Below are positions 1 to 64,000 of a stretch of DNA of 64,000 bases, one piece after another. The notes beneath the pieces are model-generated. The model was not told the DNA's origin, ran no database searches, and saw only the letters and a list, made by a program, of their open reading frames with translations. The DNA is taken from positions 8,572-72,571 of the forward strand of contig JAGFIW010000081.1 of assembly GCA_024103195.1 (NCBI GenBank), read 5' to 3'. The number at the start of each line of letters is the position of its first letter. The stretch's first letter is position 1. This stretch comes from Saprospiraceae bacterium. Lineage in GTDB: Bacteria > Bacteroidota > Bacteroidia > Chitinophagales > Saprospiraceae. The translations under genes and the position numbers were made by a program.

Positions 1-513
1 ATGCATGAAAAGGGTCCTTCTCCTGATGATTGGCGGGATTTCCTCCAATATTTCCCCGAAGTTTCACTTCCTGTTTCATTGACGGCGTCCAGTGCCATGG
101 CCTTTGCGCGGGACAATCCCCCTTTGCCTGCCCTGTGGAGTGCTTTCACGGTAGAACGGTGGGAAGAGGGAGAGACGGATGCCTACACGGAATTCCAGCC
201 GGGGTTTTCCTTCCGGATCGGTCGCAACACCGGAATTGTCTATTGGAAGGCCTCTTTGCTTCACTATGCCTATATCCTGGTCATTTTGAGTGCCAAGGGA
301 GAAGTGTTGGACCGTCTTGAACTGGCAGAGACCCGGTCGGAAGAGGGACTGCTCTTTCAGGGGGCCGCCGTGATCGAAGAAGACGGATCGATTTGCATGG
401 TCGAGAGCAGCCGGGATCCGGACGAGCCGGAAGGCGGTGTGACCCCGGCCGTCTCTGAGCGATGGTTGATCACGGCAGAGGGTCGCATTCAGGAATGGAA
501 CGAAGCCCCGTGA
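1..513 (+). CDS. hypothetical protein (possibly 5'-truncated by the window edge)
   Basis: Open frame from base 1 to TGA 511-513, 4 nt upstream of rnr. No recognisable motif. Confidence 0.4.
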   Translation: MHEKGPSPDDWRDFLQYFPEVSLPVSLTASSAMAFARDNPPLPALWSAFTVERWEEGETDAYTEFQPGFSFRIGRNTGIVYWKASLLHYAYILVILSAKGEVLDRLELAETRSEEGLLFQGAAVIEEDGSICMVESSRDPDEPEGGVTPAVSERWLITAEGRIQEWNEAP

Positions 514-517
514 ATGT

Positions 518-2692
518 ATGGACAAGAAGAAAAAAATCAAAGGCCGCAAGCTGGAACAATCCGAGCTGCAACAGGTGATCCGGCGCATGTATCGCAGGCA
601 TCCCTTCAAAGCATTTAATGCCAAACAGGTCATTCGAAAACTGAAAGTCGACAATGACAGGAACAGTGTACAACATGCCCTGGAGCAATTGGCCAGGACC
701 GAGGTGATAGTGCCTTTTCAGGAGGACAAATTCCGATGGGCAGGCATCGATGCCCCTCCAACGGAAGGCGTCACAGGCCGGAAGGGGGCTGCCGTCTTTA
801 CCGGGACGGTAGATCTCACCCGGTCGGGAGCCGCTTTTATCCAGGTGCCGGGCCGGGACAGGGACATTTTCGTTCCTCCCCATTCCGTGCACACGGCCAT
901 GCAGGGCGACACGGTCGAAGTACGGCTTGTCGCCTCTCGCCGGGGCAGGCCTGAGGGGGAAATCATTCGGATTCTCAAACGGGTTCAGGATCATTTTATC
1001 GGCACCCTGCGCATCACCCGAAATGGCGGGATTGTCACACCCGACAAGCAGAATGTGCCTTTTGACGTGCTCATCCCGCCTGATGGGACGGGTGAAGCGG
1101 CACACGGTGAGAAAGTGTTGGTCCAGGTGTTTGAATGGCCCGGGCCCGGGAGTCGTATCAAGAGTCCAAAAGGACGGATCCAGGGCCGCTTTGAAGGCCA
1201 ATCCCTCAATGATGTGGAAATGCAGGCCATTTTGATCCACAATGGATTTCCTCTCTACTTTTCGGTGGAAGCGCTCACCGAAACCCGCAATCTTCCCCAG
1301 GAGATTCCCACGGATGAAAGGAGCCGGCGGAGAGATTTCAGAGACATTGTCACCTTTACGATCGACCCGGAGGATGCCAAGGATTTTGATGATGCCCTTT
1401 CTTTTAGGCCTTTGGAGGGAGGAGGATGTGAGATCGGGATACATATCGCCGACGTATCGCATTATGTCCGGCCAGGAACGGCGCTCGACCGCGAAGCCTA
1501 TGAAAGGAGTACCTCAGTGTACCTCGTGGACCGCGTCCTGCCCATGTTGCCCGAGCGCATCTCCAATGAAATCTGTTCCCTGAGGCCGCATGAAGAAAGT
1601 CTCACTTTCTCGGCGGTATTCACCTTCGACGAAAAGGACCGGCTGACCGGTCGGTGGTTCGGGAAAACGGTCATCCACAGCGATCATCGCTTTTCTTACG
1701 AGCAAGCGCAGGAAGTCCTCGAGAAAGGGGAGGGCCCTTACGCAACGGAACTGCAGACCCTCAACCGGATTGCTACCAAACTGAGAAAAAAGAGGTTTCG
1801 GGAAGGGTCGATTTCTTTCGAATCGGAAGAAGTCAAATTTCGTCTTAACGAAGAAGGGGTACCGGTCGAGGTATATGTCAAGGAGCGGAAGGAGGCCCAT
1901 CTGCTTATTGAGGACTATATGTTGCTTGCCAATAGAGAAGTCGCCGCGCATATCCGCAAGAAATCAACCGGGCAGGAAATCCCGTTTGTCTACCGGGTCC
2001 ACGACTTGCCGGATCCCGACAAGCTGGCGGATTTTGCCTTGTTTGCCAGGGAGTTGGGATTTCACATGGAACTTAAAACGCCCAAGCAGGTGACCGCCTC
2101 CTTCAACCGGCTGGCGGAAGCGGTGCGCAAGGAGGAAAAACTGCGAATGCTGGAACCCCTCGCCATTCGCACCATGGCCAAAGCGGTATATACCACGGAG
2201 AATATCGGGCACTACGGTTTGGGCTTTGAAGATTATACCCACTTCACCTCTCCGATCCGGCGATATAGTGATGTATTGGTGCACCGTATCATGGAAAAAA
2301 ATCTGGAAGGCGAGTATCGGGAAAACAAAGCGTCGCTCGAATCGAAATGTGTGCACGTTTCCCAGCAGGAAAGAAGGGCCAATGATGCCGAGCGGGAATC
2401 CATCAAATACAAGCAGGTGGAGTTTATCGAGAAGCACGTTGGCGAGGTCTTCGAGGGTCAGATCAGCGGTATGATGGACCGCGGACTTTTTGTCCAGCTG
2501 AAAGGCAGTATGGTGGAAGGTATGGCGCCCTTCAGTCACTTTCCAGAGCCTTTCGATGTGGATGACAGCCGGCTCAAGGCCCGTGGGCGGTATTCCGGTG
2601 ATGTGTTGAAAATGGGGGATGTCGTTCAGGTTCAGATTCTTTTTGCCGACCTCGCCAGGCGCCAGGTGGAGATGCGAATCATTTTCGAATAA
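518..2692 (+). CDS. rnr: ribonuclease R (RNase II/R family 3'-5' exoribonuclease)
   Basis: RNB-domain motifs DPEDAKDFDDALS and HYGLGFEDYTHFTSPIRRYSD. C-terminal S1 domain GEVFEGQISGMMDRGLFVQL. Basic N-terminus. ATG at 518. Confidence 0.9.
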   Translation: MDKKKKIKGRKLEQSELQQVIRRMYRRHPFKAFNAKQVIRKLKVDNDRNSVQHALEQLARTEVIVPFQEDKFRWAGIDAPPTEGVTGRKGAAVFTGTVDLTRSGAAFIQVPGRDRDIFVPPHSVHTAMQGDTVEVRLVASRRGRPEGEIIRILKRVQDHFIGTLRITRNGGIVTPDKQNVPFDVLIPPDGTGEAAHGEKVLVQVFEWPGPGSRIKSPKGRIQGRFEGQSLNDVEMQAILIHNGFPLYFSVEALTETRNLPQEIPTDERSRRRDFRDIVTFTIDPEDAKDFDDALSFRPLEGGGCEIGIHIADVSHYVRPGTALDREAYERSTSVYLVDRVLPMLPERISNEICSLRPHEESLTFSAVFTFDEKDRLTGRWFGKTVIHSDHRFSYEQAQEVLEKGEGPYATELQTLNRIATKLRKKRFREGSISFESEEVKFRLNEEGVPVEVYVKERKEAHLLIEDYMLLANREVAAHIRKKSTGQEIPFVYRVHDLPDPDKLADFALFARELGFHMELKTPKQVTASFNRLAEAVRKEEKLRMLEPLAIRTMAKAVYTTENIGHYGLGFEDYTHFTSPIRRYSDVLVHRIMEKNLEGEYRENKASLESKCVHVSQQERRANDAERESIKYKQVEFIEKHVGEVFEGQISGMMDRGLFVQLKGSMVEGMAPFSHFPEPFDVDDSRLKARGRYSGDVLKMGDVVQVQILFADLARRQVEMRIIFE

Positions 2693-2707
2693 AGGCCGGT
2701 CGAAGGC

Positions 2708-3403
2708 ATGACGGATAGCGCGCTCATCGAACAGACCGTCCGCCATGTTCAGGCGGAGTTGGTCGATGCGGAGGCGGGTCATGACTGGTGGCATACGCGA
2801 AGGGTTTGGCAACTCGCCCGTCGTATTGCCGTGGAGGAGAAGGCGGACACCGTCATCGTGGAGCTTGCCGCGTTGCTGCACGATATCGCCGACAGCAAAT
2901 TTCACGGGGGAGACGAGGAGATAGGTCCTGCCAGAGCGCAGGCATTTCTCGAACAGGCAGGTGTCGCCGGGTCCCGGATCGCAGCCATCACGGCCATCAT
3001 TCGCCACATGTCTTTCAAGGGAGGGAGGAAGTCGGGCTACGATTCTCCGGAGTTTCGGGTGGTTCAGGATGCCGACAGGCTGGATGCCATCGGTGCCATA
3101 GGGATTGCAAGGGCTTTTCATTACGGCGGATATCGCAACCGCCCTATCCACGACCCGGGTATACCACTAGCAACGAGAATGACACCGGAAGCCTACAAAC
3201 AAAATCAGGCTCCCACGATCCATCACTTTTACGACAAACTCCTGCTGTTGGAAGGCCGCCTGCATACGGCCACGGCCAAACGGCTGGCCCGGGGGCGGCA
3301 CCGGTTTTTGCTGGATTTCCTCCGCCAGTTTTATCTGGAATGGAACGAGGCTCATCCGGAGGATGCAGTTGATCCTTCTCCCGGAACGGATGGGTTTCGC
3401 TGA
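2708..3403 (+). CDS. HD-domain phosphohydrolase (YedJ-like)
   Basis: HD signature LAALLHDIADSKF and second metal site VQDADRLDAIGAIGIARAF. 231 aa. Confidence 0.8.
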   Translation: MTDSALIEQTVRHVQAELVDAEAGHDWWHTRRVWQLARRIAVEEKADTVIVELAALLHDIADSKFHGGDEEIGPARAQAFLEQAGVAGSRIAAITAIIRHMSFKGGRKSGYDSPEFRVVQDADRLDAIGAIGIARAFHYGGYRNRPIHDPGIPLATRMTPEAYKQNQAPTIHHFYDKLLLLEGRLHTATAKRLARGRHRFLLDFLRQFYLEWNEAHPEDAVDPSPGTDGFR

Positions 3404-4956
<1,553 letters not shown>

Positions 4957-4957
<1 letters not shown>

Positions 4958-5556
4958 TGAGGCGCTTACTGCCCCCTTCCTGGTATGGGGACAGAGATGT
5001 TGTCCGGCTGGCACGGGCCTTGCTGGGCAAAGAATTGCTCACCTCCTTTAATGGCGTCCAGACCTCCGGTCTGATCATGGAAACGGAGGCCTATCGCGGA
5101 CCGGAAGACAGGGCCTCCCATGCCTGGAACGGCAGAAGGACAGCCCGCACCGAGGTCATGTTTGCCCAAGGTGGGGTGGCCTATGTATATCAGTGCTACG
5201 GCATCCATCATTTGTTCAATGTCGTTACGGGTCCTGCAGGTATTCCTCATGCCGTTCTGGTGCGCGCCATTCTGGCCGACAAAGGCGTGGAAGTCATGTT
5301 GCAAAGAAGAGGACTGACAGGTCCGAAACCCCGCTGGCTGAGTGGACCGGGGTCTGTCGGCCGGGCATTGGGTCTTCATGCCCGCCATTCAGGGATGGCT
5401 CTCTGGGACAGAGATAGTCCTGTCCAGGTGCATGACCGGGGTCTGGTGGTTGGTGATGAGGAGATAGTCGCCGGCCCACGGGTTGGCATTGACTATGCCG
5501 GAGCGGACGCCGCCCTTCCATGGAGATTTGTTTGGCGGGCATCCTCCCTACCGTAG
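4957..5556 (+). CDS. DNA-3-methyladenine glycosylase (AAG/Mpg family)
   Basis: ETEAYRGPEDRASHA and GVAYVYQCYGIHHLFNVV motifs. The track start 4954 is a TTG; ATG 4957 overlaps the guaB stop (TGATG). Confidence 0.85.
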
Positions 5557-5592
5557 GCCGGTGGCCCGGAAGGGCAGGGGAGACATTTTCCT

Positions 5593-6057
5593 TCAGGAGG
5601 ATGCCGAGGATTCTTCGTCCTGACGGGCAAAAAAAATGTAATCCGTGTATGGTATTTCACCAGCTACGGGCTTCAGAAGTTGGGCAATCTGGCCTCGGTG
5701 ATAAGCACCATGGAGGAGCAAATGCTGGAGGATATCTTCCAGTGTGTTGCGAAAGGAAATCCCTTTCGAATTTTGGTAAGTGACGATCCTGCCAGGAGTC
5801 AGGCTGATCAGCACCCCGCGCAAATCCTCCAGATTTCTTTCCAGCCACGGGATCCACTGAAGGGGAGAAATGGGCTCCCAGACACCCACCGGACTTTCCT
5901 CCTGAAGGATACGACTGATCCAGATCCTTTGGGCGCACAACAAATGGGCACAGAGCAGGTCGGCGCGTTCCGGCCTTTCCGGCAAGCGGAGAGCCGTATC
6001 AAACAACCGACGCGTCGCCCATTCTTCGTAGTGAAAGAGGTCTTGAAGCGGTTTCAT
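5593..6057 (-). CDS. DinB-family (four-helix metal-binding) protein
   Basis: DinB-like His pattern (HLLCAQRIW ... LLHGAYHRGQIAQLL). Start set to ATG 6057 (MKPLQDLFHYEEW), which avoids overlap with the upstream receptor gene. Confidence 0.7.
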   Translation of the reverse strand: MKPLQDLFHYEEWATRRLFDTALRLPERPERADLLCAHLLCAQRIWISRILQEESPVGVWEPISPLQWIPWLERNLEDLRGVLISLTPGRIVTYQNSKGISFRNTLEDILQHLLLHGAYHRGQIAQLLKPVAGEIPYTDYIFFARQDEESSASS

Positions 6058-6122
6058 TCCTTGGCAAAATACAAAAGTGGCAACTATGGAAGGAACATTG
6101 GGAGAATGGCCCATAGTTGTCC

Positions 6123-8528
6123 TTACCATTCGATCATCAGTCCGATACTGGGAAGCCGGGTGCCTGACGAATCCTCGATTTCCTTGAGGGCATATCGCTG
6201 CTCGGCCACCGGCGCCTCCGGGTTGACAATGACGGGATCGCCGACCGGTTGGTTGTCGGAATCCAACGGCCGATCGAGGACGAGTTGAGGAAAACTGACG
6301 CTATTGGCCAGGACATTCTGAACATCCACATATACATTCAGGCTCCACCGCCGGAAGTACCATTTCTTGTCGATCCTTACATCCAGGCCATTGATGGCAG
6401 AAGAACGGAGGGTGTTCAGTCTTTCATAATCGGGGATACCCCTGCCATTTACATCCCAGCTCTGGACCAGGGATGACCGGTCAGAAAATGGAGTGTAAGG
6501 CAAACCGGTCTGAAAGCGCCAGTTGACACCTGCCTCCCAATGGCGTCCGAATTTCACCCCGGTCGTCAGGTTGATGATGTGCCGGGCATCCCAGGCAGAA
6601 GGAACAAGTTTTCCCCGACGGTCTTCAAACGCGCTCCACCCCAGGGTGTAACTGGCGATGCCGTAGAAACCTTTATAGAGCCGCTGCTGGAAGAGGAGTT
6701 CCAATCCATAGGTCCTTCCCCGGCTTTGCGATACGGCGGGTTCATTGCCGATCACGCCAAAATCACCGCCGAGATTGGCCAGTGTGAGGCTGTCTCGCAG
6801 GAGAAAGGGGTAATGGTCATAGGTCTTCAAATAAACCTCCGCCGTCAGTCGGGAGTTGCTTGCTGTATTGTATTCAAGCCCTGCCACGGCATGGTTCCCC
6901 TGTATGTAACGGATGCCGTTATCCCTGTTGACGAGTCGGCCATCCTGACGGTAACCCATCACGGTGTAGGGAGGAAGTTGGTAATACCTCCCCAGACTGG
7001 CATTGAGACTGAAAGGTCCTTCAAAGTTCCAAGCCAGCGCCAGGCGGGGTGAGAACTGATCCCAGGGTGCGGCCATTTGGCCGGAATACGAATTGCCGTC
7101 AACCCGGATCCCGGCGGACAGTTTCAGGCGTTCATCCATAAAACTGCGGTTGACCGCGCCGAAAAAACCGTATTTGTGGAAATCCAGATGGGAAGAAAAA
7201 TCCAGGGTCCGGGGACCGTCCGGTGTAAAAATCCGGTTGAACGTCCGATTGGTATAACGGACATATTCATAGGCCAAGCCGGCATTGAAGCGATAGGCGC
7301 CAACGGTGCCCGTGTATTCCGTCCGGAATTTGTTTTCCATCTCCTCACTCCGATACTGAAGGATCAGGTTTTCGGGTGAGGAATCGTCATTTCCGGCGTA
7401 TTTGGTGGCTTCATTCCTCAGCATGTTCCGGCTGAGGACAAGTGTCCAAAAGCCCCGTTTTGCAAAATGCTTGTAGACCAATCCATTGGTATAATTCCAC
7501 TGCGGGGTTTCCGGAAGATTGGCCAGTAGGAATTGCTGGTTTTCCGTCTTGTTGGCATCGAGGTTGAGCCGGAATTGGTCGAGGGCACCCAGGCCGATAA
7601 ACTGGATTTCGTTCTGTTGATTAAACCGGTGCCGGACCTTCACCTGGAAATCATTGTATGTCGGTAGAAAGGGCAGTTCCAGAGCGGCGAACAGAAACTG
7701 TAGATAGGAGCGACGTGCAGAAATCAGAAAGGTGGTTTTGTCGGAGATCGGTCCTTCCAGGGTTGCTCCGATATCAGTAGCTCCAATCATGAAGGTACCG
7801 CCAATCCGGTCGTCCCTGCCGTCGGTCTGTCTGAATTGGATGAGGGAACTCAAGGCATTGCCCCGATTGGCCGGAAAAGCGCTGCTATGGAAATCCACTT
7901 CGCGGATGAAGTTCACGTTCAACATGCCGACCGGTCCTCCCGAAGCGCCCTGGGTGGCAAAATGGTTGATGACCGGCACTTCGACATCATCCAGATAGAA
8001 GCGGTTTTCGTTCGGGGCACCTCCCCGGATGATCAGGTCATTACGGAAGGAGGCCACACGGGTGACGCCCGGCAATACCTGAACTACCCTGGAAATGTCG
8101 CGATTGCCTCCCGGATTGCGCTGAATCTCCGCCGCGCCGATCGTGCGCAGGGAAAGAGGGCTTTCCTCGGTCTTCCTGAAAGGAGCGGTGCGTACCACGA
8201 CTTCTTCGAGCAGGGCGGAAGCTGTTTGCAAGGCAATATCCAACCATACCGGTCTGGCCGGAGTGACCTGAATCTCGAACACACTTTGCGTCTCGTATCC
8301 CAAATAACTGAATGTCAAAGCATACAGACCGGGAGCCAGGTCATCGATGGCGAACGTGCCATCCTCGGCGGTCACCACTCCCCTGGATCCGTCCTGAAGG
8401 GCTACGGTGGCCAGGATGATGGGCTCGTTGGTAAGGGCATCGGTTACCTTTCCCCTGATGCTTCCCGTCTGGGCCATGGCGGGAAGTGTGATGACAAGAA
8501 CGGCAAGTCCGAACAAAAACCGAAGCAT
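6123..8528 (-). CDS. TonB-dependent receptor with N-terminal carboxypeptidase-regulatory-like domain
   Basis: Signal peptide MLRFLFGLAVLVITLPAMAQ. CarboxypepD_reg-like GSIRGKVTD...LAPGLYALTFSYLGYE. Plug region (RNPGGNRDISRVVQVLPGV). Long strand-rich barrel ending in W. Confidence 0.85.
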   Translation of the reverse strand: MLRFLFGLAVLVITLPAMAQTGSIRGKVTDALTNEPIILATVALQDGSRGVVTAEDGTFAIDDLAPGLYALTFSYLGYETQSVFEIQVTPARPVWLDIALQTASALLEEVVVRTAPFRKTEESPLSLRTIGAAEIQRNPGGNRDISRVVQVLPGVTRVASFRNDLIIRGGAPNENRFYLDDVEVPVINHFATQGASGGPVGMLNVNFIREVDFHSSAFPANRGNALSSLIQFRQTDGRDDRIGGTFMIGATDIGATLEGPISDKTTFLISARRSYLQFLFAALELPFLPTYNDFQVKVRHRFNQQNEIQFIGLGALDQFRLNLDANKTENQQFLLANLPETPQWNYTNGLVYKHFAKRGFWTLVLSRNMLRNEATKYAGNDDSSPENLILQYRSEEMENKFRTEYTGTVGAYRFNAGLAYEYVRYTNRTFNRIFTPDGPRTLDFSSHLDFHKYGFFGAVNRSFMDERLKLSAGIRVDGNSYSGQMAAPWDQFSPRLALAWNFEGPFSLNASLGRYYQLPPYTVMGYRQDGRLVNRDNGIRYIQGNHAVAGLEYNTASNSRLTAEVYLKTYDHYPFLLRDSLTLANLGGDFGVIGNEPAVSQSRGRTYGLELLFQQRLYKGFYGIASYTLGWSAFEDRRGKLVPSAWDARHIINLTTGVKFGRHWEAGVNWRFQTGLPYTPFSDRSSLVQSWDVNGRGIPDYERLNTLRSSAINGLDVRIDKKWYFRRWSLNVYVDVQNVLANSVSFPQLVLDRPLDSDNQPVGDPVIVNPEAPVAEQRYALKEIEDSSGTRLPSIGLMIEW

Positions 8529-8599
8529 ACGGAAGAATTATCGCCTCATAACAGAGAGCGGCGGTCAATGTTCCGACTAAACCGGCCAGGTCGGGCAGG

Positions 8600-11500
8600 T
8601 CAGCCGGCAGGACTCACGCTGATGACGGCTGTAAGGTCCTCGTTGAGTTCCACCTCCGTTCCTTCGATGTCTTCCTGCAGGGTAAGTGATTCGGCGAGTG
8701 TTTCCCTGCGGATGTAATCGCCAAAACGGGCCACCGCTTCCTTGACCCCGGGCTGATCCAGCACTTCAATGCGCACCCGGTCCGTAACGGCAAAGCCGGC
8801 TTCCTTGCGAAGGTTCTGTATGCGGTTGACCAAGTCGCGCGCGGTCCCTTCCGCCAGGAGGTCTGGAGTAAGGGATATGTCGAGTGCTACGGTGAGTCCT
8901 TCTTCGGAGGCCGTTTTCCAACCGGGAAGGTCTTCAGTGGTGATGATCAGGTCTTCAGGCAGAATGGAATAGGATTGGTGCTGGACGGAAAGCGTGAGCG
9001 ACCCCTCCTTTTCGAGGGCGTTGATCTGTTCATTGGTGAAACCGCCGATCATGGCTGCGACATCCTTCATGTGTTTACCCATTCGGGCACCCAGCGTTTT
9101 GAAGTTGGCCTTCGCCTGTTTGTGGAGCATGCCCGATGCATCAGTGACAAATTCCAGTTCCTTGACATTGATTTCGGAAAGGATGAGTTCTTTCACCCCG
9201 TCCACCCTTTCTTTGAACTTTTCGTCCAGGACCGGCAGGAGCAAGCGGCTGAGGGGCAACCGAACCCTCAATTTTTCCTTTTTGCGAATACTCAGGGCCA
9301 GGGAACATATGCGCTGGGCATATTCCATCCGCTGTTCAAGGTCGCGATCAATCCGGGCGTTGTCGGCAGGAGTGAGGTCCGTCAGATGGACACTGTCATC
9401 GACATCCGTGAAACCGGCTTGATGGGCTTTTTGCCGGATGGGTGCCGTGAGATTGCGAAAAATCCAGTCGGTGAAAAACGGTGCGGCAGGAGAGGACAGT
9501 TGCGCCACGACCATCAGGCATTCATACAGGGTTTGGTAGGCGGACAATTTGTCTTCATTCCATTCGCCTTTCCAGAACCGCCGGCGGGATAGTCTGACAT
9601 ACCAATTGCTCAAATGGCGGTCGACAAAGCCCTCCAACGCCCGAAGGGCTTTGGTGGGTTCGTAGTCGTCCATGTACTGACGTACCTCTTCCACCAGGCT
9701 GTACAAGCGGGAAATGATCCAGCGGTCGAGTTCGGATCGTCGGTTGAGGGGAAGGGGCGGATGCTCATCCATGACAAACCGGTCCAGATTGGCATAGAGG
9801 GCAAAAAAGTTGTAAGTATTGAATAGCGTGCCGAAGTATTTGTTGCGCACTTCCAAAAGACCGCCTTCATCAAACTTGAGGTTTTCCCAGGGGTCTGCGT
9901 TCGACATCATGTACCAACGGGTGGCATCGGCCCCGTGCTGCAGGATGGTTTCAAATGGGTCGACGACATTCCCTTTGGATTTGGACATTTTGTTGCCGTC
10001 TTTATCCAGGACCAAGCCATTGGATACAACGGTTTTATAGGCTATGGAATCGAAGCAGAGGGTGGCGATGGCATGGAGGGTGTAAAACCATCCCCGTGTT
10101 TGGTCAACGCCTTCGGCAATAAAGTCGGCCGGAAAATTGCGGCGGAAGGCTTCCTGGTTTTCAAAAGGGTAATGCCACTGGGCATAGGGCATGGACCCGG
10201 AATCGAACCAGACATCGATCAGGTCGGGTTCGCGATGCATGGGTTGTCCGTCGTCACTGATCAGGACGAGCTGATCAATGAAAGGCCGATGGAAATCGGG
10301 AGGAACGCGCTGTCCCATCCCCAGTGCCAGGTTGGCCATGTCCAGTTCTCGCTGTAGTTCTTCGACCGATCCGATGCATTTGGTCTGTTGACCGTCGGCG
10401 GTACGCCATATAGGTAGTGGAATGCCCCAATACCGGGACCGGGAGAGGTTCCAGTCCTGCAGGTTTTCGAGCCAGGCGCCAAACCGACCGGTGCCCGTAT
10501 GTGCTGGTTTCCAGCGAATGGAGCGGTTGAGTTCTGCCATGCGCTCACGGGCGGCGGAAGCGCGGATGAACCATGCATCCAGCGGATAGTAAAGGATGGG
10601 TTTGTCCGTCCTCCAGCAATGCGGGTAATTGTGCTTGTATTTTTCGATCCGAAAGGCCTTGTTGTCTTCCTTGAGCTTGAGGGCGATCAGCAGGTCGGTG
10701 GGTTTGAAATCGGGATGATTGCGTTCCTGTTCCGGATAGTATTCCGCCTTGACAAACCGGCCGGCAAATTCTCCCATTTGGGCCACAAACCGTCCCGTGC
10801 GATCTACGAGGGGCTGCACTACACCCCGCTCATCCGGTATGCCGATAAAGGGGACATCCTGCGCCAGGCAAGCGCGAAAATCATCGGCGCCGAAATAAGG
10901 AGCCGTATGTACGACCCCCGTGCCGTCTTCCGTGGTGACGAAATCGGCTGTAATGACCCTGAATCCCCTGGCCTCCAGATCAGGGCTGGTGACATAAGGT
11001 AAAAGTTGCTCGTACCGGATACCCTGCAAGCGATCTCCTCTGAATTTGCCTGCCAGGGCCCAGGGCATGATCTTGTCGCCAGGCCGGCAGGAGGCCATCG
11101 GCTGTCCCTCACCGGCCGGATCGAAGTACGCGCCCATTCGCTCACCGGCCAGAAGGAGGCTGACGGGCAGGCCGGTGTACGGGCTTATGGTGCGCACCTT
11201 GACATACTCGATCTGTGCTCCGACCGACAGCGCCACATTGCTGGGGAGGGTCCATGGAGTGGTGGTCCAGGCCAGAATGCGGACATCCTCATCTTCTTCC
11301 TCAAAAAGGAAAGCAGATGTTTCGTTCCTGCGCACCTTGAACATGGCCACAACGGAGGTGTCGGTCACCTCGCGATAACAGCCGGGCAGATTGAGTTCGT
11401 GGCTGCTGAGTCCGGTGCCGGCCGCAGGACTGTAAGGTTGGATGGTAAAACCTTTGTACAGATAGGAATCTCCAGCCGGTGTACGCTTCTCGTACAACAA

Positions 11501-12001
11501 CTTCAGCAGGTGCCAGCAGGACTCGATATAGTCATTGTCAAAAGTGATGTAGGGATGGGCGAGGTCCACCCAATAGCCCATTCGGCGGGTGAGGTCGTCC
11601 CACAAATTCTTGTACCGTAGCACTGTGGAGCGGCATGCTTTGTTGTAATCGGCGACCGTAATGGATTTGCCGATGTCTTCCTTGGTGATGCCGAGTTCTT
11701 TCTCGACCTGCAGTTCTACCGGAAGGCCATGTGTGTCCCATCCGCCTTTCCGCTCTACGCGATAACCCTTGAGGGTATTGTAACGGCAAAACAGATCCTT
11801 GACGGTTCTCGCCATGACATGGTGGATGCCCGGTTTGCCGTTGGCGCTGGGGGGACCTTCATAGAAAACAAAGGATCTGGCCGGATCACGACGCTCGACA
11901 CTGCGTTCAAAGGTCTTGTTCTCCTCCCAAAAAGCCAGGATCTCCTGTTCGATATCAGGAAGGTGCAATTGCCGGAACTCGCGGTATAAGGGTGTGGCCA
12001 T
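8600..12001 (-). CDS. ileS: isoleucine--tRNA ligase (long, type 2 form)
   Basis: Class I HIGH-type motif PSANGKPGIHHV, KMSKS motif (NKMSKSKGN), CP1 editing insertion. 1133 aa. ATG at 12001. Confidence 0.95.
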   Translation of the reverse strand: MATPLYREFRQLHLPDIEQEILAFWEENKTFERSVERRDPARSFVFYEGPPSANGKPGIHHVMARTVKDLFCRYNTLKGYRVERKGGWDTHGLPVELQVEKELGITKEDIGKSITVADYNKACRSTVLRYKNLWDDLTRRMGYWVDLAHPYITFDNDYIESCWHLLKLLYEKRTPAGDSYLYKGFTIQPYSPAAGTGLSSHELNLPGCYREVTDTSVVAMFKVRRNETSAFLFEEEDEDVRILAWTTTPWTLPSNVALSVGAQIEYVKVRTISPYTGLPVSLLLAGERMGAYFDPAGEGQPMASCRPGDKIMPWALAGKFRGDRLQGIRYEQLLPYVTSPDLEARGFRVITADFVTTEDGTGVVHTAPYFGADDFRACLAQDVPFIGIPDERGVVQPLVDRTGRFVAQMGEFAGRFVKAEYYPEQERNHPDFKPTDLLIALKLKEDNKAFRIEKYKHNYPHCWRTDKPILYYPLDAWFIRASAARERMAELNRSIRWKPAHTGTGRFGAWLENLQDWNLSRSRYWGIPLPIWRTADGQQTKCIGSVEELQRELDMANLALGMGQRVPPDFHRPFIDQLVLISDDGQPMHREPDLIDVWFDSGSMPYAQWHYPFENQEAFRRNFPADFIAEGVDQTRGWFYTLHAIATLCFDSIAYKTVVSNGLVLDKDGNKMSKSKGNVVDPFETILQHGADATRWYMMSNADPWENLKFDEGGLLEVRNKYFGTLFNTYNFFALYANLDRFVMDEHPPLPLNRRSELDRWIISRLYSLVEEVRQYMDDYEPTKALRALEGFVDRHLSNWYVRLSRRRFWKGEWNEDKLSAYQTLYECLMVVAQLSSPAAPFFTDWIFRNLTAPIRQKAHQAGFTDVDDSVHLTDLTPADNARIDRDLEQRMEYAQRICSLALSIRKKEKLRVRLPLSRLLLPVLDEKFKERVDGVKELILSEINVKELEFVTDASGMLHKQAKANFKTLGARMGKHMKDVAAMIGGFTNEQINALEKEGSLTLSVQHQSYSILPEDLIITTEDLPGWKTASEEGLTVALDISLTPDLLAEGTARDLVNRIQNLRKEAGFAVTDRVRIEVLDQPGVKEAVARFGDYIRRETLAESLTLQEDIEGTEVELNEDLTAVISVSPAG

Positions 12002-12029
12002 GACGGGGTTTGCGGATGGAAACGGTCCG

Positions 12030-12037
12030 CAAAGTTA
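12030..12037 (-). promoter_or_regulatory. -7 box TAACTTTG upstream of ileS
   Basis: Plus strand reads CAAAGTTA. 28 nt upstream of ATG 12001 and downstream of the PPIase terminator. Confidence 0.4.
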
Positions 12038-12062
12038 GGGGTTTGATATGGTAGAGGACAGG

Positions 12063-12112
12063 TAGGTCGCCCGGGCTGCCATTCCGCCGTTTAGGTCGCC
12101 ACGGCCATTCCG
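12063..12112 (-). repeat. imperfect direct repeat upstream of the ileS promoter box
   Basis: TAGGTCGCC-cgggct-GCCATTCCG (12063-12086), then TAGGTCGCC-acg-GCCATTCCG (12092-12112). Confidence 0.5.
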
Positions 12113-12121
12113 ATATCGCAC

Positions 12122-12153
12122 AAAAAAAGCCGCGCTTTCCGGGCGCGGCTTTT
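12122..12153 (-). terminator. rho-independent terminator after the PPIase gene
   Basis: Minus strand reads GAAAAGCCGCGCCCGGAAAGCGCGGCTTTTTTT: a GC-rich 7-8 bp stem followed by a T7 run, 20 nt after the stop. Confidence 0.75.
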
Positions 12154-12171
12154 CAATGTCATGCCACCGGG

Positions 12172-13215
12172 TTACTGGTTGATCCTTATGAGTTCCACCT
12201 CAAAAATGAGATCGCTTTTGGGAGGTATGGCACCGGGGTATCCCCGCTCGCCATAGGCCAGCTGATACGGGATATAGAACTTGTATTTGGCTCCTTCTTT
12301 CATGAGTTGGACCCCTTCCGTCCAACCCGGGATCACCTGGTTCAATCCGAAATCAATGGGTTCGCCCCGCTGAACGCTGCTGTCAAAAACTTTGCCGTTC
12401 AGGAATGAACCGGTATAATGGACTTTGACATTGCTGGTGGCTACCGGTTGACTGCCTGTCCCTTCTCTGAGCACCATATAGCGGAGTCCGCTGGGAGTCA
12501 CCTGGGTGAATTCCTGCTTGATGCTGTCGGCCATGGCAGCCTGGCGGGCCTCCATTTCCTTTTGCTCGCGGAGGGCTACGGCCTGTTCCTGCTCAAATAC
12601 GGCCGGTGCATTGAAAGCCGATGCGGATGCCCCCTTCCTGAGGATGGTGATTTTGGTGATCTCGTCATTTTGGACGATGGCATCCACGACATCCTGCCCC
12701 TGGATCACATGGCCAAAAACCGTGTGTTTTCCGTCGAGCCAGGGAGTTTTGACATGAGTAATGAAGAATTGAGAACCATTGGTACCCGGTCCGGCGTTGG
12801 CCATGCTGAGAATGCCGGGGCCGGTATGGCGTAAGGAATCGTGGATCTCATCGGCAAATTTGTAGCCGGGTCCGCCCGATCCGGTCCCGTTGGGACAGCC
12901 CCCCTGGATCATGAAATTGTCGATGACCCGGTGGAATTTCAATCCATCGTAGTAAGGTTGTCCGTCCGGACGGGCCGTGTTTTTGATGGCTCCTTCGGCC
13001 AATCCTACGAAGTTGGCTACGGTCATGGGGGTTTTCTCGTGTTCGAGCAGGGCGTAAATCACGCCCTTGCTGGTCTCGATCCGGGCATAAAGGCCATCCG
13101 CTTGGGCATCCAGGAATTGTTTGTCCATGTTATCGACAGGTGTATGGTTTTGGGCGGTGATCTCCTGCAGTAGGCAGATGGCCGACAGACAGGAAAGGAA
13201 AATGATACGCATCAT
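12172..13215 (-). CDS. secreted dual-family peptidyl-prolyl isomerase (cyclophilin + FKBP domains)
   Basis: Signal peptide [22 protein letters not shown]. Cyclophilin core [13 protein letters not shown]...[18 protein letters not shown]-terminal FKBP core [18 protein letters not shown]...VIPGWTEG...LIFEVELI. Start set to ATG 13215. Confidence 0.85.
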
Positions 13216-13331
13216 TTGTTGAATTTGGGTGCGCAAGTTAGGCAAAATGGCACACCCGTCATACCGCCTTGGTATCATAACCCGGGGAAGAGGGAGCCCC
13301 GGCACAGTGGCGAATTGTCTGCAGGGTGAAT

Positions 13332-14897
13332 TTATTGCTTGAAGATCAGGCCCAGCGTTTGTTGCAGCGTGGAGGTTCTCAGGTGGACGTAATAATTTCC
13401 GGATGGAAGGTGACCCGGGGTGAAGGGGACAACATGCACCCCAGCCGGCCAGTACCGGTGAGTCAGTACCCCCACTTCAAATCCCGCAGCATTGAAAATG
13501 CTCAGACGGACCGTTTCTCCCAGGCTCCTGAATTCCACCTGGGCCGTTTCCGTGAATGGATTGGGCCATACTTTGAGGCCGCCTTTGGCATCAGTTCCTG
13601 ACGTTTCCACGGACGTGGTTTCGCAACCTTGAATGAGGGGCAGTTCGGCAAAAGCATCAAACAGGATACCCTCCACATCTTCTTTGGGCACTTCCAGCCA
13701 TTGGTGCAGCAACGACCCGTACACGGACCGGAAGTCGTGTTGCATGGCAACGCCCTCTTGGGGGTCCACTTCCTCATTGATGATGGGATTGTCACCGATG
13801 ATGGTCGGGTTGACACAAGATCCGAACACGAAAAGCGGGGCAGCTGAACCATGATCCGTTCCGTTGGCGCCATTGGAGCGGATTCTGCGACCGAATTCGG
13901 AATAGGTCATGCCCACTACCCGCTTATCGAGTTGCTGTAGGACCAGATCTGTCTGGAAAACGGCAATCGCTTCAGAAAGGGTGCGGAGCAGATTGGCATG
14001 TCCTCCCGTGGTCGTATCGGTAGCGTCAACCTGGTTGGCATGAGTGTCAAACCCTCCGAGACTGGCTACATAAATCCGGGTTTTCAAACCACCGGAAATG
14101 AGCAGGGCGATGGTTTTCAACTGTTGGGCCAGCCGGTTGTCGGCTGGGTAGTCCACCAGATTGGCCCCTTTTTCGGCGGCCTGGGTGATGACTTCGCCAT
14201 AAGCGTTCGTCTGCAGGATGGAAGTGCGGACAAAGGCCAACTCCTTGCCATAGCATTGGGTGGGGTCGGTATTGACTTCATCGTCTTCCAGCAGGGGAGA
14301 CAGGCCGGAGGGATCCTGAAGGGCCAGGGAATAATTGGCGACTACCCCCTGGCACGTTTCGGAGATGATGGAGCCTATGGTAATGGCGAAGGGGTCGGGA
14401 TAACTGCCATTGGGATACCCGTTGGGGTAATCAGGTACATATTGGTCAAAAAACCTGCCTGCCCACCCGGTGGAAAGCACCTGATTGGCCGCAGAGGCCG
14501 TTTGCCAGATATCCGTGGAACGGAAATGGGACCGGTTTTGGTCGGGATAGCCGACATTCTGGACCAGGCAAAGCCTGCCCTCGTCAAAAACCTCCTTGAG
14601 ATGGGTCATTGCCGGATGCAGACCTGTCTCAGCGGACAACTGGAGCGCTGAAGATTCGGGGATGAGGATGTTTTCCCTGGCCGTAAACAGTTGGCTGTAC
14701 TGGTCGAGGGGTAGTACCATATTCAGCCCATCGTTGCCACCGTTGAGCTGGATAAGCACTAAAATCCGGTCCGAGTCGCTGTTCATGCCGTTGAAGAGGG
14801 CATGGCGGGTCAGTGCAGAGAGTTTCTGACCATGGAGCATGATGGGCAAACCGATGGCGGTGGCCGCACCCTTCTTGATAAACGAACGTCTTTTCAT
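13332..14897 (-). CDS. DUF1501 (sulfatase/phosphatase-fold) protein with Tat-like signal and type-A T9SS C-terminal domain
   Basis: [20 protein letters not shown] twin-arginine-like N-terminus. DUF1501 motifs [10 protein letters not shown] and SEFGRR...NGTDHG. C-terminal LKVWPNPF...[10 protein letters not shown]...LIFKQ resembles Por_Secre_tail. Start set to ATG 14897. Confidence 0.85.
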
Positions 14898-14917
14898 GGC
14901 ATTGGAGGGCAAGAGGG

Positions 14918-16585
14918 TTAACAAAGCTGATGTTCCGGCATTTGCATCATGGCAGCCAGGAGATTTTTCAATTTGTTGGCCACACTGTTGGCCACCGTCA
15001 TGTCGGAAGGATCGGATATGTAATCGGCATATTCCACTGACCATACGTAGTCAGGCAGGCCTTGCAACAGGATTTCCTTGAGGTAAGCCCTTTTTTCCGC
15101 CGAAACGGGTTGGGGGAAGAGCAACTCGGCAAATCCTTCGATCATGGCATCGGCTTCGTAGGGATCTGGCAGGGTCCCGACCCATTGAAGGACCGGAAAT
15201 GGCGCATTGGGATTGTTCCCGAATTTGAGGCCCGTAAAGATTTGATTGCGGACCCAGTCGGTGCGAATCGGCAGGGTGACGGAATTCAGCCAGCTTTGGT
15301 ACCAGGCGGGGTCCTGATACCATGCCTTCCATCCGGCCACGCTGGGAGGGTCATAATAGGCCATTTGCATCAGACCGAAGGTCGGGAACACCAGGTTCCA
15401 GTAGCGGTATTGTGTATTCAGGTTGCCAGGTGCCACCCAACCCGATTGGCGCAGCGTCCGCATGACAAAGCAAACGGGATGCTTGATCATCACCCCGCGC
15501 AAACAGGCATCGTAGAAGTGTTGACTGGCCAACAGCGCCTGCAGGGCGGGAGCGATTTCATAATCGTGATCCAGAATGAGTTGGGCCATGGGTTGAATGA
15601 CCTCTGCCTCCGTTTCCGGTGTGATCTCGTAATAGACGAACCAACGGTACAACTTGCGGGCAATGAACACGGCGCATTGGCTCTTGCTAAAGATGATATC
15701 GATCAGATGCGCGTATTCCTGATCCCCCATGTTGGGTATGTCCACGTTATCAAATCGGTGAGACAATGTCTTGGTACCCAGGTCATGGCGGTTGTTCCGA
15801 TATTCAGAGCCGACTTTGATGTCGGGGTTGAGGGTATTGTAGCCGGTGGTTACCCAACCCGTCAGGACTCTGGCCATGGCCAGCACATCCTCTTCCGTGT
15901 AATAGGTGTAATCGCCAGGGCCTGCCTGCGGTCCCTTGCCGATGGTGAACAACTCCAGAAGCTCCCTGGCGTAATTTTCGTTGGGCTTGGTCCTCGTATT
16001 CTGGTCGCCATTCAGATACCGGAGCATGGACGGATCGATGGTGATGTTTTTGGTCAGTTCCCGAAAATTTCCGGTTGCGAAGGACCTGAGCAATGAAATA
16101 TAGACATAGAGGAACTTGGGATCATTCACTTCTATCCGGGAGGTGACAAAATGATTGTGCCAAAAAAGGGTCATCACTTCGCGGATGTTCATGCCGCTCT
16201 CCAGCAGGAGACCTACGGTCCAACCCTGAAGGGATTGAAAACGGTAGGCGCGGAAGTTGAGGACGGCGTCATAGGGCGCGTCAATCCAGGTTTCACCCAC
16301 CGGCACATTGGGGTCCTGATTATAGAAATGGTTGATGGGTGGCGAAGGGGGTGCCTGGGGCTCGAACAACTTTTGGATGGTGCCTTCCAAACCGAGGTTA
16401 AGCGCTTCGTCGATTTCGGCGCGTGTCGGGCCGAAGGTGGTCCTTCGCAGTAGGTGGGCAGCGGTTTCGGCATCCCAGGGGCCCGAGTAAGCATCCAAAC
16501 CTCCTGAGAAGGTCAGATGGGTACGTTGCCGGGATTGGCGAACACGTCCTGAGAACAGGGCCTGCAGCGTTGATCTTCTATCCAT
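14918..16585 (-). CDS. DUF1800 protein (usual partner of DUF1501)
   Basis: FWHNHF, MLRYLNGDQN...PNENYARELLELFTIG, YTEEDVLAMARVLTGW motifs. The track start 16591 is a TTG; the ATG is at 16585 (MDRRSTLQ). Confidence 0.85.
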   Translation of the reverse strand: MDRRSTLQALFSGRVRQSRQRTHLTFSGGLDAYSGPWDAETAAHLLRRTTFGPTRAEIDEALNLGLEGTIQKLFEPQAPPSPPINHFYNQDPNVPVGETWIDAPYDAVLNFRAYRFQSLQGWTVGLLLESGMNIREVMTLFWHNHFVTSRIEVNDPKFLYVYISLLRSFATGNFRELTKNITIDPSMLRYLNGDQNTRTKPNENYARELLELFTIGKGPQAGPGDYTYYTEEDVLAMARVLTGWVTTGYNTLNPDIKVGSEYRNNRHDLGTKTLSHRFDNVDIPNMGDQEYAHLIDIIFSKSQCAVFIARKLYRWFVYYEITPETEAEVIQPMAQLILDHDYEIAPALQALLASQHFYDACLRGVMIKHPVCFVMRTLRQSGWVAPGNLNTQYRYWNLVFPTFGLMQMAYYDPPSVAGWKAWYQDPAWYQSWLNSVTLPIRTDWVRNQIFTGLKFGNNPNAPFPVLQWVGTLPDPYEADAMIEGFAELLFPQPVSAEKRAYLKEILLQGLPDYVWSVEYADYISDPSDMTVANSVANKLKNLLAAMMQMPEHQLC

Positions 16586-16757
16586 GGCCAAGAGTTGAGG
16601 AAATAAGAAAAGGAGGTGGTTGAACAGGTATAGGCCTCAAAAGGCGAATAAAAATACTTCTTTCAACCGGATGGTGCAAAGGTTGCTTTTCGGGTTGCCC
16701 GGCCCCGAAAAAATACACCTTGACGGCAATTGCTAATTTTACCGCACAAGTCTCTGC

Positions 16758-17921
16758 ATGTATCCCAATCTGAGCTATCTGATCCATGCCCTGACCGGTT
16801 GGGGGCCGGACAATGCGTTTTCCGTCGTACAGACCTTCGGGCTGATGCTGGCCGTATCATTTTTGGCCAGTGCCTGGTTTTTGTCCATGGAACTCAAGCG
16901 CAAGGAGAGAGAGGGGATTCTACATCCGGTACTGACTACCATCCGGGTGGGCGCACCACCATCCTGGATGGATGTGGCCTGGAACGGCCTGTTCGGATTC
17001 CTGATAGGCTTCAAAGGATTGTATGTCCTCCAGCACGGACCTGCCTTTCAGGAGGATCCGGCCGGTGTGATCTTATCCGCCCAGGGTAGTTGGGTCGGAG
17101 GATTGCTGGGACTTGCCCTTTTGGGAGGTTGGAAGGGATGGTTGCGGCTCAAAGCCAAGGGCAGCGGTGAAGAGAAAAAAATCAGTGTATGGCCCCATCA
17201 GCGGGTATGGGACATGGCCATGATAGCCGGTATCTGCGGAGTGGCAGGTTCAAAACTCTTTTCCCTGCTCGAGGATCCGCAGGCCTTGATCCAGGATCCG
17301 GTGGGACAGATATTCAGTGGTTCCGGACTCAACTTCCTGGGCGGTCTGATCCTGGGGTTCGTCGGTGTATTCACCTACATCCGGATGAAGAAAATTCCGG
17401 GCATCCATTTGCTGGATGCCACTGCTCCGGCCCTTGTGGTGGGATATGCCGTAGGCCGGATTGGCTGCCAGCTTTCCGGAGATGGCGACTGGGGAATTGT
17501 TCATCTGGATCCGGTGCCGGTCTGGTGGTTTTTGCCGGACTGGATATGGTCATTCGATTATCCCCATAACGTTCTCAATGAAGGGGTGCCCATCGAAGGC
17601 TGTACGTGGAAATACTGCCACCGGCTGGCAGAGCCCGTCTATCCTACCCCGTTCTATGAAACAGTCCTGGGCGGAGTCATCCTTGCCTTGCTTTGGGGTT
17701 TGCGCAAGCGCATACATGTCCCCGGAGTTTTGTTTTTCCTCTATCTCGTCCTGATCTCGGCAGAGCGTTTCCTCATTGAATTCATCCGGGTCAATGACCG
17801 GTATGATATTCTCGGGTTTCAATGGACCCAATCCCAGGCCATTTCCGTCCTTTTGTTCTTGGTAGGCTTGGGAGGAATGGTCTGGTTGTGGAATCGTTCC
17901 CCGAAAGGACGGAAGGCATGA
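16758..17921 (+). CDS. lgt: prolipoprotein diacylglyceryl transferase (long form)
   Basis: Polytopic membrane protein with the Lgt signature GRIGCQLSGDGDWG and conserved Y/R-rich C-terminal helices. Confidence 0.85.
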   Translation: MYPNLSYLIHALTGWGPDNAFSVVQTFGLMLAVSFLASAWFLSMELKRKEREGILHPVLTTIRVGAPPSWMDVAWNGLFGFLIGFKGLYVLQHGPAFQEDPAGVILSAQGSWVGGLLGLALLGGWKGWLRLKAKGSGEEKKISVWPHQRVWDMAMIAGICGVAGSKLFSLLEDPQALIQDPVGQIFSGSGLNFLGGLILGFVGVFTYIRMKKIPGIHLLDATAPALVVGYAVGRIGCQLSGDGDWGIVHLDPVPVWWFLPDWIWSFDYPHNVLNEGVPIEGCTWKYCHRLAEPVYPTPFYETVLGGVILALLWGLRKRIHVPGVLFFLYLVLISAERFLIEFIRVNDRYDILGFQWTQSQAISVLLFLVGLGGMVWLWNRSPKGRKA

Positions 17922-19696
17922 CCGGACCTGATTTCGCCATCCTGGCGGCCTTTCTGGTAGTGGCCCTCGTTGTGGGTTTGTTGGCGACTCCGAAGGCCGG
18001 TAAAAACGCGGAGGAGTACTTTCTTTCCGGTCGCCGGCTGCCCTGGTGGCTACTGGGTATCAGTATCGTGGCAACCACTTTTTCCGCGGATACGCCCAAT
18101 CTGGTTACGGATATCGTCCGGCAGCATGGCGTTGCCGGCAACTGGCTCTGGTGGGCCTTCCTGCTGACCGGGATGTTGACGGTGTTCGTGTATGCCCGGT
18201 TGTGGCGCAGGTCGGCCGTCATGACAGACCTTGGATTTTACGAATTGCGGTACGGAGGCCCTGCTGCCGCCTTTCTGCGTGGATTCAGGGCCATTTATCT
18301 CGGTGTGGTGTTCAACGTGGTCATCATGGCCACTGTCATGTTGGCCGGCATCAAAATGGCCGGGATCCTCATGGGATGGAGTCCTGTCCAGACCGTTCTT
18401 CTTGCAGGAGGGGTGACATTGGCTTATTCCGTTCTCGGAGGTCTTCGCGGCGTGATTTGGACCGACTTCCTCATGTTCATGCTGGCCATGGCGGGGGCTA
18501 TTGTAGCGGCCGTTTTTGCCTTGCGCCACCCCTCGGTGGGAGGTTTGGAAGGCTTGGTCGCACATTTTGATGGCACACCTACACTGAACATGGTCCCTGA
18601 GCTGACCGATCCTTCGGCCTATGTGCCATTGCTTATGGTGCCGTTGCTGGTCCAGTGGTGGAGCGTATGGTATCCGGGGGCAGAACCCGGAGGTGGCGGT
18701 TATGCCGCTCAGCGTATGTTGGCGGCACGGGATGAGAAAAATGCATTGGGAGCGGTCTTGCTGTTCAACGTCGTCCATTATGCCATCAGACCCTGGCCCT
18801 GGATCCTGGTGGCCCTGGCATCCCTTATCGTATATCCCGACCTTGCCTCGCTCAAGCATGCTTTTCCCGACCTTGATCCCACAGTCGTGAAAGACGACCT
18901 CGCCTACCCGGCCATGTTGCATCAGCTCCCTCCCGGTTGGCTGGGTCTGGTGGCCACGAGCCTCATCGCGGCATTCATGAGCACGATCTCGACCCATCTC
19001 AATTGGGGCGCTTCCTACCTGGTCCATGATTTTTGGGTCCGTTATTGCCGTCCGGAAACCTCGCCGGCCGGTCAGGTAAGTGTCGGACGATGGTCCACGG
19101 TACTCCTTATGGCACTTGCCATGGGGCTCAGCCTCCTGATGAGCAGTGCCCTGGACGCATTCACCATCCTTTTGCAGATTGGGGCCGGCACCGGACTGAT
19201 CTATATCCTCAGGTGGTTTTGGTGGCGCATCAATGCCTGGACCGAAATCTCCGGGATGGTCCTGTCCTTCGCCGTGGCCATTTATTTTGCCTTTATTCAT
19301 CCCGGCGGGATGGCCCCTCACCTCGAATTGGTGGCCGGGGTCGGGGTGACTACCTTTGGCTGGCTGGTTTGCACCCTGCTGACCCGGCCGGAAAAAGAGG
19401 AGGTGCTTGTCGCCTTCTTCCAAAGGATCAGGCCCGGAGGTCCGGGCTGGGCGGCCGTGGCAGCCAAGGTGAATGGGCACAAGGACCTGACGGCCCAGGC
19501 GGAAAGAAGTCATCCGATATTGCGTCAACTGCTGGCCATGTCCCTGGGATGTATGGCGGTTTATGCGGCGTTATTCGCTACCGGATATATGCTATATGGC
19601 CAGTATTTGTCAGCCGGTTTGGGGGCAGGTATTGCCCTGCTGACCGGGGGGATGCTGTTCCATATCGTCCGGGGCATCCTGAAAGAGGAAAGATAA
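17918..19696 (+). CDS. sodium:solute symporter family transporter
   Basis: About 13 hydrophobic helices with an SSS-like N-terminal region (EEYFLSGRRLPWW, GISIVATTFSADTP). ATG 17918 overlaps the lgt stop (ATGA). Confidence 0.8.
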   Translation: MTGPDFAILAAFLVVALVVGLLATPKAGKNAEEYFLSGRRLPWWLLGISIVATTFSADTPNLVTDIVRQHGVAGNWLWWAFLLTGMLTVFVYARLWRRSAVMTDLGFYELRYGGPAAAFLRGFRAIYLGVVFNVVIMATVMLAGIKMAGILMGWSPVQTVLLAGGVTLAYSVLGGLRGVIWTDFLMFMLAMAGAIVAAVFALRHPSVGGLEGLVAHFDGTPTLNMVPELTDPSAYVPLLMVPLLVQWWSVWYPGAEPGGGGYAAQRMLAARDEKNALGAVLLFNVVHYAIRPWPWILVALASLIVYPDLASLKHAFPDLDPTVVKDDLAYPAMLHQLPPGWLGLVATSLIAAFMSTISTHLNWGASYLVHDFWVRYCRPETSPAGQVSVGRWSTVLLMALAMGLSLLMSSALDAFTILLQIGAGTGLIYILRWFWWRINAWTEISGMVLSFAVAIYFAFIHPGGMAPHLELVAGVGVTTFGWLVCTLLTRPEKEEVLVAFFQRIRPGGPGWAAVAAKVNGHKDLTAQAERSHPILRQLLAMSLGCMAVYAALFATGYMLYGQYLSAGLGAGIALLTGGMLFHIVRGILKEER

Positions 19697-19705
19697 TAAG
19701 GGGTT

Positions 19706-20296
19706 TCACCCTCTGTAAAGGGTGCTGGTGTCCAAATAGCGGAATACCGGCTCCGGGACCAAATAACGGACGGATTTTCCGGCGCGGATGCTGGAACGGA
19801 TGAATGTCGAGGAAATTTCCATCAGGGGCGCCGTCACGAATTGCACATTCGGATGGTCGTCAAAACGGGAGGCGGGCACATCGGGTCGCCTGTAGACCAG
19901 CAGGCGGTACCGCTCGAGAAGAACCTCAAAGTTCTTCCATTTGTCCAGGGTGACCAGGTTGTCACTCCCCATAATGAGGTGGAAGTGGTGGTCGGGGTAT
20001 TTTTCCGTCAGGTAGGCCAGCGTGTCAACGGTATAGGAAGGGCGGGGAAGTCCGAATTCGACCTGGGATGCTTTCAGGCGGGGATTGTCTTCTGTGGCGA
20101 GTTGGACAAGGTGCAACCGGTCGTGATCACGGGCCAGTGTTTGGCGGGGTTTGAGCGGATTGTGAGGCGATACCACCAGCCAAACCTGATGGAGATTGGC
20201 AAACTCCACCATGTGATTGGCGATGATGAGATGCCCGATATGCACCGGATTGAAGGAGCCGAAAAACAGTCCGATCTGAGGGTTGCCCGATGTCAT
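19706..20296 (-). CDS. nadD: nicotinate-nucleotide adenylyltransferase
   Basis: GLFFGSFNPVHIGHL (HxGH nucleotidyltransferase motif) and ISSTFIRS (ISST motif). 196 aa. Confidence 0.9.
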   Translation of the reverse strand: MTSGNPQIGLFFGSFNPVHIGHLIIANHMVEFANLHQVWLVVSPHNPLKPRQTLARDHDRLHLVQLATEDNPRLKASQVEFGLPRPSYTVDTLAYLTEKYPDHHFHLIMGSDNLVTLDKWKNFEVLLERYRLLVYRRPDVPASRFDDHPNVQFVTAPLMEISSTFIRSSIRAGKSVRYLVPEPVFRYLDTSTLYRG

Positions 20297-20298
20297 GA

Positions 20299-20739
20299 TT
20301 ACCGTGAGGATTGTTCTTCCGGACGGTCCAGGTCAACCTGCCAGGCCCCGTCAACGAGCAGGAGGCGTATGCTGTCGAGGACCAGGCGGTCGTCCTGCAA
20401 TTCGGCAAAATGGCAGATGGCCGTATCCTTTTTGGACACGCAGCGTATCCCTTCGATCACCGTGGGAGGGGACTTCCTGGCGGGTGGTTGATCGGAAGGA
20501 AGCGAGCGGAGCAGGTTGATCCACTCCTTCGTGGAAGGACTGGACCAACGCCAGGCATTATCGAATTGTCCGAGATCCATGGCTTGTTGCCAATACAGAA
20601 AAACAGCTTCGGGATCGTTGGCCTCCGGTGGAGGCAAGGTGACAAGGGCAGGATCAGACGATTGGGGATCCTGGTCGGCAGGTGGTTCGTTACAGGCCAG
20701 CATCAGGATGATCAGTGCCAGCCCGTAAACGCATATCAT
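20299..20739 (-). CDS. hypothetical lipoprotein
   Basis: MICVYGLALIILMLAC lipobox-type signal from ATG 20739. Sits between dnaN and nadD on the same strand. Confidence 0.5.
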   Translation of the reverse strand: MICVYGLALIILMLACNEPPADQDPQSSDPALVTLPPPEANDPEAVFLYWQQAMDLGQFDNAWRWSSPSTKEWINLLRSLPSDQPPARKSPPTVIEGIRCVSKKDTAICHFAELQDDRLVLDSIRLLLVDGAWQVDLDRPEEQSSR

Positions 20740-20800
20740 TTTGGAGGAAAGCCATTCCGCGGCCATAGGCAGAGGGTTGCCTTCCGGAAGAGGAAGGAGG

Positions 20801-21916
20801 TCAGTTGCTCAACATCACCGGCATGATCAGCATCAGGATATCCTCTCCCTCGGCCGGTTCGGCCGGCAAGATCAATCCGGCCCTTTGCGGGGTTGACAGC
20901 TCGAGTTTGATCTCGTCGTGTTCCAGGACCCCCAGCATTTCAAGCAGGTATTTGGCATTGAATCCGATGGAAAGCGGACTGCCTGCATAACTGCAGGTGA
21001 GTTGTTCCGTGGCTTCGTTGGCGAAATCGATATCCTGGGAAGAAATGGTGAGGCTGCCATCCGAGATAGTCAGCATGATCTGGTTGGTGGTCTTGTTGGC
21101 ATACAGACCGATCCGACGGACGGATTGCAGGAAATCCTTCCGCGCAACGGTCATGATATTGGGGTTGTTGGCCGGGATAACGGCATTGTAATCCGGATAA
21201 CGGGCATCGATCAATCGGGCACTCATGCGAAAGGTCCCGGCGTCGAAGTAAATATGTGATTTGTTGAAACTGATCAGGATGGTAGCGTTGTCATCCACGA
21301 TCCCCTTGAGCAGGTTGAGGGATTTTTTAGTGAGGATCATGGATCCCGATGTCTCCTGTCCGCTGTGCTGGAGGCGATACCGGACGAGTTTGTGGGCATC
21401 CGTAGCGACAAAGGTGAGCGCCTCGGACTCGATCAGGAAATAAACCCCCATCATCGCCAGACGCATTTCGTCAATACCGGTAGCGAAAATGGTGTGGGAA
21501 ATCATGTGCTGAAGCTCCATCCCGGTAAGCGAGATTTCGTCCACGCCATCCGGTCGGGGCGGGTCGGGAAAATCGGCGCCGCTTTCCCCTGCCAGTTTGT
21601 ATTTGCCGAACACCGAAGTGATCTCGACGGCGTGATTGGTGGGATCCACCTGGAAAGTAAGTGGTTGTTCCGGCAGGCTTTTGAGGGTGTCGAGGAGAAT
21701 CCGGGCCGGTATGGCCACTTCTCCATCCGCATCAGCGCTCACTTCCGCATGCGTGGTGATGCTGATATCGAGATCCGAAGCGGTGATGGTCAGGGTATTG
21801 CCGCTGATGGTAAACAGAAAATCCTCCAGAATGGGAAGAACGGGATTGTTTCCGATCGCACCGCCAGCCAGCTGGAGGCGCTTGAGCAATTCGGCGGAGG
21901 AGACAGTAAACTTCAT
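20801..21916 (-). CDS. dnaN: DNA polymerase III beta sliding clamp
   Basis: Typical N-terminus MKFTVSSAELLKRLQ, three-domain length (371 aa) and C-terminal MPVML. The track start 21940 is a TTG that lies inside a promoter-like box, so ATG 21916 is preferred. Confidence 0.9.
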   Translation of the reverse strand: MKFTVSSAELLKRLQLAGGAIGNNPVLPILEDFLFTISGNTLTITASDLDISITTHAEVSADADGEVAIPARILLDTLKSLPEQPLTFQVDPTNHAVEITSVFGKYKLAGESGADFPDPPRPDGVDEISLTGMELQHMISHTIFATGIDEMRLAMMGVYFLIESEALTFVATDAHKLVRYRLQHSGQETSGSMILTKKSLNLLKGIVDDNATILISFNKSHIYFDAGTFRMSARLIDARYPDYNAVIPANNPNIMTVARKDFLQSVRRIGLYANKTTNQIMLTISDGSLTISSQDIDFANEATEQLTCSYAGSPLSIGFNAKYLLEMLGVLEHDEIKLELSTPQRAGLILPAEPAEGEDILMLIMPVMLSN

Positions 21917-21937
21917 TCCAGGTTGAGCTTTGCGCGC

Positions 21938-21945
21938 CAAAGATA
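21938..21945 (-). promoter_or_regulatory. -7 box TATCTTTG upstream of dnaN
   Basis: Plus strand reads CAAAGATA. 21 nt upstream of ATG 21916. Confidence 0.4.
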
Positions 21946-21980
21946 CGCTTTGACGGGATTATCGGCGGTGACAAAGCGTG

Positions 21981-21988
21981 TACATTTG
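21981..21988 (+). promoter_or_regulatory. -7 box TACATTTG upstream of the M16 gene
   Basis: Exact TAnnTTTG match, 4 nt before ATG 21993. Confidence 0.35.
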
Positions 21989-21992
21989 GCGC

Positions 21993-23264
21993 ATGATAGA
22001 TCGCAGCGCCCCGCCCCCCATCCGGGAGATAACCCATCTCGGATTCGAGCCGCCCGATGTCCGGATCATGTCCGGGGGAATACCCATGTATATCCTGCCG
22101 GGACCATCAGAAGGGCTTTTGAAACTGGAGGTGATATTTCTGGCAGGACGGATGGACGAGTCTATTCCATTGACGGCCCGGGCCGCCTGTCGGTTGATGC
22201 GGGAGGGAACAACCACCCTGACCAGTGCCGAGATCGCCGAGATCACCGATACCTATGGAGGCACCATCAGCTCCTCCGACAGCATGGACCACAATGGACT
22301 GATGCTCCAGTGCCTCACCCGGTTTTTGCCCGATCTGCTGCCTGTTTTTAGCGATCTGCTGCTTCATCCGTCATTTCCCGAAAAAGAGATCCAGTCCTTC
22401 ATACGCAACCAGAGCCTGCGACTGGAAGAAGACCTGTCCAAGAACGAAGTCGTCGCCTACCGGGAACTGACGGCCCTCCTCTTCGGCGCGGATCATCCCT
22501 ACGGTTACAACAGTACGGCGGAGCTCTACCGGAAATTGGACAGGACGGCCATTGCCGAATTTTGGGAAAGGCACTTCCGGGCAGGGAACGCCCTCCTGTT
22601 CCTGAGCGGTCAGTATAGTGAAAGCGACCTGGCCATGATTGATCAACAGCTGTGCCGGCCTATGCGACCCGGAGGGCACCCCGGCACCTATCGCCATCCG
22701 GCACCGGACCACCGGCAGTTGCTCCAAATGCCGGGCAGTCCGGCGCTTCAATGTGCCATCCGGATCGGTCGACGGTTGTTCAATCGTCTACACCCGGATT
22801 TCCACCCGCTCCAGGCCGCCAATCTCATCCTGGGGGGTTACTTCGGGTCCCGACTCATGACCCAGATCCGGGAAGAACTCGGATTGACCTACAACATTTA
22901 TTCCCACATCGATGTCATGCGGCATGATGGATATTTCTACATTTCCGCCGAAGTCAGCAAAGAAGAGGCCGCCCGCACCAGAACCGAAATCTACCGGGAG
23001 ATGGAGCGATTGCGAGATGAAGAAGTGGAGGAGGACGAATTGCTGATGATGCAGCGGTTTTTCGCAGGCAACATGCTCCACTTGCTGGACGGACCGTTCA
23101 GCAAGTCGGAGACCTTCCGCAATCTGGTCGTGGACGGGGCCGACCACAGGGATTTCAACCGAATGGTGGAGAGAGTGCGTAATGTCACTCCCGAGACCGT
23201 CCGGGAAATGGCCCGAAAGTGGTTTGATCCGGCCGCCATGAGCGAAGTGTTGGTCGGCACCTGA
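21993..23264 (+). CDS. M16 (pitrilysin/insulinase) family protein, probably non-catalytic
   Basis: Peptidase_M16 N- and C-domain-like sequence. No HxxEH zinc motif seen. The track start 21978 is a GTG; the ATG is at 21993. Confidence 0.75.
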   Translation: MIDRSAPPPIREITHLGFEPPDVRIMSGGIPMYILPGPSEGLLKLEVIFLAGRMDESIPLTARAACRLMREGTTTLTSAEIAEITDTYGGTISSSDSMDHNGLMLQCLTRFLPDLLPVFSDLLLHPSFPEKEIQSFIRNQSLRLEEDLSKNEVVAYRELTALLFGADHPYGYNSTAELYRKLDRTAIAEFWERHFRAGNALLFLSGQYSESDLAMIDQQLCRPMRPGGHPGTYRHPAPDHRQLLQMPGSPALQCAIRIGRRLFNRLHPDFHPLQAANLILGGYFGSRLMTQIREELGLTYNIYSHIDVMRHDGYFYISAEVSKEEAARTRTEIYREMERLRDEEVEEDELLMMQRFFAGNMLHLLDGPFSKSETFRNLVVDGADHRDFNRMVERVRNVTPETVREMARKWFDPAAMSEVLVGT

Positions 23265-23338
23265 GAACGACAGCCCTGAAGAGCGTTTTTTTTCGTTGCT
23301 TTGTGGGCTTAACGATTCCCAACCGCGCATCTCCATAT

Positions 23339-24370
23339 ATGGGTCTTTTCAATTTCTTCCGGCAGGAGCTCGCCATAGACCTCGGGACCGCCAATACCCT
23401 GATCATTCAGGACGGGAAGGTCGTGGTGGATGAACCTTCCATTGTCGCCATGGACCGCAAGACCGGCAAAATCATCGCAGTGGGCCGCAAGGCCATGCAG
23501 ATGCATGAAAAGACCCATGATGACATCAAGACGGTCCGTCCCCTCAAGGATGGCGTCATTGCCGATTTCCAGGCCGCAGAGGGAATGATCGCCGGCCTGA
23601 TCAATATGGCCGGCGGGAAACGCCGCTTTTTTTCCCACCTCAAAATGGTCATCTGCATACCCAGCGGCATTACGGAAGTGGAAAAGCGGGCGGTTTTCGA
23701 TTCCGCCGACCATGTCGACAGCAAAGAGACTTATCTGATCCATGAGCCCATGGCGGCTGCCCTGGGTATTGGACTCGATGTGGAAGAGCCGGTTGGCCAC
23801 ATGGTCATTGATATCGGGGGAGGTACGACGGAAATTGCGGTCATTGCCCTGTCCGGCATTGTGGCTGACCAATCTATCCGCACAGCCGGAGACGAACTGA
23901 CCGAGGACGTCATCGACTACATGAAGCGGGAGCACAACCTCCTGATCGGTGAACGGACCGCCGAGCAGATCAAAATACACGTGGGCTCGGCACTTCCTGT
24001 CCTCGACAATCCGCCAGAAGACTATCCGGTCAACGGAAGGGACCTGATGACCGGTATCCCCAAACAAATAAAGATCCGGTATTCGGAAGTGGCTGAAGCC
24101 ATCAATAAATCTGTCGCCAAAATCGAAGAAGCCGTACTCAGGGCCTTGGAAAATACACCTCCGGAGCTCGCTTCCGACATTTACAGCACAGGGCTTTATC
24201 TCACCGGCGGAGGCGCCCTGCTCAGAGGGCTGGACAAGCGCATTTCCCAGAAGACCGCTCTCCCTGTTCATGTGGCCGACGACCCGCTTCGCGCTGTCGT
24301 CAGAGGCACAGGAATTGCCTTGAAGAATACGGATCGCTTTTCCTTCCTCATTGACCGGAGGAGTATGTGA
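23339..24370 (+). CDS. mreB: rod shape-determining protein MreB
   Basis: Actin-fold motifs AIDLGTANTLI and VIDIGGGTTEIAVI. N-terminus MGLFNFF from ATG 23339. Confidence 0.95.
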   Translation: MGLFNFFRQELAIDLGTANTLIIQDGKVVVDEPSIVAMDRKTGKIIAVGRKAMQMHEKTHDDIKTVRPLKDGVIADFQAAEGMIAGLINMAGGKRRFFSHLKMVICIPSGITEVEKRAVFDSADHVDSKETYLIHEPMAAALGIGLDVEEPVGHMVIDIGGGTTEIAVIALSGIVADQSIRTAGDELTEDVIDYMKREHNLLIGERTAEQIKIHVGSALPVLDNPPEDYPVNGRDLMTGIPKQIKIRYSEVAEAINKSVAKIEEAVLRALENTPPELASDIYSTGLYLTGGGALLRGLDKRISQKTALPVHVADDPLRAVVRGTGIALKNTDRFSFLIDRRSM

Positions 24371-24376
24371 TGATCC

Positions 24377-25189
24377 ATGATCAACCTGCTGGTTTTCCTG
24401 ACCCGGTACGGCGGGATGTTGACTTTCCTTTTATTGGGTGGAATTTCCCTGTATCTCGTGGTGAGATACAACCAGACCCAACGTGAGATTTGGATCAATT
24501 CGTCCCAGTATTACAGTGGGGTATTGCTCGAAAAAACCAACCGGCTGAAGGAGTACTCCCTTTTGCTGGAAGTGGCTGATTCCCTGGCTCAGGAGAATGC
24601 CCGCCTGTATACCCGCCTGTACCACCAATTGGCGATTTCATCGCCGGAGTCAACGCCCGATTCCCTCCTTTCCCAGTTTGACATGGTACCTGCCCGTATC
24701 ATCAAGAACAGCATACACCTGCCCAACAACAACATCACACTGGACAAAGGCACCCTTCATGGGGTAGTTCCCGGTATGGGCGTGATCCTCCACAATGGTG
24801 TACTTGGCATCGTGCGGTCGGCCACACCCCGATTCAGCAGGGTCATGTCTGTGCTCAATACGCGCACGTTTGTCAGCGGAACCATTACCCGGGCCGGAGC
24901 ATTCGGCACGCTCAATTGGACCGGGCAGGACCCCGGCATCCTCATCATGCAGGAAGTGCCCAAACACATCCAGGTCCAGGTCGGGGATACTATTGTGACG
25001 AGCGGTCATTCCGCCATTTTCCCGGCAGGGATCCCGATTGGCGTGGTCCGGCAGTATTTTGTTCCTTCAGGCAGTCATTCCCTACACATTGAGGTCAAAC
25101 TTTTTGCCGACCTGGCCAGGACGAACCGGGCCTATATCGTGCGCAACAAATACTGGGAGGAAATCCGGCAGCTTGAAAACGGCGAGTGA
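24377..25189 (+). CDS. mreC: rod shape-determining protein MreC
   Basis: N-terminal TM helix, coiled-coil segment, then a beta-rich domain (GDTIVTSGHSAIFPAGIPIGVV). Position directly after mreB. Confidence 0.85.
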   Translation: MINLLVFLTRYGGMLTFLLLGGISLYLVVRYNQTQREIWINSSQYYSGVLLEKTNRLKEYSLLLEVADSLAQENARLYTRLYHQLAISSPESTPDSLLSQFDMVPARIIKNSIHLPNNNITLDKGTLHGVVPGMGVILHNGVLGIVRSATPRFSRVMSVLNTRTFVSGTITRAGAFGTLNWTGQDPGILIMQEVPKHIQVQVGDTIVTSGHSAIFPAGIPIGVVRQYFVPSGSHSLHIEVKLFADLARTNRAYIVRNKYWEEIRQLENGE

Positions 25190-25710
25190 TGCAACAGGAA
25201 TGGAAGATCCATACACTCCGTTTTATCATCCTTGTGGCCTTGCAGGTGCTGATTCTGCAGAGTGTCCATCCCGGAGACGGTTGGCTGCGGTATGGAGAGA
25301 TCTTTCTGTACCCCCTCTTCCTGATGAGCCTGCCCTTCCGCATGCATGCCGCTTTTCTGGTCATGTGCGGTTTTGCCACCGGCATCATCGTCGATCTCTT
25401 TTATGACACCCCGGGTGTCCATGCAGGCGCCTCCGTCCTTTCTGCATTTCTGCGTCCGTTATGGCTTCAAATCATCGAACCTCGTGCCGGCTATGATCCA
25501 CGGCAATCCCTGACCCGGCGTTCCTTCGGGATGGGGTGGTTTTTGCGTTTTTCGGGTGGGTATCTGTTCATCCATATCCTGGCCATACAGAGCCTCACCC
25601 TTTTCAGTTTTTACTATATGACGGATATCCTTTGGAGGACGGCATTGTGCTGGGCCTTATCTTTCATCGTTCTTTTCCTGCAGGATATCGTCATCCATCC
25701 CCGCAGATAA
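25186..25710 (+). CDS. mreD: rod shape-determining protein MreD
   Basis: 174-aa polytopic membrane protein. ATGA overlap with mreC and 1-nt overlap with mrdA. Call rests on position and hydrophobicity. Confidence 0.7.
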   Translation: MMQQEWKIHTLRFIILVALQVLILQSVHPGDGWLRYGEIFLYPLFLMSLPFRMHAAFLVMCGFATGIIVDLFYDTPGVHAGASVLSAFLRPLWLQIIEPRAGYDPRQSLTRRSFGMGWFLRFSGGYLFIHILAIQSLTLFSFYYMTDILWRTALCWALSFIVLFLQDIVIHPRR

Positions 25711-27551
25711 TGGCCAAAGAAAACGGACATTTCGCCATCGTCAGTACCCTGGTCCTGGTTGTCAGCATTACGCTGGCCGTCCGGGTGGGTTATATCCAGT
25801 TGTTGGACGATACATTCAAGGACCGCAGTCGCACCTACGCCATTGAGAAACAGTTGATCTATCCTTCGCGCGGTCTTATATACGACCGGGAAGAAAAACT
25901 TCTGGTCCACAACGAGAGCAGCTACGATCTCATGGTCACCCATGCCCAAATGGATGCCGGGATGGACACCCTTCGCTTCTGCCGTCTGCTTGGGATTGAC
26001 CGGGCTACTTTTCTGGATCAGATCAGCAAAGACTGGAGCGACATCCGGTATTCCCGACATGTGCCGTTTGTGTTTATGGCCAAAGTGCCACCGGATGTGT
26101 ATGCCCGTGTCCAGGAGTTGCTTTTCGAATTTCCGGGGTTCTTTTTTCAAAGCCGGAATGTGCGAAGTTATCCGTATCCCAATGCGGCCCATGTCCTGGG
26201 CTACCTGGGTGAAGTGAGCAAGCAGCAGGTGGAACAATCGAAAGGCCGGTACCTGCCTGGGGATTATACCGGGATAGCAGGATTGGAAAAATCTTATGAG
26301 GATCCCCTCCGGGGAGAACATGGCGTGCGCTACCTCCTCAAGGACAACGTCGGACGGGTTGTCGGATCCTGGCGCGATGGCGAACAAGACCGCGAACCCG
26401 TTTCCGGCAAAAACATTCAGACCACGATTGATATCGAACTGACGCGCTATGCCGAGGCATTGCTTCGCAACAAACGCGGATCCGTCGTGGCCATTGAACC
26501 TTCGACCGGCGAGATCCTGGCGCTGGTCTCATCCCCCTCCTACGATCCCAACTTGCTGATCTTGTCCAATCAACGCGGCAATGCCTTCCGCCAATTGCAG
26601 GCTGATACGCTCAAGCCCTTTTTTGACAGGAGTATCATGGCTCGTTATCCGCCCGGATCCATTTTCAAATCCATTGTGGGTTTGGTCGCCCTCCAGGAAG
26701 GAGTCACCCATCCCCGTCGTTACATCCCCTGTTCAGGCGCCTATTACTACAACGAGGAGTCCTGGGGATGTCACGCCCATTGGCCAACCACCAATATCCA
26801 GGCAGCGCTCACCGTGAGCTGCAACACGTATTTTTTCACGCTGATGAGAGAAATTCTCGACAAGTACGGCGTCTCACGGGTCAAAGAAGGCCTGGATATG
26901 TTCAATCGTCACCTGAATACATTCGGTCTGGGTCATCCACTCGGTGTCGAGATGCCCAACGAGAATGCGGGATTTTTACCCACCCCGGCCTTTTATGACC
27001 GGCTCTACAACAACAGAAGGTGGTTGTCACCTACCATCATGAATATTGGCGTTGGACAGGGAGAAGTGCAACTCACAACCTTGCAAATGGCGCATCTGGC
27101 GGCCATCATTGCCAACCGCGGCAGCTATTTTACACCCCATCTGGTGCGCCGTTTTATGGAGGAAGATACACCTGTAAATGGTGCTTTCACTACCCGGCAA
27201 CGCGTATCGGTGGACGAAAAGCATTTCGTGCCCATTGTGGACGGACTGGAGCAGGTCATCCTTTATGGGACAGCTCGTTCCTCCGCTATCCCGGGCATTT
27301 CCCTGTGCGGCAAGACCGGAACCTCCCAAAACCCACACGGCAAGGACCATAGCGTATTCTTCGGATTTGCCCCCAAAACCAATCCCCGGATCGCTATAGC
27401 CGTTTACATTGAAAACGCCGGTTTTGGCGGGGATTTTGCCGCCCCCATTGCCAGCCTGGTGGTTGAAAAATACCTCAGGGGATCCATCTCCGCCGAAAGG
27501 CAGGCCCTGGAGCAACGCATGATGATGACAAATGTCAACGCCATGCCGTGA
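25710..27551 (+). CDS. mrdA: penicillin-binding protein 2 (elongasome transpeptidase)
   Basis: SxxK (PPGSIFK), SxN (VSCNTYF), KTG (GKTGTSQ). N-terminal TM anchor. ATG 25710 overlaps the mreD TAA. Confidence 0.9.
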   Translation: MAKENGHFAIVSTLVLVVSITLAVRVGYIQLLDDTFKDRSRTYAIEKQLIYPSRGLIYDREEKLLVHNESSYDLMVTHAQMDAGMDTLRFCRLLGIDRATFLDQISKDWSDIRYSRHVPFVFMAKVPPDVYARVQELLFEFPGFFFQSRNVRSYPYPNAAHVLGYLGEVSKQQVEQSKGRYLPGDYTGIAGLEKSYEDPLRGEHGVRYLLKDNVGRVVGSWRDGEQDREPVSGKNIQTTIDIELTRYAEALLRNKRGSVVAIEPSTGEILALVSSPSYDPNLLILSNQRGNAFRQLQADTLKPFFDRSIMARYPPGSIFKSIVGLVALQEGVTHPRRYIPCSGAYYYNEESWGCHAHWPTTNIQAALTVSCNTYFFTLMREILDKYGVSRVKEGLDMFNRHLNTFGLGHPLGVEMPNENAGFLPTPAFYDRLYNNRRWLSPTIMNIGVGQGEVQLTTLQMAHLAAIIANRGSYFTPHLVRRFMEEDTPVNGAFTTRQRVSVDEKHFVPIVDGLEQVILYGTARSSAIPGISLCGKTGTSQNPHGKDHSVFFGFAPKTNPRIAIAVYIENAGFGGDFAAPIASLVVEKYLRGSISAERQALEQRMMMTNVNAMP

Positions 27552-27640
27552 GCGAAGGACAGCGCGTACTTTTGGAGCATGAAGATCCCTGCTTTCGAAA
27601 ATTTCATGATGGAACAAGGTCAGGGTGCCAAATGGTCCGC

Positions 27641-28585
27641 ATGAAACAAGGCACCGTTTTCAAATCGACGGGTAGCTGGTACCAGGTTCGTCAGGCGGCG
27701 GATGATTTTATCGCCTGCCGTATGGCAGGAAAGAAGAGACTGGATGCCGATCGTATCACCAATCCCGTGGGTGTGGGGGATGAAGTACTCTTCACTGTGG
27801 AAAGTGATGGCACCGGTACGATCAGAGAGATTCTGCCCCGTCGGAATTATGTGGTCAGACAAAGTCCCAGACAGAAACATCAGGTTCATTTTCTTGCCAC
27901 CAATATCGATCAGGCACTGCTTGTCGTGACCGTCATTGAACCCAGACTGAAAGTCGGATTCATTGACCGATTTCTCGTCATGACCGAACCCTATGAAATC
28001 CCAACCGTGATCGTCCTCAACAAATGCGATCTGTACGATGACGATGCATGGGAATCCGTCGAGGCCCTGAAAGCCCTGTATGAGCCACTCGGCTACCGGA
28101 TATTGCCTTGTTCGGCGCTGAACGGTGTCGGGATGCCGGAGATCAGGTCCCTGTTGAAGGACAAGAGGAGCCTTTTCGCCGGTCAGAGCGGGGTGGGAAA
28201 ATCCACATTGATCAATGCGGTAGAACCTGCCCTTTCCCTGCGCACCCATCAACTGTCCGAATTCAGTGGCAAAGGGCAACACACGACCACGTTTGCCGAG
28301 ATGTTCACCCTGGAAGGAGGCGGCGAAATTATTGATACACCCGGCATCAAAACGCTCTCGTTCAATCACCTGACCGTCCAGGATGTATCCCACAATTTCA
28401 GGGAGATTTTTCGGGTGGGTCAACATTGCCGGTTTGGCAATTGCACCCACCGGCAGGAACCGGGATGCGCGGTTAAGCAAGCGGTAGAAAAAGGCGAAAT
28501 CAGCCAGATCCGCTATATGAATTATTTGCAGATCCTCGACGAAATAGAAAACCAAAAATATTGGGAACTCCGGGAAGATGTTTGA
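27641..28585 (+). CDS. rsgA: ribosome small-subunit-dependent GTPase A
   Basis: Circularly permuted GTPase: NKCD (VLNKCDL), P-loop GQSGVGKSTLIN, DTPGIK. Zinc knuckle CRFGNCTHRQEPGCAV. N-terminus MKQGTVFKSTGSWYQV from ATG 27641; alternative starts are 27632 and 27548 (GTG). Confidence 0.9.
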   Translation: MKQGTVFKSTGSWYQVRQAADDFIACRMAGKKRLDADRITNPVGVGDEVLFTVESDGTGTIREILPRRNYVVRQSPRQKHQVHFLATNIDQALLVVTVIEPRLKVGFIDRFLVMTEPYEIPTVIVLNKCDLYDDDAWESVEALKALYEPLGYRILPCSALNGVGMPEIRSLLKDKRSLFAGQSGVGKSTLINAVEPALSLRTHQLSEFSGKGQHTTTFAEMFTLEGGGEIIDTPGIKTLSFNHLTVQDVSHNFREIFRVGQHCRFGNCTHRQEPGCAVKQAVEKGEISQIRYMNYLQILDEIENQKYWELREDV

Positions 28586-28601
28586 TCGGCCCGGAGTTCC
28601 C
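28563..28601. terminator. 12-bp perfect inverted repeat at the rsgA stop (possible bidirectional terminator)
   Basis: GGGAACTCCGGG (28563-28574) and CCCGGAGTTCCC (28590-28601) with a 15-nt loop containing the rsgA TGA. No T run. Confidence 0.4.
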
Positions 28602-28615
28602 CGACCCTCATGGCA

Positions 28616-31600
28616 TTACCGCATCAGGGTCACATCGCCTTTGTACAAAATGGTGATGCCGTCGTTGAACCGGATACGCGCATAGTACACAAAGACTTCG
28701 GGATTGGCCGGCTTGTCCCTGAAGGTGCCGTCCCATCCGACAGACGGATCATTGGGTGGCAGGCCATCTCCCCGGAAAACCCTTTCTCCCCAACGGTTGA
28801 AAACTTCAAGCACTTCGATTTCTTCCACACCGTCCCCGGCCTGGATGTAAAACCTTGTGTTCTGGTCTCCTCCGGGATGAAAGACATTGGGGATGTAAAC
28901 AGGGCGTCGCTTTTCCACCAAAACCAACACCTTGTCCTCCGCCCTGCATCCGGCGGTATCCGTAACAGTGACTCCGTAAAGGGTTTGATTGTACGGCCGG
29001 ATATAGATCTCCCTGGAGGAGAGGGTTGTGTCGACACCGGCTGGTGTCCAAAGGATGGAGGTGATGGGCGCATTGGGCGGAGATATCAGCGCATAAAGGA
29101 AAGTGTCGCGCCCCCATTGAAGGATGAAATCTTCGCCCAGCTCTACCGTCAAAGGCAAGGGCTCCATGATGTCGAAATCCGGCGCAGTAAACAGGCATCC
29201 GGCAGCATCCTGCACGGTGATGACATAGGTGCCTTCTCCCAAACCGCTGAATTGGGCATTTGGGGTGAAAGGCCCTCCGTTCAAACTGTACAGATAGGGT
29301 GGTGTACCACCATCCACCTGCAATATCTGAATGGAACCGTTGCGCTCGCCAAAACAACGGGGATCCTGGATCACCGACTCAAGTCCCGAAGGCCGGTTGG
29401 TGTTCTCCTCGACAAGTACGTTGGCGGTAGCCGAGCATCCGTTAAAAGCATTGAATACCGTCAACACATAAACACCCGGGACATTGACCTGAGACAAGAG
29501 AGCTCCCGTTCCGGCAGGTTGGCCGGCGGGATTGGTCCAAGTGTAACTGATGTCAGGTCCGGAACTGGAACCGGAGGCAGACAATGTGGTCGATGGCTGG
29601 GCGCAATCAAGAATATTCGCTGCGCTGGCCATGGCAGTGGGCAGGTCCTTGTCCTCGGTCACCTGAGCCGTTGCCTGGTTGGTACAACCGTTTGGCGCCG
29701 TCACGGTAAGCACATAGGCGCCGGGTACAGTAACGGTCGGTTGTGGGGAGGTGGACGTGAATCCGCCAGGCCCCGCCCAATGGTAGGTTATACCGGGCGT
29801 GGCCGAGGAACCGGTAAGGACCAGATCCGGTGCCGTACAGGTGAGTACCCCTTCGGTGACGGCGACATCCGGGACAGCAATGTCCTGGGTGACCTGGGCG
29901 GATTGCTCAGCTGTGCATCCGTTGGCGGTGTTGGTGACCACCAGGGTGTAGGTCCCCGGCAACTGGACGGACAAGGTGGTCGATGAACCGGCGATAGGCG
30001 AGCCGTCCCTCAGCCATTGCACGGAAATGCCGGATGCCGGTTGCACATTGCCGGTCAGATCCAGGCTGGTTTGGTTGCAATCCAAAAGGCCGCCGTTCAA
30101 CTGAATCTGGGGCGCTACTTTGTCTTCCGTGACAACCGTGCTGGCCGTGGAGGTGCACCCGTTGACGGGATCAGTAACCGTCACGGAATAGGTGCCCGGC
30201 AGAGAAATGTTAGGCTCGGGTTCCTGTTGATTGCCTGCCTGTATATCCGGCCCGGACCATTGGTAGTCGACGCCGGTACCCGGTGTATTGGTCAGGGTGC
30301 GAACCGGATTGGCGCAAGTGAGCGGTTGGACAGGAGGAATCGTGATGCCCGGTGTGGCCACATTGGAGGTTACCGTGGCCGTCGCGATGGCGGTACATCC
30401 GTTGGTCGGATGGGTGACCGTTACGGTCCAGATCCCAGGTGTATTCACCTGGATCTGAGGCGTGTTGCCTCCGAAAGGAACCTGCGAGGGGTCGGCCCAT
30501 TGATAGGAGACGCCGGCAGAAGGGGTCGATTGTACGGACACCGGAACGGTAGGATTGTAACAATTGATCAAATTGCCGGTCGTGCTCAATACCGGATGAA
30601 GGGTATCAATGCCTACGGTCGTCTGCGTAGCCACGGTGCAACCATTGGAGGGATTGGTCACCGTAACCGCATAGATACCGGGCACAAGCACGGATGCCTG
30701 TGTGCCGGAGCCCGAATAACCCGGGCCCGACCATTGATAGGTGACACCGGCGGTCGAGCTGCCGGCCTCGATCTGCACGGAGGTCTGGCTGCAGGTGATG
30801 GGACCGTCATTGGAAGCAAACACATCCTGGGGAAGATCAGGAGAGGCAGTGACCATGGCCTGCGCAGAATCTTTGCAACCATTGTATCCCGTGATGACGA
30901 GGAGGTAGTTGCCCGGCGCCGTCACCGACGGATTGGGTCCTGAGCCCAGCGGACTTCCGGTGGGCGTATACCACTGATAGCTTACCCCCGGCGTCGAGGA
31001 GGTGCCGTTCAGGGTGATGCTGGAGGCAATACAGTCGATGACACCCCCTTGCGCCAGATCGATGACAGGAGGGGTAAGATCCTCACCGATGGTGACAGTA
31101 GCCTGATTCGTGCATCCGTTGGCAGCGGTAACCGTCAACACGTAGGGTCCCGACTGCTGGACGGCCAACAGGGAATCCGTTCCCAAAACGGTACCGGAGG
31201 GTGTGGTCCATACCCAGGTGACCGGCATGCTGGCCGTTCCTGCCAGCTGGATATCCGTCACGGCACAACTGATGGTATCATCCGTTGTAGCGATCCATAC
31301 ATCCGGAATGACGGCATCCAGGACGGCTTCGGCGGTGGTCGTTTGGGTACATCCGTTCGGTCCGGTCACGGTGAGGACATATTGACCCGGCACGCTGACC
31401 TGGATGGATGCGGTATTGCCTGCAGGATTTCCGACCGGGTCTGTCCAGGAGAAGGTAGCGCCCTGGGTGGCCGACGAGCCGGTCAATGTCCCTATGGTCT
31501 TGATGCAATCCAGAGAATCTCCTTCCGCCTGAGCATCCGGAGGAGTGGTATCCTCGGGCACGACTATGGTGGTGTCTTTGGAGCAACCGTTGACCGGATG

Positions 31601-33823
31601 GATGGCAGTAAGCGTGTAAGGGCCGGATTGTGCGGCTACCGTATCCTCCTGCGTGCTGTAAGGAGAACCGCCGAATGTCCAGACATACTGGGAGCCCGGT
31701 ACGTTGGAGCCGCCGTTCAACGGCGGTTGGGTGAGGAGGCAGGTCAGGGTATCGGTCGTGGCCGTCGGTTGGGGCGGGACGACATCTTCGATGACGGCCA
31801 CCGTCAGGCTGTCCACACAGCCGTTGACCGGGTTGGTGACCACCAGGGTGAATTGGCCGGGACCCGGGGCATCGATCACAGGCTGGTTGCCGATGACATT
31901 GCCGGAGGGGTTCTTCCATTGGAAGGTCACACCAGGTGTCAGGGACGCACCCTCCAATTGGACGACCGGTGCCAGACATGTGATGGTATCGGTCAAGGCG
32001 CTGACATCCGGCGGGTCCTGGTCTGCCATGACGACGACAGCGACCGTATTCGGACAACCCGTCTGGTCAGTCACCACAAACTGGTAGGTACCGGGCAGGG
32101 TGACGGTAGTCGAGGTATCGGTGGTGATGACCTGACCTTGAGGGTTGAGCCACTTGTAGGTAACATTCGGTGTCGGAGAAGTTCCCGTCAGCGTGACCTG
32201 TGGATTGTGGCAGGACAAATGGCCGCTGGACCAGGCATCTCCCTCGGGTTCAGGCAATTCGGTGACGATTACACAAACCGAGTCCGAGCAGGAGAACATG
32301 CCGTCCATTGAGGTGATGGTTGTCGTCAGACAATATTTGCCCGGCGTGGACACCCACATCATGGGGGTGGCGGGATCACCACCCAATTCTCCGCCGGCCA
32401 GGGCAGTCCACAGATATTCCACTTCGGCATCGGGAGGGTTCATCACAGAACCGGTGCCGTCAAGGAGAGCTTCATCCACAAAACAACCCAGTACATCCGG
32501 AGGGAAAATATAGGCCTCGATAAACATGGGCTCGATGAGAAAGCGGATGGTACTGTCGCAATGGGGTGGATTGGCCTTCGGAATGGTGATTTCCTTGTAT
32601 CCGGGAGGATCGCCAAACCATTTCTGCCCTCCGATGGAAATGGTGTCCGCCGCGCACATGAAAAACGTGCCCAGATCGACGGATACATGAGGATCAGCTT
32701 CAACAGTCAGGGTGATGACGGAATCACACCCCATGAAGTTTTCCAGGGTGACGTCATGAATGCCGGGGACGTAATCGTTGCCGGCATAGGTATAGGTAGT
32801 GCCATCACAAATGAGAACCGGGGCCGGGTCAACGGCATTGGTGACCACAAACCCGTTGACGGTAAGAGTGACCATGGAGTCGCAGTCATGAGGCACCGTC
32901 TTTAGGGTAATATCGTGAATGCCCGGGGGATAGTCCACTCCCCCATAGGAATAGGTGTCTTCGGCGCAAATAGTGACAGGTGGCGGATCCACGGGAATGA
33001 TCTCGTAAACGTTGATGGATTTGCAGATCTGGGAGGGCGCTTCGAATTCACCGACGCAGTGGTTGGACACATCCACACAAAGGTTGTAGGTGCCGGGTCC
33101 GGGGAAAGTGATGTTGACGGAATTTTCACCCCCTTCCTGGATCGGACTTCCGTCGAGATACCAGTGGAAAATGGTACCACCTGTGGGCGCCGGCACGGTG
33201 TAGGTGCCTGTTCCGGTAGCACAAATCGGGCTGGGTCCATCGATGATTCCCGGCCAGGGACCGATATCCGGCGGTCCGCAATCCGTGTTGACGTAGATCT
33301 CGATGGTACAGGTGTCGCCGGAACACCCGTCAATCATGAAGTAATAGATTTGCCCGATGACCAGGTTGTTGGCCTGGAATACCTGTTCCGTATTGAAACA
33401 GTTGGCCGTCATACAGAATATGAATTCCTCGGGCTGCTCCTGGCTGTCCAGACACAGACCGTCGCCGCCATAGCCGTAAATCGCCGCCTGAATACCACTG
33501 GCCCCGCAGTTGTAGGGCTTGATGGTGAGTTCGAGGTCGGTACAGCCGGCATAAAAGGCAAACCAGAAAGGATTATGGGGTGCACCACCTTCCGGACAAA
33601 GGGGATTGGGTGCCATGAAATTGTTCTCAGGCTTGGTTATCGTGCAATACCCGTTGATATCATTGAAATTGCAAAGAATGGGAGCCTCCATGCAGGTAGG
33701 GGTGGAAGGGGGCTCAGGTATGCACGGGGGCTGCCCGAATCCGGAATGACCGGCGATCAGGAGCCCGGATAGGCTTACATACCTGCCTGTTCGGGTAAGG
33801 AGAATGCGAAGGCGACTTGGCAT
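28616..33823 (-). CDS. giant cell-surface repeat protein with SprB repeat and type-B T9SS (gliding-motility-associated) C-terminal domain
   Basis: 1735 aa. Signal peptide, Cys-rich N-terminal region, three roughly 50-aa C..G..Y.Y.G..Y..G.H..TL...CDS modules, then 12 tandem 75-80-aa two-Cys Ig-like modules (...PG.Y.L.VT...NGC...). One SprB-type repeat (CFGERNGSIQILQVDGGTPPYLYSLNG). C-terminus VFNRWGERVF...GWDGTF...VYYARI...GDVTLMR. Confidence 0.85.
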   Translation of the reverse strand: MPSRLRILLTRTGRYVSLSGLLIAGHSGFGQPPCIPEPPSTPTCMEAPILCNFNDINGYCTITKPENNFMAPNPLCPEGGAPHNPFWFAFYAGCTDLELTIKPYNCGASGIQAAIYGYGGDGLCLDSQEQPEEFIFCMTANCFNTEQVFQANNLVIGQIYYFMIDGCSGDTCTIEIYVNTDCGPPDIGPWPGIIDGPSPICATGTGTYTVPAPTGGTIFHWYLDGSPIQEGGENSVNITFPGPGTYNLCVDVSNHCVGEFEAPSQICKSINVYEIIPVDPPPVTICAEDTYSYGGVDYPPGIHDITLKTVPHDCDSMVTLTVNGFVVTNAVDPAPVLICDGTTYTYAGNDYVPGIHDVTLENFMGCDSVITLTVEADPHVSVDLGTFFMCAADTISIGGQKWFGDPPGYKEITIPKANPPHCDSTIRFLIEPMFIEAYIFPPDVLGCFVDEALLDGTGSVMNPPDAEVEYLWTALAGGELGGDPATPMMWVSTPGKYCLTTTITSMDGMFSCSDSVCVIVTELPEPEGDAWSSGHLSCHNPQVTLTGTSPTPNVTYKWLNPQGQVITTDTSTTVTLPGTYQFVVTDQTGCPNTVAVVVMADQDPPDVSALTDTITCLAPVVQLEGASLTPGVTFQWKNPSGNVIGNQPVIDAPGPGQFTLVVTNPVNGCVDSLTVAVIEDVVPPQPTATTDTLTCLLTQPPLNGGSNVPGSQYVWTFGGSPYSTQEDTVAAQSGPYTLTAIHPVNGCSKDTTIVVPEDTTPPDAQAEGDSLDCIKTIGTLTGSSATQGATFSWTDPVGNPAGNTASIQVSVPGQYVLTVTGPNGCTQTTTAEAVLDAVIPDVWIATTDDTISCAVTDIQLAGTASMPVTWVWTTPSGTVLGTDSLLAVQQSGPYVLTVTAANGCTNQATVTIGEDLTPPVIDLAQGGVIDCIASSITLNGTSSTPGVSYQWYTPTGSPLGSGPNPSVTAPGNYLLVITGYNGCKDSAQAMVTASPDLPQDVFASNDGPITCSQTSVQIEAGSSTAGVTYQWSGPGYSGSGTQASVLVPGIYAVTVTNPSNGCTVATQTTVGIDTLHPVLSTTGNLINCYNPTVPVSVQSTPSAGVSYQWADPSQVPFGGNTPQIQVNTPGIWTVTVTHPTNGCTAIATATVTSNVATPGITIPPVQPLTCANPVRTLTNTPGTGVDYQWSGPDIQAGNQQEPEPNISLPGTYSVTVTDPVNGCTSTASTVVTEDKVAPQIQLNGGLLDCNQTSLDLTGNVQPASGISVQWLRDGSPIAGSSTTLSVQLPGTYTLVVTNTANGCTAEQSAQVTQDIAVPDVAVTEGVLTCTAPDLVLTGSSATPGITYHWAGPGGFTSTSPQPTVTVPGAYVLTVTAPNGCTNQATAQVTEDKDLPTAMASAANILDCAQPSTTLSASGSSSGPDISYTWTNPAGQPAGTGALLSQVNVPGVYVLTVFNAFNGCSATANVLVEENTNRPSGLESVIQDPRCFGERNGSIQILQVDGGTPPYLYSLNGGPFTPNAQFSGLGEGTYVITVQDAAGCLFTAPDFDIMEPLPLTVELGEDFILQWGRDTFLYALISPPNAPITSILWTPAGVDTTLSSREIYIRPYNQTLYGVTVTDTAGCRAEDKVLVLVEKRRPVYIPNVFHPGGDQNTRFYIQAGDGVEEIEVLEVFNRWGERVFRGDGLPPNDPSVGWDGTFRDKPANPEVFVYYARIRFNDGITILYKGDVTLMR
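29400..32230 (-). repeat. 12 tandem protein-level Ig-like modules inside the adhesin gene (coordinates approximate)
   Basis: Manual parsing from LPEPEGDAWSSGHLSC... to ...NAFNGCSATANVLVEEN. Each unit has one early Cys, a Y/F-x-W motif, PG-x-Y-x-L/V-x-VT and NGC. Confidence 0.6.
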
Positions 33824-34015
33824 GGCAATAGGTTTGGTCGAGACGGGGGCGAATCTGACAATAAGAAGTTGTCGGAAGACAAAATGCTGCCTGATCCGCC
33901 TGACAAAGGCTCTAAAGATAGATCAAAATGTCGGAATGTGTACCGACCCTCTGCTCCCGGATTTTCGGCAACATGGACGGGTTGACCACGATGGACGCAT
34001 GGCAGGCAACCTCTT

Positions 34016-35755
34016 TCAACGGACCAACATGACCGTACCCGATGCCGATATGGTTTTGCCGTCCGGGCCGGTCAGGTCCAACGTCCACACATAAATGCCC
34101 GACAGGGCCTCTCCGGCGTCGGTTTTTCCGGTCCACCCCATAGCAGGGTCGGTGGAGCGGAAAATCTCTCCCCCCCACCGGTTGAACACCGAAAAGGCAT
34201 ACCTGGTCAACCCGGCAGGGACGACCAGGGGTTTGAATTCGTTATTGATGCCTCGTGGTGCAAAGGCATTGGGCACCCACACCCGGATCTCCTGGCGGGC
34301 ACAAGCCCGGTTGCTCCGGGAAATGCGCCTCTCCGTTCCGCCTGGCAAGGCAATGCGGTAGGTCGCTTCCACCTCATAGCATACCGCTTCCTGGGAGGGC
34401 AGGCCGTCCTCGGGGGTATGGAGAAAAAAGGTATCGGTCGTCTGACCAAGCGGGAGAATCAGGTTCCCCCTGCGTTCGAATACCTCATAGTTCTCGATGA
34501 TGGCTCCATCGATGAAAAGAGGGGTCCAAACCAGTTCGTTCATTTGATCAGGGCGGGCCGTGGCCCTAAGCCAGACCGGTGCAGCAGGGGCAGATTGCCA
34601 ATCCTGCCCGCACAGATCCCGGGCAAAAACCTGGTACTCCCATCTGCGTGCCGAAGGATCGGCCCCGGGATCCGCATAGGTATTTACCGCCAGCAAGGGC
34701 ATCGTCACGGTCACCGGTTGGATCGGCTGAAAAACGCCTCCGGTTTCACGGCGGGCGATGCCGGCAAGTTCGAGTTCCGCATAGGGCTCCCAAATCCATT
34801 CCAGCTCGATTTCCGGTGTCGCATTGACTCCGATATATTTGATCTGCATCTGACGAGGCGGCTGAATGATGTCCGGAGTCAGACAGCGCTCGTTCGATCT
34901 GGATTCGGAGGCCGTACCCGCCTCGAAAGCGCGAATGGTCACGCAATAGGATGTCTGCGCATCGACATCGGGGATGGAGTAGGAAGTAGCGGATGGATCC
35001 AGGGTTGCCAGCAGTTGGGCTTGCCCTCCCTGCCGGGAGACCCACACCTCCTGACGGTCCACACCACCCGTCCAGTTGACATAGGGATTCCAGCTCAAAT
35101 CAATGGTCCGGGCACAGGGATCCACTGTCTCCTGAAGGTGGATGGTCTGGTGCAGGACGTCAAAAAGACTGGTATTGCCGCAGGCATCTGCGGCCAGGAC
35201 ATAGTAGATTTCCGAGCGACTGTCGGGATTGGCAGTCGTATCCGTATAAGTCGTGGTCCCAAAGACCGTATCAATGGGAACGGTCCCCCCCGGGGTATTG
35301 CGGTAAATGATGTACCGGTCGGCCTGGGTGGCCTGACTGGCGGGCCAGGAGAGTTGGACATGGCCGCCGTTGACCGTGACGGCTGCCAGGATGACACGGG
35401 GGATGGGAGCTCCCGACAATGTATCGGAGGAGAGGCGAACAAATCCCGGACACTGATGGGAGGACTGCATGTAGTAATACCACACCTGGTTGCCGGCCGA
35501 AGCGTGATGGTAGGAGGTCTGGTTGGGATCGGTGATGGTGGCGATCAGTTGGTAGGGGCCGCCGGGTTGGAGACTTCCGAAAAGGAGTCTGGCCTGGAAA
35601 GGGCCGCAGGTGTTGCCCGTGGGGAGGTCCCAGAAAAGCGTGTCATTTTTGATACAGGTAAGCTCGGGCGGATAAAGGAGGTTTTGTGCCTCCGTTACCC
35701 CGGGGAGGGACATCCAGCCCAAGACAGCTACAAGGGTTATCCAAATCCGTTTCAT
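34016..35755 (-). CDS. FN3-like repeat surface protein with type-B T9SS C-terminal domain
   Basis: Signal peptide [26 protein letters not shown]3-like segments (VQLSWPASQATQADRYIIYR). C-terminus PNAFAPRGINNEFKP...VFNRWGGEIFRS...GWTGK...GIYVWTL...GTVMLVR. Confidence 0.8.
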   Translation of the reverse strand: MKRIWITLVAVLGWMSLPGVTEAQNLLYPPELTCIKNDTLFWDLPTGNTCGPFQARLLFGSLQPGGPYQLIATITDPNQTSYHHASAGNQVWYYYMQSSHQCPGFVRLSSDTLSGAPIPRVILAAVTVNGGHVQLSWPASQATQADRYIIYRNTPGGTVPIDTVFGTTTYTDTTANPDSRSEIYYVLAADACGNTSLFDVLHQTIHLQETVDPCARTIDLSWNPYVNWTGGVDRQEVWVSRQGGQAQLLATLDPSATSYSIPDVDAQTSYCVTIRAFEAGTASESRSNERCLTPDIIQPPRQMQIKYIGVNATPEIELEWIWEPYAELELAGIARRETGGVFQPIQPVTVTMPLLAVNTYADPGADPSARRWEYQVFARDLCGQDWQSAPAAPVWLRATARPDQMNELVWTPLFIDGAIIENYEVFERRGNLILPLGQTTDTFFLHTPEDGLPSQEAVCYEVEATYRIALPGGTERRISRSNRACARQEIRVWVPNAFAPRGINNEFKPLVVPAGLTRYAFSVFNRWGGEIFRSTDPAMGWTGKTDAGEALSGIYVWTLDLTGPDGKTISASGTVMLVR

Positions 35756-36522
35756 GGCAATGTCCCGCGAGACTTTTCGTATTCCTCCCGCGTCTGGCGG
35801 GTCGCCAGGCGGTAAAGGATGGTGTCACCGGGCTGTGGTACCTGCTGCCAGGCGGCAAGGCCGATACCGCGTGCATAGACCTCTTCACCCGAATATTCCA
35901 GGGTCAGGAATCCTTCCTGTTCCACTTCGATTTTCTCCTTCAACGCAAAGACAAGAGCGGGAAAATCCCCGTCCGCCAGGGTGATTTGATCCATGCCCTT
36001 TAAACGTCTGTAACGCGTTCGTGTTGTCAGCAATGTCGAGTCCCCGGGTTCCGGGTACCGGAGTTGGAACGCAAAGACACGACTGGTATCGGCGACTTCA
36101 TAGGGAAAAAGATTCCTCCGCAGGATTTGAGGTTCCAGCCGCATGATTTGCCCGCTGGAATCCGTCAGGTAACGGGTATAGGACAGAGCAACCGTTCCGT
36201 TTTGCACCTCCAGCTCCCGCACTTCCTGGATCAGGGTGTGCGTGTTGTCATAGATACGCGTGGACAGTACCCTTCCGGAATCCGTTTGCGTGCTTTGCAG
36301 GAGCCAGATCTGGGTCCCGAAGCCCAATTCCATGACCGGCTCATAGACATAGACCATCCCGTCTTCCAGCTCGGAAAGGGGGAAGTAGAACGATCGGTAC
36401 CCCTCGTCCTCTATTGCACATCCATACACCAAAAAGATGCCGGCGATCAAAGCGCGGACCAGGTGACATTTTGTCGGTTGCAGGGGGTGTGGAACGATTG
36501 TGGAGGCCGTTTCTCCAGGCAT
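35752..36522 (-). CDS. hypothetical lipoprotein, first gene of the adhesin operon
   Basis: [15 protein letters not shown] lipobox-like signal. ATGA overlap with the downstream 579-aa gene. No recognisable domain. Confidence 0.55.
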
Positions 36523-36530
36523 AGCGGCCT

Positions 36531-36538
36531 CAAAGTTA
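36531..36538 (-). promoter_or_regulatory. -7 box TAACTTTG for the adhesin operon
   Basis: Plus strand reads CAAAGTTA. 8 nt upstream of ATG 36522. Confidence 0.35.
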
Positions 36539-36541
36539 TGC

Positions 36542-36549
36542 TATCTTTG
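36542..36549 (+). promoter_or_regulatory. -7 box TATCTTTG upstream of secA
   Basis: Exact TAnnTTTG match, 34 nt before ATG 36584. Confidence 0.45.
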
Positions 36550-36583
36550 CTCTTTCATCATTGACCCCCGACATCCACCCCAT

Positions 36584-39500
36584 ATGAGTTTCCTGACCAA
36601 AACGATAGGCAAGTTATTCGGGAACAAACAGGATCGTGACCGGCGCCTTTACGACCCCCGCGTCGAAGAGATCAATGCCTATGCCGAATCCTTCAGGACC
36701 CTTTCCCATGACGAATTGCGGCAGAAAACCCTGGCATTCAGAACCCGGATCAGCGACTATCTCAGCGAGGTGGATGCAGATCTCGTCCGGTTGAAAGACC
36801 AGGCTCTGGCGGAGGAGGATTTCCACGAAAAGGAAGTCCTGTTCAACCAGGTGGATGAGATGGAAAAGCAAAGGGACCAATACCTCGAAGAAATCCTTCG
36901 CGAACTACTTCCCGAGGCTTTTGCCGTCGTCAAGGAAACGGCGCGTCGTTTCTCGGAAAACGAAACGATCACGGTAACGGCTACGGATCACGACCGAAAT
37001 TTGGCGGCTTCAAAAAGCTACATCCAGATCCAGGGGGACAAAGCTGTCTGGAAAAACAAGTGGATGGCGGCTGGTGCCGAAATCACCTGGAATATGGTGC
37101 ATTACGATGTCCAGTTGATTGGCGGTATGGTTTTGCACGATGGCAAAATCGCTGAAATGGCTACCGGTGAAGGTAAAACACTGGTATCCACCCTGCCTGC
37201 CTATCTCAACGGCCTGGCCGGCAAAGGGGTCCACATCATTACCGTCAACGATTATCTGGCCCGGCGGGACAGTGAATGGAACGGGCCCATCTATGAATTT
37301 CTGCTCCTGACGGTCGACTGCATCGACAAGTATCCTTCGCATACGCCTCAGCGCCGGCAGGCATACCAGTGCGACATCACCTACGGGACCAACAACGAAT
37401 TCGGCTTTGATTACCTGAGGGACAACATGGTGAGGACGCCCGAGGAGATGGTCCAGGCCAAGCACCATTTTGCCATGGTCGATGAAGTGGACTCCGTGCT
37501 CATCGACGATGCGCGGACCCCGCTCATCATTTCCGGTCCTGTGTCCAAAGGAGCCGATGACCAGGAATACAATGAGTTGAATCCCAAGATCAAACGCCTG
37601 ATTGATGCCCAGCAAAAACTCGCGGCGGAATACCTGGCCGAAGCCAGGAAACTGGTGGCGGACGGTATTCTCGGCGTCAATGAGGGAGAAGCGGGTATGG
37701 CCCTGTTGCGGGCCCACCGCGCTTTGCCCAAATACCGCCCCCTGATCAAGTTTCTCAGTGAGGAAGGCGTGAAAGTCCTCCTGCAGAAGACGGAGAATTT
37801 CTACATGCAGGAGCAGTCCAAAAACATGCACCTGGTGGATGAGCCCCTCCTGTTTACCATTGACGAAAAAAATCGTCAGGTGGACCTCACGGACAATGGC
37901 GCCGAGTTTATGGCCAGGGGCAATGAGGACCCGGGTATGTTCGTACTCCCTGACCTGGCAACCCGTATGATGGAAATCGAGCAGGAAACGGAACTGTCGC
38001 CGGCCGACCGTCTTGCCGCCCGCCAGAAGCTCACCCAGGAATTTGCCGTGAAATCCAACCGCCTCCATGCGGTGCATCAGTTGCTCAAAGCCTATACCCT
38101 GTTCGACCGCGATCAGGAATATGTGGTGGTGGATGGCCAGGTGAAAATTGTCGATGAGCAAACCGGCCGTATGATGGAAGGTCGGCGGTATTCGGACGGC
38201 CTCCATCAAGCGTTGGAAGCCAAGGAGAATGTCAAGGTTGGCGAGATCACACAAACTTATGCCACCATCACGCTGCAGAATTATTTCCGGATGTACCACA
38301 AGCTGGCCGGCATGACCGGAACAGCTGAAACTGAAGCGGGTGAATTCTGGGAGATCTACAAACTCGATGTGGTGGTCATCCCCACCAATCGCGCCATCCT
38401 GCGCGAGGACCGGGATGATCTGGTTTTCAAGACCGCCAGGGAAAAATACAATGCCGTCATTGATGAGATTGTACGGCTCCGCGAAGCCGGCAGACCCGTT
38501 TTGGTCGGCACCACCTCCGTCGACATTTCCGAGAAGCTGAGCAGGATGCTCCAGATGAGAGCCATCCCACACAACGTCCTCAACGCCAAGCAGCACCAGC
38601 GCGAGGCCGAGGTGGTGACGGAAGCCGGACGCAGCGGCACCGTAACCATAGCCACCAACATGGCTGGCCGGGGTACGGATATCAAGATTGATGAAAAATC
38701 GCGTGCCGCCGGAGGCCTGGCCATTATCGGTACCGAACGTCACGACTCCAGGCGGGTGGATCGCCAGTTGCGGGGGCGCTCAGGCCGACAAGGGGATCCG
38801 GGTAGCTCCCAGTTTTTTGTCTCTCTCGAGGACAACCTGATGCGTCTCTTCCACTCCGAACGCATCGCCAAGTTGATGGACCGCATGGGCCACAAGGAAG
38901 GGGAAGTGATTCAGCACCCCTGGGTGACCAAATCCATCGAAAAGGCCCAACGGCGTGTGGAGGAAAACAATTTCGGTATCCGCAAGCGTCTCCTGGAGTA
39001 CGACGATGTCATGAACATCCAGCGGGAGGCCATTTATACCAAGCGCAAAAACGCCCTCCATGGCGACAGGCTCGCTGTGGACATCCACAACATGTTCTCC
39101 AGCCTGATCGAAAATGTCGTCCTCAACCATCGCCACAACGGTGATTATGAATCGTTCCGGATTGATGCTGTCCGGCTCCTCGGGATCGATCCCGAGCTCG
39201 ACCCGGTGCAGTTCAAAAACGGCCAGGAACAGGATGTCATCGAGGCATTCAGAAACCGGGTGGACGCCATTTACCGCGACAAAGGGAATCGCATTTCGGA
39301 AGTACTCATGCCTTTGGTCCGCCAGGTACACGACAATGAAGGTCACCGGTACAAGCGGATAGCCTTGCCATTCACGGACGGCAGCGCACACCCGCTGGCC
39401 GTCAGTGCGGATCTAAAGCTGGCCGTGGACAGCAAAGGGCGTTCCCTGATGACCGAAATCGAAAAGACCGTCACGCTGGCGCTCATTGACGATCAATGGA

Positions 39501-39907
39501 AGGAACACCTGCGCTCCATGGACGAGTTGAAGGATTCCGTCCAATCGGCCTCTTTTGAACAGAAAGACCCCCTGGTCATCTACAAAATGGAGGCCTACAA
39601 TCTGTTTGAACAGCTGATCTACCAGATCAATGAGAAGGTGTCCTCCTATCTCCTGAGAGGTACACTGGCCTTCCAGGACGGCAGTACGCTGGAGGCCGCG
39701 CGCACGACCAAGACCGACCTCAGCAAGACCAAAGCCAACCGTTCGCCCGAACAGGAGGAGGCTGCCCGTGCCAAAGCGGCGGCGGCGGGTGTCAGTCAGC
39801 GATCTGCCAAACCCGACACCTTTATCCGGCAAGACAAAAAGATCGGTCGGAATGATCCCTGTCCCTGCGGCAGCGGGAAGAAATACAAACAATGTCACGG
39901 TTCCTGA
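36584..39907 (+). CDS. secA: preprotein translocase ATPase SecA
   Basis: [10 protein letters not shown] Walker [21 protein letters not shown]-terminal zinc finger [15 protein letters not shown]-terminus [13 protein letters not shown] from ATG 36584. Confidence 0.95.
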
Positions 39908-40617
39908 TGGAGGTTTCGCTCCTTCAGAGGATGAATTCCACGCCCATGACCAAAGCCCAATTAGCCTGCGTATTGGAGTCTACCCTGCTCAAACCCGAAA
40001 CCCGGACGTCGGACATCCACGCCCTTTGCGAGGAAGCCGTAGACCTGGGTCTGGCCGGGGTATGTGTCCCTCCCTATTATGTCAAGGAAGCCAGACGTCG
40101 TGTGGAAGGCAGTCCGGTCCGGACCATCTCGGTAGCCGGCTTCCCGCTGGGTTACAATCACACGGCGGCCAAGGTGGAGGAGATCAAGAAGATGTGTCAT
40201 GACGGGGTGGATGAAGTGGACGCCGTCGTTCATATCACCGCCATCCGGGACGGCAATTGGAGCTATGTGGAAAACGACCTGTCGGCTATGGTCCAGATAG
40301 CCCATCTCAAGAATACACCGATCAAGTTGATCATAGAATCCGGTATGTTGACACCGGAAGAAATCCGCAAGGTGTGCCAATTGGCCGAGCAATGGCAGGT
40401 GGATTTCATCAAAACCAGCACGGGCATGTTGGCGCCTGGTCCGGATGCTCAGGATATCCGGTATATCAAAAGCCAACTGACCAGACCTGAAACACGCATC
40501 AAGGCCTCTGCCGGGATCCGGACGGCAGAAAAGGCCCTGGCCCTGATCGATGCCGGCGCTGACCGGATCGGCACCTCTTCCGCAGCCGCCATTCTGGCAG
40601 GATATCCCGTGGCATGA
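39907..40617 (+). CDS. deoC: deoxyribose-phosphate aldolase
   Basis: LESTLLKPET...ICVPPYYV...DFIKTSTG (Schiff-base Lys region). Start is ambiguous: ATGs at 39892, 39907, 39931 and 39946. Family N-termini favour 39946 (MTKAQLA...). Confidence 0.8.
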   Translation: MEVSLLQRMNSTPMTKAQLACVLESTLLKPETRTSDIHALCEEAVDLGLAGVCVPPYYVKEARRRVEGSPVRTISVAGFPLGYNHTAAKVEEIKKMCHDGVDEVDAVVHITAIRDGNWSYVENDLSAMVQIAHLKNTPIKLIIESGMLTPEEIRKVCQLAEQWQVDFIKTSTGMLAPGPDAQDIRYIKSQLTRPETRIKASAGIRTAEKALALIDAGADRIGTSSAAAILAGYPVA

Positions 40618-40636
40618 CGCCAGGCACGTTTTTCTG

Positions 40637-41371
40637 ATGGTCTACCTGCGCGCGCTTCTAACCATACTGTTGGTCCTCACCGTGATCCCGTTCCTGCTGG
40701 TAGCCGGTGTCTTTCCGGGCCTTGACCCCCGGCTGAGGGTGCGGCAGCTCTGGGTGAAAATGATTCTTTTCGTGTTGGGCGTTCGCCTGAAATGGGAGGG
40801 TACTGTCCCAGTGCATCCGGCTATTCTCGTTGCCAATCACCGGAGCTATCTCGATCCGCTTTTACTGCTGACCCGGGTCAAAGCCTTGCCTGTTGCCAAA
40901 GCCGAGATGGCTCGCTGGCCATTGATCGGTACAGCTGCCCGATTGTCCGGGATCTTCTTTGTCCAAAGGGACAAACCCAAAGACCGGGCCCGCACCCTTG
41001 ATGCCATCGGCAGGGCTGTCCTGGAGGGCCATTCCATCCTTATATTTCCCGAAGGGACCACCCATGACCGTCCCGGCCTCCTTCCCTTCCGCAAAGGCAT
41101 TTTCCAGGTGGCAGCCCGGACTGGCATACCGGTGGTACCCGTTGCGCTCGAATTCGAAGACCCCGCCGATTTCTGGATTGGAGACGATACCTTCGTCGCC
41201 CATTTCTTCCGCCGATTCGGGAAGAGGAAGACGCGGGCAGCCGTCAGCCTGGGCCCCGTCCTGCAGGGAGCGGATCCGGTCGCCCTCATGGAGGAAGCCC
41301 ATGAATGGATATCCGGCCATCTGCCTGTATTGCTCCAGCATATGGCGGACAGGAAAGGTCCGACAAAATGA
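40637..41371 (+). CDS. plsC: 1-acyl-sn-glycerol-3-phosphate acyltransferase
   Basis: HX4D motif NHRSYLDP, FPEGTT motif, N-terminal TM helix. ATG 40637 preferred over 40550, which lies inside deoC. Confidence 0.85.
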   Translation: MVYLRALLTILLVLTVIPFLLVAGVFPGLDPRLRVRQLWVKMILFVLGVRLKWEGTVPVHPAILVANHRSYLDPLLLLTRVKALPVAKAEMARWPLIGTAARLSGIFFVQRDKPKDRARTLDAIGRAVLEGHSILIFPEGTTHDRPGLLPFRKGIFQVAARTGIPVVPVALEFEDPADFWIGDDTFVAHFFRRFGKRKTRAAVSLGPVLQGADPVALMEEAHEWISGHLPVLLQHMADRKGPTK

Positions 41372-41374
41372 AAC

Positions 41375-41406
41375 AAAAAAAACCTCCCGGATCCGGGAGG
41401 GTTTTT
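41375..41406. terminator. bidirectional rho-independent terminator between convergent plsC and rplY
   Basis: AAAAAAAA-CCTCCCGGATCCGGGAGG-GTTTTT. An 18-nt perfect palindrome flanked by an A8 run and a T5 run. Confidence 0.75.
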
Positions 41407-41436
41407 GTCAATGGTAGCTCCGGGAAAACCGGAAGA

Positions 41437-42018
41437 TTATTTCGCTTTTTCGGCGGCCGCTGCAGCACTCCGCAGGGCACGCGGGATTTCTACCTGGCAG
41501 ACGGGAATGCTGCTGGCCATGAGGATCTCGATGCCCTTGGGCACTTTGATTTCCTTGATCCGGAGGGCCTGGCCCAGCTCCAGGTGAGAGACATCCGCTT
41601 CGAGGTGGTCAACCAGGTTTTCCGGTATGCACTTGATGCGCACACGACGTACCATCTGCAGCATTTTGCCCCCGGCGCGTACGCCGACAGAAACACCCTT
41701 GAGGGCGACAGGTACATCGAGTTTGATCGCCCGGCCGGGGATCAGCTCCTGGAAGTCAATATGCACGATCTCCTCCGTAACCGGATGATACTGAACGGCC
41801 TTGACGATGCAGTCATGCGACTTGCCATCCATTTCGATACGAGCCAGCTTGAATTCCGGCGTGTAAATCAAATGGCGGACGTCTTTGGCCGTAGTGGAGA
41901 AATTGATGTTTTCGGCCCCGTAAATGCAGGCGGGGATACGCTCGGCATAACGCACGGCTTTGGCCGCTTTCTTGCCTCCGGTTTCGCGCTGTTCTCCGAT
42001 GATTTGGATGTAATTCAT
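41437..42018 (-). CDS. rplY: 50S ribosomal protein L25 / general stress protein Ctc
   Basis: L25 N-domain (AERIPACIYG...) plus Ctc-type C-domain and an Ala/Lys tail. ATG 42018 lies 25 nt downstream of a TATCTTTG box. Confidence 0.9.
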   Translation of the reverse strand: MNYIQIIGEQRETGGKKAAKAVRYAERIPACIYGAENINFSTTAKDVRHLIYTPEFKLARIEMDGKSHDCIVKAVQYHPVTEEIVHIDFQELIPGRAIKLDVPVALKGVSVGVRAGGKMLQMVRRVRIKCIPENLVDHLEADVSHLELGQALRIKEIKVPKGIEILMASSIPVCQVEIPRALRSAAAAAEKAK

Positions 42019-42043
42019 GACTGACGCTTTGCAAAAGAGCACG

Positions 42044-42051
42044 CAAAGATA
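42044..42051 (-). promoter_or_regulatory. -7 box TATCTTTG upstream of rplY
   Basis: Plus strand reads CAAAGATA. 25 nt upstream of ATG 42018. Confidence 0.45.
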
Positions 42052-42125
42052 AGGCATTCAGCCCAATAGTCCAGCCGATCCGGTAAAAAATATTCCACGG
42101 CCCTTGTCCGGCGGCCGTTGGAGGA

Positions 42126-43058
42126 TCAACCCTCCATGAACAAGGCGGATATGGAGCGGTGTTCGTGGGTATTCCGGATCGCTTTGGCGAACAGCTTGGC
42201 TGTACTCAGAACCTTGACCTTGGCCACGGATTGGCGGAGGGGAATGGTATCGCAAACGATCATTTCCTGGAGGCTGGATTGCTCGATATTTTCGTAGGCT
42301 TTGCCGCTCAGCACCGGATGGGTACACATGGCCCGTACACTCTTTGCCCCTTTTTCCATCAGCGCATCGGCGGCTTTGCACAGCGTGCCGGCCGTATCCA
42401 CCAGGTCATCCACCAGGATGACATCAGCGTCTTTGACTTCCCCGATGACGGTGATACCAGCCACTTCGTTGGCGCGTTTGCGCTGTTTGTCGCAAATGAC
42501 CAGGTCGCGCTCGAAGAATTTGGCATAGGCCCTGGCGCGCTTGACACCACCCACATCCGGAGAGGCGAAGATCACATTGCTCAGATCCTGTTTCTGGAGG
42601 TAGGGCATGAAGATGGCTTCGCTGCGGAGGTGATCCACCGGGATATCAAAAAAGCCTTGTACCTGATCGGCATGGAGATCCATGGTCATCAACCGATGGG
42701 CTCCTGCCGCCTGAATGAGGTTGGCCACTAGTTTGGCGCTGATGGGTACGCGCGGCTTGTCCTTGCGGTCTTGCCGGGCATATCCGTAATAGGGCAGTAC
42801 AGCTGTGATATAACCCGCAGAAGCCCGTTTGGCCGCATCGATCATCAAAAGCAGCTCGAGCAGGTTGTCTCCCGGTGCGAAAGTGGACTGAATGAGAAAT
42901 ACATACGCACCCCTCACCGACTCATTGATGATCGGCTGCATCTCACCATCGGAAAAACGCTGGAGCGTGATATTGCCCAAATTGTACCCGTAGTAGTCGG
43001 CAATTTTCTCGGAGAGATAACGCGACTGGGTGCCGGAGAAGAGTTTGACCTCGACCAT
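42126..43058 (-). CDS. prs: ribose-phosphate pyrophosphokinase
   Basis: VKLFSGTQS N-terminus, GYARQDRK, PRPP loop ILVDDLVDTAGTL. The track start 43079 is a TTG inside a promoter-like box; the ATG is at 43058. Confidence 0.95.
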   Translation of the reverse strand: MVEVKLFSGTQSRYLSEKIADYYGYNLGNITLQRFSDGEMQPIINESVRGAYVFLIQSTFAPGDNLLELLLMIDAAKRASAGYITAVLPYYGYARQDRKDKPRVPISAKLVANLIQAAGAHRLMTMDLHADQVQGFFDIPVDHLRSEAIFMPYLQKQDLSNVIFASPDVGGVKRARAYAKFFERDLVICDKQRKRANEVAGITVIGEVKDADVILVDDLVDTAGTLCKAADALMEKGAKSVRAMCTHPVLSGKAYENIEQSSLQEMIVCDTIPLRQSVAKVKVLSTAKLFAKAIRNTHEHRSISALFMEG

Positions 43059-43076
43059 TTCGGGTAGACGTTTGGA

Positions 43077-43084
43077 CAAAAGTA
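43077..43084 (-). promoter_or_regulatory. -7 box TACTTTTG upstream of prs
   Basis: Plus strand reads CAAAAGTA. 18 nt upstream of ATG 43058. Overlaps the rejected TTG start. Confidence 0.4.
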
Positions 43085-43204
43085 CGGAATTGGTGGATGG
43101 GCTGCCGGTAGTACCGCCATTCCCATACCATCTGCCGGGCGGTTTTCGTTATTTTTACAAATCTCCTGCCCCCGTCAGGGCGCTCGTACGCCATATTCTC
43201 ATCC

Positions 43205-44008
43205 ATGCCTGCTTCATCCATCCTGCGATTCCTTCCCCTGCTGGTGCTGCCACTCCTCGGCGCCCCTCATCTGTCCTGCAAGGGTGGGCTCTCCGACTTC
43301 AATTTGCTTTCCCTGGAAGATGATATCGAACTCGGTCGCGGTGTCGAGGCGGAGATCGCTGCCAATCCCCAGGAATATCCCATCCTTCCGGAAACAGGAA
43401 ATGAAGAAGTGTACGCTTATGTCCGTCAGATCATCTCGGACATTCTGGCAACCGGTGAAGTGCGGTATCGCACGGAATTTCCCTGGACCGTAAAGATTAT
43501 CCGGAATGACAGCATCCTCAATGCCTTTTGTGCACCGGGAGGATTCATTTACATGTATACCGGATTGATGAAATTCCTGGACTCGGAGGATCAACTCGCC
43601 GGTGTGATGGGGCACGAAATTGCTCATGCTGACCTTCGCCACAGTTCCCGCCAACTCACCAAAATCTACGGGATCTCCCTGATCGCCGAAGCCATCCTGG
43701 GGGAGAACCAGGAATTGCTGAAGCAAATTTCCACCACACTGATCGCCTTGAGCTTCAGTCGCGATCATGAGTCGGAGAGCGACATGGCTTCCGTGCGTTA
43801 TTTGTGTCCCACCGAATGGAATGCCGCAGGTTCTGCCGGCTTTTTCCTGAAGCTGGAAGGGCAACCGGTACCTCCCGAATTCCTCAGCACCCACCCCAAT
43901 CCCACCGATCGGGTCAAAGCCATCGGGGATGAAAAGAACCGGCTGGCATGTATGGGAGAGGGTACATTCGACAGCCGCTATGCCGAAATGGTGGCCAAAT
44001 TGCCCTAA
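43205..44008 (+). CDS. M48-family zinc metalloprotease (lipoprotein)
   Basis: HEIAH zinc motif (GVMGHEIAHADLRH), downstream ESESD. Signal peptide with SC lipobox-like site. Confidence 0.85.
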   Translation: MPASSILRFLPLLVLPLLGAPHLSCKGGLSDFNLLSLEDDIELGRGVEAEIAANPQEYPILPETGNEEVYAYVRQIISDILATGEVRYRTEFPWTVKIIRNDSILNAFCAPGGFIYMYTGLMKFLDSEDQLAGVMGHEIAHADLRHSSRQLTKIYGISLIAEAILGENQELLKQISTTLIALSFSRDHESESDMASVRYLCPTEWNAAGSAGFFLKLEGQPVPPEFLSTHPNPTDRVKAIGDEKNRLACMGEGTFDSRYAEMVAKLP

Positions 44009-44460
44009 ACCGCGTCCAGTACCATAGCCCGGTGGGGAATGTCATCCTCCATATAGGTCTCTCCGATAGCCCGAAAGCCGAAACCGGCATAAAAGTCTTC
44101 CAGATAACATTGGGCGCTGATCTTTACCGGCACACCCGGCCAGGTGCGCGTGATCCACGCCAGAGCTTCCTCCACGATCCGGCGACCGGCACCGGTACCC
44201 CTTGCCTCCGATCTGCTGATGACACGTCCGATGGAGGCATGTCCCGGATAGGAAACACCGGCAGGCAGGATCCGGCAATAGGCCGTCATAGTTCCTTTCA
44301 CGCTGTCTTCAAGCCACATATGCCAGGCGATGGTGTCCTTTCCGTCCGCATCGAGGTAGGCGCATTGTTGTTCGACGACAAAAACCTCCTGCCGGAATTG
44401 GAGGAGTTCGTACAACCGGGTGGTGGACAATGAGGAAAAGGAATGGACCTGGAGATACAT
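44005..44460 (-). CDS. GNAT-family N-acetyltransferase (ElaA-like)
   Basis: LYELLQFRQEVFVVEQQCAYLDADGKD (ElaA-type N-terminus) and acetyl-CoA loop RGTGAGRRIVEEAL. Confidence 0.8.
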   Translation of the reverse strand: MYLQVHSFSSLSTTRLYELLQFRQEVFVVEQQCAYLDADGKDTIAWHMWLEDSVKGTMTAYCRILPAGVSYPGHASIGRVISRSEARGTGAGRRIVEEALAWITRTWPGVPVKISAQCYLEDFYAGFGFRAIGETYMEDDIPHRAMVLDAV

Positions 44461-44480
44461 GACTGGACCTGGCCCAAGCG

Positions 44481-45020
44481 TTATTGCGGCCTTCGGAGTT
44501 GAATGGTGAGCTTTTCGTGAAGGAGGTCAAAACCGTTATCGGCTTCGCGTATGGTCAGTTTGAGGGTGTCGTCGCCTGACGTCACATGAAACAGGCCATC
44601 GTCCACCCACCAGCGGGAAGGTCCTTCCTGAAGGTCGAATTGGAGGTTATCTGTTTGGTCCAACACGTGTACTTCTCCGTTTTCGCGCAACTCGGCCTGA
44701 AAGGTGAGATGCCTGGTGAGGATTTCATGGAGGGAGGTGCCCAGCTTCTCTCCCAGATCGGCGAGGCCTGCGCCCAATTCCGCCAATCCTTCCCCCAGTT
44801 TTTCCATACCCCGGGCCAGCGAAGGGCTTTCCTCAGGAGGCTCCGAGGGAGGAAGTTCGGGATTATCAGAAGGTGGTGAAGACGTCTCTTCTCCGTATTC
44901 CGGATCAAGCAGGGAAAAAGATACCTGCCATTTCCCGGTCAGTTGATTTTCCCGCATGGCATCGGATCGGCATGCCGTCCACAGGACCATGGTCAGAAGA
45001 AAAAGGGTACTCCATTTCAT
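44481..45020 (-). CDS. hypothetical lipoprotein
   Basis: MKWSTLFLLTMVLWTAC lipobox from ATG 45020. Acidic Pro/Glu/Ser-rich middle segment. No known domain. Confidence 0.5.
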   Translation of the reverse strand: MKWSTLFLLTMVLWTACRSDAMRENQLTGKWQVSFSLLDPEYGEETSSPPSDNPELPPSEPPEESPSLARGMEKLGEGLAELGAGLADLGEKLGTSLHEILTRHLTFQAELRENGEVHVLDQTDNLQFDLQEGPSRWWVDDGLFHVTSGDDTLKLTIREADNGFDLLHEKLTIQLRRPQ

Positions 45021-45272
45021 GGAGCACAATGTAAAGAATCCGGAGTAAATGTTGTGACGGACGATGGAGGTGAGGCGGTCATTTTGAAGGCTGGCACCGG
45101 CATGGGGCCAGGGACGCGAAAACGATTCATCCTCCCAATACCGGCATTGATCCCCGCCGACCGGCGATCGGTCGCCGGCCATTTGGCGATGGGCTTTTTC
45201 AAGCCTCAACTTTGTGTCATCCTTCATCGGACACCGGCTGTTGGTAGTGGCCGGCCCACTAAATGGAATGTT

Positions 45273-45998
45273 ATGAAAAACGCGATTTGGATGCTGATTT
45301 TGTTGGCCGGCCTGCTACAGGCATGTCACACCCCTGAAATTCTCGTTCATCCGGAGCTTTCTGCCGACCCAATGCCGGTCAAAGGCCGCCAGGGGTTCCG
45401 GATTCGTCAGGTCATCCGGTTCGGGGACTACACGACCGATAGAGTGAGGCGCGGATGGGTGGCTGGATATGACGTGCCCTTTACACTTAGGTTTCGCGGA
45501 GCGAGGGAAAAACTGCGCTTCACCCAATTCGGTCCGGGAGAGGCCAAAGCCTATGTGGTTTGTGCCAGCCGGTTCAGAGAGGTGGAGTTCCGCCCTGTGT
45601 CCGAATTCTTCGGCATACCGCTTTCTTATCAGAATTATTTTGCCGGAGATATTTCATTGGGTCCGGATCAACCCTCCTGGGAATTTGTCATCCACAATCC
45701 GGATGGCGATTTTCTCAGAAGTGAAGCATCGGCAGGATTTGCCCGGACGCTCGGCCGCCGCATAGACATCTTGGCCATACGCGGGTTCAAAGGACAGCCG
45801 GCATGGCTCAGCGAATTGGCCGTTACCGGCTTTGAATTCCGGATTGAGGGTGAGGTGTTTGGCGCCGTTTCTACCGTCAACCGGGGAACGGTATGGATTG
45901 ATCCGACCGTCAACGAAGAACTTGGCGTGGTGATGGCTTCCCTGGCCACCGGTTTGTTGCTGCGTACGGATGTCGAAGGGGTGGACATGAATCCCTGA
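45273..45998 (+). CDS. hypothetical lipoprotein
   Basis: MKNAIWMLILLAGLLQAC lipobox from ATG 45273. No recognisable domain. Confidence 0.5.
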   Translation: MKNAIWMLILLAGLLQACHTPEILVHPELSADPMPVKGRQGFRIRQVIRFGDYTTDRVRRGWVAGYDVPFTLRFRGAREKLRFTQFGPGEAKAYVVCASRFREVEFRPVSEFFGIPLSYQNYFAGDISLGPDQPSWEFVIHNPDGDFLRSEASAGFARTLGRRIDILAIRGFKGQPAWLSELAVTGFEFRIEGEVFGAVSTVNRGTVWIDPTVNEELGVVMASLATGLLLRTDVEGVDMNP

Positions 45999-46021
45999 CC
46001 GGGCCGGCCCCATATCCATGA

Positions 46022-46834
46022 ATGGGGATAATGGCCCTATTTTGGGGCCAAGGACGCATGGGAATAAGGAAAGCATACCGGGATGATTTGGCCGCCGAAG
46101 GCGTAAAACTGATTGGTTTGATCCGCACCCTGCGGCACAAGGTCGAGCCAGAGGCATTGCACCGGTTTCGTGTATCGGTCAAGCGATTGCGGGCTTACCG
46201 GCGCTGGCTGAAGCAGATGGGTTACAAGGATGAACCGCCAAAGATGTGGTCCCGCCTGCGAAGGATCTTCCGGGTAGCCGGAGATTGGAGAGACCGGGAT
46301 CTCGCCGGTCGGCCTTTCCTGGGAAAAGATCCGTCACCCGATGATCAGGATGTGGTGGGGATGTTCAAATCCATGCCTGTCCGTGACCTGAAGAGATGGT
46401 TGGGAGGATTGCGGGCGGCCATTCCCGGCAAAGGCCAGACAGGACCTGCCCTGATGGCCTTCCTCCTTAAACGGCACAAAGCCATGGAGCTCCAGTTGCT
46501 GCGTTTGCCGGGCATCAGACCCCTGCACCGCATCAGAAGGGATCTCAAGGAATACGGATATCTCCTGGCCATTTGGACGGCGATGCCGGAGATGGAGGGG
46601 AGAGGAAAGGATTTGAAAAACAGGGTCGAAGCCCGTCAAAAGTTGCTGGGTCTTTGGCACGATCAGGTGAACTTGTGCCAAATGGCAAAGGCCTCTCATG
46701 CCTCCGAACGAATGATCAAAAAGATGGAAAGGAAATTGGCATCTTTGGAAAAGGAGGCGACGCGTGGACTGGCAGATCTGGTTGATGACCTGGGACACAT
46801 GCTGCGGACCTGTGGGCCTGACATGCGTGGATGA
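46022..46834 (+). CDS. CHAD-domain protein
   Basis: Repeated basic helical motifs typical of CHAD: HRFRVSVKRLRAYRRWL, HRIRRDLKEYGYLL, LGLWHDQVN. Confidence 0.6.
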   Translation: MGIMALFWGQGRMGIRKAYRDDLAAEGVKLIGLIRTLRHKVEPEALHRFRVSVKRLRAYRRWLKQMGYKDEPPKMWSRLRRIFRVAGDWRDRDLAGRPFLGKDPSPDDQDVVGMFKSMPVRDLKRWLGGLRAAIPGKGQTGPALMAFLLKRHKAMELQLLRLPGIRPLHRIRRDLKEYGYLLAIWTAMPEMEGRGKDLKNRVEARQKLLGLWHDQVNLCQMAKASHASERMIKKMERKLASLEKEATRGLADLVDDLGHMLRTCGPDMRG

Positions 46835-46857
46835 ATGGCAGAGGTGAGGGTCCCGGA

Positions 46858-47298
46858 TCAGGTCAGATGATCTATGGGCAAATGTCCGGTAACCATACCC
46901 TCTTCGTCAAGGGTGACATAGGGGTTCCAGGCCACTTCCAGGAGATGTCCTTCCGGATCACGAAAATAAAAGAACAACCCGCCAAAGGAGGGAGAGGTTG
47001 GGGGAACAACGATTTCTGCCCGGGAGACCAAACGGTCATGGAGGTGGAGGACCTCTTCCCGGGTAGCCACATTATGGCTCAGCAACACGGAAGAGGAGCG
47101 GGATGGTGCCAGCGGTATCCCGATAAAATCCTCCAGCATCTGCCGGCTGGCAATACTCAGCAACATGCCATTCAGTGGATAAAAGGCGATGTCCGCATTG
47201 GCCGCCACGGGTGTCCATCCGAAAGCCTCTTCATAAAAAGCGCGCAGGATGGAGGGGTCATGGGCAGGTAACGTGATCACGCTGAATCGGGGTTTCAT
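46858..47298 (-). CDS. VOC (glyoxalase/bleomycin-resistance fold) family protein
   Basis: Paired beta-alpha-beta-beta-beta module pattern (FYEEAFGWT ... FFYFRDPEGHLLEVAWNP). 146 aa. Confidence 0.75.
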   Translation of the reverse strand: MKPRFSVITLPAHDPSILRAFYEEAFGWTPVAANADIAFYPLNGMLLSIASRQMLEDFIGIPLAPSRSSSVLLSHNVATREEVLHLHDRLVSRAEIVVPPTSPSFGGLFFYFRDPEGHLLEVAWNPYVTLDEEGMVTGHLPIDHLT

Positions 47299-47304
47299 CG
47301 TCTT

Positions 47305-47709
47305 TCATTTTCGCCGGTACCTGTGTGCGAAACCATCGAAGTATTGCTCGATCAGGACCAGCGTGTCTTTGTCCAGGACGGCGGCATAGGGCTCTCCGGT
47401 ATCCAGGACAAGAAGGATGCGGGATTCGGTGCCGAGGAGGGGTTCATCGGATATGCGCAAGTCATAACCTGTATCCCGGACCAGCGAATCTGCTTTCCAT
47501 TCGCGAAAGGCGAGTTCGTCCAATTCCAGCCGGGCGGTGAATCCTGTATTTTCAGGGGTGTAGGTCCATCCTCCAATCCCGCCGATGGAGGATTCCCAAA
47601 TCCAATCGCCCTGGTAGCCGCTGGATGCGCAAAACTTTTTTTTATGGCAGCCGGATGCCAGGAAGACGATGCAGCAAAAGAGGATTCCGGGGTGGCGAAG
47701 TGTGTTCAT
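47305..47709 (-). CDS. hypothetical lipoprotein
   Basis: MNTLRHPGILFCCIVFLASGC lipobox from ATG 47709. No domain recognised. Confidence 0.45.
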   Translation of the reverse strand: MNTLRHPGILFCCIVFLASGCHKKKFCASSGYQGDWIWESSIGGIGGWTYTPENTGFTARLELDELAFREWKADSLVRDTGYDLRISDEPLLGTESRILLVLDTGEPYAAVLDKDTLVLIEQYFDGFAHRYRRK

Positions 47710-47778
47710 TTGGTGGGACCGGGGGGTTGGCAAGTCCGGTCATACCCATGAACGGGAATGACAACAGGAACGTGGGGA

Positions 47779-48201
47779 TCAGGCCGTAGTTGTTGTCCGG
47801 CGGCCCAAACGGCCACCCAGCCAGGCCATGGGGAAATAAGCCACCACAAGATCCAACACGTTGAACCACGCAGGGGCGGGAAGCATGAACACGGCGCTCA
47901 TGCCGCCGGCAAAAAAGAACAACCCGACAATCAGGGCGAGACGCATGGAATGAGCGGGGGCAAGCCGGGCGGCCGTAAAGGCACCGACCAGCGTACCCAG
48001 TGCGTGGGCCAGGAAGGGCATCAGGAAGTGCTTGGGCTTGAACAGATGCATGGAGGCCTTCAGAGACTCCGTAGATGTCACGTCAACACCTTCGGGAGGC
48101 GGGATCACGGAACCACTGATCATGACCAGACCCATATTGACCGCTGCCCCTGCCACCAGGCCGGCCAGAAGAGCGAGAACATAGCGCAGAATAACGGGCA
48201 T
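47779..48201 (-). CDS. hypothetical four-helix membrane protein
   Basis: 140 aa with four hydrophobic segments. No motif recognised. Confidence 0.5.
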   Translation of the reverse strand: MPVILRYVLALLAGLVAGAAVNMGLVMISGSVIPPPEGVDVTSTESLKASMHLFKPKHFLMPFLAHALGTLVGAFTAARLAPAHSMRLALIVGLFFFAGGMSAVFMLPAPAWFNVLDLVVAYFPMAWLGGRLGRRTTTTA

Positions 48202-48353
48202 AGGAAAACGGATTGTTGTTGTTCAGGTGCAGGCATTCAACCTGAGGAGAATCAGGCCGAATAAAGGTAATTTGATTTGCAGAATTGCCTGATTCTTTTT
48301 GTCGTTTCTCGGAATGGCGGCGCCGGGAATGGCCGATACCCTGTCCGGATGGT

Positions 48354-48361
48354 TATTTTTG
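48354..48361 (+). promoter_or_regulatory. -7 box TATTTTTG upstream of the heptahaem-TPR gene
   Basis: Exact TAnnTTTG match, 4 nt before ATG 48366. Confidence 0.35.
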
Positions 48362-48365
48362 CGCT

Positions 48366-50177
48366 ATGTCCAGGTGGTCGTTGGCAGGGGTATTGTTGGC
48401 CGGTGTTTGGCTGGCCGGATCATTGATGGATTGCACACCTGTCGCCGGAGGGGGTCAAACGGATTTTCTCAACATGCACGACAGTGTGGCTTATGTGGGC
48501 ATGGCCACTTGCCGGACCTGTCACGCAAATGTGCATGAAACCTTCCGGCATACCGGGATGGGCAGATCTTTCGGGCGCGCCACACCGGAGCGCAGCAGCG
48601 CCGTTTTTGGCGATCATGCGCTGGTCAGGGATTCATTGACAGGATACAGCTATTTCCCTTTTTTTAGGGATAGTGTCTTGTACATTCGCGAATTCAGACT
48701 ACAAGGCAAAGACACGGTCCACAACCGCGTGGAAAGAGTGTCATGGATCATCGGTTCCGGGCATCACACCAACTCGCACATCATCGAGCGGAACGGTTTC
48801 CTTTACCAGGCACCGATCACTTATTACACCCAAAGCCGGAGATGGGATATGGCCCCCGGGTATGAAGGAGGCGCCAACAGCAGGTTTTCCAGGATACTGA
48901 CCACGGAATGCCTGACGTGCCACAACCATTTTCCCGGTCATGTGGCCGGATCGGAAAACAAATACTTCGACATACCGGAAGGCATCGAATGCGAGCGATG
49001 CCATGGCCCGGGCGCCTTGCATGTCAAAGCGATACAGTCCGGCAACATAGTGGATACTTCCCGGATGGCCGACCGAACGATCGTCAATCCCCGACGATTG
49101 CCCCGGGACCGGCAAACCGATCTTTGCCAGCGCTGTCATTTGCAGGGGGTGGCGGTGCTTCGCCGGGGCAAAACCTTTTTTGATTTCCGGCCCGGCATGG
49201 CCCTTTCCGAAGTCATGCATGTTTTTCTGCCCCGATACAGCGATTCGGGGGAGCGATTCCTCATGGCTTCCCAGGCAGAGCGTCTCGTGCAAAGTGCGTG
49301 TTACCGCCTATCCGAATCACTGACCTGTATCACCTGCCATAACCCACATGTTTCGGTCTTGCAGACCGGAAGGGAACAATACAATACGACTTGCAGGAAT
49401 TGTCACGGTGCCCTGAAATGTTCGGCGCCGGAGGCGGACAGAAAGGCGCGCAAGGAGGATTGTGCAGGCTGTCACATGCCCGCTTCGGAGAGCATTGACA
49501 TCCCCCACGTCAGTATTACCGATCATTATATCCGCAAGGATTACCGGCCTGTATCCGGCGATGGGGGGAAAAGCCGGTTTTTGGGGTTGGAGCCCTTGAC
49601 CAGGGGCATGGTCGGGCCGGAGGAAATGGCGCAGGCGTATATCGCGCTTTACGAGAAATTCATTCCGGACCGGTCCCTGCTCGACTCGGCCGGACAATGG
49701 CTCGACCGGGCCCGGGGAAAGGAGACGGTGATTTTTCCGGTGCGGGTTCACTGGCTGTTTGCCCGGGAGGATTACGGTGCATTGGGCCGGCTGGCCGATC
49801 AATGCGATACGTCCGGGCTGGACGGGTGGACCGCCTATCGATTGGGAGAGGCCTGCATGCGGACGATGCGCCACAAGCAGGGATTGGCGTTTCTCGCCCG
49901 AGCGGCGCACATGGCCCCTTACCATCTGGAATTCCTCGAGAAATACGGGGTGGCGCTGGGTGTCCTTCAAAAAGGTGTGGAGGCCGAGAGGGTCTTCCGC
50001 CGGGTGTTGGTAGAGGATCCGGCCCGCCCGTTGGCGCTTACCAATCTGGGATACCTCCGTGCCGTGCAGGGAGATGTCGGGCAAGCCCGGCTTTACTACC
50101 GCAAGGCACTGGAACTGGACCCCGACTTCGAGCAGGCCCGGGTAAACCTGGAGGCACTGGAGGGCCTCCGGCGATGA
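48366..50177 (+). CDS. heptahaem c-type cytochrome fused to a C-terminal TPR domain
   Basis: Seven CXXCH: CRTCH, CLTCH, CERCH, CQRCH, CITCH, CRNCH, CAGCH. TPR-like helices in the last ~170 aa (...NLGYLRAVQGDVGQARLYYRKALELDPDFEQA). Signal/anchor MSRWSLAGVLLAGVWLAGSLMDC from ATG 48366; the track start 48285 is a TTG. Confidence 0.8.
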   Translation: MSRWSLAGVLLAGVWLAGSLMDCTPVAGGGQTDFLNMHDSVAYVGMATCRTCHANVHETFRHTGMGRSFGRATPERSSAVFGDHALVRDSLTGYSYFPFFRDSVLYIREFRLQGKDTVHNRVERVSWIIGSGHHTNSHIIERNGFLYQAPITYYTQSRRWDMAPGYEGGANSRFSRILTTECLTCHNHFPGHVAGSENKYFDIPEGIECERCHGPGALHVKAIQSGNIVDTSRMADRTIVNPRRLPRDRQTDLCQRCHLQGVAVLRRGKTFFDFRPGMALSEVMHVFLPRYSDSGERFLMASQAERLVQSACYRLSESLTCITCHNPHVSVLQTGREQYNTTCRNCHGALKCSAPEADRKARKEDCAGCHMPASESIDIPHVSITDHYIRKDYRPVSGDGGKSRFLGLEPLTRGMVGPEEMAQAYIALYEKFIPDRSLLDSAGQWLDRARGKETVIFPVRVHWLFAREDYGALGRLADQCDTSGLDGWTAYRLGEACMRTMRHKQGLAFLARAAHMAPYHLEFLEKYGVALGVLQKGVEAERVFRRVLVEDPARPLALTNLGYLRAVQGDVGQARLYYRKALELDPDFEQARVNLEALEGLRR

Positions 50178-50236
50178 CGGTCGTCATTCCGCGGCTGATT
50201 CTGGTCATCCTGAAGGTATCGTTCCTTTCATCCGGC

Positions 50237-50244
50237 TAACTTTG
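50237..50244 (+). promoter_or_regulatory. -7 box TAACTTTG upstream of the six-gene cytochrome operon
   Basis: Exact TAnnTTTG match, 18 nt before ATG 50263, inside the only sizeable gap (86 nt) in the island. Confidence 0.4.
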
Positions 50245-50262
50245 CCCTTCCAAGGTTGAAGG

Positions 50263-51129
50263 ATGAGTCCCATTGTTCACCGTGTTTATATTTCGACGTT
50301 AGTCACCATTGTCGCAAGTACTGCCTGTTTTCTGGCCTATAGCGGCTACTCGTACTATACGACCCCACTTGAGGAACGGTTTTTTCATCCCCGGCACGAT
50401 TGGTTCAAGCCTTCGGGAGCATTTGGACACGGGCTGGGCATTGTCGGCACTTTGCTTATTCTTTTGGGCGTATTCGGGTATATGGGTATCAAACGCACCC
50501 GTTTGTTGTCGAAAATGGGACGTTTGAAATATTGGCTGGAATTTCATATTTTCCTTTGTACGCTTGGTCCCGTCATGGTCCTTTTTCACACCGCTTTCAA
50601 GTTTGGCGGTATCGTCTCGGTCAGTTTCTGGAGTATGGTCGCTGTGGTGGCGAGTGGTGTGATCGGAAGGTTCATTTACGTGCAAATTCCCCGGTCCCTG
50701 GAAGGCCGTGAATTTTCCTTGCAGGAGCTTCATGCCATGCGGAAGGAATTGACGGAATCTCTGCGAACCGATTACGGATTGGATGAAGAAACGGTGCGTT
50801 TCATAGAGGACATTTCCGAGCAGCCCGTGAACGGAGGTGGAAATCTGATGGTACAATTTGTCCGGAGATGGATGGCTGACCGACGCGCGATCAGGGGCGT
50901 CGTTACCCGGTTGCGTGCCAAAGGAACGGATGGTAAGATCGTAAAAGCCATTCGGCGCAATTTCCGTAAAGAGCTCACCTTGAGGAGTCGAATCAACAGA
51001 TTGCAACACATGATCCGGCTGTTCAAGTACTGGCATGTTGCCCACCTTCCCTTTGCATTGATCATGCTCATTATCATGATCATTCATGTAGGTGTCACCC
51101 TTGCTTTTGGTTATCGCTGGATATTTTGA
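50263..51129 (+). CDS. five-TM membrane protein with two H-x13-H helices (candidate dihaem cytochrome b)
   Basis: TM3 is EFH-IFLCTLGPVMVLF-HTAF and TM5 is VAH-LPFALIMLIIMII-HVG. R/K-rich ~115-aa loop between TM4 and TM5. The coding call is solid; the haem-b function is inferred. Confidence 0.65.
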   Translation: MSPIVHRVYISTLVTIVASTACFLAYSGYSYYTTPLEERFFHPRHDWFKPSGAFGHGLGIVGTLLILLGVFGYMGIKRTRLLSKMGRLKYWLEFHIFLCTLGPVMVLFHTAFKFGGIVSVSFWSMVAVVASGVIGRFIYVQIPRSLEGREFSLQELHAMRKELTESLRTDYGLDEETVRFIEDISEQPVNGGGNLMVQFVRRWMADRRAIRGVVTRLRAKGTDGKIVKAIRRNFRKELTLRSRINRLQHMIRLFKYWHVAHLPFALIMLIIMIIHVGVTLAFGYRWIF

Positions 51130-51131
51130 CC

Positions 51132-52460
51132 ATGAACCAGGAAGAATTTTTGATTTATGCGATTGTCCTGGGATTTTGCTTCCTGGTCATTTGGCTTTAT
51201 TTGCGTCACACCCGACGCAGGTCGCAGGAGACCGAAGTGAAAATTGAACAAGCCAAGTTGGAAGGACTTCATGAACCGGTCTCTCTCCATCCGGTGATTG
51301 ACCTCAATACCTGTATTGGCAGTGCGGCATGTGTGGCCGCTTGTCCGGAGCAGGATATATTGGGATTGCTCAAGGGCAAAGCCCACCTGGTACATGCCTC
51401 CAATTGTGTTGGTCATGGTGCCTGTTTTCACAGTTGTCCCGTAGAGGCGATTTCTCTGGTTATCGGCACTGAAAAACGCGGTGTGGATTTGCCACATGTC
51501 AACCAGGATTACGAGACCAATGTCCAGGGTATTTTCATTGCCGGTGAGTTGGGGGGAATGGGATTGATCAAAAACAGTGTTGAACAGGGACAATCGGCGG
51601 TGGAAAGTATGGTTCGAAACGGATTTCCAGCGGGAGACAAAGAGTACGATCTTATTGTCGTGGGAGCCGGTCCGGCCGGCATTTCGGCCACTTTGACGGC
51701 GCGCAAACACAAATTGCGGTGTCTCACTTTGGAGCAGGATTCTTTGGGAGGTACCGTATTCACTTTTCCAAGGTCAAAAATTGTCATGACGGCTCCCATG
51801 GATCTACCCCTTCATGGCAAGGTGAAATTGTACGACACAAGCAAGCAGGAATTGCTGGAATTATGGCAAGCCGTTCTGCACAAAAACGGCATTTCCATCC
51901 GGGAACATGCCAAAGTGGAGGACATTACCATGGTCGCCGGGGGATTTGAAGTAAGGACATTGCAGGGTGACTGTTTTACCACCAAGAAGGTGTTGTTGGC
52001 CATCGGTCGAAGAGGGAGTCCCAGGAAGTTGGGCATACCGGGCGAGGATACCGAAAAAGTGGCCTACCGATTGCTCGAACCGGAAAACATTCATGACAAA
52101 AATGTGCTGGTGGTTGGGGGGGGAGATTCGGCCATTGAAGCGGCTTTGCTTTTGGCAGAAAACAATGCGGTGACCCTTTCATACCGGAAAGACACCTTCA
52201 GTCGTCTGAAACCCAAAAATCGGGACAAGATCCTGGAGGCGCAGCAACAAGGGGTTGTAGATGTCCAGTTGATGACCAATCCTCTGCGTATCGAAAAACA
52301 CGAAGTGATTCTGAACAAGGAGCCGGAAAATGCGGAGTTTCGGATACCCAATGACCTGGTTTACATTTTCGCCGGAGGGGAGTTGCCCACCCAATTTTTG
52401 GAAAAAACAGGAATACGTATCACCAAGCGATTTGGTTATACAGTACGGAGTTTCTCATGA
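51132..52460 (+). CDS. membrane-anchored 2x[4Fe-4S] ferredoxin-domain / FAD-NAD(P)H oxidoreductase
   Basis: N-terminal TM helix then RHTRRRSQE. CIGSAACVAACP and CVGHGACFHSCP cluster motifs. Dinucleotide folds DLIVVGAGPAGISA and VLVVGGGDSAIEAALLLAE about 158 aa apart (thioredoxin-reductase-like). ATG 51132 is 2 nt after the upstream stop. Confidence 0.8.
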   Translation: MNQEEFLIYAIVLGFCFLVIWLYLRHTRRRSQETEVKIEQAKLEGLHEPVSLHPVIDLNTCIGSAACVAACPEQDILGLLKGKAHLVHASNCVGHGACFHSCPVEAISLVIGTEKRGVDLPHVNQDYETNVQGIFIAGELGGMGLIKNSVEQGQSAVESMVRNGFPAGDKEYDLIVVGAGPAGISATLTARKHKLRCLTLEQDSLGGTVFTFPRSKIVMTAPMDLPLHGKVKLYDTSKQELLELWQAVLHKNGISIREHAKVEDITMVAGGFEVRTLQGDCFTTKKVLLAIGRRGSPRKLGIPGEDTEKVAYRLLEPENIHDKNVLVVGGGDSAIEAALLLAENNAVTLSYRKDTFSRLKPKNRDKILEAQQQGVVDVQLMTNPLRIEKHEVILNKEPENAEFRIPNDLVYIFAGGELPTQFLEKTGIRITKRFGYTVRSFS

Positions 52461-54385
52461 GGAATTTCCAAGTAGCGACGCAATCCTTCCATCCGGATAC
52501 ATTTTCCGGGTGTTGGCAAGCCGTCAGGAATGCTGCAACGGGTCTTGTAGGACAGTCCGGTAAAAGGAAATTTCTGACCGGGAAATTCATCTGCCTGTTA
52601 GTCCTTGGTTTCATCCGGACGGGATGGTCGCAATTGTCTCCCGGACCATTGGCGCAGGCCCATGCTCATCTGGAAGGCGTCAGAAATTGCACCCAATGTC
52701 ACGTCCTTGGCGAAAAGGTTTCCAATGACAAATGCCTGGCTTGTCACAAGGAAATCCGCCAGCTGCTCGGACAGCAGAGGGGATATCATGCCAGCCCGGG
52801 TGTAAAGGGCAAGGAGTGTGCATCTTGCCACAGTGACCATCACGGGCGAAATTTTACGCTCATCCGGTTCGAGGAAAAAACCTTTGATCACAAGTTGGCG
52901 GGATACCCGCTTACGGGGGCACATGCCCGTATTGATTGCCGTTCTTGTCACAAGGCCGATTTCATCAAGGATGCCGAACTGAAGAAGGATCGGGATACTT
53001 ACCTGGGCCTTGACAATGCATGTCTTGGTTGTCATGCCGATTACCATCGCCAGACGCTTTCGTCAGATTGTGCGAAATGTCATGGTACCGAAAGCTTTGT
53101 CCCTGCTTCATTATTCAATCATGACCGTACTGAATTTCCCCTCAAGGGGAAGCACCGAACAACTGCCTGTGTTGACTGCCATCCCAAAGAGACGCGTGAC
53201 GGTCAACCCTTTCAAAAGTTTACCGGATTGGCATTCGGAAAATGCACGGATTGTCATTCGGAGGTCCACCAGAGTATCCATGTGAAGGATTGCAGGGATT
53301 GCCACACGGAGCAATCCTTTTCCGCCATTCCTGTGGCTACCACCCGGTTCAATCACAAGGAAACCGGATTCCCGCTTCGCGGCCGGCATCAGAAGCTGGA
53401 ATGTGCCGCTTGTCACGACACCGGCCTGCCCCCGTCCGAAGTGCTCCGTGACAGGAAGGGCATAAAGGCGGATCAATGCGTTGTCTGCCATGAGGATCCA
53501 CACGAAGGTCGTTTTGGATCATCCTGTGCCTCGTGCCATTCGGAATCGTCCTTCCATGACGTGGCCATCTCGCTGGATTTTGATCATGACCAAACGGATT
53601 TTCCCCTTTTGGGGCGGCATCGGGCGGTGGATTGCCGGCTTTGTCATGAGGATGGTTTTACCACTCCTTTGGCCCATGAATCCTGCCATTCATGTCATGA
53701 GGATTACCACAAAGGCGAATTTGAGCGAGAAGGCCAAGGACCGGATTGCCGGGAATGCCATACAGTTGAAGGATTCCAGGGTAGTTTGTTTACCATTGAG
53801 CGACATGCCGGCACCAATTTTCCGCTGGAGGGCGCCCATCAGGCGACCCCTTGTTTTTCCTGCCATATGAAGGAAGAGAGGTGGACATTCAGAAATCTTG
53901 ACGTTCGTTGTGTGGGTTGTCATGAAGACGTCCACAAGGATCAGATTCCTGCCCGGTATTACCCTGGAAAAACTTGTGAATCCTGTCACCGGCCTACTTC
54001 CTGGGGGGACAACCACTTTGACCACAACCAGACCCAATTCCCGCTCCAGGGCGCCCATGGCAGGCAGCCGTGCCGGGAATGCCATGTGCCGGATACTGGA
54101 TTCCCGTATGGGAAGTTCGTATCTTTGGGGCGTGCCTGTGTCACCTGTCACGAGGACGAGCATCGCGGTCAGTTTCTATCGGGTGAAGTCGTCGATTGTG
54201 TCCGTTGCCATGGATATGACTCCTGGAAAATAGCTTTTTTTGACCATGACCGCACCGCGTTCCCCCTGGAAGGTCGACACAAAGAGGTGTCCTGTGATGG
54301 ATGCCATGTCGAGGTGGAAAAGGAGGGCGACCGATTCGTGTGGTACAAAATAGAGCGTTTCGCGTGCGCCGATTGCCACAAATAG
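52457..54385 (+). CDS. 23-haem c-type cytochrome built from c7/c3-like trihaem repeats
   Basis: 23 CXXCH counted in 642 aa. Recurrent linker F-D/N-H-x2-T-x-F-P-L-x-G-x-H occurs seven times. Signal peptide KFICLLVLGFIRTGWSQ. ATGA overlap with the upstream gene. Confidence 0.9.
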   Translation: MRNFQVATQSFHPDTFSGCWQAVRNAATGLVGQSGKRKFLTGKFICLLVLGFIRTGWSQLSPGPLAQAHAHLEGVRNCTQCHVLGEKVSNDKCLACHKEIRQLLGQQRGYHASPGVKGKECASCHSDHHGRNFTLIRFEEKTFDHKLAGYPLTGAHARIDCRSCHKADFIKDAELKKDRDTYLGLDNACLGCHADYHRQTLSSDCAKCHGTESFVPASLFNHDRTEFPLKGKHRTTACVDCHPKETRDGQPFQKFTGLAFGKCTDCHSEVHQSIHVKDCRDCHTEQSFSAIPVATTRFNHKETGFPLRGRHQKLECAACHDTGLPPSEVLRDRKGIKADQCVVCHEDPHEGRFGSSCASCHSESSFHDVAISLDFDHDQTDFPLLGRHRAVDCRLCHEDGFTTPLAHESCHSCHEDYHKGEFEREGQGPDCRECHTVEGFQGSLFTIERHAGTNFPLEGAHQATPCFSCHMKEERWTFRNLDVRCVGCHEDVHKDQIPARYYPGKTCESCHRPTSWGDNHFDHNQTQFPLQGAHGRQPCRECHVPDTGFPYGKFVSLGRACVTCHEDEHRGQFLSGEVVDCVRCHGYDSWKIAFFDHDRTAFPLEGRHKEVSCDGCHVEVEKEGDRFVWYKIERFACADCHK

Positions 54386-57300
54386 CGTTCTGCCTCGCCC
54401 TGGTCACCTCACTGGGCGCCCAGTCTCCGCATGGTCCGGCCTTTGCCTTGCAATGTGCCGACTGTCATACAACCGATGGTTGGAAGACCATGCGGAAAGA
54501 CATGGTGTTCGACCATGCCACCACGAATTTCCAACTGGAAGGAAGGCATCGCACGGTAGATTGCAGGGCGTGTCATTCCACTCTTGTGTTCGGGGAGGCT
54601 GAGACGGATTGCGTTTCCTGCCATACAGATGTCCATCAGCAAACCGTTGGACAGGACTGTGCGCGTTGTCATCATACGGAAAACTGGTTGGTGGATGACA
54701 TTTCAGGCATCCATCAGGACAATGGATTCCCGTTGGTTGGCGCACATGCCGCTGCCCAGTGTTTTGATTGCCACGTTTCGGAAAGCGACCTGCGATTTGA
54801 TCGTTTGGGGAACGATTGTATTTCCTGCCATCGGGAAGATTACCAGGGTACGACAAATCCCAACCACCAGGAAGCGGGATTTTCCCTCCAATGTGCCGAT
54901 TGTCATGATCCGGTTCGGTTTGGTTGGGAATCAGGGCCTGTTGAACATGATTTTTTCCCGCTCACCAAGGGGCATGACATCGCGGATTGCGGGCAGTGCC
55001 ACACAGGTGGGGATTTTACCCAGACGCCGACGGATTGCGCCGCCTGTCACCAGGCCGACTTTGATGCCACTTCCCAACCCAGTCATACGATGGCAGGCTT
55101 CCCTACCGACTGTCGCATGTGTCACACGACAGATCCCGGCTGGATGCCTGCCGAATTTCGGGATCACGACGGATTGTATTTCCCCGTTTATTCGGGAGCG
55201 CATGAAGGAACCTGGTCCTCTTGCACGGAATGCCATCAGAACCAGGGGGATTTCGGTGAATTCACCTGCCTGACCTGTCACCAGCCGCAGGAAACGGACG
55301 ATGAACACCAGGGAATTGGCGGCTACATCTATCAAAGCCAGGCTTGTCTGGCATGTCACCCCACCGGCAATGCGGATGACATCTTTGATCACAATGCGAC
55401 CGCATTCCCGTTGACCGGAGCCCATGTGGATGTGGATTGCGCGGCCTGTCACGGCGGAGGATTCCAGGGCACACCTACAGAATGTGCCGCCTGCCATATG
55501 CCAGCTTTTGATCAGACCAACAATCCTGATCACGGAGATCTCGGCTTTCCTGCGGATTGCGCGGCCTGTCATACCACGGCGCCGGATTGGACACCTGCCG
55601 GCATGCCGGACCATGACGCCTATTATGCGCTGAATGGAGCACACGCGCTTATTCGGGATGATTGCTCCTCTTGTCATCATGGGGATTACAACAATACCCC
55701 CAATACCTGCTGGGGTTGTCACCAGAATGATTTCCAGAACACCCTTGATCCTGATCATGAGGCCCTCAACTTTTCAACGGATTGCATTACCTGCCATACG
55801 GAATCAGCATGGTCGCCAACCGCCTTCGATCATGACGGACAGTTTTTTCCGATTTACAGTGGCCAACACGAAGGTGAATGGATGTCCTGCACCGATTGCC
55901 ACAACAATCCTTCCCAATATGCCGATTTCACTTGTCTGACCTGCCATCTCAATCCCGAAACGGATGACCAGCATCAGGGCATTTTGGGTTATGTCTACGC
56001 GAGTACGGCTTGTTTGGCTTGCCATCCGACGGGCAGTGCCGACGATGTCTTTGATCACAACCAAACCGGTTTTTCCCTGACGGGTGCTCATTTGACCACT
56101 GATTGCCTGGAATGTCATGCCGGAGGATTCAGCGGCACCCCAACGGCATGCAATGCCTGCCATTCGGAGGATTTCAACCAGGCGGGAAATCCCAATCATG
56201 TGGCGTTAGGTTTGCCGATGGATTGCGCCTCCTGTCACAGTACGGAGCCCGGATGGAGTCCCGCCCAGTTTCCGGACCACGACAATTATTATGCGTTGGT
56301 TGGTGCCCATGCGATGATCGCTATGGATTGCGCCGCCTGTCATAACGGGGATTACCAGAATACACCCAATACCTGTGCGGGTTGCCACCAGAAGGATTAC
56401 GACCAAACGAATGATCCCAACCATGCAAGTCTCCAGTTCAGTACTGACTGCGCCTCCTGTCATAATGAATCCGCCTGGGAGCCATCCTCTTTTGATCATG
56501 ACGGACAGTATTTCCCCATTAACAGTGGTGCGCATGCCGGTGAATGGACGACTTGTACGGATTGTCACATGAATCCTGGGGATTGGGCTGATTTTACTTG
56601 TCTGACATGCCATCTCAATCCCGAGACCGAGGATCAACATCAGGGTGTCCAGGGCTTTGTCTATGTCAGCACAGCCTGTCTGGCTTGTCACCCCACGGGT
56701 AGCGCGGATGACATTTTCGATCATGACCAGACCGGGTTTGCGCTGACCGGCGCTCACCAGCAGGCAGATTGTCTGGATTGTCATGCGGGAGGCTTTGCGG
56801 GAACGCCAACGGCATGCAGTGCCTGCCATTTGGAAGATTTCAACCAAGCGGTCAATCCCAACCATATGACCTTGGGTTTGCCTATGGATTGTGCTTCCTG
56901 TCACAGTACGGAGCCAGGATGGAGCCCTGCCCAGTTTCCGGACCACGACAGCTATTACCCGTTGTTGGGCGCCCATGCGATGATCGCCATGGATTGCGCC
57001 GCCTGTCACAACGGGGATTACCAGAATACACCCAATACTTGTGCGGGTTGCCATCTGGAAGATTTTCAGCAAACCACGGATCCGGATCATGAAGCTGCCC
57101 AATTCAATACCGACTGTGCTTCATGCCACTCTGAAAATGCCTGGAGCCCAGCCCAGTTTGACCATGACGGGCAGTATTTCCCCATCTACAGCGGCAAGCA
57201 TGAAGGGGAGTGGAGCCAGTGTACGGATTGCCATACGGATCCCGGGAATTACGCCACTTTCAGTTGCACAGGGTGTCATGTCAATCCGGAAACGGATGAC

Positions 57301-58944
57301 CATCATGCCGGAATACCGGGGTATTCATACAGCAGTCCTTCCTGTCTGGCCTGCCATCCGACGGGCAGTGCCGACGACCCTTTTGACCACAGCCAAACCA
57401 ATTTTCCGCTAACAGGTGCCCACGTATCCGTTTCCTGCATCGAATGCCATGCAGGAGGCTACCAGGGAACACCCATGAATTGTGATGCCTGCCATCTCGG
57501 AGATTTCAACCAGGCCAGCAATCCCAATCACCTGACCCTGGGCCTTTCGACCGATTGTATGACTTGTCACACCACCGATCCAGGCTGGAGTCCGGCTTCA
57601 TTTCCTGTTCACAATGATTTTTGGGTCATCGACGGGGCTCATATCCCCGTAGCGAACGAATGTGCACTGTGCCATAACGGGGATTACAACAATACCCCCA
57701 ATACCTGTTCGGGATGTCATTTGCCGGATTACAATCAATCCGTCAATCCGGACCATGGTGCATTGGGATTTCCTACCGATTGTGCCACCTGTCATACGAC
57801 AGATCCGGGTTGGAGTCCTGCAGAATTTCCCCAGCATAATGATTATTGGGTCATTGATGGGGCCCATGTTCCCATTGCCCAGGACTGCGCCGCATGTCAT
57901 AATGGTGACTATCAAAACACACCCAATACCTGTGCGGGTTGTCACCAGGAAGACTACAACCAGAGTCTGAATCCCAACCACATCTCTTTGGGGTTGCCCA
58001 TGGATTGTGCCCAATGTCACACCACGGCACCCGACTGGATGCCGGCCACCTTCCCCTTGCATGATGCCTATTGGCCGATTACAGGGGCGCATACCGCCAT
58101 TGCCAATGACTGTGCAGCATGCCACGGGGGTGATTACAACAACACACCCAACACTTGTTATGGGTGTCATACCGAGGATTACAATCAAACGTCAAATCCG
58201 GACCATCAGGCGGCACAATTCCCCACCGATTGCACCCAATGTCACAATCAGGATGCCTGGACACCTGCCACTCTTGATCACAACCTGTTTTGGCCTTTGA
58301 CGGGGGCTCATGCGGCCATTGCCAACGATTGCAATGCCTGTCACAATGGCAATTACAACAATACCCCCAATGCTTGTTCCGCATGTCATACCGATGATTA
58401 CAACCAGAGTGCAAATCCAAGTCATGCTTCGTTGGGCTTGCCAATGGATTGTGCGATGTGCCATACCACGGATCCGGATTGGATGCCGGCCACTTTCCCC
58501 ATTCATGATGATTTCTGGCCTTTGACGGGGGCTCATGCGGCCATTGCCAATGAGTGTTCGACCTGTCACAACGGCAATTACAACAATACGCCCAATACGT
58601 GCTACGGTTGTCACATGGCCGATTACAATGGGACCAACAATCCGGACCATGCTGCGGCAGGATTTCCGACGACTTGCGAAAATTGCCATACTACCTCGGC
58701 CTGGACTCCTTCCAATTGGGATCATGACAGCCAATATTTCCCCATTTACAGCGGGAAGCATGATGGAGAATGGAATCAATGTACGGACTGCCACACCGTG
58801 CCGGGCAATTACGCGATTTTCAGTTGTATCGATTGTCACCAGCATGACGACCCTGCTGAAGTTGGTGATGACCATCAGGGGGTACCGGGATATTCCTACA
58901 ATAGCCAGGCCTGTTATGATTGTCACCCGACGGGTGAAGATTAA
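54364..58944 (+). CDS. 61-haem modular giant c-type cytochrome
   Basis: 61 CXXCH counted by hand. A GTG 54364 start gives a canonical signal peptide (M)RRLPQIAFCLALVTSLGAQS with 22-nt overlap of the upstream gene. The alternative ATG 54301 would overlap by 85 nt. Ends CYDCHPTGED. Confidence 0.9.
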   Translation: MRRLPQIAFCLALVTSLGAQSPHGPAFALQCADCHTTDGWKTMRKDMVFDHATTNFQLEGRHRTVDCRACHSTLVFGEAETDCVSCHTDVHQQTVGQDCARCHHTENWLVDDISGIHQDNGFPLVGAHAAAQCFDCHVSESDLRFDRLGNDCISCHREDYQGTTNPNHQEAGFSLQCADCHDPVRFGWESGPVEHDFFPLTKGHDIADCGQCHTGGDFTQTPTDCAACHQADFDATSQPSHTMAGFPTDCRMCHTTDPGWMPAEFRDHDGLYFPVYSGAHEGTWSSCTECHQNQGDFGEFTCLTCHQPQETDDEHQGIGGYIYQSQACLACHPTGNADDIFDHNATAFPLTGAHVDVDCAACHGGGFQGTPTECAACHMPAFDQTNNPDHGDLGFPADCAACHTTAPDWTPAGMPDHDAYYALNGAHALIRDDCSSCHHGDYNNTPNTCWGCHQNDFQNTLDPDHEALNFSTDCITCHTESAWSPTAFDHDGQFFPIYSGQHEGEWMSCTDCHNNPSQYADFTCLTCHLNPETDDQHQGILGYVYASTACLACHPTGSADDVFDHNQTGFSLTGAHLTTDCLECHAGGFSGTPTACNACHSEDFNQAGNPNHVALGLPMDCASCHSTEPGWSPAQFPDHDNYYALVGAHAMIAMDCAACHNGDYQNTPNTCAGCHQKDYDQTNDPNHASLQFSTDCASCHNESAWEPSSFDHDGQYFPINSGAHAGEWTTCTDCHMNPGDWADFTCLTCHLNPETEDQHQGVQGFVYVSTACLACHPTGSADDIFDHDQTGFALTGAHQQADCLDCHAGGFAGTPTACSACHLEDFNQAVNPNHMTLGLPMDCASCHSTEPGWSPAQFPDHDSYYPLLGAHAMIAMDCAACHNGDYQNTPNTCAGCHLEDFQQTTDPDHEAAQFNTDCASCHSENAWSPAQFDHDGQYFPIYSGKHEGEWSQCTDCHTDPGNYATFSCTGCHVNPETDDHHAGIPGYSYSSPSCLACHPTGSADDPFDHSQTNFPLTGAHVSVSCIECHAGGYQGTPMNCDACHLGDFNQASNPNHLTLGLSTDCMTCHTTDPGWSPASFPVHNDFWVIDGAHIPVANECALCHNGDYNNTPNTCSGCHLPDYNQSVNPDHGALGFPTDCATCHTTDPGWSPAEFPQHNDYWVIDGAHVPIAQDCAACHNGDYQNTPNTCAGCHQEDYNQSLNPNHISLGLPMDCAQCHTTAPDWMPATFPLHDAYWPITGAHTAIANDCAACHGGDYNNTPNTCYGCHTEDYNQTSNPDHQAAQFPTDCTQCHNQDAWTPATLDHNLFWPLTGAHAAIANDCNACHNGNYNNTPNACSACHTDDYNQSANPSHASLGLPMDCAMCHTTDPDWMPATFPIHDDFWPLTGAHAAIANECSTCHNGNYNNTPNTCYGCHMADYNGTNNPDHAAAGFPTTCENCHTTSAWTPSNWDHDSQYFPIYSGKHDGEWNQCTDCHTVPGNYAIFSCIDCHQHDDPAEVGDDHQGVPGYSYNSQACYDCHPTGED
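54889..57552 (+). repeat. four tandem 666-bp (222-codon, nine-haem) units inside the 61-haem gene
   Basis: Equivalent positions fall at 54889, 55555, 56221, 56887 and 57553, in exact 666-bp register. Units 3 and 4 are about 90% identical over their first ~170 nt by manual alignment. Confidence 0.85.
57553..58671 (+). repeat. five tandem trihaem units (225/225/225/219/225 bp) inside the 61-haem gene
   Basis: GAT-TGx (Asp-Cys) unit starts at 57553, 57778, 58003, 58228 and 58447. Consensus DCxxCHTTDPxWxPAxFPxHDxxWxxxGAHxxIAxxCxxCHNGxYxNTPNTCxGCHxxDYNQxxNPxHxxxGxP. Confidence 0.85.
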
Positions 58945-58947
58945 TTG

Positions 58948-60585
58948 ATGCCGGTCATGCGATGGAAACTCATAGTGTTGATTCAACTCACGGTAATTGC
59001 AGTGAGTGCGCAGGAACCGGCATCATTCCTGGAAGGGTCAGTATCCTTTTTAACGGCTCAAAATGTTTATGTCAAATTTGACAACACGAGTGCCATTGAG
59101 ATAGGGGACACGCTTTATCTGAAACGCCCGGATTCATGGGAGCCCCTCCTGACGGTTTCCCAAAAATCCTCGATTTCCTGCGTGTGTATTCCGTTGGGGC
59201 CCATGCCCGTGAAAGGGACTTTGGTGTTTGCCATCACCTGGAAGGATGCCCAATCGGAGAAAGTCGTGCCATTGCCGGAACAGCAGCCTGTTGCCCCCCC
59301 ACTTCCTCCTGATGCTCCACTACAAATACCTGAAGATTCAGAAGAGGCTCCTCCTTCAGACAATTCAGAAAAGACAGCGACGAGACAACGAATTATGGGA
59401 AGATTCTCTGCGGCTTCTTACAGTACATTGACGAAGGGATCGAACCAGCATAGAATGCGTTATTCTCTGAACTGGAAAGGGGAAAATCTTGGCGGAAGCC
59501 CTTTTTCTGTGGAGGGCTATCTGACATTTCGCCACACGGCAGGTGAGTGGGAGGAGGTTCGCGAAAATCTGTTTGATGTATTCAAAATCATTTCGCTGGC
59601 GGTCCGATATGATCCGACAGTGCGGACATCCATTTCTGTGGGTCGCCGGATAAATGCCCGTATTTCAAGTATGGGTGCCATAGACGGTATTCAGGTTGAG
59701 CATGGATGGGGGAAGGTGCGCATTGGTGTCATGGCGGGTTCCCGGCCTGATTTTATGGATTATAGCATCAATCCGGCGTTGCTGCAAGGCGGAGCCTGGA
59801 TCGGATTCGACCTGGGATCCTCCTGGGCGAGATTTCAAAATACTGCTGCCATTGTAGAACAACGAAATGGTCCGCGGACCGATCGGCGGTTCCTGTATTT
59901 CCAACACTCGGGCACCTGGTTTACCCATCTTCATCTCTTCTTGTCTTCCGAAGTGGATTTATACAGGAAAGTGGGTCAGGAAGTCGGTTCCACTTTGTCA
60001 TTTACCAATTTGTTTGCCTCCCTGCGTTATCGGTTCTCCAGACAGTTGAGTGCGTCTGTTTCCTATGACAATCGGAAGAATGTCATTTTCTTTGAATCCT
60101 ACAAGAATTTTATTGACCAGTTGATTGAACAGGAATCAAGACAAGGCCTCAGATTTCAGATGCAATACAAGCCATGGCGACTTGTTTCGATAGGTGCCAA
60201 TGCGAGTTGGAGGTTTCAAGCCAGTGGGGCCAATCCTTCCCGCAATTTGAATGGTTATGTGACCGTGGCCCGGATTCCCTGGATTTCCGGCAGCATGACC
60301 GTTTCCGGCAATATGCTCAACACCGGTTATTTGCAGAGCAACATGTACAGTGTACGTTACATGAGGGAAATCGTACGTGGCCATGTAAGTGCAGATGCCT
60401 ATTACCGGTGGATCGATTACACCTATCCTTCGGATTTCCGACTCCATAATGATCTGGCCGGTATCAATGTCACCTGCAGGCTGACTCGCTTGCTGGCAAT
60501 TCATTTGTATTACGAAGCCACCTTCGGAAGTGAAAATACGAACATTTCACGTTTGAATGCCAAAATTACGCATCGGCTCCAGTGA
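58948..60585 (+). CDS. predicted outer-membrane beta-barrel protein (candidate porin partner of the cytochromes)
   Basis: Signal peptide MRWKLIVLIQLTVIAVSAQ. Roughly 90-aa N-terminal domain, then Pro-rich linker PLPEQQPVAPPLPPDAPLQIPEDSEEAPP. About 20 short amphipathic alternating segments follow (RMRYSLNWK, FSVEGYLTFRH, LSASVSYDNR, GLRFQMQYKP, VSIGANASWRFQ, LAIHLYYEATFG...). TTG 58945 directly follows the upstream stop; the ATG is at 58948. Confidence 0.6.
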   Translation: MPVMRWKLIVLIQLTVIAVSAQEPASFLEGSVSFLTAQNVYVKFDNTSAIEIGDTLYLKRPDSWEPLLTVSQKSSISCVCIPLGPMPVKGTLVFAITWKDAQSEKVVPLPEQQPVAPPLPPDAPLQIPEDSEEAPPSDNSEKTATRQRIMGRFSAASYSTLTKGSNQHRMRYSLNWKGENLGGSPFSVEGYLTFRHTAGEWEEVRENLFDVFKIISLAVRYDPTVRTSISVGRRINARISSMGAIDGIQVEHGWGKVRIGVMAGSRPDFMDYSINPALLQGGAWIGFDLGSSWARFQNTAAIVEQRNGPRTDRRFLYFQHSGTWFTHLHLFLSSEVDLYRKVGQEVGSTLSFTNLFASLRYRFSRQLSASVSYDNRKNVIFFESYKNFIDQLIEQESRQGLRFQMQYKPWRLVSIGANASWRFQASGANPSRNLNGYVTVARIPWISGSMTVSGNMLNTGYLQSNMYSVRYMREIVRGHVSADAYYRWIDYTYPSDFRLHNDLAGINVTCRLTRLLAIHLYYEATFGSENTNISRLNAKITHRLQ

Positions 60586-60647
60586 TTATGGCAGGCGATG
60601 TGTCCGTTTACTTATTGAGTCTTTCTACCTTTACCTGAAAATCCAGA

Positions 60648-61385
60648 ATGATGAAATCGCATTTGTTTGTGTTGGGCATTGTTGGCATACTATTGCTCCA
60701 AGGATATGGCTGTGACTCCGGACCTAAAGTGATTGAAAGTGACTCTGAACAGGCTGGAGAGCCTCAAATACGGATGGAGCAAGAAGACCCTATTCGGGAA
60801 GTAATGGTCGAAGAGGTGCTTCATACCGACAAGTATTCCTATCTGAATGTCAAGGAAGGGGACAAGGAGACCTATTGGATTGCGATTCCCAGAAGTGAAG
60901 TTGAAGTGGGTGATGCCCTGAGATACAAGGGAGGATTGATGAAGCAAAATTTTTACAGCCGTGAATATGACCGGACATTTGAAACGTTGTACCTGGTTTC
61001 CGACATCAGAAGAGCCAGCGCTTCGCCAGGTGAGCTTCAGGCAGGAAATAATCCGGAAGATGTCATCAAAGTCGAACCCGGTTCCATTCAGCCTGCAGAA
61101 GGGGCTATCCGCATAGCTGATTTACTGGCTGCACCTTCCAGGTATGCGAATAAAACGGTAAGGGTTACGGGAAAGGTGGTCAAAGTCAATCCCATGATAA
61201 TGAGTCGCAATTGGGTCCATTTGCAGGACGGCAGTGGAAAAGATCTGGATTTGACATTCACGACCACTGATCTTGTGACATTGGGATCAGTGGTGACACT
61301 GGAAGGCAAGGTGGCCCTTGATAAAGACTTCGGAGCCGGTTACAGGTATGATGTCATCGTTGAAGACTGTCGCCTGATTCCCTGA
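60648..61385 (+). CDS. hypothetical lipoprotein with OB-fold-like C-terminal half
   Basis: MMKSHLFVLGIVGILLLQGYGC lipobox. C-terminal KTVRVTGKVVKVNPMIMSRNWVHLQDGSG...VTLEGKV resembles periplasmic BOF/YgiW-type OB folds (weak, by eye). Confidence 0.5.
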   Translation: MMKSHLFVLGIVGILLLQGYGCDSGPKVIESDSEQAGEPQIRMEQEDPIREVMVEEVLHTDKYSYLNVKEGDKETYWIAIPRSEVEVGDALRYKGGLMKQNFYSREYDRTFETLYLVSDIRRASASPGELQAGNNPEDVIKVEPGSIQPAEGAIRIADLLAAPSRYANKTVRVTGKVVKVNPMIMSRNWVHLQDGSGKDLDLTFTTTDLVTLGSVVTLEGKVALDKDFGAGYRYDVIVEDCRLIP

Positions 61386-61600
61386 TTCCAAATTATGCAG
61401 CGTCCCCATTGTTCCATTCCTGAGCGATTGCTGCGCAAGCCGTTCAATTCAGGCTCTGTCTGTATGCCTTCCCGACCAGATAGACGAGCGTGACGATGTG
61501 CACCCATGTTTTCCTGGTAGAAATGCATGCCCACTCAAATTGTGGGAAAGGTTAAAGCGACTTTCCAAACCCCGTATTGAAGCGGGTTAAGAAATCCTCG

Positions 61601-61638
61601 GGATTCGGATACTGATGTAAGCACCTTCGTCCGAATCC
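61601..61638. terminator. 9-bp inverted repeat in the convergent gap between the lipoprotein gene and ccsBA
   Basis: GGATTCGGA (61601-61609) and TCCGAATCC (61630-61638) with a 20-nt loop and no T run. Confidence 0.25.
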
Positions 61639-61680
61639 ATAGATAAATCCTGGATATTTCGTGTCCGAAGTGTGTTTAAG

Positions 61681-64000
61681 TCACGCCAATTTTTCATTTT
61701 TTCTGTGTTTCCACCATGCGAGCAAGCTGATGACAACCAGAGAAAATACGGTATAATAAGCAAAATCGGGAATCGGTACAGGATCACCTGCGGCATAGGA
61801 ATGGAGTCCGGACAGATAATAGTTGACGCCGAAATAGGTCATGACAACGGAAGCCCACCCGAAAAGTGACGCGACGTTGAAGGCGTACAAACCGCGGAAA
61901 CGGGGGATAAACCGCATGTGCAAAATGAAACTGTATACGAGAATGGTGACAAGCGCCCAGGTTTCTTTGGCATCCCAACCCCAATAACGTCCCCATGGTT
62001 CATTGGCCCATATACCTCCGAGATAAGTACCGGTACTTATCATGAACAACCCTCCGATCAGAGTCATTTCACTGATGTAGGACATTTCCTTCACCATACG
62101 ATAAATGCGTTGACGGTTGGAAGGACCGGCAAGAGCCATGAGTACGAGATTGATGACCCCAATAATGGCCCCCAGCATGAGGAAGCCATAACTGCCAGCT
62201 TCCAGCGAAACATGTATCGTCAGCCAATATGATTTCAATACGGGAACCAGTGGGGTGATTTCCGGATCCAGCCAGCTCAGACCGGCCACCATCATGATGG
62301 TAGCTGCCAGCGCAGAGGTTGCCGTCAAGGCGCCGGCTGCACGTCGTGAAAACAGTAATCCGGCCAATACCGTGGTCCATCCGATATAAATCATGGACTC
62401 ATAACCATTGCTCCAGGGTGCTCTTTGACTTACGTACCAACGAATGGCCAATCCAAAGGTGTGCAAGGTAAAAGCCAGTAAAAGAATTCCCCATGTAATT
62501 TTTATTATTTTTTCGAGAGGTTTGTCTGGTTGGAAGACCGACAAAAAGAGCAAGATCAGGAAAGCAAGCGTCAAAAGGCCGTATATGGTGCGAAGGCGGT
62601 TGAAAATGTCCAGTCGGTTGAGGAGCAATTCTGCAGAAATCCGGCTTGTAGCAGGATAAATGGATGATCCGTATTCCCGTTGGTAATTCCCGAGATCTTG
62701 CAGGAGGCGATCCGGCTTTTCCCATTGATCATTTTTGCGGGACGTACGCAAAGCGTCAAGGTAGGCCGGATAGAATTGATCAATGAATGGCACTCCGGAG
62801 GCGCCATGACGGGTTGCATCGGCGGGAGAACGCCAGTGATTGGTGGTATCACCCGGAACGGGAAAAATACGAAACAAATTTCCCGAAAAAACCATGCTGC
62901 AAATGTTCACTTTTTCATCCACCTTGATCAATTCCTTGTCCAGGACGCCGCGGTCACGAGATTCCTTGTTGTAAGCCGTTCGGACGGCATCGGACAGTTT
63001 GTACGCGCCGTCGGTGTGAAAAAAGTCGGCATAGGAGGCATTGGGTGCATCCACGCCCAGCATTTTACGGATCTCCGGGTGCTTCCCCAAGCGGATCAAC
63101 GGGGCATGGTACCATTCTGATGGCTGAAGGGCCATTCCGAGAATCACTTGTTCGGCCGACAGATTTTCATAGGTTTCTTTGCGCGACAATTTGCGCATGA
63201 CCTCCCTCGAAAGGGTATTGATCGGCTTGAGTCTTCCATTAAAGTCCTGTACGACATTTTTTCCGAAGTTATCCGCGTGTCTCCTGGACACAGGAACGGG
63301 TTCTCCTTGTTGGGCGGCCAGGAAACCGTTAAACGCGCACGCCAATACAAGGGTGGCCACACCGGCTTTTGAACCCGAGCGAATTCTTTTCAGGAGGACC
63401 GCCAATTGCCGGAACCGACTGGATGGCGTAAAGAGGGTTATGATCATGCCCAATGTGAGAAGAAAATATCCGATATATGACAACCATGTACCCGGTGCGT
63501 CATGATTGACGCTGAGATAAGTGCCCCCTTCATCCTGGTCATAAGATGATTGAAAGAATCGGTAACCTTCATAATCCAGGATATGGTTCATATAAATCCG
63601 CTGTTCACGCTCCAATCCCGTACGGGGATCCTTTAGGGTGACTTCACTGGCATAGGAGGAAGGATTCTGTGTACCCGGATAGCGTTCAAGAATGAAATCA
63701 CGCAAGTACAGCGAAAAAGGAAGGAATCGTTTTTTAGCGCCATAGGAGGCCTGGACGCGCACACCCGGCAATTCGAATGTGCGTGGCCGACCTTCTACGC
63801 CGGGTGCTCCATAGATATAGTGCTTTACCGTACGACCTCCAGAGGATATGGCCAATTCAACGCCTCCCACGCTTGTACTGGTCATCTTGCGATCTGCCGA
63901 TTCCATTTCTACGCGACCTTTTTCCATGAAGTCGGCAAAGACAAAACTGGCTGCGTTGTTTTGATACAGACTGCGTAGGGCCAAAGGATGGTCCATATCC
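61681..64000 (-). CDS. ccsA: system II cytochrome c biogenesis protein, fused ResB/CcsB-CcsA (CcsBA), 5'-partial
   Basis: C-terminal CcsA WWD motif WANEPWGRYWGWDAKETWALV with flanking conserved His (TLHTFGLAIRW, FILHMRF). ResB-like N-terminal part. The frame stays open to the window edge, so Met 63996 is probably internal. Confidence 0.85.
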   Translation of the reverse strand, partial: DMDHPLALRSLYQNNAASFVFADFMEKGRVEMESADRKMTSTSVGGVELAISSGGRTVKHYIYGAPGVEGRPRTFELPGVRVQASYGAKKRFLPFSLYLRDFILERYPGTQNPSSYASEVTLKDPRTGLEREQRIYMNHILDYEGYRFFQSSYDQDEGGTYLSVNHDAPGTWLSYIGYFLLTLGMIITLFTPSSRFRQLAVLLKRIRSGSKAGVATLVLACAFNGFLAAQQGEPVPVSRRHADNFGKNVVQDFNGRLKPINTLSREVMRKLSRKETYENLSAEQVILGMALQPSEWYHAPLIRLGKHPEIRKMLGVDAPNASYADFFHTDGAYKLSDAVRTAYNKESRDRGVLDKELIKVDEKVNICSMVFSGNLFRIFPVPGDTTNHWRSPADATRHGASGVPFIDQFYPAYLDALRTSRKNDQWEKPDRLLQDLGNYQREYGSSIYPATSRISAELLLNRLDIFNRLRTIYGLLTLAFLILLFLSVFQPDKPLEKIIKITWGILLLAFTLHTFGLAIRWYVSQRAPWSNGYESMIYIGWTTVLAGLLFSRRAAGALTATSALAATIMMVAGLSWLDPEITPLVPVLKSYWLTIHVSLEAGSYGFLMLGAIIGVINLVLMALAGPSNRQRIYRMVKEMSYISEMTLIGGLFMISTGTYLGGIWANEPWGRYWGWDAKETWALVTILVYSFILHMRFIPRFRGLYAFNVASLFGWASVVMTYFGVNYYLSGLHSYAAGDPVPIPDFAYYTVFSLVVISLLAWWKHRKNEKLA

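Follow-up and report, generated by a model that had tools for sequence, protein, structure and literature searches.

Locus organization

What electron path is encoded by a cluster of multiheme cytochrome genes, and does it belong to a described system? The question is raised by positions 48366 to 64000 of a 64,000-nt stretch of Saprospiraceae DNA (the window), in which a six-frame count gave 94 CXXCH sites, compared to 5 in the first 48.4 kb, excluding a chance origin of the motif cluster. Ninety-one of these sites lie in the frames of three plus-strand genes, and the 7 + 23 + 61 division made in the first-pass annotation was reproduced on recounting: g1 (48366-50177) encodes a secreted 7-heme cytochrome c with a C-terminal TPR domain, g4 (52457-54385) a 642-residue c-type cytochrome with 23 sites, and g5 (54364-58944) a 1526-residue c-type cytochrome with 61. 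The translations of the gene cluster contained no CXXCK, CX3CH, or CX4CH sites, bearing out the earlier statement that a CXXCK catalytic-heme signature is absent.

The coordinates assigned earlier to g1 through g8 hold, as do the junctions (a 2-nt gap, an ATGA overlap, a 22-nt overlap, a 0- to 3-nt gap, and a 62-nt gap) along the six plus-strand genes g2 to g7. Around g4 and g5, these are g2 (50263-51129), for a 288-residue inner membrane protein (IMP) with five transmembrane (TM) helices and predicted di-heme b; g3 (51126 or 51132 to 52460), for a membrane-anchored cytoplasmic FeS-flavoprotein; g6 (58945-60585), for a predicted 546-residue outer membrane barrel protein; and g7 (60648-61385), for a predicted 245-residue lipoprotein whose signal ends in QGYGC. 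The g2/g3 junction is a 2-nt gap if g3 starts at the alternative ATG 51132, or a 4-nt overlap with a TTG start. ATG 52457 is the sole start codon 5' of the hydrophobic segment of g4, and GTG 54364 gives g5 a Sec signal peptide matching that of Emticicia g5. Gene g8 (61681 to beyond 64000, minus strand) encodes fused CcsBA, the system II cytochrome c heme lyase/exporter; it is convergent with the operon, as described earlier, with the correction that it runs past the window end and its N terminus lies outside. The truncated protein scored 169 bits against TIGR03144 (cutoff, 187.6) and matched Pfam Cytochrom_C_asm (125.9 bits) and ResB (48.4 bits).

The sequence TAACTTTG, a Bacteroidota-type -7 promoter element, was found where it had been placed before, at 50237-50244 on the plus strand, 19 nt 5' of the g2 ATG. 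As a promoter element it is a positional observation only, the motif count being at chance level window-wide (20 TAnnTTTG found versus 18 expected, i.e., no enrichment). Many TAnnTTTG copies stand directly ahead of gene starts, and g1 has its own upstream box, TATTTTTG (48354-48361, plus strand).

Conservation of the g2-g7 module

Gene neighborhoods were compared in 80 species-representative loci, with denominators that vary with the flanking sequence available. Gene g3 follows g2 in all 76 loci with room for it, and a cytochrome with at least 13 hemes lies within 6.5 kb in 60 of 63 loci, g2-g3 having no nearby cytochrome in the remaining 3. The order after g2-g3 is a 20- or 23-heme cytochrome, a giant cytochrome of variable size, g6, and g7. 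Where the flank sufficed, synteny of g6 with the cytochromes was kept at 34 of 46 loci, most of the others being filled by a longer g5; g7 was found in 16 of the 46 whose downstream sequence reached 9.5 kb or more, and ccsBA was linked to the module in 11 of 46 and stands directly upstream of g2 in Emticicia. In L091, g3 lies at the operon end, after the barrel gene, and in L089, g2 is followed directly by a cytochrome, with no g3 within the 4.3 kb available.

The module set persists from 34.5% to 72.8% GC, and about 600 matching stretches were found in species genomes of Bacteroidota, Gemmatimonadota, and Rhodothermota, the hosts being organoheterotrophs such as Saprospiraceae, Flavobacteriales, and Emticicia. 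The six-gene operon g2-g7 is real and widely conserved as one module, and the co-conservation of the 288-residue protein, the FeS-flavoprotein, the cytochromes, and the barrel, raised in the first-pass annotation as a point to check, is borne out. Gene g1, which matches Pfam TPR_1/TPR_2, Paired_CXXCH_1, and Cytochrome_C554, occurs only in four near-identical contigs (L005-L008) and is absent from every other locus compared; it is a lineage-specific neighbor outside the conserved module.

Inner membrane components

The g2 protein has five hydrophobic segments, six Lys plus Arg residues in loop 77-89, and a cytoplasmic helical insert of ~110 residues separating TM4 from TM5. TM3 reads W91-x3-H95-x13-H109, TM4 reads S131-G-x-x-G135, and TM5 reads W257-x3-H261-x13-H275, so that the two H-x13-H pairs noticed earlier are H95/H109 and H261/H275. 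All four His residues, together with S131, G132, G135, and W257, are invariant across 23 aligned sequences with identities as low as 28%, and g2 is predicted to bind two b-type hemes stacked across the membrane. Weak family matches were to DUF4405 (16/23), Ferric_reduct (7/23), and Ni_hydr_CYTB (3/23); the Pfam search with the window g2 alone gave no significant Ferric_reduct match. The AF2 model of g2 is poor (pLDDT 68, pTM 0.40), and a structure search with it returned no match. Di-heme cytochromes b are commonly quinone reactive, and the earlier claim that the locus has no quinol dehydrogenase, while correct for the NapC/NirT and NrfD types, is unsafe for g2, a predicted di-heme cytochrome b-type protein that could react with quinol. 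Five TM helices with W-x3-H-x13-H on TM3 and TM5 and SGxxG on TM4 are the published signature of the IMP of PCC3, a cluster predicted by He et al. 2017 (PMC5566968) to comprise a five-TM, two-heme IMP, a periplasmic cytochrome of 21 to 27 hemes, a giant second cytochrome, and a porin.

The g3 protein begins with a single TM helix (residues 8-26) followed by RHTRRR and has no Tat or Sec signal; the helix is conserved, with invariant Y11 and Y25 and positive residues after it. Pfam matches were Pyr_redox_3 (8.6e-39) and Fer4_10 (1.9e-10), and the closest solved structures were YpdA/Bdr (7a76, 7a7b) and the thioredoxin reductase-like ferredoxin-NADP reductase 3ab1. GxGxxG, GGGDSA, and YRK-x5-R are conserved in 79 homologues, the last resembling the NADPH-specific HRR...R of thioredoxin reductase; g3 has the FAD and NAD(P)H domain of the thioredoxin reductase fold without its redox-active CxxC. 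The earlier description as an FAD/NAD(P)H flavoprotein with a ferredoxin domain stands, but two canonical [4Fe-4S] clusters do not, the ferredoxin domain having only six conserved Cys residues. Its motifs, C63-x2-S-x2-C69-x3-C73-P and C94-x2-H97-x2-C100-x3-C104-P, recur in the family as C-x2-S/T-x2-C-x3-CP and C-x2-H-x2-C-x3-CP, with S/T and H (H97 is invariant) replacing the second cysteines. This noncanonical ferredoxin domain, as read from the alignment, is a new feature.

Homologous IMPs (hhalign 99.6%, E 2e-24) are found on Alteromonas, Methylophaga, and Legionella plasmids, between a 7-heme cytochrome that shares the N-terminal module of g4 and a membrane-anchored FAD_binding_6 + NAD_binding_1 + [2Fe-2S] protein unrelated to g3. 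These triads lack a porin and are located in copper/metal-resistance and hydrogenase islands. Because the flavo-FeS partners of the two lineages are unrelated, this type of IMP has acquired such an NAD(P)H-linked partner on two or more occasions. The gammaproteobacterial pairing supports a split-NOX-like, quinone-independent electron input, as judged from gene content, and together with the retention of g3 linkage upon rearrangement it strengthens the earlier proposal that a pyridine-nucleotide flavoprotein feeds the pathway.

Periplasmic and outer membrane components

The 23 hemes of g4 are spaced at 27.9 residues per heme, with 54 His residues, and among homologues the heme count is fixed, at 20 in 22 cases and at 23 in 38. 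Its conserved N-terminal motif, QLSPGxLxxAHAxLEGxxNCTxCH, is also present in loci L088, L089, L090, and L091, and the N-terminal triad aligns with the 7-heme partners of the gammaproteobacterial IMPs (E 5e-12); this end is likely where g4 docks to g2, and g4 is predicted to span the periplasm. The g5 protein is built of c7-like triheme units (CXXCH spacing 35-15-25) with a 222-residue, 9-heme super-repeat, and homologues range from 13 to 87 hemes. Its 126 His residues suffice for bis-His ligation at every heme; g4 likewise has enough His for all-bis-His hemes, and both have very little Met, like wire-type cytochromes.

In the g6 protein, a signal peptide precedes a small N-terminal beta domain at residues 26-99; a linker that is disordered and Pro-rich (100-148) then leads into the barrel, which occupies 149-546. 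Its AF2 model (mean pLDDT 79.6; barrel blocks 85-95) upholds the earlier assignment as an outer membrane barrel, with ~22 strands instead of the ~20 proposed. Foldseek matched it at probability 1.0 to ushers, Occ porins, and TonB-dependent receptors, with TM-scores of only about 0.4, and some of its 1091 homologues are labeled "outer membrane beta-barrel family protein." The g7 protein has a weak Pfam GW-domain match, stronger in the Emticicia orthologue (1.4e-6). The T9SS hallmarks reported for the window are real, with CHU_C sorting domains at 28616-33823 and 34016-35755. A Pfam search found no T9SS C-terminal domain in g5, although other window proteins have one, leaving the g6 barrel as the one candidate exit; passage of g5 through the outer membrane is putative.

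A proposed electron path and its alternatives

We propose, at roughly even chances, that g2-g7 forms a PCC3-type porin-cytochrome conduit with a two-component NOX-like inner membrane entry in place of a classical quinol dehydrogenase. The analysis shows the anatomy, conserved ligands, gene linkage, and barrel fold; cofactor content, flow direction, acceptor, surface exposure of g5, and physiological role are inferred. Cytoplasmic NAD(P)H would reduce the FAD of g3, and electrons would pass through its two noncanonical FeS clusters, probably one [3Fe-4S]-like and one His ligated, into the cytoplasm-side heme b of g2 (H95/H261), across to the periplasm-side heme b (H109/H275), and on to the N-terminal hemes of the periplasm-spanning g4. 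Five TM helices from g2 and one from g3 would rebuild the six-helix NOX/FRE layout, split between TM5 and TM6. From g4, electrons would reach g5, held in or threaded through the g6 barrel, and exit to an acceptor outside the cell, which could be a metal oxide, humic matter, an electrode, or another cell acting as partner; g7 would be an accessory lipoprotein, and CcsBA would load the 84 c-hemes of g4 and g5.

Such a pathway would likely serve as an electron vent that regenerates NAD(P)+ in aerobic heterotrophs during anoxia, and probably not energy-conserving respiration, because electron export would consume membrane potential. Against a vent, dissipating membrane potential is an odd investment for a machine of ~90 hemes. 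Against NAD(P)H entry, the PCC3 IMP was proposed to be quinone active (He et al. 2017, PMC5566968), and the g2-g3 contact and heme geometry are sequence predictions. Also weighing against the proposal are the poor AF2 model of g2 and its lack of a structural match, the missing significance of the window g2 against Ferric_reduct, the 3 of 63 loci where g2-g3 has no cytochrome close by, and L089.

That quinone proposal leads to an alternative that we regard as unlikely: g2 would be a menaquinol:cytochrome c oxidoreductase comparable to hydrogenase cytochrome b, FdnI, or CbcBA/CbcL, feeding g4, g5, and g6 in energy-conserving anaerobic respiration downstream of NDH-1/Nqr, with g3 in an auxiliary role, for example as an alternative point of entry, a redox sensor, or a bifurcating/confurcating partner. 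The Ni_hydr_CYTB and DUF4405 families that g2 weakly matches have members that are often quinone reactive, and the IMP apparently can work without g3, proteobacterial PCC3 being described as four genes lacking a flavoprotein; L089 has its cytochrome directly after g2 and no g3 in the 4.3 kb available. However, g3 linkage is universal in the Bacteroidota/Gemmatimonadota/Rhodothermota lineage and outlasts gene-order change, the gammaproteobacterial IMPs have an NAD(P)H flavo-FeS partner of their own that is unrelated to g3, g2 has no recognizable quinone-site motif, and the conservation of the g3 TM helix suggests a stable complex.

Inward flow, in which extracellular Fe(II), minerals, reduced humics, or cathodes would be oxidized to supply the quinone pool or, via g3, NAD(P)+, is improbable. 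PCC3 was first found in neutrophilic Fe(II) oxidizers and hypothesized to run inwards (PMC5566968), iron-oxidizing cells of Sideroxydans CL21 upregulate the IMP gene in one of their PCC3 copies, and porin-cytochrome conduits can be bidirectional (PMC8258643); yet S. lithotrophicus ES-1 downregulates both of its PCC3 clusters on Fe(II), the organisms carrying the present module are organoheterotrophs, and profile searches found no Cyc2, cupredoxin, or reverse-electron-transport genes in the cluster. Transfer from bis-His c-hemes to NAD(P)+ against the membrane potential would be strongly uphill; with this redox gap and the membrane potential both to overcome on the way in, a module linked to NAD(P)H would be expected to export electrons.

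It is equally doubtful that g4 and g5 stay in the periplasm to act as a capacitor or to reduce soluble oxidants or metals, with no crossing of the outer membrane and with g6 and g7 an unrelated or structural pair. A capacitor role has been suggested for giant Saprospiraceae cytochromes (PMC11495043) and for PCC3, g5 lacks a T9SS signal, the gammaproteobacterial triads are porin-less, and porin-less clusters of this kind appear in the list of He et al. Against it stand the synteny of g6 with the cytochromes and the length of g5, whose 61 hemes at ~0.8 to 1 nm each would, given published MtrA dimensions, span about twice the periplasm width. An already characterized respiratory module (Nrf, Hao/Otr, Mcc, ACIII, MtrCAB, or Geobacter Pcc/Ext) is highly improbable and effectively refuted by profile searches and motif counts: matches were generic and below cutoff (DmsE family, 40-45 bits versus 192; HmcA, 27 versus 400; GSU2203 family, 44 versus 325), no curated family exceeded its cutoff for g2, g4, g5, g6, or g7, and the cluster has no CXXCK, NrfD, NapC/NirT, or MtrB_PioB domain.

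Comparison with known systems

The profile searches detected none of the Nrf, Hao, Otr, Mcc, and ACIII families in the cluster, and they agree with the first-pass annotation that the NapC/NirT and NrfD types are absent. The further claim that the genes map onto no described system fails, since He et al. 2017 (PMC5566968) had already predicted the core as PCC3: g2, the 23-heme g4, the 61-heme g5, and the ~22-strand g6 occur in the order of the PCC3 architecture, itself known as a prediction. Uncultured Saprospiraceae were noted in 2024 to have giant multiheme cytochromes (PMC11495043). In the ptdABCDEFG operon, described in 2023-24, porin-cytochrome genes stand alongside those for an FeS protein, an FAD/NAD(P) oxidoreductase, and a membrane protein resembling ferric reductases. 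Whereas proteobacterial PCC3 is described without a flavoprotein, the g2-g7 cluster contains g3, and two aspects are new besides the noncanonical ferredoxin domain: the lineage range of the PCC3-type cluster, which takes in Bacteroidota, Gemmatimonadota, and Rhodothermota, and an NAD(P)H-type FeS-flavoprotein as the constant partner of its core.

RESULTS

Gene content of the cytochrome cluster and its surroundings

Seven genes on the plus strand and a ccsBA convergent with them occupy the final 15.6 kb of the window, in the layout and with the junctions that the first-pass annotation had described. In order, the genes encode a 7-heme cytochrome (g1, 48366-50177), a 288-aa inner-membrane protein (IMP) (g2, 50263-51129), an FeS-flavoprotein (g3, 51126/51132-52460), a 23-heme cytochrome (g4, 52457-54385), a 61-heme cytochrome (g5, 54364-58944), a 546-aa barrel (g6, 58945-60585), and a lipoprotein (g7, 60648-61385); ccsBA (g8) lies on the minus strand from 61681 and runs beyond the window end. 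Translation bore out the 91 CXXCH motifs counted earlier (7 in g1, 23 in g4, and 61 in g5), and a six-frame count found 94 such motifs in 48366-64000 compared to 5 in the preceding 48.4 kb. The cytochrome cluster is real and far from a chance occurrence. The translated proteins of the 48366-64000 cluster contain no CXXCK, CX3CH, or CX4CH motif, confirming the reported lack of a CXXCK catalytic-heme signature. For g4, the ATG within the ATGA overlap is the sole start codon that retains the hydrophobic leader.

A TAACTTTG box is located 19 nt upstream of g2. Across the window, TAnnTTTG boxes occur a few to ∼20 nt 5' of many predicted start codons (3423, 12030(-), 21938(-), 21981, 36531(-), 36542, 43077(-), 48354, and 50237). 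The window total of 20 is no higher than that of shuffled sequence (18); the box positions near starts point to short or absent 5' leaders. Scans of 48 to 64 kb for sigma-70 promoters and intrinsic terminators, which are uninformative for Bacteroidota, gave chance-level results, and g4 and g5 contain no DNA tandem repeats with a period of 500 or less.

The remaining window genes comprise housekeeping genes (RNase R, IMPDH, IleRS, PBP2, and SecA) and two genes for CHU_C T9SS proteins, which indicate a T9SS-bearing Bacteroidota host. The larger cargo protein (28616-33823, minus strand; 1,735 aa) has SprB repeats, a PKD domain, and a CHU_C sorting domain, and the smaller (34016-35755, minus strand; 579 aa) has fn3 and CHU_C domains; this type of sorting domain is absent from the 61-heme g5. 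Elsewhere, a DUF1501 protein (13332-15044, minus strand) adjoins a large ORF on the same strand (14918-16591, minus strand), and the two resemble the DUF1501/DUF1553 pairs common in Planctomycetes and some Bacteroidota.

The inner-membrane protein and the FeS-flavoprotein

Five hydrophobic helices make up the membrane part of g2, and TM4 and TM5 are separated by an insert of ∼110 residues that is rich in K and R. Its signature consists of W91, H95, and H109 on TM3; S131-G132-x-x-G135 on TM4; and W257, H261, and H275 on TM5. The four His residues, the SGxxG motif, and W257 are invariant in an alignment extending down to 28% identity. According to the positive-inside rule, H95 and H261 would face the cytoplasm and H109 and H275 the periplasm, and two b hemes are predicted to be stacked across the membrane. 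g2 matched no curated family, and the window protein gave no match to Pfam Ferric_reduct (PF01794) at an E value of ≤0.01. Relatives of g2 weakly match DUF4405, Ferric_reduct, and Ni_hydr_CYTB; among 23 family members, 7 matched Ferric_reduct (best E value, 5.5e-4) and 16 matched the related DUF4405. The TM helix of g3 is a candidate that could supply the sixth TM helix of a ferric-reductase-like domain.

The exact g2 sequence has no identical database record, and a 99% relative and a 97% GTDB representative were used instead. Among the matches listed, the closest public relative is an uncultured Saprospiraceae MAG (g2 97% identical). The AF2 model of g2 was poor (pLDDT 68, pTM 0.40), and a Foldseek search with it against the PDB returned nothing below an E value of 0.6. 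PDB sequence-profile matches were rejected as chance coiled-coil matches to the cytoplasmic insert only.

g3 comprises, in order, one conserved TM helix, an RHTRRR sequence, a ferredoxin-fold domain, and a thioredoxin-reductase-fold FAD/NAD(P)H domain. Y11 and Y25 of the TM helix are invariant, and the conservation of this helix suggests that it packs against g2 rather than merely anchoring g3. The earlier description of g3 as a 2x[4Fe-4S] protein did not hold up. g3 matches the Pfam Fer4 fold and lacks the two complete C-x2-C-x2-C-x3-C-P motifs (eight Cys) of a 2x[4Fe-4S] ferredoxin. Just six Cys are conserved, all within the ferredoxin domain, and in 79 of 79 homologs, as well as in a locus of 73% GC (L091), the cluster motifs read C-x2-S/T-x2-C-x3-CP and C-x2-H-x2-C-x3-CP. 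The second Cys of each motif is thus replaced, by Ser/Thr in one and by an invariant His in the other. This pattern indicates that g3 is neither a disulfide reductase nor a canonical 2x[4Fe-4S] protein; judging from the motifs, it is likely to carry one [3Fe-4S]-type cluster and one His-ligated cluster.

The nearest solved relatives of g3 are YpdA/Bdr and TrxR-like ferredoxin-NADP reductase. Assignment as a YpdA/Bdr bacillithiol-disulfide reductase was rejected (TIGR04018, 150 bits versus a cutoff of 340; no redox-active Cys corresponding to YpdA Cys14), as was assignment as a thioredoxin reductase (TIGR01292, 72 bits versus a cutoff of 343; no CxxC in the flavoprotein domain). The fold family is common to g3 and YpdA/TrxR, and the function is not. 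A match on a Pseudoalteromonas megaplasmid is unrelated, being confined to the flavoprotein domain and lying in a glycosyltransferase context.

Cytochromes, barrel, and accessory genes

The 23 hemes of g4 are spaced at 27.9 aa per heme, and the 61 hemes of g5 are arranged as c7-like triheme units, with a 222-aa super-repeat visible at the protein level only. The His counts (54 in g4 and 126 in g5) are enough for bis-His ligation throughout. A Sec signal is present in g5, and a type IX sorting domain is absent. The prediction that the 546-aa g6 is a barrel was substantiated: the AF2 model (pLDDT 79.6) has a small N-terminal beta domain, a disordered linker, and a ∼22-strand barrel, and Foldseek matched it to outer-membrane barrels at a probability of 1.0, as generic matches only with a TM-score of ∼0.4. 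Since Foldseek names no specific family, an "MtrB-like" label was dropped. g7 is a predicted lipoprotein with a weak GW-domain match. g8 is CcsBA, the system II cytochrome c synthase, in which a ResB-like domain is fused to a CcsA/Cytochrom_C_asm domain (PF01578, 125.9 bits; PF05140, 48.4 bits; both above cutoffs), and its TIGR03144 score of 169 bits, obtained on a truncated protein, is just under the cutoff of 187.6. g1 was rejected as part of the module (g2 to g7), being absent from all but near-identical contigs. The missing 61-heme gene in a 99%-identical contig (L005) is a gene-calling artifact, as that contig ends inside g5.

Conservation and distribution of the module

Relatives of g2 number more than 7,500 at 90% clustering and form 3,175 clusters at 50%, and a scan of species-representative genomes found at least 596 confirmed stretches with g2. 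Locus counts refer to the best 80 of these, all from the FCB group. Among the best 80 of the at least 596 stretches, g3 lies directly 3' of g2 in 76 of the 76 loci with room, and a cytochrome of at least 13 hemes is found within 6.5 kb of g2 in 60 of 63 loci; the heme number of the first cytochrome is fixed at 20 or 23, that of the second ranges from 13 to 87, and g6, g7, and ccsBA are recurrent. The IMP, the FeS-flavoprotein, and multiheme cytochromes co-occur in most of these loci, and the first-pass reading of the genes as an operon and an electron "wire" is well supported. The hosts of the best 80 of at least 596 loci are Saprospiraceae, Lewinellaceae, Flavobacteriales, Bacteroidales, Prolixibacteraceae, Cyclobacteriaceae, and one "Chlorobiota" MAG.

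Distant members of the module occur in Gemmatimonadota and Rubricoccaceae, and a homology search with a distant member reached Gemmatimonadota and Rhodothermota and not Proteobacteria. In L091, the 73% GC locus, the order is g2, a TPR protein, a 17-heme cytochrome, a 25-heme cytochrome, the barrel, and g3, showing that g3 is kept in the operon despite its changed position. The gene order is canonical in L090, from a flagellated organism. The L090 contig, which has a distant g2-g6 module, also encodes a CbcL-like fusion of a multiheme cytochrome and a Ni_hydr_CYTB domain (1-391); a classical quinol-type entry protein and g2-g3 can thus coexist in one genome.

A complete module is carried by plasmid pEMTOL02 of the cultured Emticicia oligotrophica DSM 17448, with ccsA directly upstream; in RefSeq, its genes are named hypothetical, "NAD(P)-binding domain-containing," and "cytochrome c3 family." This locus (L093, 8899-21483; NC_018749.1, positions 78197-90781) consists of ccsA, g2, g3, 23-heme and 40-heme cytochromes, the barrel, and a GW-domain lipoprotein, and just upstream are genes for an ECF sigma factor, a Rieske protein, a DUF5777 barrel, a YceI protein, and a c-type cytochrome. 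The plasmid location of the module in this cultured aerobic oligotroph suggests horizontal mobility. The module is also present in Yeosuana marina JLT21.

A variant architecture was seen in Lewinellaceae/Saprospiraceae MAGs (L001/L009, 12356-17726; also L010 and L028), with the order g2, g3, a 292-aa ORF without a Pfam match, a 23-heme cytochrome, and a 328-aa ORF. A second g3 paralog (62% identity) lies on the opposite strand, and no giant cytochrome or g6 barrel is in view. In three other loci (L022, L070, and L078), g2-g3 has no multiheme cytochrome within 7.5 to 10 kb, and the neighbors are unrelated (peptidase M3 and MacB/FtsX); L070 retains a fragmented ccsBA upstream, and a divergent Crp/Fnr-type (cNMP_binding) regulator adjoins g2 in L078. 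In a set of loci (L046 and L058, from Candidatus Opimibacter skivensis; L082; L036; and L030), the second cytochrome reaches as many as 87 hemes, in a single ∼2,200-aa ORF, and CXXCH totals downstream of g2 reach 108 to 112. In several long-read MAGs, the giant cytochrome gene is broken up into numerous ORFs, and frameshift errors are the probable cause.

Proteobacterial relatives of the inner-membrane protein

IMPs homologous to g2 (hhalign 99.6%, E value of 2e-24) occur on plasmids of Alteromonas, Methylophaga, and Legionella. Each is flanked on one side by a 7-heme cytochrome whose N-terminal heme module is common to g4 and on the other by an unrelated membrane-anchored FAD_binding_6, NAD_binding_1, and [2Fe-2S] protein. 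The three-gene module is located at 8013-11367 in the locus from a Methylophaga pinxianii plasmid (L094), at 7908-11391 in that from an Alteromonas macleodii plasmid (L095), and at 5950-9421 in that from a Legionella pneumophila plasmid (L096). Gene 1 encodes a signal peptide, a Met/His-rich periplasmic domain, and a TM helix ahead of the FAD_binding_6, NAD_binding_1, and [2Fe-2S] domains; gene 2 encodes the 252-aa IMP; and gene 3 encodes the 7-heme cytochrome. The modules lie in copper/heavy-metal resistance islands (P-type ATPase, DUF2933, ICMT, DUF411, and multicopper oxidase) or adjoin a [NiFe]-hydrogenase cluster. The richness of the periplasmic domain in Met may point to a role connected with copper.

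DISCUSSION

A proposed path for electrons

The best-supported reading of the module is a transmembrane wire with g3 as its putative cytoplasmic end; the functional statements made here are all ones that we infer. The wire is placed as ending at g3 because the g3 linkage is universal and resistant to rearrangement. Alternatively, g2 itself could oxidize menaquinol, with g3 as an accessory protein, a reading favored by the apparent absence of g3 from proteobacterial clusters of the PCC3 type (a putative porin-cytochrome cluster; see below) and by one short contig in which a cytochrome directly follows g2. The presence of two different NAD(P)H-type flavo-FeS proteins with one IMP type argues instead for the g3-ended wire, in that the cytoplasmic partner of the IMP would be the pyridine-nucleotide pool. 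Electrons flowing inward to NAD(P)+ would face an uphill path on two counts, redox potential and membrane potential, so the module should run outward. Electron uptake from outside, as originally conceived for PCC3, would require the quinone pool as acceptor.

With five TM helices in g2 and one in g3, followed by the dehydrogenase, the NOX/FRE layout would be split between TM5 and TM6. We tentatively propose, while stopping short of calling it probable, that g2 together with g3 makes up a "split NOX," an NAD(P)H-fueled transmembrane module that would export electrons independently of quinones and feed them directly into a periplasm-spanning, extracellular heme wire. g2 would provide five TM helices with two b hemes, and g3 would provide one TM helix bearing the FeS, FAD, and NAD(P)H sites. 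Another reading, prompted by porin-less relatives found in metal-resistance islands, is a store or reductase confined to the periplasm; the close synteny with g6 speaks against it, as does the length of g5. Assimilatory ferric reduction for iron acquisition was rejected as the main role, since ∼90 iron atoms per copy would be implausible under iron starvation.

Outward export through the g3-ended wire would consume membrane potential, which makes redox balancing in oxygen shortage a likely role, rather than energy-conserving respiration. Such a role fits hosts that lack nitrate respiration or strong fermentation yet prosper in plants with anoxic phases. If true, the "split NOX" would be a third kind of inner-membrane entry into EET, beside quinol dehydrogenases (CymA, ImcH, and CbcL) and the Ndh2/EetAB route of Gram-positive bacteria. 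Nominally aerobic Bacteroidota, Gemmatimonadota, and Rhodothermota would then carry it widely, and in Proteobacteria, members of the same IMP family would have acquired NAD(P)H flavo-FeS partners in an independent recruitment.

Saprospiraceae have been regarded as aerobes that do not respire nitrate and can ferment only to a small extent (PMC9304909). Together with their relatives, they are among the most abundant bacteria of activated sludge and marine particles, and they thrive despite anoxic plant stages. A secretome survey drew attention to giant cytochromes of uncultured Saprospiraceae (PMC11495043), and an uncharacterized Bacteroidetes cytochrome-barrel cluster was seen in an anode biofilm (PMC8258643). 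If a conserved operon of ∼90 hemes released NAD(P)H electrons to the exterior, this would account for the way these bacteria withstand oxygen loss, and a large, so far overlooked group would join the electroactive microbes behind iron, manganese, and humic cycling. It would also show a predicted PCC3-type conduit wired to the pyridine-nucleotide pool rather than to quinones, and the g2-g3 pairing is a testable handle on PCC3 function in general. Genetics and biochemistry are feasible now because the module is present in cultured E. oligotrophica DSM 17448 (plasmid) and Y. marina JLT21.

Comparison with known systems

As first supposed, the cluster does not belong to any of the characterized respiratory modules compared here. 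Membership in Nrf, Hao-Otr, Mcc, or ACIII was rejected, with no CXXCK present and none of the eight proteins matching these families. Membership in MtrCAB/MtoAB/PioAB or Geobacter Pcc is ruled out by profile scores: 45 and 41 bits for MtrA/DmsE TIGR03508 (cutoff, 192), 17 bits for OmcA/MtrC TIGR03507 (cutoff, 209), and a score far below cutoff for the GSU2203 model; no MtrB_PioB domain was found, and g6 matched nothing in Pfam or NCBIfam. The Shewanella MtrCAB-CymA system and the Geobacter OmaB/OmbB/OmcB and ExtABCD systems have in common with the module the porin-cytochrome principle, in which a periplasmic cytochrome, an outer cytochrome, and a barrel are combined, plus an inner-membrane entry protein. 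However, the heme numbers here are 2 to 6 times larger, and the entry protein of MtrCAB-CymA, and of the Geobacter systems with ImcH/CbcL/CbcBA, is a quinol dehydrogenase.

Hmc and Tmc of Desulfovibrio link a periplasmic multiheme cytochrome, a membrane cytochrome b, and a cytoplasmic FeS protein into a transmembrane electron connection; their cytoplasmic subunit is HdrD-like, they have no outer-membrane component, and their physiological flow is mainly inward. The protein families are unrelated to those of the module (HmcA model, 27 bits versus a cutoff of 400), whose cytoplasmic subunit is an NAD(P)H-type flavoprotein rather than an HdrD-like protein. The polymeric c7 cytochromes of Geobacter (e.g., GSU1996) resemble g5 in its c7-like triheme chain (Pfam Cytochrome_C7, 187 bits) and all-bis-His capacity, but they have 12 to 27 hemes versus 61, and g5 is linked to a barrel and an inner-membrane module. 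Against the NCBIfam "nanowire_3heme" model (TIGR04257), g5 scored 19.5 bits, with a cutoff of 40.

In NOX/FRE proteins and the two-component MsrQ-Fre system, TM3 and TM5 of a six-TM domain bear His pairs spaced as H-x13-H (or x12) that bind two b hemes stacked across the membrane; the donor is an NAD(P)H flavoprotein on the cytoplasmic side, and electrons are delivered outside the cytoplasm to O2, an Fe(III) chelate, or MsrP. g2 has its His pairs on the same two helices with the same spacing, and a cytoplasmic NAD(P)H flavoprotein is its predicted donor. In contrast, g2 has five TM helices instead of six, together with a sizable insert on the cytoplasmic side; a second, nonhomologous protein of the thioredoxin-reductase fold, with two predicted FeS clusters, would serve as the dehydrogenase; and the acceptor would be a multiheme cytochrome c.

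The ptdABCDEFG operon (bioRxiv 10.1101/2023.11.21.568154, 2023-24) is a porin-cytochrome operon with an FAD/NAD(P) oxidoreductase, an FeS protein, and a ferric-reductase-like membrane protein; its function was described as "completely unknown," with EET suggested. It probably overlaps the "PCC4 subgroup II" of He et al. Compared by description, its cytochromes have 5, 4, and 10 hemes versus 23 and 61 here, and its FAD and FeS sites are on separate proteins (PtdC, and PtdE with a cNMP domain). Its hosts are marine Proteobacteria, Nitrospirales, and Planctomycetes.

The closest likeness is to PCC3, described in Proteobacteria by He et al. in 2017 (PMC5566968) as a porin, an "extracellular" cytochrome (median of 34 hemes; range, 10 to 63), a periplasmic cytochrome (median of 21), and an IMP. 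Published periplasmic cytochromes have 21, 24, and 27 hemes at ∼27 aa per heme. The PCC3 IMP has ∼300 aa and five TM helices, with SGxxG on TM4 and W-x3-H-x13-H on TM3 and TM5; it was likened to the ferric-reductase domain and proposed to be quinone active (PMC5566968). Examples are Slit_0867-0870 and Slit_1446-1449 of Sideroxydans lithotrophicus ES-1 (PMC5566968). In this strain, growth on Fe(II) lowers the expression of the putative PCC3 genes. He et al. also catalogued clusters lacking a porin, in which a small cytochrome is combined with an IMP bearing two H-x13-H motifs and an "other redox protein."

Compared by the published motif description, g2 agrees with the PCC3 IMP signature residue for residue. 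The 23 hemes of g4 (20 or 23 in homologs) compare with 21 to 27 in PCC3; the 61 hemes and 222-aa super-repeat of g5, which lacks a T9SS domain, agree in heme number and repeat structure with the repeat-built second cytochrome of PCC3, itself predicted to be extracellular; the ∼22-strand barrel of g6 compares with the 22 strands predicted for the Leptothrix cholodnii PCC3 porin; and the gene order is identical when read from the IMP end. The first-pass view that the combination could not be mapped onto a described system is therefore not sustained, since g2 carries the IMP signature and the other components match in kind and size. By these sequence features, the cluster is a lineage-specific variant of the predicted PCC3 type and not categorically new. 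It differs in that PCC3 was reported solely in Alpha-, Beta-, and Gammaproteobacteria as four genes, whereas the cluster here occurs in Bacteroidota, Gemmatimonadota, and Rhodothermota, always with g3 and often with the g7 lipoprotein and ccsBA. A literature search of incomplete coverage turned up no description of g2 paired with g3 in these phyla or of the noncanonical FeS ligands. What is new is the breadth of the cluster in the FCB group (Bacteroidota and related phyla), its obligate NAD(P)H-type FeS-flavoprotein with unusual FeS-cluster ligands, and the independent recruitment of a second flavo-FeS partner elsewhere.

Follow-up and report, generated by a model that had tools for sequence, protein, structure and literature searches.

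The window analysed here, a stretch of 64,000 nucleotides from a Saprospiraceae bacterium, carries a run of genes on one strand that includes two neighbouring unannotated genes, ORF A and ORF B, whose products are most likely a membrane cytochrome b with two haems and an Fe-S flavoprotein partner anchored in the membrane, followed by genes for multihaem cytochromes c, an outer-membrane beta-barrel and a lipoprotein. The features of the locus, with the basis on which each was assigned, are as follows.

48285..50177, + strand: cytochrome c with 7 CxxCH and TPR repeats at its C-terminus, 85 nt upstream of ORF A (motif/domain search)
50237..50244, + strand: TAACTTTG, 19 nt upstream of the ORF A ATG, a putative promoter element fitting TAnnTTTG, the Bacteroidetes -7 promoter consensus (read from sequence)
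50263..51129, + strand: ORF A, 288-aa membrane protein with five transmembrane (TM) helices, candidate di-haem cytochrome b (sequence, AF2, alignment)
50545..50589, + strand: His pair of TM3, codons H95 (50545-50547) to H109 (50587-50589), H-x13-H (alignment)
50683..51027, + strand: K/R-rich helical insert of ~115 aa between TM4 and TM5, residues 141-255, predicted cytoplasmic (AF2, K+R counts)
51043..51087, + strand: His pair of TM5, codons H261 (51043-51045) to H275 (51085-51087), H-x13-H (alignment)
51126..52460, + strand: ORF B, membrane-anchored Fe-S flavoprotein, 444 aa from a TTG start (Pfam, PDB matches)
51147..51203, + strand: N-terminal TM anchor of ORF B, residues ~8-26 (hydropathy)
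51312..51440, + strand: dicluster ferredoxin domain of ORF B, two three-Cys motifs (orthologue alignment)
51489..51605, + strand: apparently displaced FAD 'GD-motif' segment of ORF B, residues ~122-160, ETNVQGIFIAGELGG... (PDB alignments)
51645..52460, + strand: two-Rossmann flavoprotein body of ORF B (Pfam, PDB alignments)
52457..54385, + strand: multihaem cytochrome c with 23 CxxCH (CxxCH counts)
54301..58944, + strand: giant multihaem cytochrome c, 1547 aa, 61 CxxCH (CxxCH counts)
58945..60585, + strand: outer-membrane beta-barrel of ~22 strands (AF2, Foldseek)
60648..61385, + strand: conserved 245-aa lipoprotein with a signal peptide ending ...GYGC, at the end of the operon (sequence, comparison of loci)

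The order ORF A, ORF B, 23-haem cytochrome, giant cytochrome, ~22-strand barrel and lipoprotein, a set that spans the cell envelope, is conserved, with ORF B lying directly downstream of ORF A in 83/83 loci, where the two genes are usually separated by -1 to +12 nt. They also lie side by side at 27-32% identity (L084, L085, L090 and L091), are ~3.5 kb apart in L088 and L089, and ORF B remains near ORF A in every distant locus that is long enough to show it; none of the 150 best representatives is a fusion of the two proteins. The 23-haem cytochrome, the ATG of which overlaps the stop codon of ORF B (ATGA), follows in 75 of the 78 loci with downstream room, its orthologues having a median of 23 CxxCH motifs (n=68), and it is the probable periplasmic electron acceptor of ORF A; three loci (L018, L067 and L076) carry the pair without adjacent cytochromes. 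The barrel protein, which is probably the porin of the conduit, consists of a signal peptide, a small N-terminal beta domain, a disordered linker and ~22 strands (AF2 pLDDT 81.5), has 349 Foldseek matches in the PDB at E<=1e-3 that are outer-membrane barrels throughout among the matches listed, and in most orthologues terminates in ...RIIKRF. The 7-CxxCH cytochrome with TPR repeats is a lineage-specific addition, found among the 83 loci only in L004, which is of the same species. Carriers of the operon include aerobic marine Flavobacteriaceae, e.g. Yeosuana marina, and many are aerobic heterotrophs, in which the need for an electron sink is not obvious.

The membrane protein was read in a first-pass annotation as having five hydrophobic helices, two of them bearing equally spaced His pairs, and both hydropathy and a confident AF2 model (pLDDT 93.9) bear this out, with TM helices at residues ~7-30, 53-78, 88-111, 116-140 and 257-281; the helices of the model at 153-171, 175-185, 195-219 and 224-281 make up the TM4-TM5 insert and TM5. 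TM3 contains H95-IFLCTLGPVMVLF-H109 and TM5 contains H261-LPFALIMLIIMII-H275, and in each pair 13 residues separate the two His. In an alignment of 59 ORF A relatives (A2; 27-59% identity, mean column identity 36%), H95 is present in 58/59 sequences, the other three His (H109, H261 and H275) are each present in 59/59, the x13 spacing is fixed on both helices in 59/59, and all four His rank among the top 15 of 288 columns for conservation (P ~5e-6). The TM5 pair is preceded by W257, itself present in 59/59, and by H258 (53/59). The loop at residues 77-89, KRTRLLSKMGRLK, is rich in K/R, as had been noted, and so is the ~115-aa loop between TM4 and TM5, with a mean of 19.9 K+R across the family; the K+R content of the predicted cytoplasmic loops exceeds that of the other loops in all 59 members (mean 12.1 vs 4.0). 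This bias puts loops 77-90 and 140-256 inside, and hence the His of each pair 3-6 residues from the helix ends, so that by the positive-inside rule H95 lies close to the cytoplasm and H109 close to the periplasm, with TM3 and TM5 running in the same direction; the earlier reading, that the two His of a pair lie near opposite faces of the membrane, is upheld. Alignment and charge distribution support the view that these His behave as haem ligands should, being near-invariant, fixed in spacing and placed at the membrane faces, and the TM4-TM5 insert may serve as a docking platform for ORF B.

ORF A is the founder of an unannotated protein family, with relatives that form 2,701 clusters at 50% identity, and it has no significant match in Pfam, NCBIfam or the PDB. 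The copy in the window scores 14.4 bits against DUF4405, for which the cut-off is 26.7, and has no match to Pfam Ferric_reduct, while sub-threshold Pfam matches among the 59 relatives are to DUF4405 (29/59), Ferric_reduct (13/59), Ni_hydr_CYTB (13/59) and PepSY_TM (1); at this sub-threshold level the recurrent remote matches of the family are to His-ligated haem-b membrane families only. The Ferric_reduct alignment covers TM2-TM3, and the matches to DUF4405, cytochrome b561 and Ni_hydr_CYTB fall on TM5. A profile of TM1-TM4 retrieves the NOX5 membrane domain (5o0t_A) among only four PDB sequences at E<=10, with a non-significant E of 2.1, in a co-linear alignment (EFH...x13...HT) that superposes both TM3 His on His, and the identical alignment is returned by hhalign at a likewise non-significant P of 0.016. 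Foldseek, suggested earlier as a check for the FRD fold, matches the confident AF2 model to no solved haem-b membrane protein or FRD structure (best E 0.9). No transporter or sensor domain was detected.

The coding region of ORF B is listed from TTG 51126, and its true start is probably the ATG at 51132, which fits the N-termini of orthologues better and lies 2 nt past the stop codon of ORF A, the spacing first described. The protein begins with one TM helix followed by RHTRRRSQE, and the acidic N-tail outside and this basic stretch inside imply an N-out/C-in anchor; the same charge pattern is present in the 24 orthologue N-termini inspected, among which none has a twin-Arg before the helix. 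The body of the protein is accordingly predicted from its charges to be cytoplasmic and membrane-anchored, as first proposed, and not periplasmic. Where the first-pass annotation went astray is in the Fe-S motifs, which it gave as two copies of CxxCxxCxxxCP: motif 1 (51312-51347) is C63-IGS-AA-C69-VAA-C73-P, or C63xxS66xxC69xxxC73P, and motif 2 (51405-51440) is C94-VGH-GA-C100-FHS-C104-P, or C94xxH97xxC100xxxC104P, so that the supposed second Cys is Ser/Thr in the former and His in the latter. These two positions and six Cys are each kept in 77/77 orthologues, in which the six are the only invariant Cys, and the clusters may be of the [3Fe-4S] type or Ser/His-ligated [4Fe-4S].

The flavoprotein part of ORF B has a Pfam match to Pyr_redox_3 (8.6e-39), and the cluster domain one to Fer4_10 (1.9e-10), with YpdA, TrxR and TrxR-type ferredoxin-NADP reductases as its best PDB relatives; residues 175-437 align across the whole two-Rossmann fold (7a76, E 3.8e-22; 7a7b, 2.5e-17; 3ab1, 8e-14), and the score against TIGR04018 is 150 bits for a cut-off of 339.9. 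Both dinucleotide motifs of the proposed TrxR-like arrangement are present, G180AGPAG185 at the FAD site and G331GGDSA336 at the NAD(P)H site, with Y353-R354-K355 occupying the 2'-phosphate position. There is no redox-active Cys in the flavoprotein, which has no CxxC and has Ala184 where the Cys of YpdA sits (GGGPCG). The C-terminus stops where the FAD 'GD-motif' segment would otherwise begin, and residues 122-145 align to target residues ~273-302 in 4/4 top PDB matches, each local match being non-significant. A 'GD-motif' segment upstream of GxGxxG implies a circularly permuted TrxR/YpdA fold, and on these alignments the flavoprotein looks permuted.

Our preferred reading, to which we assign a probability of roughly 55%, is that ORF A and ORF B form a two-subunit transmembrane electron exporter, carrying electrons from NAD(P)H through FAD, Fe-S clusters and two b haems to cytochrome c. 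ORF B, held on the cytoplasmic face by its N-terminal helix, would take electrons from NAD(P)H, with NADPH the probable form, at an FAD domain of TrxR/YpdA type devoid of redox-active cysteines, although its donor could be another one, and would relay single electrons through two unusual three-Cys clusters with Ser/Thr or His at the fourth-ligand position. Through contact between the two proteins the electrons would enter ORF A and two b haems stacked across the membrane, the inner one presumably ligated by H95 and H261 and the outer one by H109 and H275, with no quinone taking part; the outer haem would then reduce the 23-haem cytochrome c encoded next, which would feed the giant cytochrome and the outer-membrane barrel, and so let electrons exit the cell. 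Moving electrons outward is electrogenic, and an inside-negative membrane potential favours it, as in NADPH oxidases. With its outward flow so aided, the module would be a non-energy-conserving sink that regenerates NAD(P)+, and not a coupling site. If true, ORF A-ORF B would be a hitherto undescribed entry module of extracellular electron transfer, and one conserved across Bacteroidota.

The source of the electrons is the point on which the most serious alternative differs, in that ORF A could be a menaquinol-oxidising cytochrome b like NarI, FdnI or CbcL that feeds the periplasmic cytochromes, with ORF B as an accessory that feeds or poises the same haems, or that reduces quinone at ORF A as an NAD(P)H:quinone reductase. 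To our knowledge, all characterised Gram-negative inner-membrane entries to cytochrome-based extracellular electron transfer (CymA, ImcH, CbcL and CbcBA) are quinol oxidases, which speaks for this alternative, as do the weak matches of 13/59 ORF A members to the quinone-reactive Ni_hydr_CYTB; yet a quinol oxidase has no need of a flavoprotein of the cytoplasmic NAD(P)H type, such as follows ORF A at near-zero spacing in every one of the 83 loci, the large, conserved basic cytoplasmic domain and polybasic TM2-TM3 loop suit the docking of a cytoplasmic partner, and His pairs on two helices are the NOX/FRE pattern and not that of FdnI/NarI, so that we hold it to be rather unlikely. It is highly improbable that ORF A is no cytochrome at all but a transporter or sensor in which the His ligate a metal ion or form the lining of a channel, its linkage to ORF B and the cytochromes being regulatory or structural: this would fit the lack of a significant match to any curated family or solved structure, but four His, 14 apart on same-direction helices, suggest two stacked bis-His haems and not a single metal site, and the recurrent weak matches, all to haem-b families, and the domain searches reported above point the same way.

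Direction and purpose can be questioned separately. Porin-cytochrome conduits elsewhere run either way (Mto/Pio systems) and flavoenzymes of the ORF B class are reversible in principle, so that giant cytochromes collecting electrons from Fe(II), reduced humics, a cathode or a partner cell might pass them through ORF A to ORF B, which would reduce NAD(P)+ or another cytoplasmic acceptor. Such inward flow is very unlikely, as it would oppose the inside-negative membrane potential, the usual donors outside the cell have potentials far above that of NAD(P)+/NAD(P)H, three-Cys and His-ligated clusters are usually raised in potential, which would favour flow away from FAD, and the operon encodes no energy-coupling subunit. 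The exporter might instead work as proposed and serve an end other than respiration or redox balancing, such as reductive iron acquisition (as in yeast FRE), surface detoxification of oxidants or metalloids, or the charging of giant cytochromes as an electron store. NADPH-type donors are typical of assimilatory and protective reductases, the aerobic marine Flavobacteriaceae among the carriers would be in keeping with such a role, and the 23-haem cytochrome is weakly similar to ExtN/ExtO of a selenite/tellurite reduction operon. A 'capacitor' role has moreover been proposed for Saprospiraceae giant cytochromes (PMC11495043). Against these uses, more than 80 haem irons per conduit would be an odd investment for iron acquisition and no transporter or peroxidase-type domain was found in the conserved operon, and we consider another purpose unlikely.

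Set beside known systems, an NAD(P)H-driven exporter would share with CymA, ImcH, CbcL, CbcBA and Listeria Ndh2/EetAB its place as the first membrane step before periplasmic and outer-membrane cytochromes and a porin, but these all draw on the quinone pool whereas ORF A/ORF B would use cytoplasmic pyridine nucleotide, and no homology to any of them was detected. In the Tmc/Hmc complexes of sulfate reducers, a membrane cytochrome b likewise connects a multihaem cytochrome c in the periplasm with an Fe-S protein in the cytoplasm, independently of a dedicated quinone step; they differ in having HdrD-like CCG-domain Fe-S subunits, inward electron flow for sulfate reduction, and neither an NAD(P)H flavoprotein nor an outer-membrane barrel. 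ORF A and ORF B show no sequence relationship to Tmc/Hmc subunits, and the 23-haem and 61-haem cytochromes weakly match HmcA. MsrQ (YedZ)-Fre of E. coli, a known two-component NOX-like system, is likewise an analogue and at best a remote relation: electrons pass from a separate cytoplasmic NAD(P)H flavoenzyme through a separate membrane haem-b protein to a periplasmic redox partner. Fre, however, is a general flavin reductase, soluble and not linked to MsrQ, which acts for the molybdoenzyme MsrP, whereas ORF B would be a dedicated reductase with a membrane anchor, Fe-S clusters and translational coupling, and the partner's place would be taken by a chain of multihaem cytochromes. PMC11334425 deals with MsrQ-like cytochromes and shows by experiment that DUF4405 and FezC bind haem b via four central His. 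DUF4405, FezC and PepSY-like proteins resemble ORF A as small bacterial membrane proteins in which four central His are the most conserved residues, and DUF4405 is the commonest weak Pfam match of the family, below the gathering score; they are, however, described as 6-TM and tied to ApbE flavinylation or ferrosomes, and not to multihaem cytochromes and an Fe-S flavoprotein of the cytoplasm, and apbE is absent from the conserved operon. ORF B in turn shares its whole two-Rossmann fold with YpdA/Bdr bacillithiol-disulfide reductase and TrxR-type ferredoxin-NADP+ reductases, from which it differs by Ala in place of the YpdA Cys, the lack of CxxC, the added N-terminal anchor and dicluster domain, and the apparent move of the C-terminal FAD segment ahead of GxGxxG.

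Among ferric-reductase-domain (FRD) proteins, NOX and yeast FRE1 ligate their two haems by H-x13-H pairs on TM3 and TM5. ORF A has the same two pairs on the same helices, a cytoplasmic N-terminus, a polybasic TM2-TM3 loop and a TM4-TM5 loop that would face the dehydrogenase, together with a weak, His-aligned sequence signal to Ferric_reduct and the NOX5 TM domain, and the proposed path across the membrane, from NAD(P)H through FAD to the inner and then the outer haem, is also shared. The differences are that ORF A has five and not six TM helices, ends in the periplasm and carries the 115-aa TM4-TM5 insert, the sixth helix and dehydrogenase being on a separate polypeptide; that the dehydrogenase, ORF B, joins a ferredoxin to an apparently permuted flavoprotein of TrxR/YpdA type and is not FNR-type, with two Fe-S clusters inserted in the path; and that the proposed acceptor is a multihaem cytochrome c and not O2 or Fe(III). 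The designation of the pair as a split NOX/FRE-like module therefore survives for the layout and the His pattern and fails on the Pfam thresholds, the Foldseek comparison and the type of dehydrogenase, so that the likeness is one of analogy, with at best a remote homology in the membrane part. The word 'split' itself appears topologically apt, as an N-in, 5-TM, C-out ORF A and the helix and dehydrogenase of ORF B together reproduce the six-TM-plus-dehydrogenase layout of NOX/FRE.

ORF A, which encodes a 288-aa candidate di-haem cytochrome b, and ORF B, which encodes an anchored Fe-S flavoprotein, share an operon with multihaem cytochromes, a predicted large barrel and a lipoprotein, so that this operon would supply parts for every layer of the cell envelope. 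The features concerned are listed below.

Features of the window (coordinates, strand, description)
28616-33823, minus strand: 1735-aa surface protein; domains: SprB repeat, PKD, and CHU_C (type IX secretion)
48285-50177, plus strand: cytochrome with 7 CxxCH motifs and C-terminal TPR repeats, directly upstream of ORF A
50237-50244, plus strand: putative -7 promoter element TAACTTTG, 19 nt upstream of the ORF A start codon
50263-51129, plus strand: ORF A, 288 aa
51126-52460, plus strand: ORF B, downstream of ORF A
51312-51347, plus strand: Fe-S motif 1 of B, CxxSxxCxxxCP; orthologue form C-I-x-[S/T]-[G/A]-A-C-x3-C-P-E
51405-51440, plus strand: Fe-S motif 2 of B, CxxHxxCxxxCP; orthologue form C-[V/I]-G-H-G-A-C-F-H-x-C-P
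51489-51605, plus strand: putative displaced FAD GD-motif segment of B, from PDB alignments
52457-54385, plus strand: cytochrome with 23 CxxCH motifs, downstream of ORF B
54301-58944, plus strand: 1547-aa cytochrome with 61 CxxCH motifs (motif count in the sequence)
58945-60585, plus strand: D546, an unannotated 546-aa protein that matches nothing by sequence in Pfam or the PDB
60648-61385, plus strand: 245-aa lipoprotein
61681-63996, minus strand: 771-aa ResB-like/CcsA-like fusion of system II cytochrome c biogenesis, convergent with the operon

The octamer TAACTTTG fits TAnnTTTG, the consensus of the Bacteroidetes -7 promoter element, and its place near the start of ORF A suggests that the genes from ORF A to the lipoprotein are transcribed from a promoter of their own, separate from the upstream 7-haem gene. 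The latter was present in only one of 83 loci, L004, which is 97% identical and of the same species, and it was therefore rejected as a member of the conserved module; it is a recent lineage-specific addition. Otherwise the window carries genes that are common on Bacteroidota chromosomes, among them those for RNase R, IleRS, SecA, PBP2, a TonB-dependent receptor, and T9SS/CHU_C surface proteins. The 1735-aa SprB/PKD/CHU_C protein is of a type usual in gliding Bacteroidota and has no relation to A or B.

In a tblastn survey, B lay immediately downstream of A in 83 of 83 loci, in most of them with -1 to +12 nt between the two genes. Most loci long enough to show it share one arrangement: A, B, 23-haem cytochrome, large cytochrome, 546-aa protein, and 245-aa protein. 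Among 78 loci that extend far enough beyond B, 75 have an orthologue of the 23-haem cytochrome, with a median of 23 CxxCH motifs. The pair persists at 27-32% identity (L084, L085, L090, and L091), and where these contigs continue they, too, carry two or three multihaem cytochromes and a protein of about 530 aa. Elsewhere the surroundings vary. In the lineage of L088 (10001-15669) and L089, at 32% identity, A and B stand about 3.5 kb apart with small cytochromes and unknown genes between them, and an OEP-family outer-membrane protein lies nearby in place of the 546-aa barrel. L067 and L076 have the pair alone, without adjacent cytochromes, a CcsA-like gene lying just upstream of it in L067. In L018 (5261-7060), the gene after B encodes a secreted protein of 599 aa that has no CxxCH motif and whose signal peptide ends in GWSQ, as does the signal peptide of the 23-haem cytochrome. 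From L018, L067, and L076 we conclude that A-B is the constant core of the module and that the acceptor can vary. None of the best 150 A representatives is an A-B fusion protein.

The family of A is large and has gone unnamed: more than 7,500 matches in a database clustered at 90% are, every one, called 'hypothetical', an exhaustive search gave 2,701 clusters at 50% identity, and a genome scan run with a 12-sequence alignment located at least 585 loci in species-representative genomes. Its carriers comprise Saprospiraceae, Lewinellaceae, Flavobacteriales (including the cultured Yeosuana marina), Cyclobacteriaceae, Bacteroidales, Prolixibacteraceae, and one Chlorobiota MAG.

Hydropathy and an AlphaFold2 model (pLDDT 93.9, pTM 0.84) agree on five membrane helices in A, and the model shows the TM4-TM5 insert of about 115 residues as helical and K/R-rich, with its final helix continuous with TM5. 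The first-pass annotation had quoted histidine pairs on TM3 and TM5, and both stretches were exact: H95-IFLCTLGPVMVLF-H109 and H261-LPFALIMLIIMII-H275. Conservation was assessed on 59 full-length members of the family, which are 27-59% identical to the window protein and have a mean column identity of 36%. The spacing of 13 residues is kept on both helices in all 59 members, and the expectation that all four histidines would be invariant among homologues was borne out for H109, H261, and H275 (59/59) but not quite for H95, which is His in 58 members and Tyr in one (P0130). Only 15 of the 288 columns reach this level of conservation; four positions named in advance would all land among them by chance with a probability of about 5e-6. 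The observation on the histidines is real and far beyond chance. Further histidines of A are less well kept (H258 in 53/59, H56 in 45/59, H42 in 37/59, H45 in 32/59, and H6 in 23/59). One relative, P0154, encoded on a 2.3-kb contig, is 513 aa long and bears a 236-aa N-terminal extension.

The distribution of charge orients these helices. Lys plus Arg average 12.1 on the N-tail, the TM2-TM3 loop, and the ends of the TM4-TM5 insert versus 4.0 on the other loops, and since this bias recurs in 59 of 59 members, A is predicted to have its N-terminus inside and its C-terminus outside. For H95 and H261 the distance to the cytoplasmic helix end is then about five residues; for H109 and H275 the periplasmic end is three to six residues away, in agreement with the earlier placement of one His of each pair near either membrane face. 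Fourteen helix residues span about 21 Angstrom and return to about the same face, the geometry classically seen where two bis-His haems stack across a bilayer; in A, H95 and H261 would bind the inner haem and H109 and H275 the outer one.

Searches for a known family gave signals that are weak one by one and consistent as a set. No curated family reached its threshold with A: the best Pfam matches, DUF4079 (E 0.0027) and DUF4405 (E 0.055), were both sub-threshold, NCBIfam gave no match, a sequence search of the PDB returned noise (a nitric oxide synthase at E 1.7, and designed coiled coils on the cytoplasmic insert), and Foldseek found no PDB match to the model at E<=0.001. The structural matches, the best at E 0.9, are unrelated helical proteins such as GPCRs and F-BAR domains and were rejected as meaningless. 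For Ferric_reduct (PF01794), the window protein had no match at E<=0.1, and 13 of its 59 relatives matched below threshold (best E 5.5e-4; best individual score 19.7 bits versus a cut-off of 28). With DUF4405 (PF14358), the window protein scored 14.4 bits versus a gathering score of 26.7, and 29 of the 59 matched below threshold (best E 2.3e-5); a close relative, P0114, bears a precomputed PF14358 label. The cytochrome b561/FdnI/HydC family (PF01292) did not match the window protein and matched 13 of the 59 sub-threshold, the best at 22.4 bits versus 30.1 and on TM5 alone, and PepSY_TM was matched by one of the 59. Ferric_reduct aligns to TM2-TM3 of A, and DUF4405 and b561 to TM5; we take DUF4405, Ferric_reduct, cytochrome b561, and PepSY_TM all to be His-ligated haem-b membrane families.

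A profile of TM1-TM4 retrieved four PDB sequences at E<=10, among them 5o0t_A (E 2.1), entered as a 'putative ferric reductase' and presumably the membrane domain of NOX5. This match is co-linear over about 100 residues, setting lEFHi...x13...fHTafkF on iEFHk...x13...vHTgahF, and hhalign gives the same alignment at P 0.016. The top match of this profile was plant mitochondrial COX3 (7jro_c, E 0.016) on residues 9-75 of A (50263-50487), covering the conserved periplasmic loop motif G-x-S-YY...G-x-GH-G-x-G. As the His-bearing helix lies outside this alignment, the match is probably one of membrane-helix composition, and kinship with COX3 was set aside. None of the weak matches to haem-b families and to 5o0t_A is significant alone; taken together, their consistency makes a remote kinship of A with the ferric-reductase/DUF4405 group plausible, though not demonstrated. 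With cytochrome b of bc1/b6f, a family that appeared in no Pfam scan or PDB search, the H-x13-H spacing is the sole shared feature.

B begins with an acidic tail, one hydrophobic helix, and a basic stretch, a pattern repeated in all 24 orthologue N-termini inspected, none of which has a twin-arginine before the helix. Together these features place the body of B in the cytoplasm, as had been predicted from the window sequence; a periplasmic location was rejected, since B lacks a Tat or Sec-like N-region and has its basic residues after the helix. Residues 55-112 match dicluster ferredoxin families (Fer4_10, E 1.9e-10, 40.9 bits versus 25.5; Fer4_2, 36.6 versus 24.5). The two CxxCxxCxxxCP motifs reported by the first-pass annotation were a misreading, since only six Cys are invariant and the second Cys is replaced in 77 of 77 orthologues, by Ser or Thr in motif 1 and by His in motif 2. 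Loss of that Cys gives rise to [3Fe-4S] or Ser/His-ligated [4Fe-4S] clusters, both usually of higher potential than all-Cys clusters. Judged from these motifs, B could hold two [3Fe-4S] or non-Cys-ligated [4Fe-4S] clusters, whose raised potentials would be in keeping with downhill electron transfer from FAD to haem. It is unusual for a dicluster domain to combine a Ser-type with a His-type three-Cys site.

Over residues 175-437, B resembles YpdA, thioredoxin reductase, and TrxR-type ferredoxin-NADP reductases, all of the two-Rossmann fold (Pyr_redox_3, 8.6e-39, 134 bits versus 30; Pyr_redox_2, 91.7 versus 26.1; PDB 7a76, 3.8e-22; 3ab1, 8e-14), and the dinucleotide motifs G180AGPAG (FAD) and G331GGDSA (NAD(P)H) are conserved among orthologues. 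No FNR-type dehydrogenase (FAD_binding_8/NAD_binding_6) appeared among the best 25 of 27 Pfam families. B scored 150.1 bits versus a TIGR04018 (YpdA/Bdr) cut-off of 339.9 and 72.5 versus 343 for TIGR01292 (thioredoxin reductase). It is without CxxC, and where YpdA has its Cys (GGGPCG) B reads GAGPAG, with Ala184 on the Cys of 7a76/7a7b and GAGPAGIsA in orthologues; Cys199 and Cys283 vary among orthologues. Identification of B as a YpdA-type disulfide reductase or a thioredoxin reductase was rejected, as the catalytic Cys are missing, and B is instead a predicted electron-transfer flavoprotein.

The FAD 'GD' segment with which TrxR-like proteins end (ETNxxxIFIAG...) aligns to residues 122-145 of B, before GxGxxG, as a small second alignment repeated in all four top PDB matches, and the C-terminus of B ends where this segment would begin, a combination that suggests a circularly permuted flavoprotein fold. 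Alignment of Y353-R354-K355 with the HRR/HRG 2'-phosphate site suggests NADPH as the donor.

Beyond the pair, the 61-CxxCH cytochrome has about one haem per 25 residues in obviously repetitive modules, and ORFs elsewhere that contain its orthologue have up to 73 CxxCH motifs. Homology to MtrA/DmsE-type decahaem proteins was not found in the cytochromes, which scored 41-45 bits versus a DmsE family cut-off of 192. The gene for D546 follows the 23- and 61-CxxCH genes, an order kept in most loci. Sequence searches of Pfam and the PDB found no relative of D546, MtrB/PioB included; its model, built on a 42-sequence alignment (pLDDT 81.5), has a signal peptide, a small N-terminal beta domain, a disordered Pro-rich linker, and about 22 long antiparallel strands, and Foldseek gave 349 PDB matches at E<=1e-3, all of them, among the matches listed, outer-membrane barrels (FimD usher pore, Occ porins, and TonB-dependent receptors). 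Most orthologues end in ...RIIKRF. On the strength of the model, D546 probably represents a new family of porins that serve cytochrome conduits.

The best available reading of A and B, to which we assign a probability of about 0.55, is that of an electron exporter. Cytoplasmic NAD(P)H would reduce FAD in B, electrons would pass to the two Fe-S clusters of the same protein and on to the inner and then the outer haem b of A, the 23-haem cytochrome c would accept them, and the giant cytochrome together with the barrel would deliver them to the outside. The earlier proposal of a split NOX/FRE-like electron-input module is supported in part, and the pair is at most a putative member of the NOX/FRE family. 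A fuller version, in which A and B constitute a new quinone-independent exporter family, a bacterial 'NADPH oxidase for minerals' whose anchored, permuted TrxR-like flavoprotein with Ser-type and His-type three-Cys clusters and 5-TM di-haem cytochrome b, distantly NOX/FRE-related, directly charge giant cytochromes, strikes us as rather unlikely in its entirety. If it held, the pair would be the first cytochrome-based means of extracellular electron transfer around the quinone pool, as well as a natural NOX architecture split between TM5 and TM6.

Within the exporter reading, the bypass of quinones is the least secure step. A might be a quinol-oxidising protein, and to our knowledge every characterised entry point of Gram-negative cytochrome-based extracellular electron transfer uses quinol; beside this stands the constant company of A with a predicted NAD(P)H-binding flavoprotein. 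Electrons might also run inward through the module, in which case they would oppose both the membrane potential and the redox gap. Because a membrane potential that is negative inside helps electrons outward, we favour export, on grounds of established bioenergetics, with the module acting as a non-conserving sink that would regenerate NAD(P)+. The purpose of A and B might instead be non-respiratory, and the histidines of A could serve a non-haem role, against which we would place their bis-His geometry and the haem-b families to which the weak matches point.

If the exporter reading is true, a phylum without a characterised pathway gains a defined entry point for extracellular electron transfer that can be put to the test, on a route around the quinone pool. 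Such a route would dissipate, not build, membrane potential, so that carriers should be modelled as redox balancing rather than respiring, and the pair would offer a compact two-gene module with which to engineer NAD(P)H-driven electron export. Giant cytochromes occur in uncultured Saprospiraceae and in other Bacteroidota, groups that are numerous in activated sludge, in sediments, and on marine particles, and the constant first element of the giant-cytochrome operon, A-B, is unannotated. Uncharacterised cytochrome clusters and giant cytochromes have been noted in Bacteroidetes and Saprospiraceae, their inner-membrane module not being identified (PMC8258643, PMC6344600, PMC11495043). Our full-text literature search found no description of the A/B pair, and a peat EET preprint deals with other phyla. 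Three elements are new: the A protein family itself, unannotated and below all curated thresholds; its dedicated anchored Fe-S flavoprotein partner, with three-Cys motifs and an apparent permutation; and the constant position of A-B as the first genes of a porin-cytochrome operon in Bacteroidota.

DUF4405 and FezC bind haem b through four central His, as shown experimentally (PMC11334425), and the four central histidines of A are likewise its most conserved. Mtr/Pcc-type conduits also encode a large outer-membrane barrel beside multihaem cytochromes, whereas sequence homology to MtrB/PioB or to MtrA/DmsE-type proteins was not found here, and 2x[4Fe-4S] ferredoxins have eight Cys, unlike B with its six invariant ones. 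In NOX/FRE (PF01794), too, His pairs 12-13 apart on TM3 and TM5 place one His of each pair near each face, and the polybasic TM2-TM3 loop and enlarged TM4-TM5 loop of A presumably sit where the B- and D-loops of NOX contact the dehydrogenase. NOX/FRE proteins, however, have six TM helices with both termini cytoplasmic and an FNR-type dehydrogenase, whereas A has five and a periplasmic C-terminus, and B belongs to the Pyr_redox and Fer4 families. The sixth, out-to-in helix would be supplied only by B; joined with its dehydrogenase to TM1-5 of A, it would restore the NOX/FRE six-helix plan as if this had been cut in the short TM5-TM6 outer loop. The pair would, if it works as proposed, add a split, Fe-S-containing relative to the NOX/FRE/MsrQ group. 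The idea has precedents: in NOX, FRE, and MsrQ-Fre a flavoenzyme on the cytoplasmic side passes electrons from NAD(P)H to a di-haem membrane protein, and in Tmc and Hmc a cytochrome b links multihaem cytochromes to cytoplasmic Fe-S proteins.

Follow-up and report, generated by a model that had tools for sequence, protein, structure and literature searches.

A 61-haem cytochrome of Saprospiraceae as the variable-length member of a conserved gene cluster, with a possible role in electron export

A contig of a Saprospiraceae bacterium carries a gene for an apparently secreted cytochrome with dozens of haems, which raises the questions of whether so long and repetitive a gene is real and what its product would do for the cell. 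In the window (the whole stretch of DNA analysed, 64,000 nucleotides), the gene is an intact ORF on the + strand (54301/54364..58944) with a product of 1526 amino acids. A scripted count identified exactly 61 CXXCH motifs, the number counted by hand in the original prediction, or approximately 25 amino acids per haem, where far less than one motif would be expected by chance in a protein of this length, and zero CX3-4CH motifs. When GTG at 54364 is taken as the start, the protein begins with MRRLPQIAFCLALVTSLGA followed by QSPHG, in agreement with the family consensus MxRLxxI...AQSPHG. The motif Q[SN]PHG follows the hydrophobic segment in 92 of 103 family members, and the Gln at position +1 fits the "Q-rule" of signal peptidase I in Bacteroidota. 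The Sec-type signal peptide that had been proposed is thus predicted, and the proposed lack of sorting signals was also borne out: inspection of the sequence and of Pfam and motif matches revealed no lipobox, and the last CXXCH is followed by just five residues (PTGED), so that a T9SS C-terminal domain cannot fit.

The repetitive nature of the gene, together with the breakage of its orthologue into overlapping ORFs in some long-read MAG loci (L004, L016, L027, and L071), could point to a chimeric assembly or a remnant without function. However, the nonahaem blocks are only 60–78% identical to one another at the nucleotide level (57–80% at the amino acid level), and no exact DNA repeat in the gene is longer than 35 bp. 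An independent contig of the sister strain L082 (GCA_046128175.1), with 96% nucleotide identity over 17 kb, is colinear with the gene, with no indels, and differs from it by 24 synonymous and two nonsynonymous codon changes. Furthermore, the CXXCH motifs and ligand His residues are all retained across the aligned family proteins, and intact orthologues are found in a cultured isolate as well as on complete contigs of several megabases. The repeat divergence, the sister-strain colinearity, and the motif and His conservation all but rule out an artefact or a decaying gene, to which we assign a negligible probability; the gene is real and under selection.

The strict modularity that had been noted by eye was reproduced by script. 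Haems 7, 16, 25, 34, and 43 lie at amino acids 177, 399, 621, 843, and 1065, each step being exactly 222 amino acids, followed by five trihaem steps of 75/75/75/73/75 amino acids (1065, 1140, 1215, 1290, 1363, and 1438) and the last four haems. The tetrahaem submodule described as starting with DHDGQ (DHDG-x-Y/F-FP...SG-x-H...CT-D/E-CH) likewise occurs five times, in units 1, 4, 7, 10, and 17. The layout originally drawn from these periods (two c7 units, four nonahaem units, five trihaem units, and a tetrahaem unit) had to be replaced: on the basis of family comparison, the register is a 10-haem head, four B-C-A blocks, four A units, and a terminal B unit.

The 61-haem protein is a member of a large Saprospiraceae/Lewinellaceae family with the grammar 10-haem head, (B-C-A+)n, A-runs, and terminal B. 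The head and the terminal cap are constant across the family: the haem spacing of the head is the same in members of 13 to 103 haems, that of the cap is typical of the terminal unit, and the last CXXCH lies 5–6 residues from the C-terminus in 91 of 103 proteins. The consensus of the A unit (1,199 units) is tt.p.W.PatF..Hn.yy.l.GAHa.iandCa.CHnG.YnnTPntC.GCH..dyn.ttnPnH.a..fptdC..CH. A homologue search with a comparison of module copy number, as had been suggested, showed that the copy number varies: haem numbers follow 13+3k in 98% of the complete proteins and range from 13 to at least 103, with 108 in one truncated orthologue sequence, so that 61 haems is mid-range, not exceptional. To judge from these sequences, length is the evolving variable, while the partner cytochrome MHC642 holds at 20–25 haems in nearly all loci, usually at 23. 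Giant Saprospiraceae cytochromes have been mentioned once before, as "undescribed" (mSystems 2024).

The protein contains 126 His residues, 65 of them outside the CXXCH motifs, and 123 Cys residues, of which 122 are in the motifs and one is in the signal peptide. One distal His per haem had been proposed, and the family alignments agree with this: for haems 1–22, exactly 22 non-motif His residues were invariant or near-invariant in 50 orthologues, and in 2,227 trihaem units of 103 family proteins, exactly three non-motif His columns were found, each conserved at ≥96–100%, with no conserved Met column. This pattern suggests that all haems are probably bis-His ligated. Lys and Arg account for 20 of the 1526 residues, almost all in the 10-haem head, giving a net charge of −176; they constitute approximately 1% of the long family members vs a normal 11% of MHC642. 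This scarcity, which like the conserved operon is newly found here and was absent from the original prediction, fits an exposed, extended polyanionic chain resistant to trypsin-like proteases.

In Pfam, the protein matched Cytochrome_C7 (4e-56) and Cytochrom_c3_2 (2e-37), and its sole relative among solved structures was the GSU1996 hexahaem fragment (3oue). The description "c7-like" stands at the superfamily level (Pfam PF14522 passed) but not for the GSU1996-type profile TIGR04257, which scored 19.5 vs a cut-off of 40. The DmsE/MtrA decahaem profile TIGR03508 matched the head weakly and below threshold (40.7 bits vs a cut-off of 192), and MtrA was not recovered by the profile search of solved structures. 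The apo AlphaFold2 model of the cytochrome was of moderate confidence (pLDDT 69.7, pTM 0.35), and Foldseek with this model returned no match. The 12 haems of GSU1996 are arranged as a linear wire (PMC10138318), and a 27-haem Geobacter wire is predicted to be longer than the width of the periplasm (PMC11492766), so that by analogy it is reasonable to expect that a 61-haem chain, if linear, would also exceed the periplasm.

The gene stands in a conserved order, MEMB-FER4FAD-MHC642-[13-haem]-variable cytochrome-BARREL-LIPO-CcsBA, in 80 species-representative loci, including that of the cultured isolate Phaeodactylibacter xiamenensis KD52, and the operon genes in the window overlap or abut (Table 1). 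Within this conserved, uncharacterised seven-gene cluster of Saprospiraceae, Lewinellaceae, and their relatives, the 61-haem cytochrome is the member whose length varies.

Table 1. Coordinates of the cluster genes and of the modules of the 61-haem cytochrome in the window
Feature	Position	Strand	Remarks
MEMB, 288-aa five-helix inner-membrane protein	50263..51129	+	probable dihaem b carrier, DUF4405-like
FER4FAD, membrane-anchored 2x[4Fe-4S] ferredoxin + TrxR-like (FNR/YpdA-type) FAD/NAD(P)H oxidoreductase	51126..52460	+	
MHC642, 23-haem c-type cytochrome	52457..54385	+	23 CXXCH; Pfam Cytochrome_C7, c3_2
61-haem protein: signal peptide, aa 1-19	54364..54420	+	predicted cleavage between A and QSPHG
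61-haem protein: conserved 10-haem head, haems 1-10	54421..55125	+	spacing 36-16-16-34-19-25-32-16-25
61-haem protein: four nonahaem B-C-A blocks, haems 11-46	55126..57795	+	224, 222, 222, 222 aa; unit parsing
61-haem protein: four A-type trihaem units (13-16), haems 47-58	57796..58689	+	75/75/73/75 aa
61-haem protein: terminal B-type trihaem cap, haems 59-61 + tail PTGED + stop	58690..58944	+	spacing 35-15-29
BARREL, outer-membrane protein	58945..60585	+	~22-strand beta-barrel, plug-less (AlphaFold2 model)
LIPO, conserved lipoprotein	60648..61385	+	lipobox Cys22, PKVIES; GW/SH3-like + OB-like domains
CcsBA-type (system II) cytochrome c biogenesis protein	61681..63999	-	Pfam Cytochrom_C_asm, ResB; NCBIfam CcsB

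MEMB, the first gene of the operon, encodes two invariant His pairs (H95/H109 and H261/H275), each with 14-residue spacing within one helix; a further four His residues (H6, H42, H45, and H258) are invariant as well, and H56 is nearly so. Its orthologues showed weak Pfam matches to DUF4405 in nine of 10 cases (best E 8.9e-6), and also to DUF4079 and Ni_hydr_CYTB, the DUF4405 score of the window protein itself being below the Pfam threshold. Haem b binding by DUF4405 proteins has been shown experimentally (PMC11334425), and MEMB is probably a dihaem b-type transmembrane electron carrier. The FER4FAD gene has a 4-nt overlap with each neighbouring gene, and its product combines Fer4_10/Fer4_21 (amino acids 55–110) with Pyr_redox_3/Pyr_redox_2 (amino acids 174–440). 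Its closest solved structures were YpdA/Bdr (7a76 and 7a7b) and TrxR-like ferredoxin-NADP reductases (3ab1, 2zbw, and 5twb); no CxxC redox disulfide was seen in its sequence. An N-terminal transmembrane helix followed by RHTRRR suggests, by the positive-inside rule, that the bulk of the protein is cytoplasmic, where it would serve as the electron input module, with NAD(P)H as the donor suggested by its domain content. MHC642, which has no amino acid changes relative to the sister strain, is probably the periplasmic bridge.

On the outer-membrane side, nearly all loci have BARREL as the gene immediately 3' of the variable cytochrome, and it is encoded in at least 476 species genomes. It consists of a small N-terminal beta domain (amino acids 26–99), a disordered Pro-rich linker (103–143), and the barrel (149–545), the AlphaFold2 model of which (mean pLDDT 84.5) shows 22 long strands and no plug domain. 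BARREL had no match in Pfam or NCBIfam, and Foldseek retrieved generic large barrels alone (FimD/PapC usher pore, OprD/Occ, TonB-dependent receptors, and AlgE; TM 0.3–0.45), with MtrB at rank 32 (TM 0.34); BARREL is not specifically similar to either MtrB or PioB. The protein is basic (pI 9.4), in contrast to the strongly negative cytochrome. LIPO lies 3' of the barrel in most loci; its Cys22 and PKVIES motif are invariant, GW matched weakly in every one of 12 members (best 2.4e-6), Slp/OB-fold also matched weakly, and no relative was found among solved structures.

Most likely, the cluster moves electrons from inside the cell to the outer membrane or past it. The fuller interpretation, an NAD(P)H-fed electron-export conduit across the envelope with a single-polypeptide, variable-length haem wire, seems to us evenly balanced between right and wrong. 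Electrons from cytoplasmic NAD(P)H would enter FER4FAD at its FAD, pass to its two [4Fe-4S] clusters, and cross the inner membrane via the two b-haems of MEMB; the constant-size 23-haem cytochrome would carry them across the periplasm, and the plug-less barrel and the lipoprotein may house or pass a cytochrome at the outer membrane. At the outer membrane or outside it, the protein with the head + (B-C-A)n + A-run + B grammar would then act as a conductor and, incidentally, a store of electrons, and the final acceptor would be external, for example Fe(III)/Mn(IV) minerals, humics, O2, or a partner cell. The outward direction is suggested by the domain content, and we also infer the carrier order, the placement of a cytochrome in the barrel, and the location of the 61-haem chain. 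The conduit proposed here resembles porin-cytochrome systems.

With a Sec signal alone and neither a lipobox nor a T9SS C-terminal domain, the 61-haem cytochrome would by default be periplasmic, which counts against export; two T9SS cargo proteins elsewhere in the window do have CHU_C domains. The lack of specific barrel similarity to MtrB or PioB, the sub-threshold MtrA/DmsE score of the head, the moderate model of the cytochrome, and the view of Saprospiraceae as mainly aerobic also weigh against the conduit. It is conceivable, if somewhat doubtful, that the giant cytochrome stays in the periplasm and serves chiefly to store electrons, 61 to >100 per molecule, and an equally tentative extension is that it would buffer redox in flocs or sediments alternating between oxic and anoxic conditions. 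Free variation in haem number (13–103) would be expected if capacity, not a fixed distance, were selected; such a role has been proposed for periplasmic GSU1996 (PMC10138318), and "capacitor-like" functions have been suggested for Saprospiraceae proteins (PMC11495043). However, the adjoining plug-less barrel and lipoprotein are strictly co-conserved and would be needless for a purely periplasmic store, the Lys/Arg scarcity and negative charge set the protein well apart from the 23-haem cytochrome of the same operon, and a chain of 60–100 haems, if linear, would be too long for the width of the periplasm, as is predicted already for 27 haems (PMC11492766), although it could lie parallel to the membranes.

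The export conduit would share with NADPH oxidase and ferric reductase an NAD(P)H flavoprotein and a transmembrane domain with two b-haems on His pairs 14 residues apart, and MEMB and FER4FAD may be functionally analogous to them. Haems that are all bis-His ligated, as the trihaem units suggest here, are typically low-potential and autoxidisable, so that the same outward path might end in one-electron reduction of O2. Saprospiraceae are, furthermore, regarded as living mainly by aerobic heterotrophy, and anaerobic respiration of oxidised nitrogen compounds is considered uncommon among them (PMC9304909). We nevertheless consider an extracellular oxidant generator unlikely, as are its potential uses of superoxide or peroxide to attack algae or prey, to oxidise Mn or organic matter, or to acquire iron: no sequence feature indicates O2 as the acceptor, O2 reduction does not need dozens of haems, and ROS-related genes were not found in the conserved cluster.

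Porin-cytochrome-type conduits are reversible in principle, and the arrangement of an outer-membrane barrel with multihaem proteins is common to iron oxidisers, so the wire might instead draw electrons into the cell from outside sources (Fe(II), reduced humics, cathodes, or partner cells), the inward direction of MtoAB and PioAB. This reading is very unlikely, since the partner at the inner membrane is a flavoprotein of the NAD(P)H/FeS type with no link to a quinone pool or oxidase, NAD(P)+ reduction from Fe(II) or humics would be uphill while the cluster encodes no energy input, and cytochrome oxidase and bc1-type genes were not found in the conserved cluster.

The ORF of the cytochrome c biogenesis protein runs past base 63999 without a stop, being cut by the window end. 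In most loci, this CcsBA gene adjoins the cluster, on either strand.

The ORF for the multihaem cytochrome (54301/54364–58944, + strand) was intact, and reading from the GTG at 54364, which is the start used by the orthologues (consensus MxRLxxI...AQSPHG), gave a protein of 1526 aa with the N-terminus MRRLPQIAFCLALVTSLGA↓QSPHG. A scripted count found exactly 61 CXXCH motifs and no CX3–4CH motifs in the protein, whose mature form lacks free Cys; 65 of its 126 His residues lie outside the motifs. The original prediction had reached the same number of motifs by hand, and the periodicities it described proved exact on parsing: haems 7, 16, 25, 34, and 43 are separated by intervals of 222 residues each, and haem 43 is followed by five trihaem steps of 75/75/75/73/75 residues and then by the four final haems. 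Together with the signal peptide and the adjoining CcsBA gene, the motifs identify the product as a putative c-type multihaem cytochrome (the 61-haem protein).

A protein search retrieved 1,902 relatives of the 61-haem protein at E ≤ 1e-10. The best 120 of these (1,262–2,648 aa, 51–108 CXXCH) were nearly all without names and, where the source stated an organism, came from a Saprospiraceae, Lewinellaceae, or Saprospirales MAG. The family is built from an N-terminal head of 10 haems, with spacing 36-16-16-34-19-25-32-16-25, and from trihaem units of three types: B (spacing 35/37-15-26, DHDGQYFPIYSGxH...), C (31-15-25, FDHxxTxFPLTGAH...), and A (33/35-15-25, FxxHxxYYxLxGAH...NGDYNNTPNTC...). The grammar after the head is (B-C-A+)n, followed by runs of A and then by a terminal B (35-15-29). 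The 61-haem protein consists of the head, four BCA blocks, AAAA, and B (10 + 36 + 12 + 3 = 61 haems), with tandem units of 71–79 aa each, and the smallest members of the family consist of the head and B alone (13 haems) or of the head, one BCA block, and B (22 haems). The haem number was 3n+1 in 84 of 86 complete database matches and in 57 of 58 complete proteins from the loci of species-representative genomes. When module copy numbers were compared among homologues, as the original prediction had suggested, they rose in three-haem steps from 13 to 103 haems, with a bimodal distribution (13–37 and 58–103). Sixty-one haems is therefore no record, even inside the family; 87 CXXCH motifs have been reported in a Desulfuromonadia protein and 112 in a Paludibaculum protein.

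An assembly artefact, which had been raised as a possible source of so repetitive a gene, was ruled out by the divergence of the repeats and by a colinear copy in a sister strain. The nonahaem blocks share pairwise identities of 57–80% in amino acids and 60–78% in nucleotides, and the longest exact DNA repeat within the gene is 35 bp, indicating that the repeats are old. An independent NCBI contig of the sister strain (L082, GCA_046128175.1), which is 96% identical to the window over 17 kb, carries the gene without indels, and the codon differences comprise 24 synonymous and two nonsynonymous changes. In four other loci, on long-read MAG contigs (L004, L016, L027, and L071), the long cytochrome gene is broken into overlapping ORFs, which are probably assembly frameshift errors rather than pseudogenes.

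Residues 1–557, which correspond to the minimal 22-haem orthologue, were aligned with 49 orthologues; all 22 CXXCH motifs were invariant or near-invariant, as were exactly 22 His residues outside the motifs. Similarly, when 2,227 trihaem units were extracted from 103 proteins, every unit type showed exactly three non-motif His columns conserved at 96–100%, in agreement with the one extra His per haem that had been noted in the single sequence, and no conserved Met column was found in these units (highest, 17%). This pattern favours bis-His ligation at every haem and is the strongest support for it short of spectroscopy. The protein is also highly acidic (196 Asp + Glu versus 6 Lys + 14 Arg; pI 4.6; net charge −176), and nearly all of its Lys and Arg residues are inside the 10-haem head. 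The Lys + Arg content is approximately 1% in the long orthologues and 4% in the short ones, whereas the 23-haem cytochrome encoded next to it has a normal 11%. This depletion may be an adaptation to an exposed and extended setting that is rich in proteases or cations.

In the Pfam database, the 61-haem protein belongs to the c7/c3 superfamily, with matches to PF14522 (187.1 bits, cut-off 24.8), PF14537 (128.1 bits, cut-off 25), and PF02085 (117.5 bits, cut-off 22.9). The matches to three NCBIfam models stayed far below the cut-offs: the GSU1996-type trihaem model TIGR04257 (19.5 bits, E 8.4e-4, cut-off 40 bits), the DmsE/MtrA decahaem model TIGR03508 on the head (aa 30–292; 40.7 versus 192.2 bits), and the HmcA model (27.5 versus 400 bits). 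The only solved structure matched by sequence was a hexahaem fragment of GSU1996 (3oue, E 3.5e-5), to which a family-profile search (alignment A3) added weak matches to the tetrahaem domain of FccA (E 0.005). An MtrA-like head was considered and abandoned because MtrA was absent from these sequence and profile matches among solved structures, which left only the sub-threshold match to TIGR03508. An AlphaFold2 model of aa 1–557, built with 49 homologues, was of moderate confidence (pLDDT 69.7, pTM 0.35), and a Foldseek search of the PDB with this model returned nothing significant, the sole row being HmcA (E 0.75).

Among the closest known counterparts are the Geobacter c7 polymers (GSU1996 and GSU0592 with 12 haems, GSU2210 with 27 haems; PDB 3OV0/3OUE), which are likewise single polypeptides of tandem trihaem units of approximately 71–79 aa, with about 25 aa per haem, and also match Pfam Cytochrome_C7. 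GSU1996 forms a linear haem wire that has been discussed as a nanowire or a capacitor, and each of its domains contains one His-Met haem (PMC10138318). The universally conserved distal His, without a conserved Met, sets the 61-haem family apart from GSU1996. Unlike the Geobacter polymers, moreover, the 61-haem protein combines three unit types with a 10-haem head and a cap, has a haem count 5 to 8 times higher, almost lacks Lys and Arg, and is encoded beside an outer-membrane barrel gene in aerobic Bacteroidota. The high-molecular-weight cytochromes of sulfate reducers (16-haem HmcA, 1H29, and the nine-haem cytochrome) are also concatenations of c3-type bis-His modules; HmcA, in contrast, is compact and part of a different membrane complex.

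In the window, the 61-haem gene lies in a cluster whose genes overlap or abut. The same gene order was found in an 8-Mb genome and in 80 loci from species-representative genomes, and BARREL, the outer-membrane barrel, is encoded in at least 476 species-representative genomes, most of them from Saprospiraceae, Lewinellaceae, or Phaeodactylibacter; a few are Cytophagales-type MAGs. An intact version with 82 haems and 2,042 aa is present in a cultured isolate, Phaeodactylibacter xiamenensis KD52. The locus comparison revealed that a 13-haem member often occurs between MHC642, the 23-haem cytochrome, and the long member, that a 22-haem member precedes the barrel gene and a long one follows it in two loci (L039, 8227–9918 and 11690–16069; L069), and that the long member follows the lipoprotein gene in another (L074, 8185–14511). 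The 23-haem partner is constant in size, whereas the head-type protein varies eightfold. Many genomes encode two head-type paralogues, one with 13 or 22 haems and one long. The CcsBA ORF runs past the end of the window, with 771 aa visible compared with approximately 1,020 aa in its orthologues. The octamer TAACTTTG, 19 nt upstream of the MEMB start, fits TAnnTTTG, the Bacteroidetes −7 promoter consensus, and may be the promoter of the operon.

Features of the cytochrome cluster and other features of the window
Feature	Position	Strand	Description
CHU_C protein	28616–33823	−	T9SS cargo
CHU_C protein	34016–35755	−	T9SS cargo
Four ORFs	overlapping 28610–33772	+	Probably spurious
CHAD-domain protein	46022–46834	+	A few kb upstream of the cluster
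7-haem TPR cytochrome	48285–50177	+	Fused to C-terminal TPR repeats; directly upstream of the cluster
TAACTTTG	50237–50244		Possible promoter
MEMB	50263–51129		Predicted membrane protein
FER4FAD	51126–52460		[4Fe-4S] flavoprotein
MHC642	52457–54385		23-haem cytochrome
61-haem gene	54364–58944	+	Multihaem cytochrome
BARREL	58945–60585		Beta-barrel
LIPO	60648–61385		Lipoprotein
CcsBA	61681–window end	−	On the strand opposite to the cluster

MEMB has five predicted helices and two invariant His pairs (H95/H109 and H261/H275), each 14 residues apart inside one helix and invariant in 18 and in 10 orthologues. DUF4405 (Pfam PF14358) was matched weakly in nine of 10 MEMB orthologues (best E 8.9e-6), the window protein itself scoring 14.4 bits, below the gathering threshold of 26.7, and a comparison of MEMB with solved structures returned nothing significant. 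Purified DUF4405 proteins contain haem b, and a role in carrying electrons across the membrane has been proposed for them (PMC11334425). With four conserved transmembrane His residues, MEMB would be able to hold two bis-His haems, as do the DUF4405/MsrQ/PepSY-like and NOX/ferric-reductase dihaem b carriers, although these have six helices. Its presumed partner, FER4FAD, is anchored at the N-terminus and combines a domain for two [4Fe-4S] clusters with a TrxR-like flavoprotein part that is nearest to YpdA/Bdr and TrxR-type ferredoxin-NADP reductases and lacks CxxC; by the positive-inside rule, the bulk of the protein is predicted to be cytoplasmic. This pairing of MEMB with a putative cytoplasmic NAD(P)H flavoprotein recalls NOX, and a NOX-like generator of oxidants is accordingly one rival reading of the cluster; set against NOX, the partner is a Fer4 and TrxR-like FNR protein instead of a NOX dehydrogenase domain (or the flavinylated protein of other dihaem carriers), and the acceptor for MEMB, unlike those of the known dihaem b carriers, would be a multihaem c chain.

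In a confident AlphaFold2 model (pLDDT 84.5), BARREL has a small beta domain at its N-terminus, which a disordered, Pro-rich linker joins to approximately 22 long strands. The barrel had no plug, so something must fill it. Foldseek returned only generic large barrels (ushers, OprD, TonB-dependent receptors, AlgE, and MtrB) at TM ≤ 0.45, with MtrB (6r2q_B) at rank 32 (TM 0.34), and neither the window protein nor 50 orthologues matched Pfam or NCBIfam; homology to MtrB, PioB, or OmbB was not recognised, and with matches so generic, a specific classification was given up. The top Foldseek matches were FimD and PapC, with low TM scores; we note this resemblance to ushers without claiming it. The N-terminal domain (aa 26–99), on its disordered tether of about 40 residues (aa 103–143), could be a periplasmic docking or plug element, by analogy with the N-terminal and plug domains of ushers. 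LIPO, a lipoprotein without haem, gave weak GW/SH3-like and OB-like signals, and no relative was found among solved structures.

The barrel gene is located beside multihaem cytochrome genes in approximately 80 loci. Such direct adjacency to a large outer-membrane beta-barrel gene is also a feature of the porin–cytochrome conduits, namely MtrCAB of Shewanella (PDB 6R2Q), Pcc/OmaB-OmbB-OmcB of Geobacter, and MtoAB/PioAB, as is a dedicated cytochrome c maturation gene close to the cluster. The cluster also differs from these conduits. BARREL, with approximately 22 strands, an N-terminal domain, and a linker, has no recognisable homology to MtrB; there is no lipoprotein cytochrome, LIPO being free of haem; the length of the cytochrome differs among species, from 13 to 103 haems; and MEMB and FER4FAD take the place of a CymA-, ImcH-, or CbcL-type quinol dehydrogenase, which the conserved cluster lacks.

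We consider the most likely reading, held at about even confidence, to be that the cluster is an outward electron path ending in an all-bis-His haem wire of variable length. Electrons would pass from cytoplasmic NAD(P)H to FAD and the two [4Fe-4S] clusters of FER4FAD, then through two b haems across the inner membrane, over a fixed-length, 23-haem periplasmic bridge to the filled outer-membrane barrel, and from there into the variable-length, polyanionic wire. In this reading we infer which way the electrons flow, what donates and accepts them, and where the 61-haem chain is located, and inward electron uptake is a rival to the outward direction. In the boldest form of the outward path, which we regard as improbable, the chain, nearly free of Lys and Arg and variable in length, would be threaded via the plug-less barrel to form an extracellular, covalently continuous nanowire made of a single polypeptide and measuring some tens of nanometres. 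Such a wire would receive electrons directly from cytoplasmic NAD(P)H, by way of the FNR-like FeS flavoprotein and the dihaem b protein, and so bypass the quinone pool.

The export signals bear on where such a chain could reside. No T9SS sorting domain of type A (TIGR04183) or type B (CHU_C) was matched in the 61-haem protein, which ends in PTGED, five residues past the last CXXCH, and no lipobox Cys was found, the sole Cys outside the motifs (C10) lying within the hydrophobic core of the signal peptide, which has the conserved cleavage context A↓Q-S/N-PHG. Both absences had been correctly predicted from the sequence, and export by the T9SS or as a lipoprotein was rejected on these grounds. 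The lack of any export signal beyond Sec speaks for the main rival, in which the 61-haem protein is a periplasmic capacitor, as does the presence of CHU_C in two T9SS cargo proteins encoded in the same window; we rate this as possible, if rather unlikely.

If the nanowire reading is true, it would add a third type of biological nanowire to pili and the polymerised OmcS/E/Z filaments; hundreds of Bacteroidota species, mainly aerobic, would possess it, with its length tuned by the gain and loss of trihaem modules. If the input is NAD(P)H and not quinol, the cluster would also represent a new principle for the supply of electrons to multihaem conduits. Knowledge of extracellular electron transfer derives almost wholly from anaerobic Proteobacteria and Desulfobacterota, and the cluster would provide a large, abundant, and mostly aerobic clade of Bacteroidota, dominant in wastewater flocs, on marine particles, and on algal surfaces, with a conserved conduit of unfamiliar parts at both membranes. 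The stepwise variation by three haems, between 13 and more than 100, constitutes a natural experiment on haem-wire length versus function, and the composition bias and strict bis-His pattern make the units attractive as building blocks for bioelectronics. Since a cultured isolate, KD52, has an intact 82-haem version, localisation, acceptor, and flow direction are directly testable.

The family almost certainly corresponds to the giant proteins of an mSystems 2024 study of Danish wastewater plants (PMC11495043), in which most of the proteins richest in CXXCH were encoded by uncharacterised Saprospiraceae MAGs. The study mentions these secreted multihaem proteins, with their very large numbers of motifs and their concentration in uncharacterised Saprospiraceae genera, in passing; it terms them undescribed and speculates about extracellular electron transfer or a capacitor. 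In the passages searched, the study reports motif counts only, and neither a modular grammar nor an analysis of His residues was found there, nor any account of composition bias, an operon, or partners at the inner or outer membrane. In the searchable literature, we found no further description of giant Saprospiraceae cytochromes, and none of the grammar with its 13+3k rule, of the bis-His pattern common to all units, of the depletion in Lys and Arg, or of the conserved operon and its unusual parts at the inner and outer membranes.

Some features of the window lie outside the conserved cluster. The 7-haem TPR cytochrome, which had weak GSU2203 and c554-type matches, also occurs in the sister strain and is absent from the conserved cluster elsewhere, and was rejected as a part of the system. 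A CHAD-domain protein is encoded further upstream, and one of the two CHU_C proteins is 1,735 aa long, with SprB and PKD repeats. Over positions 44491–61651 of the window, divergence from the sister strain follows a mosaic pattern. DNA identity is 99.3–99.6% in FER4FAD, MHC642, and the 61-haem gene, where synonymous changes are few, and only 93–94% in the TPR cytochrome, MEMB, and LIPO, which flank them. This pattern suggests that the central operon underwent recent recombination or a recent sweep, and not only constraint.
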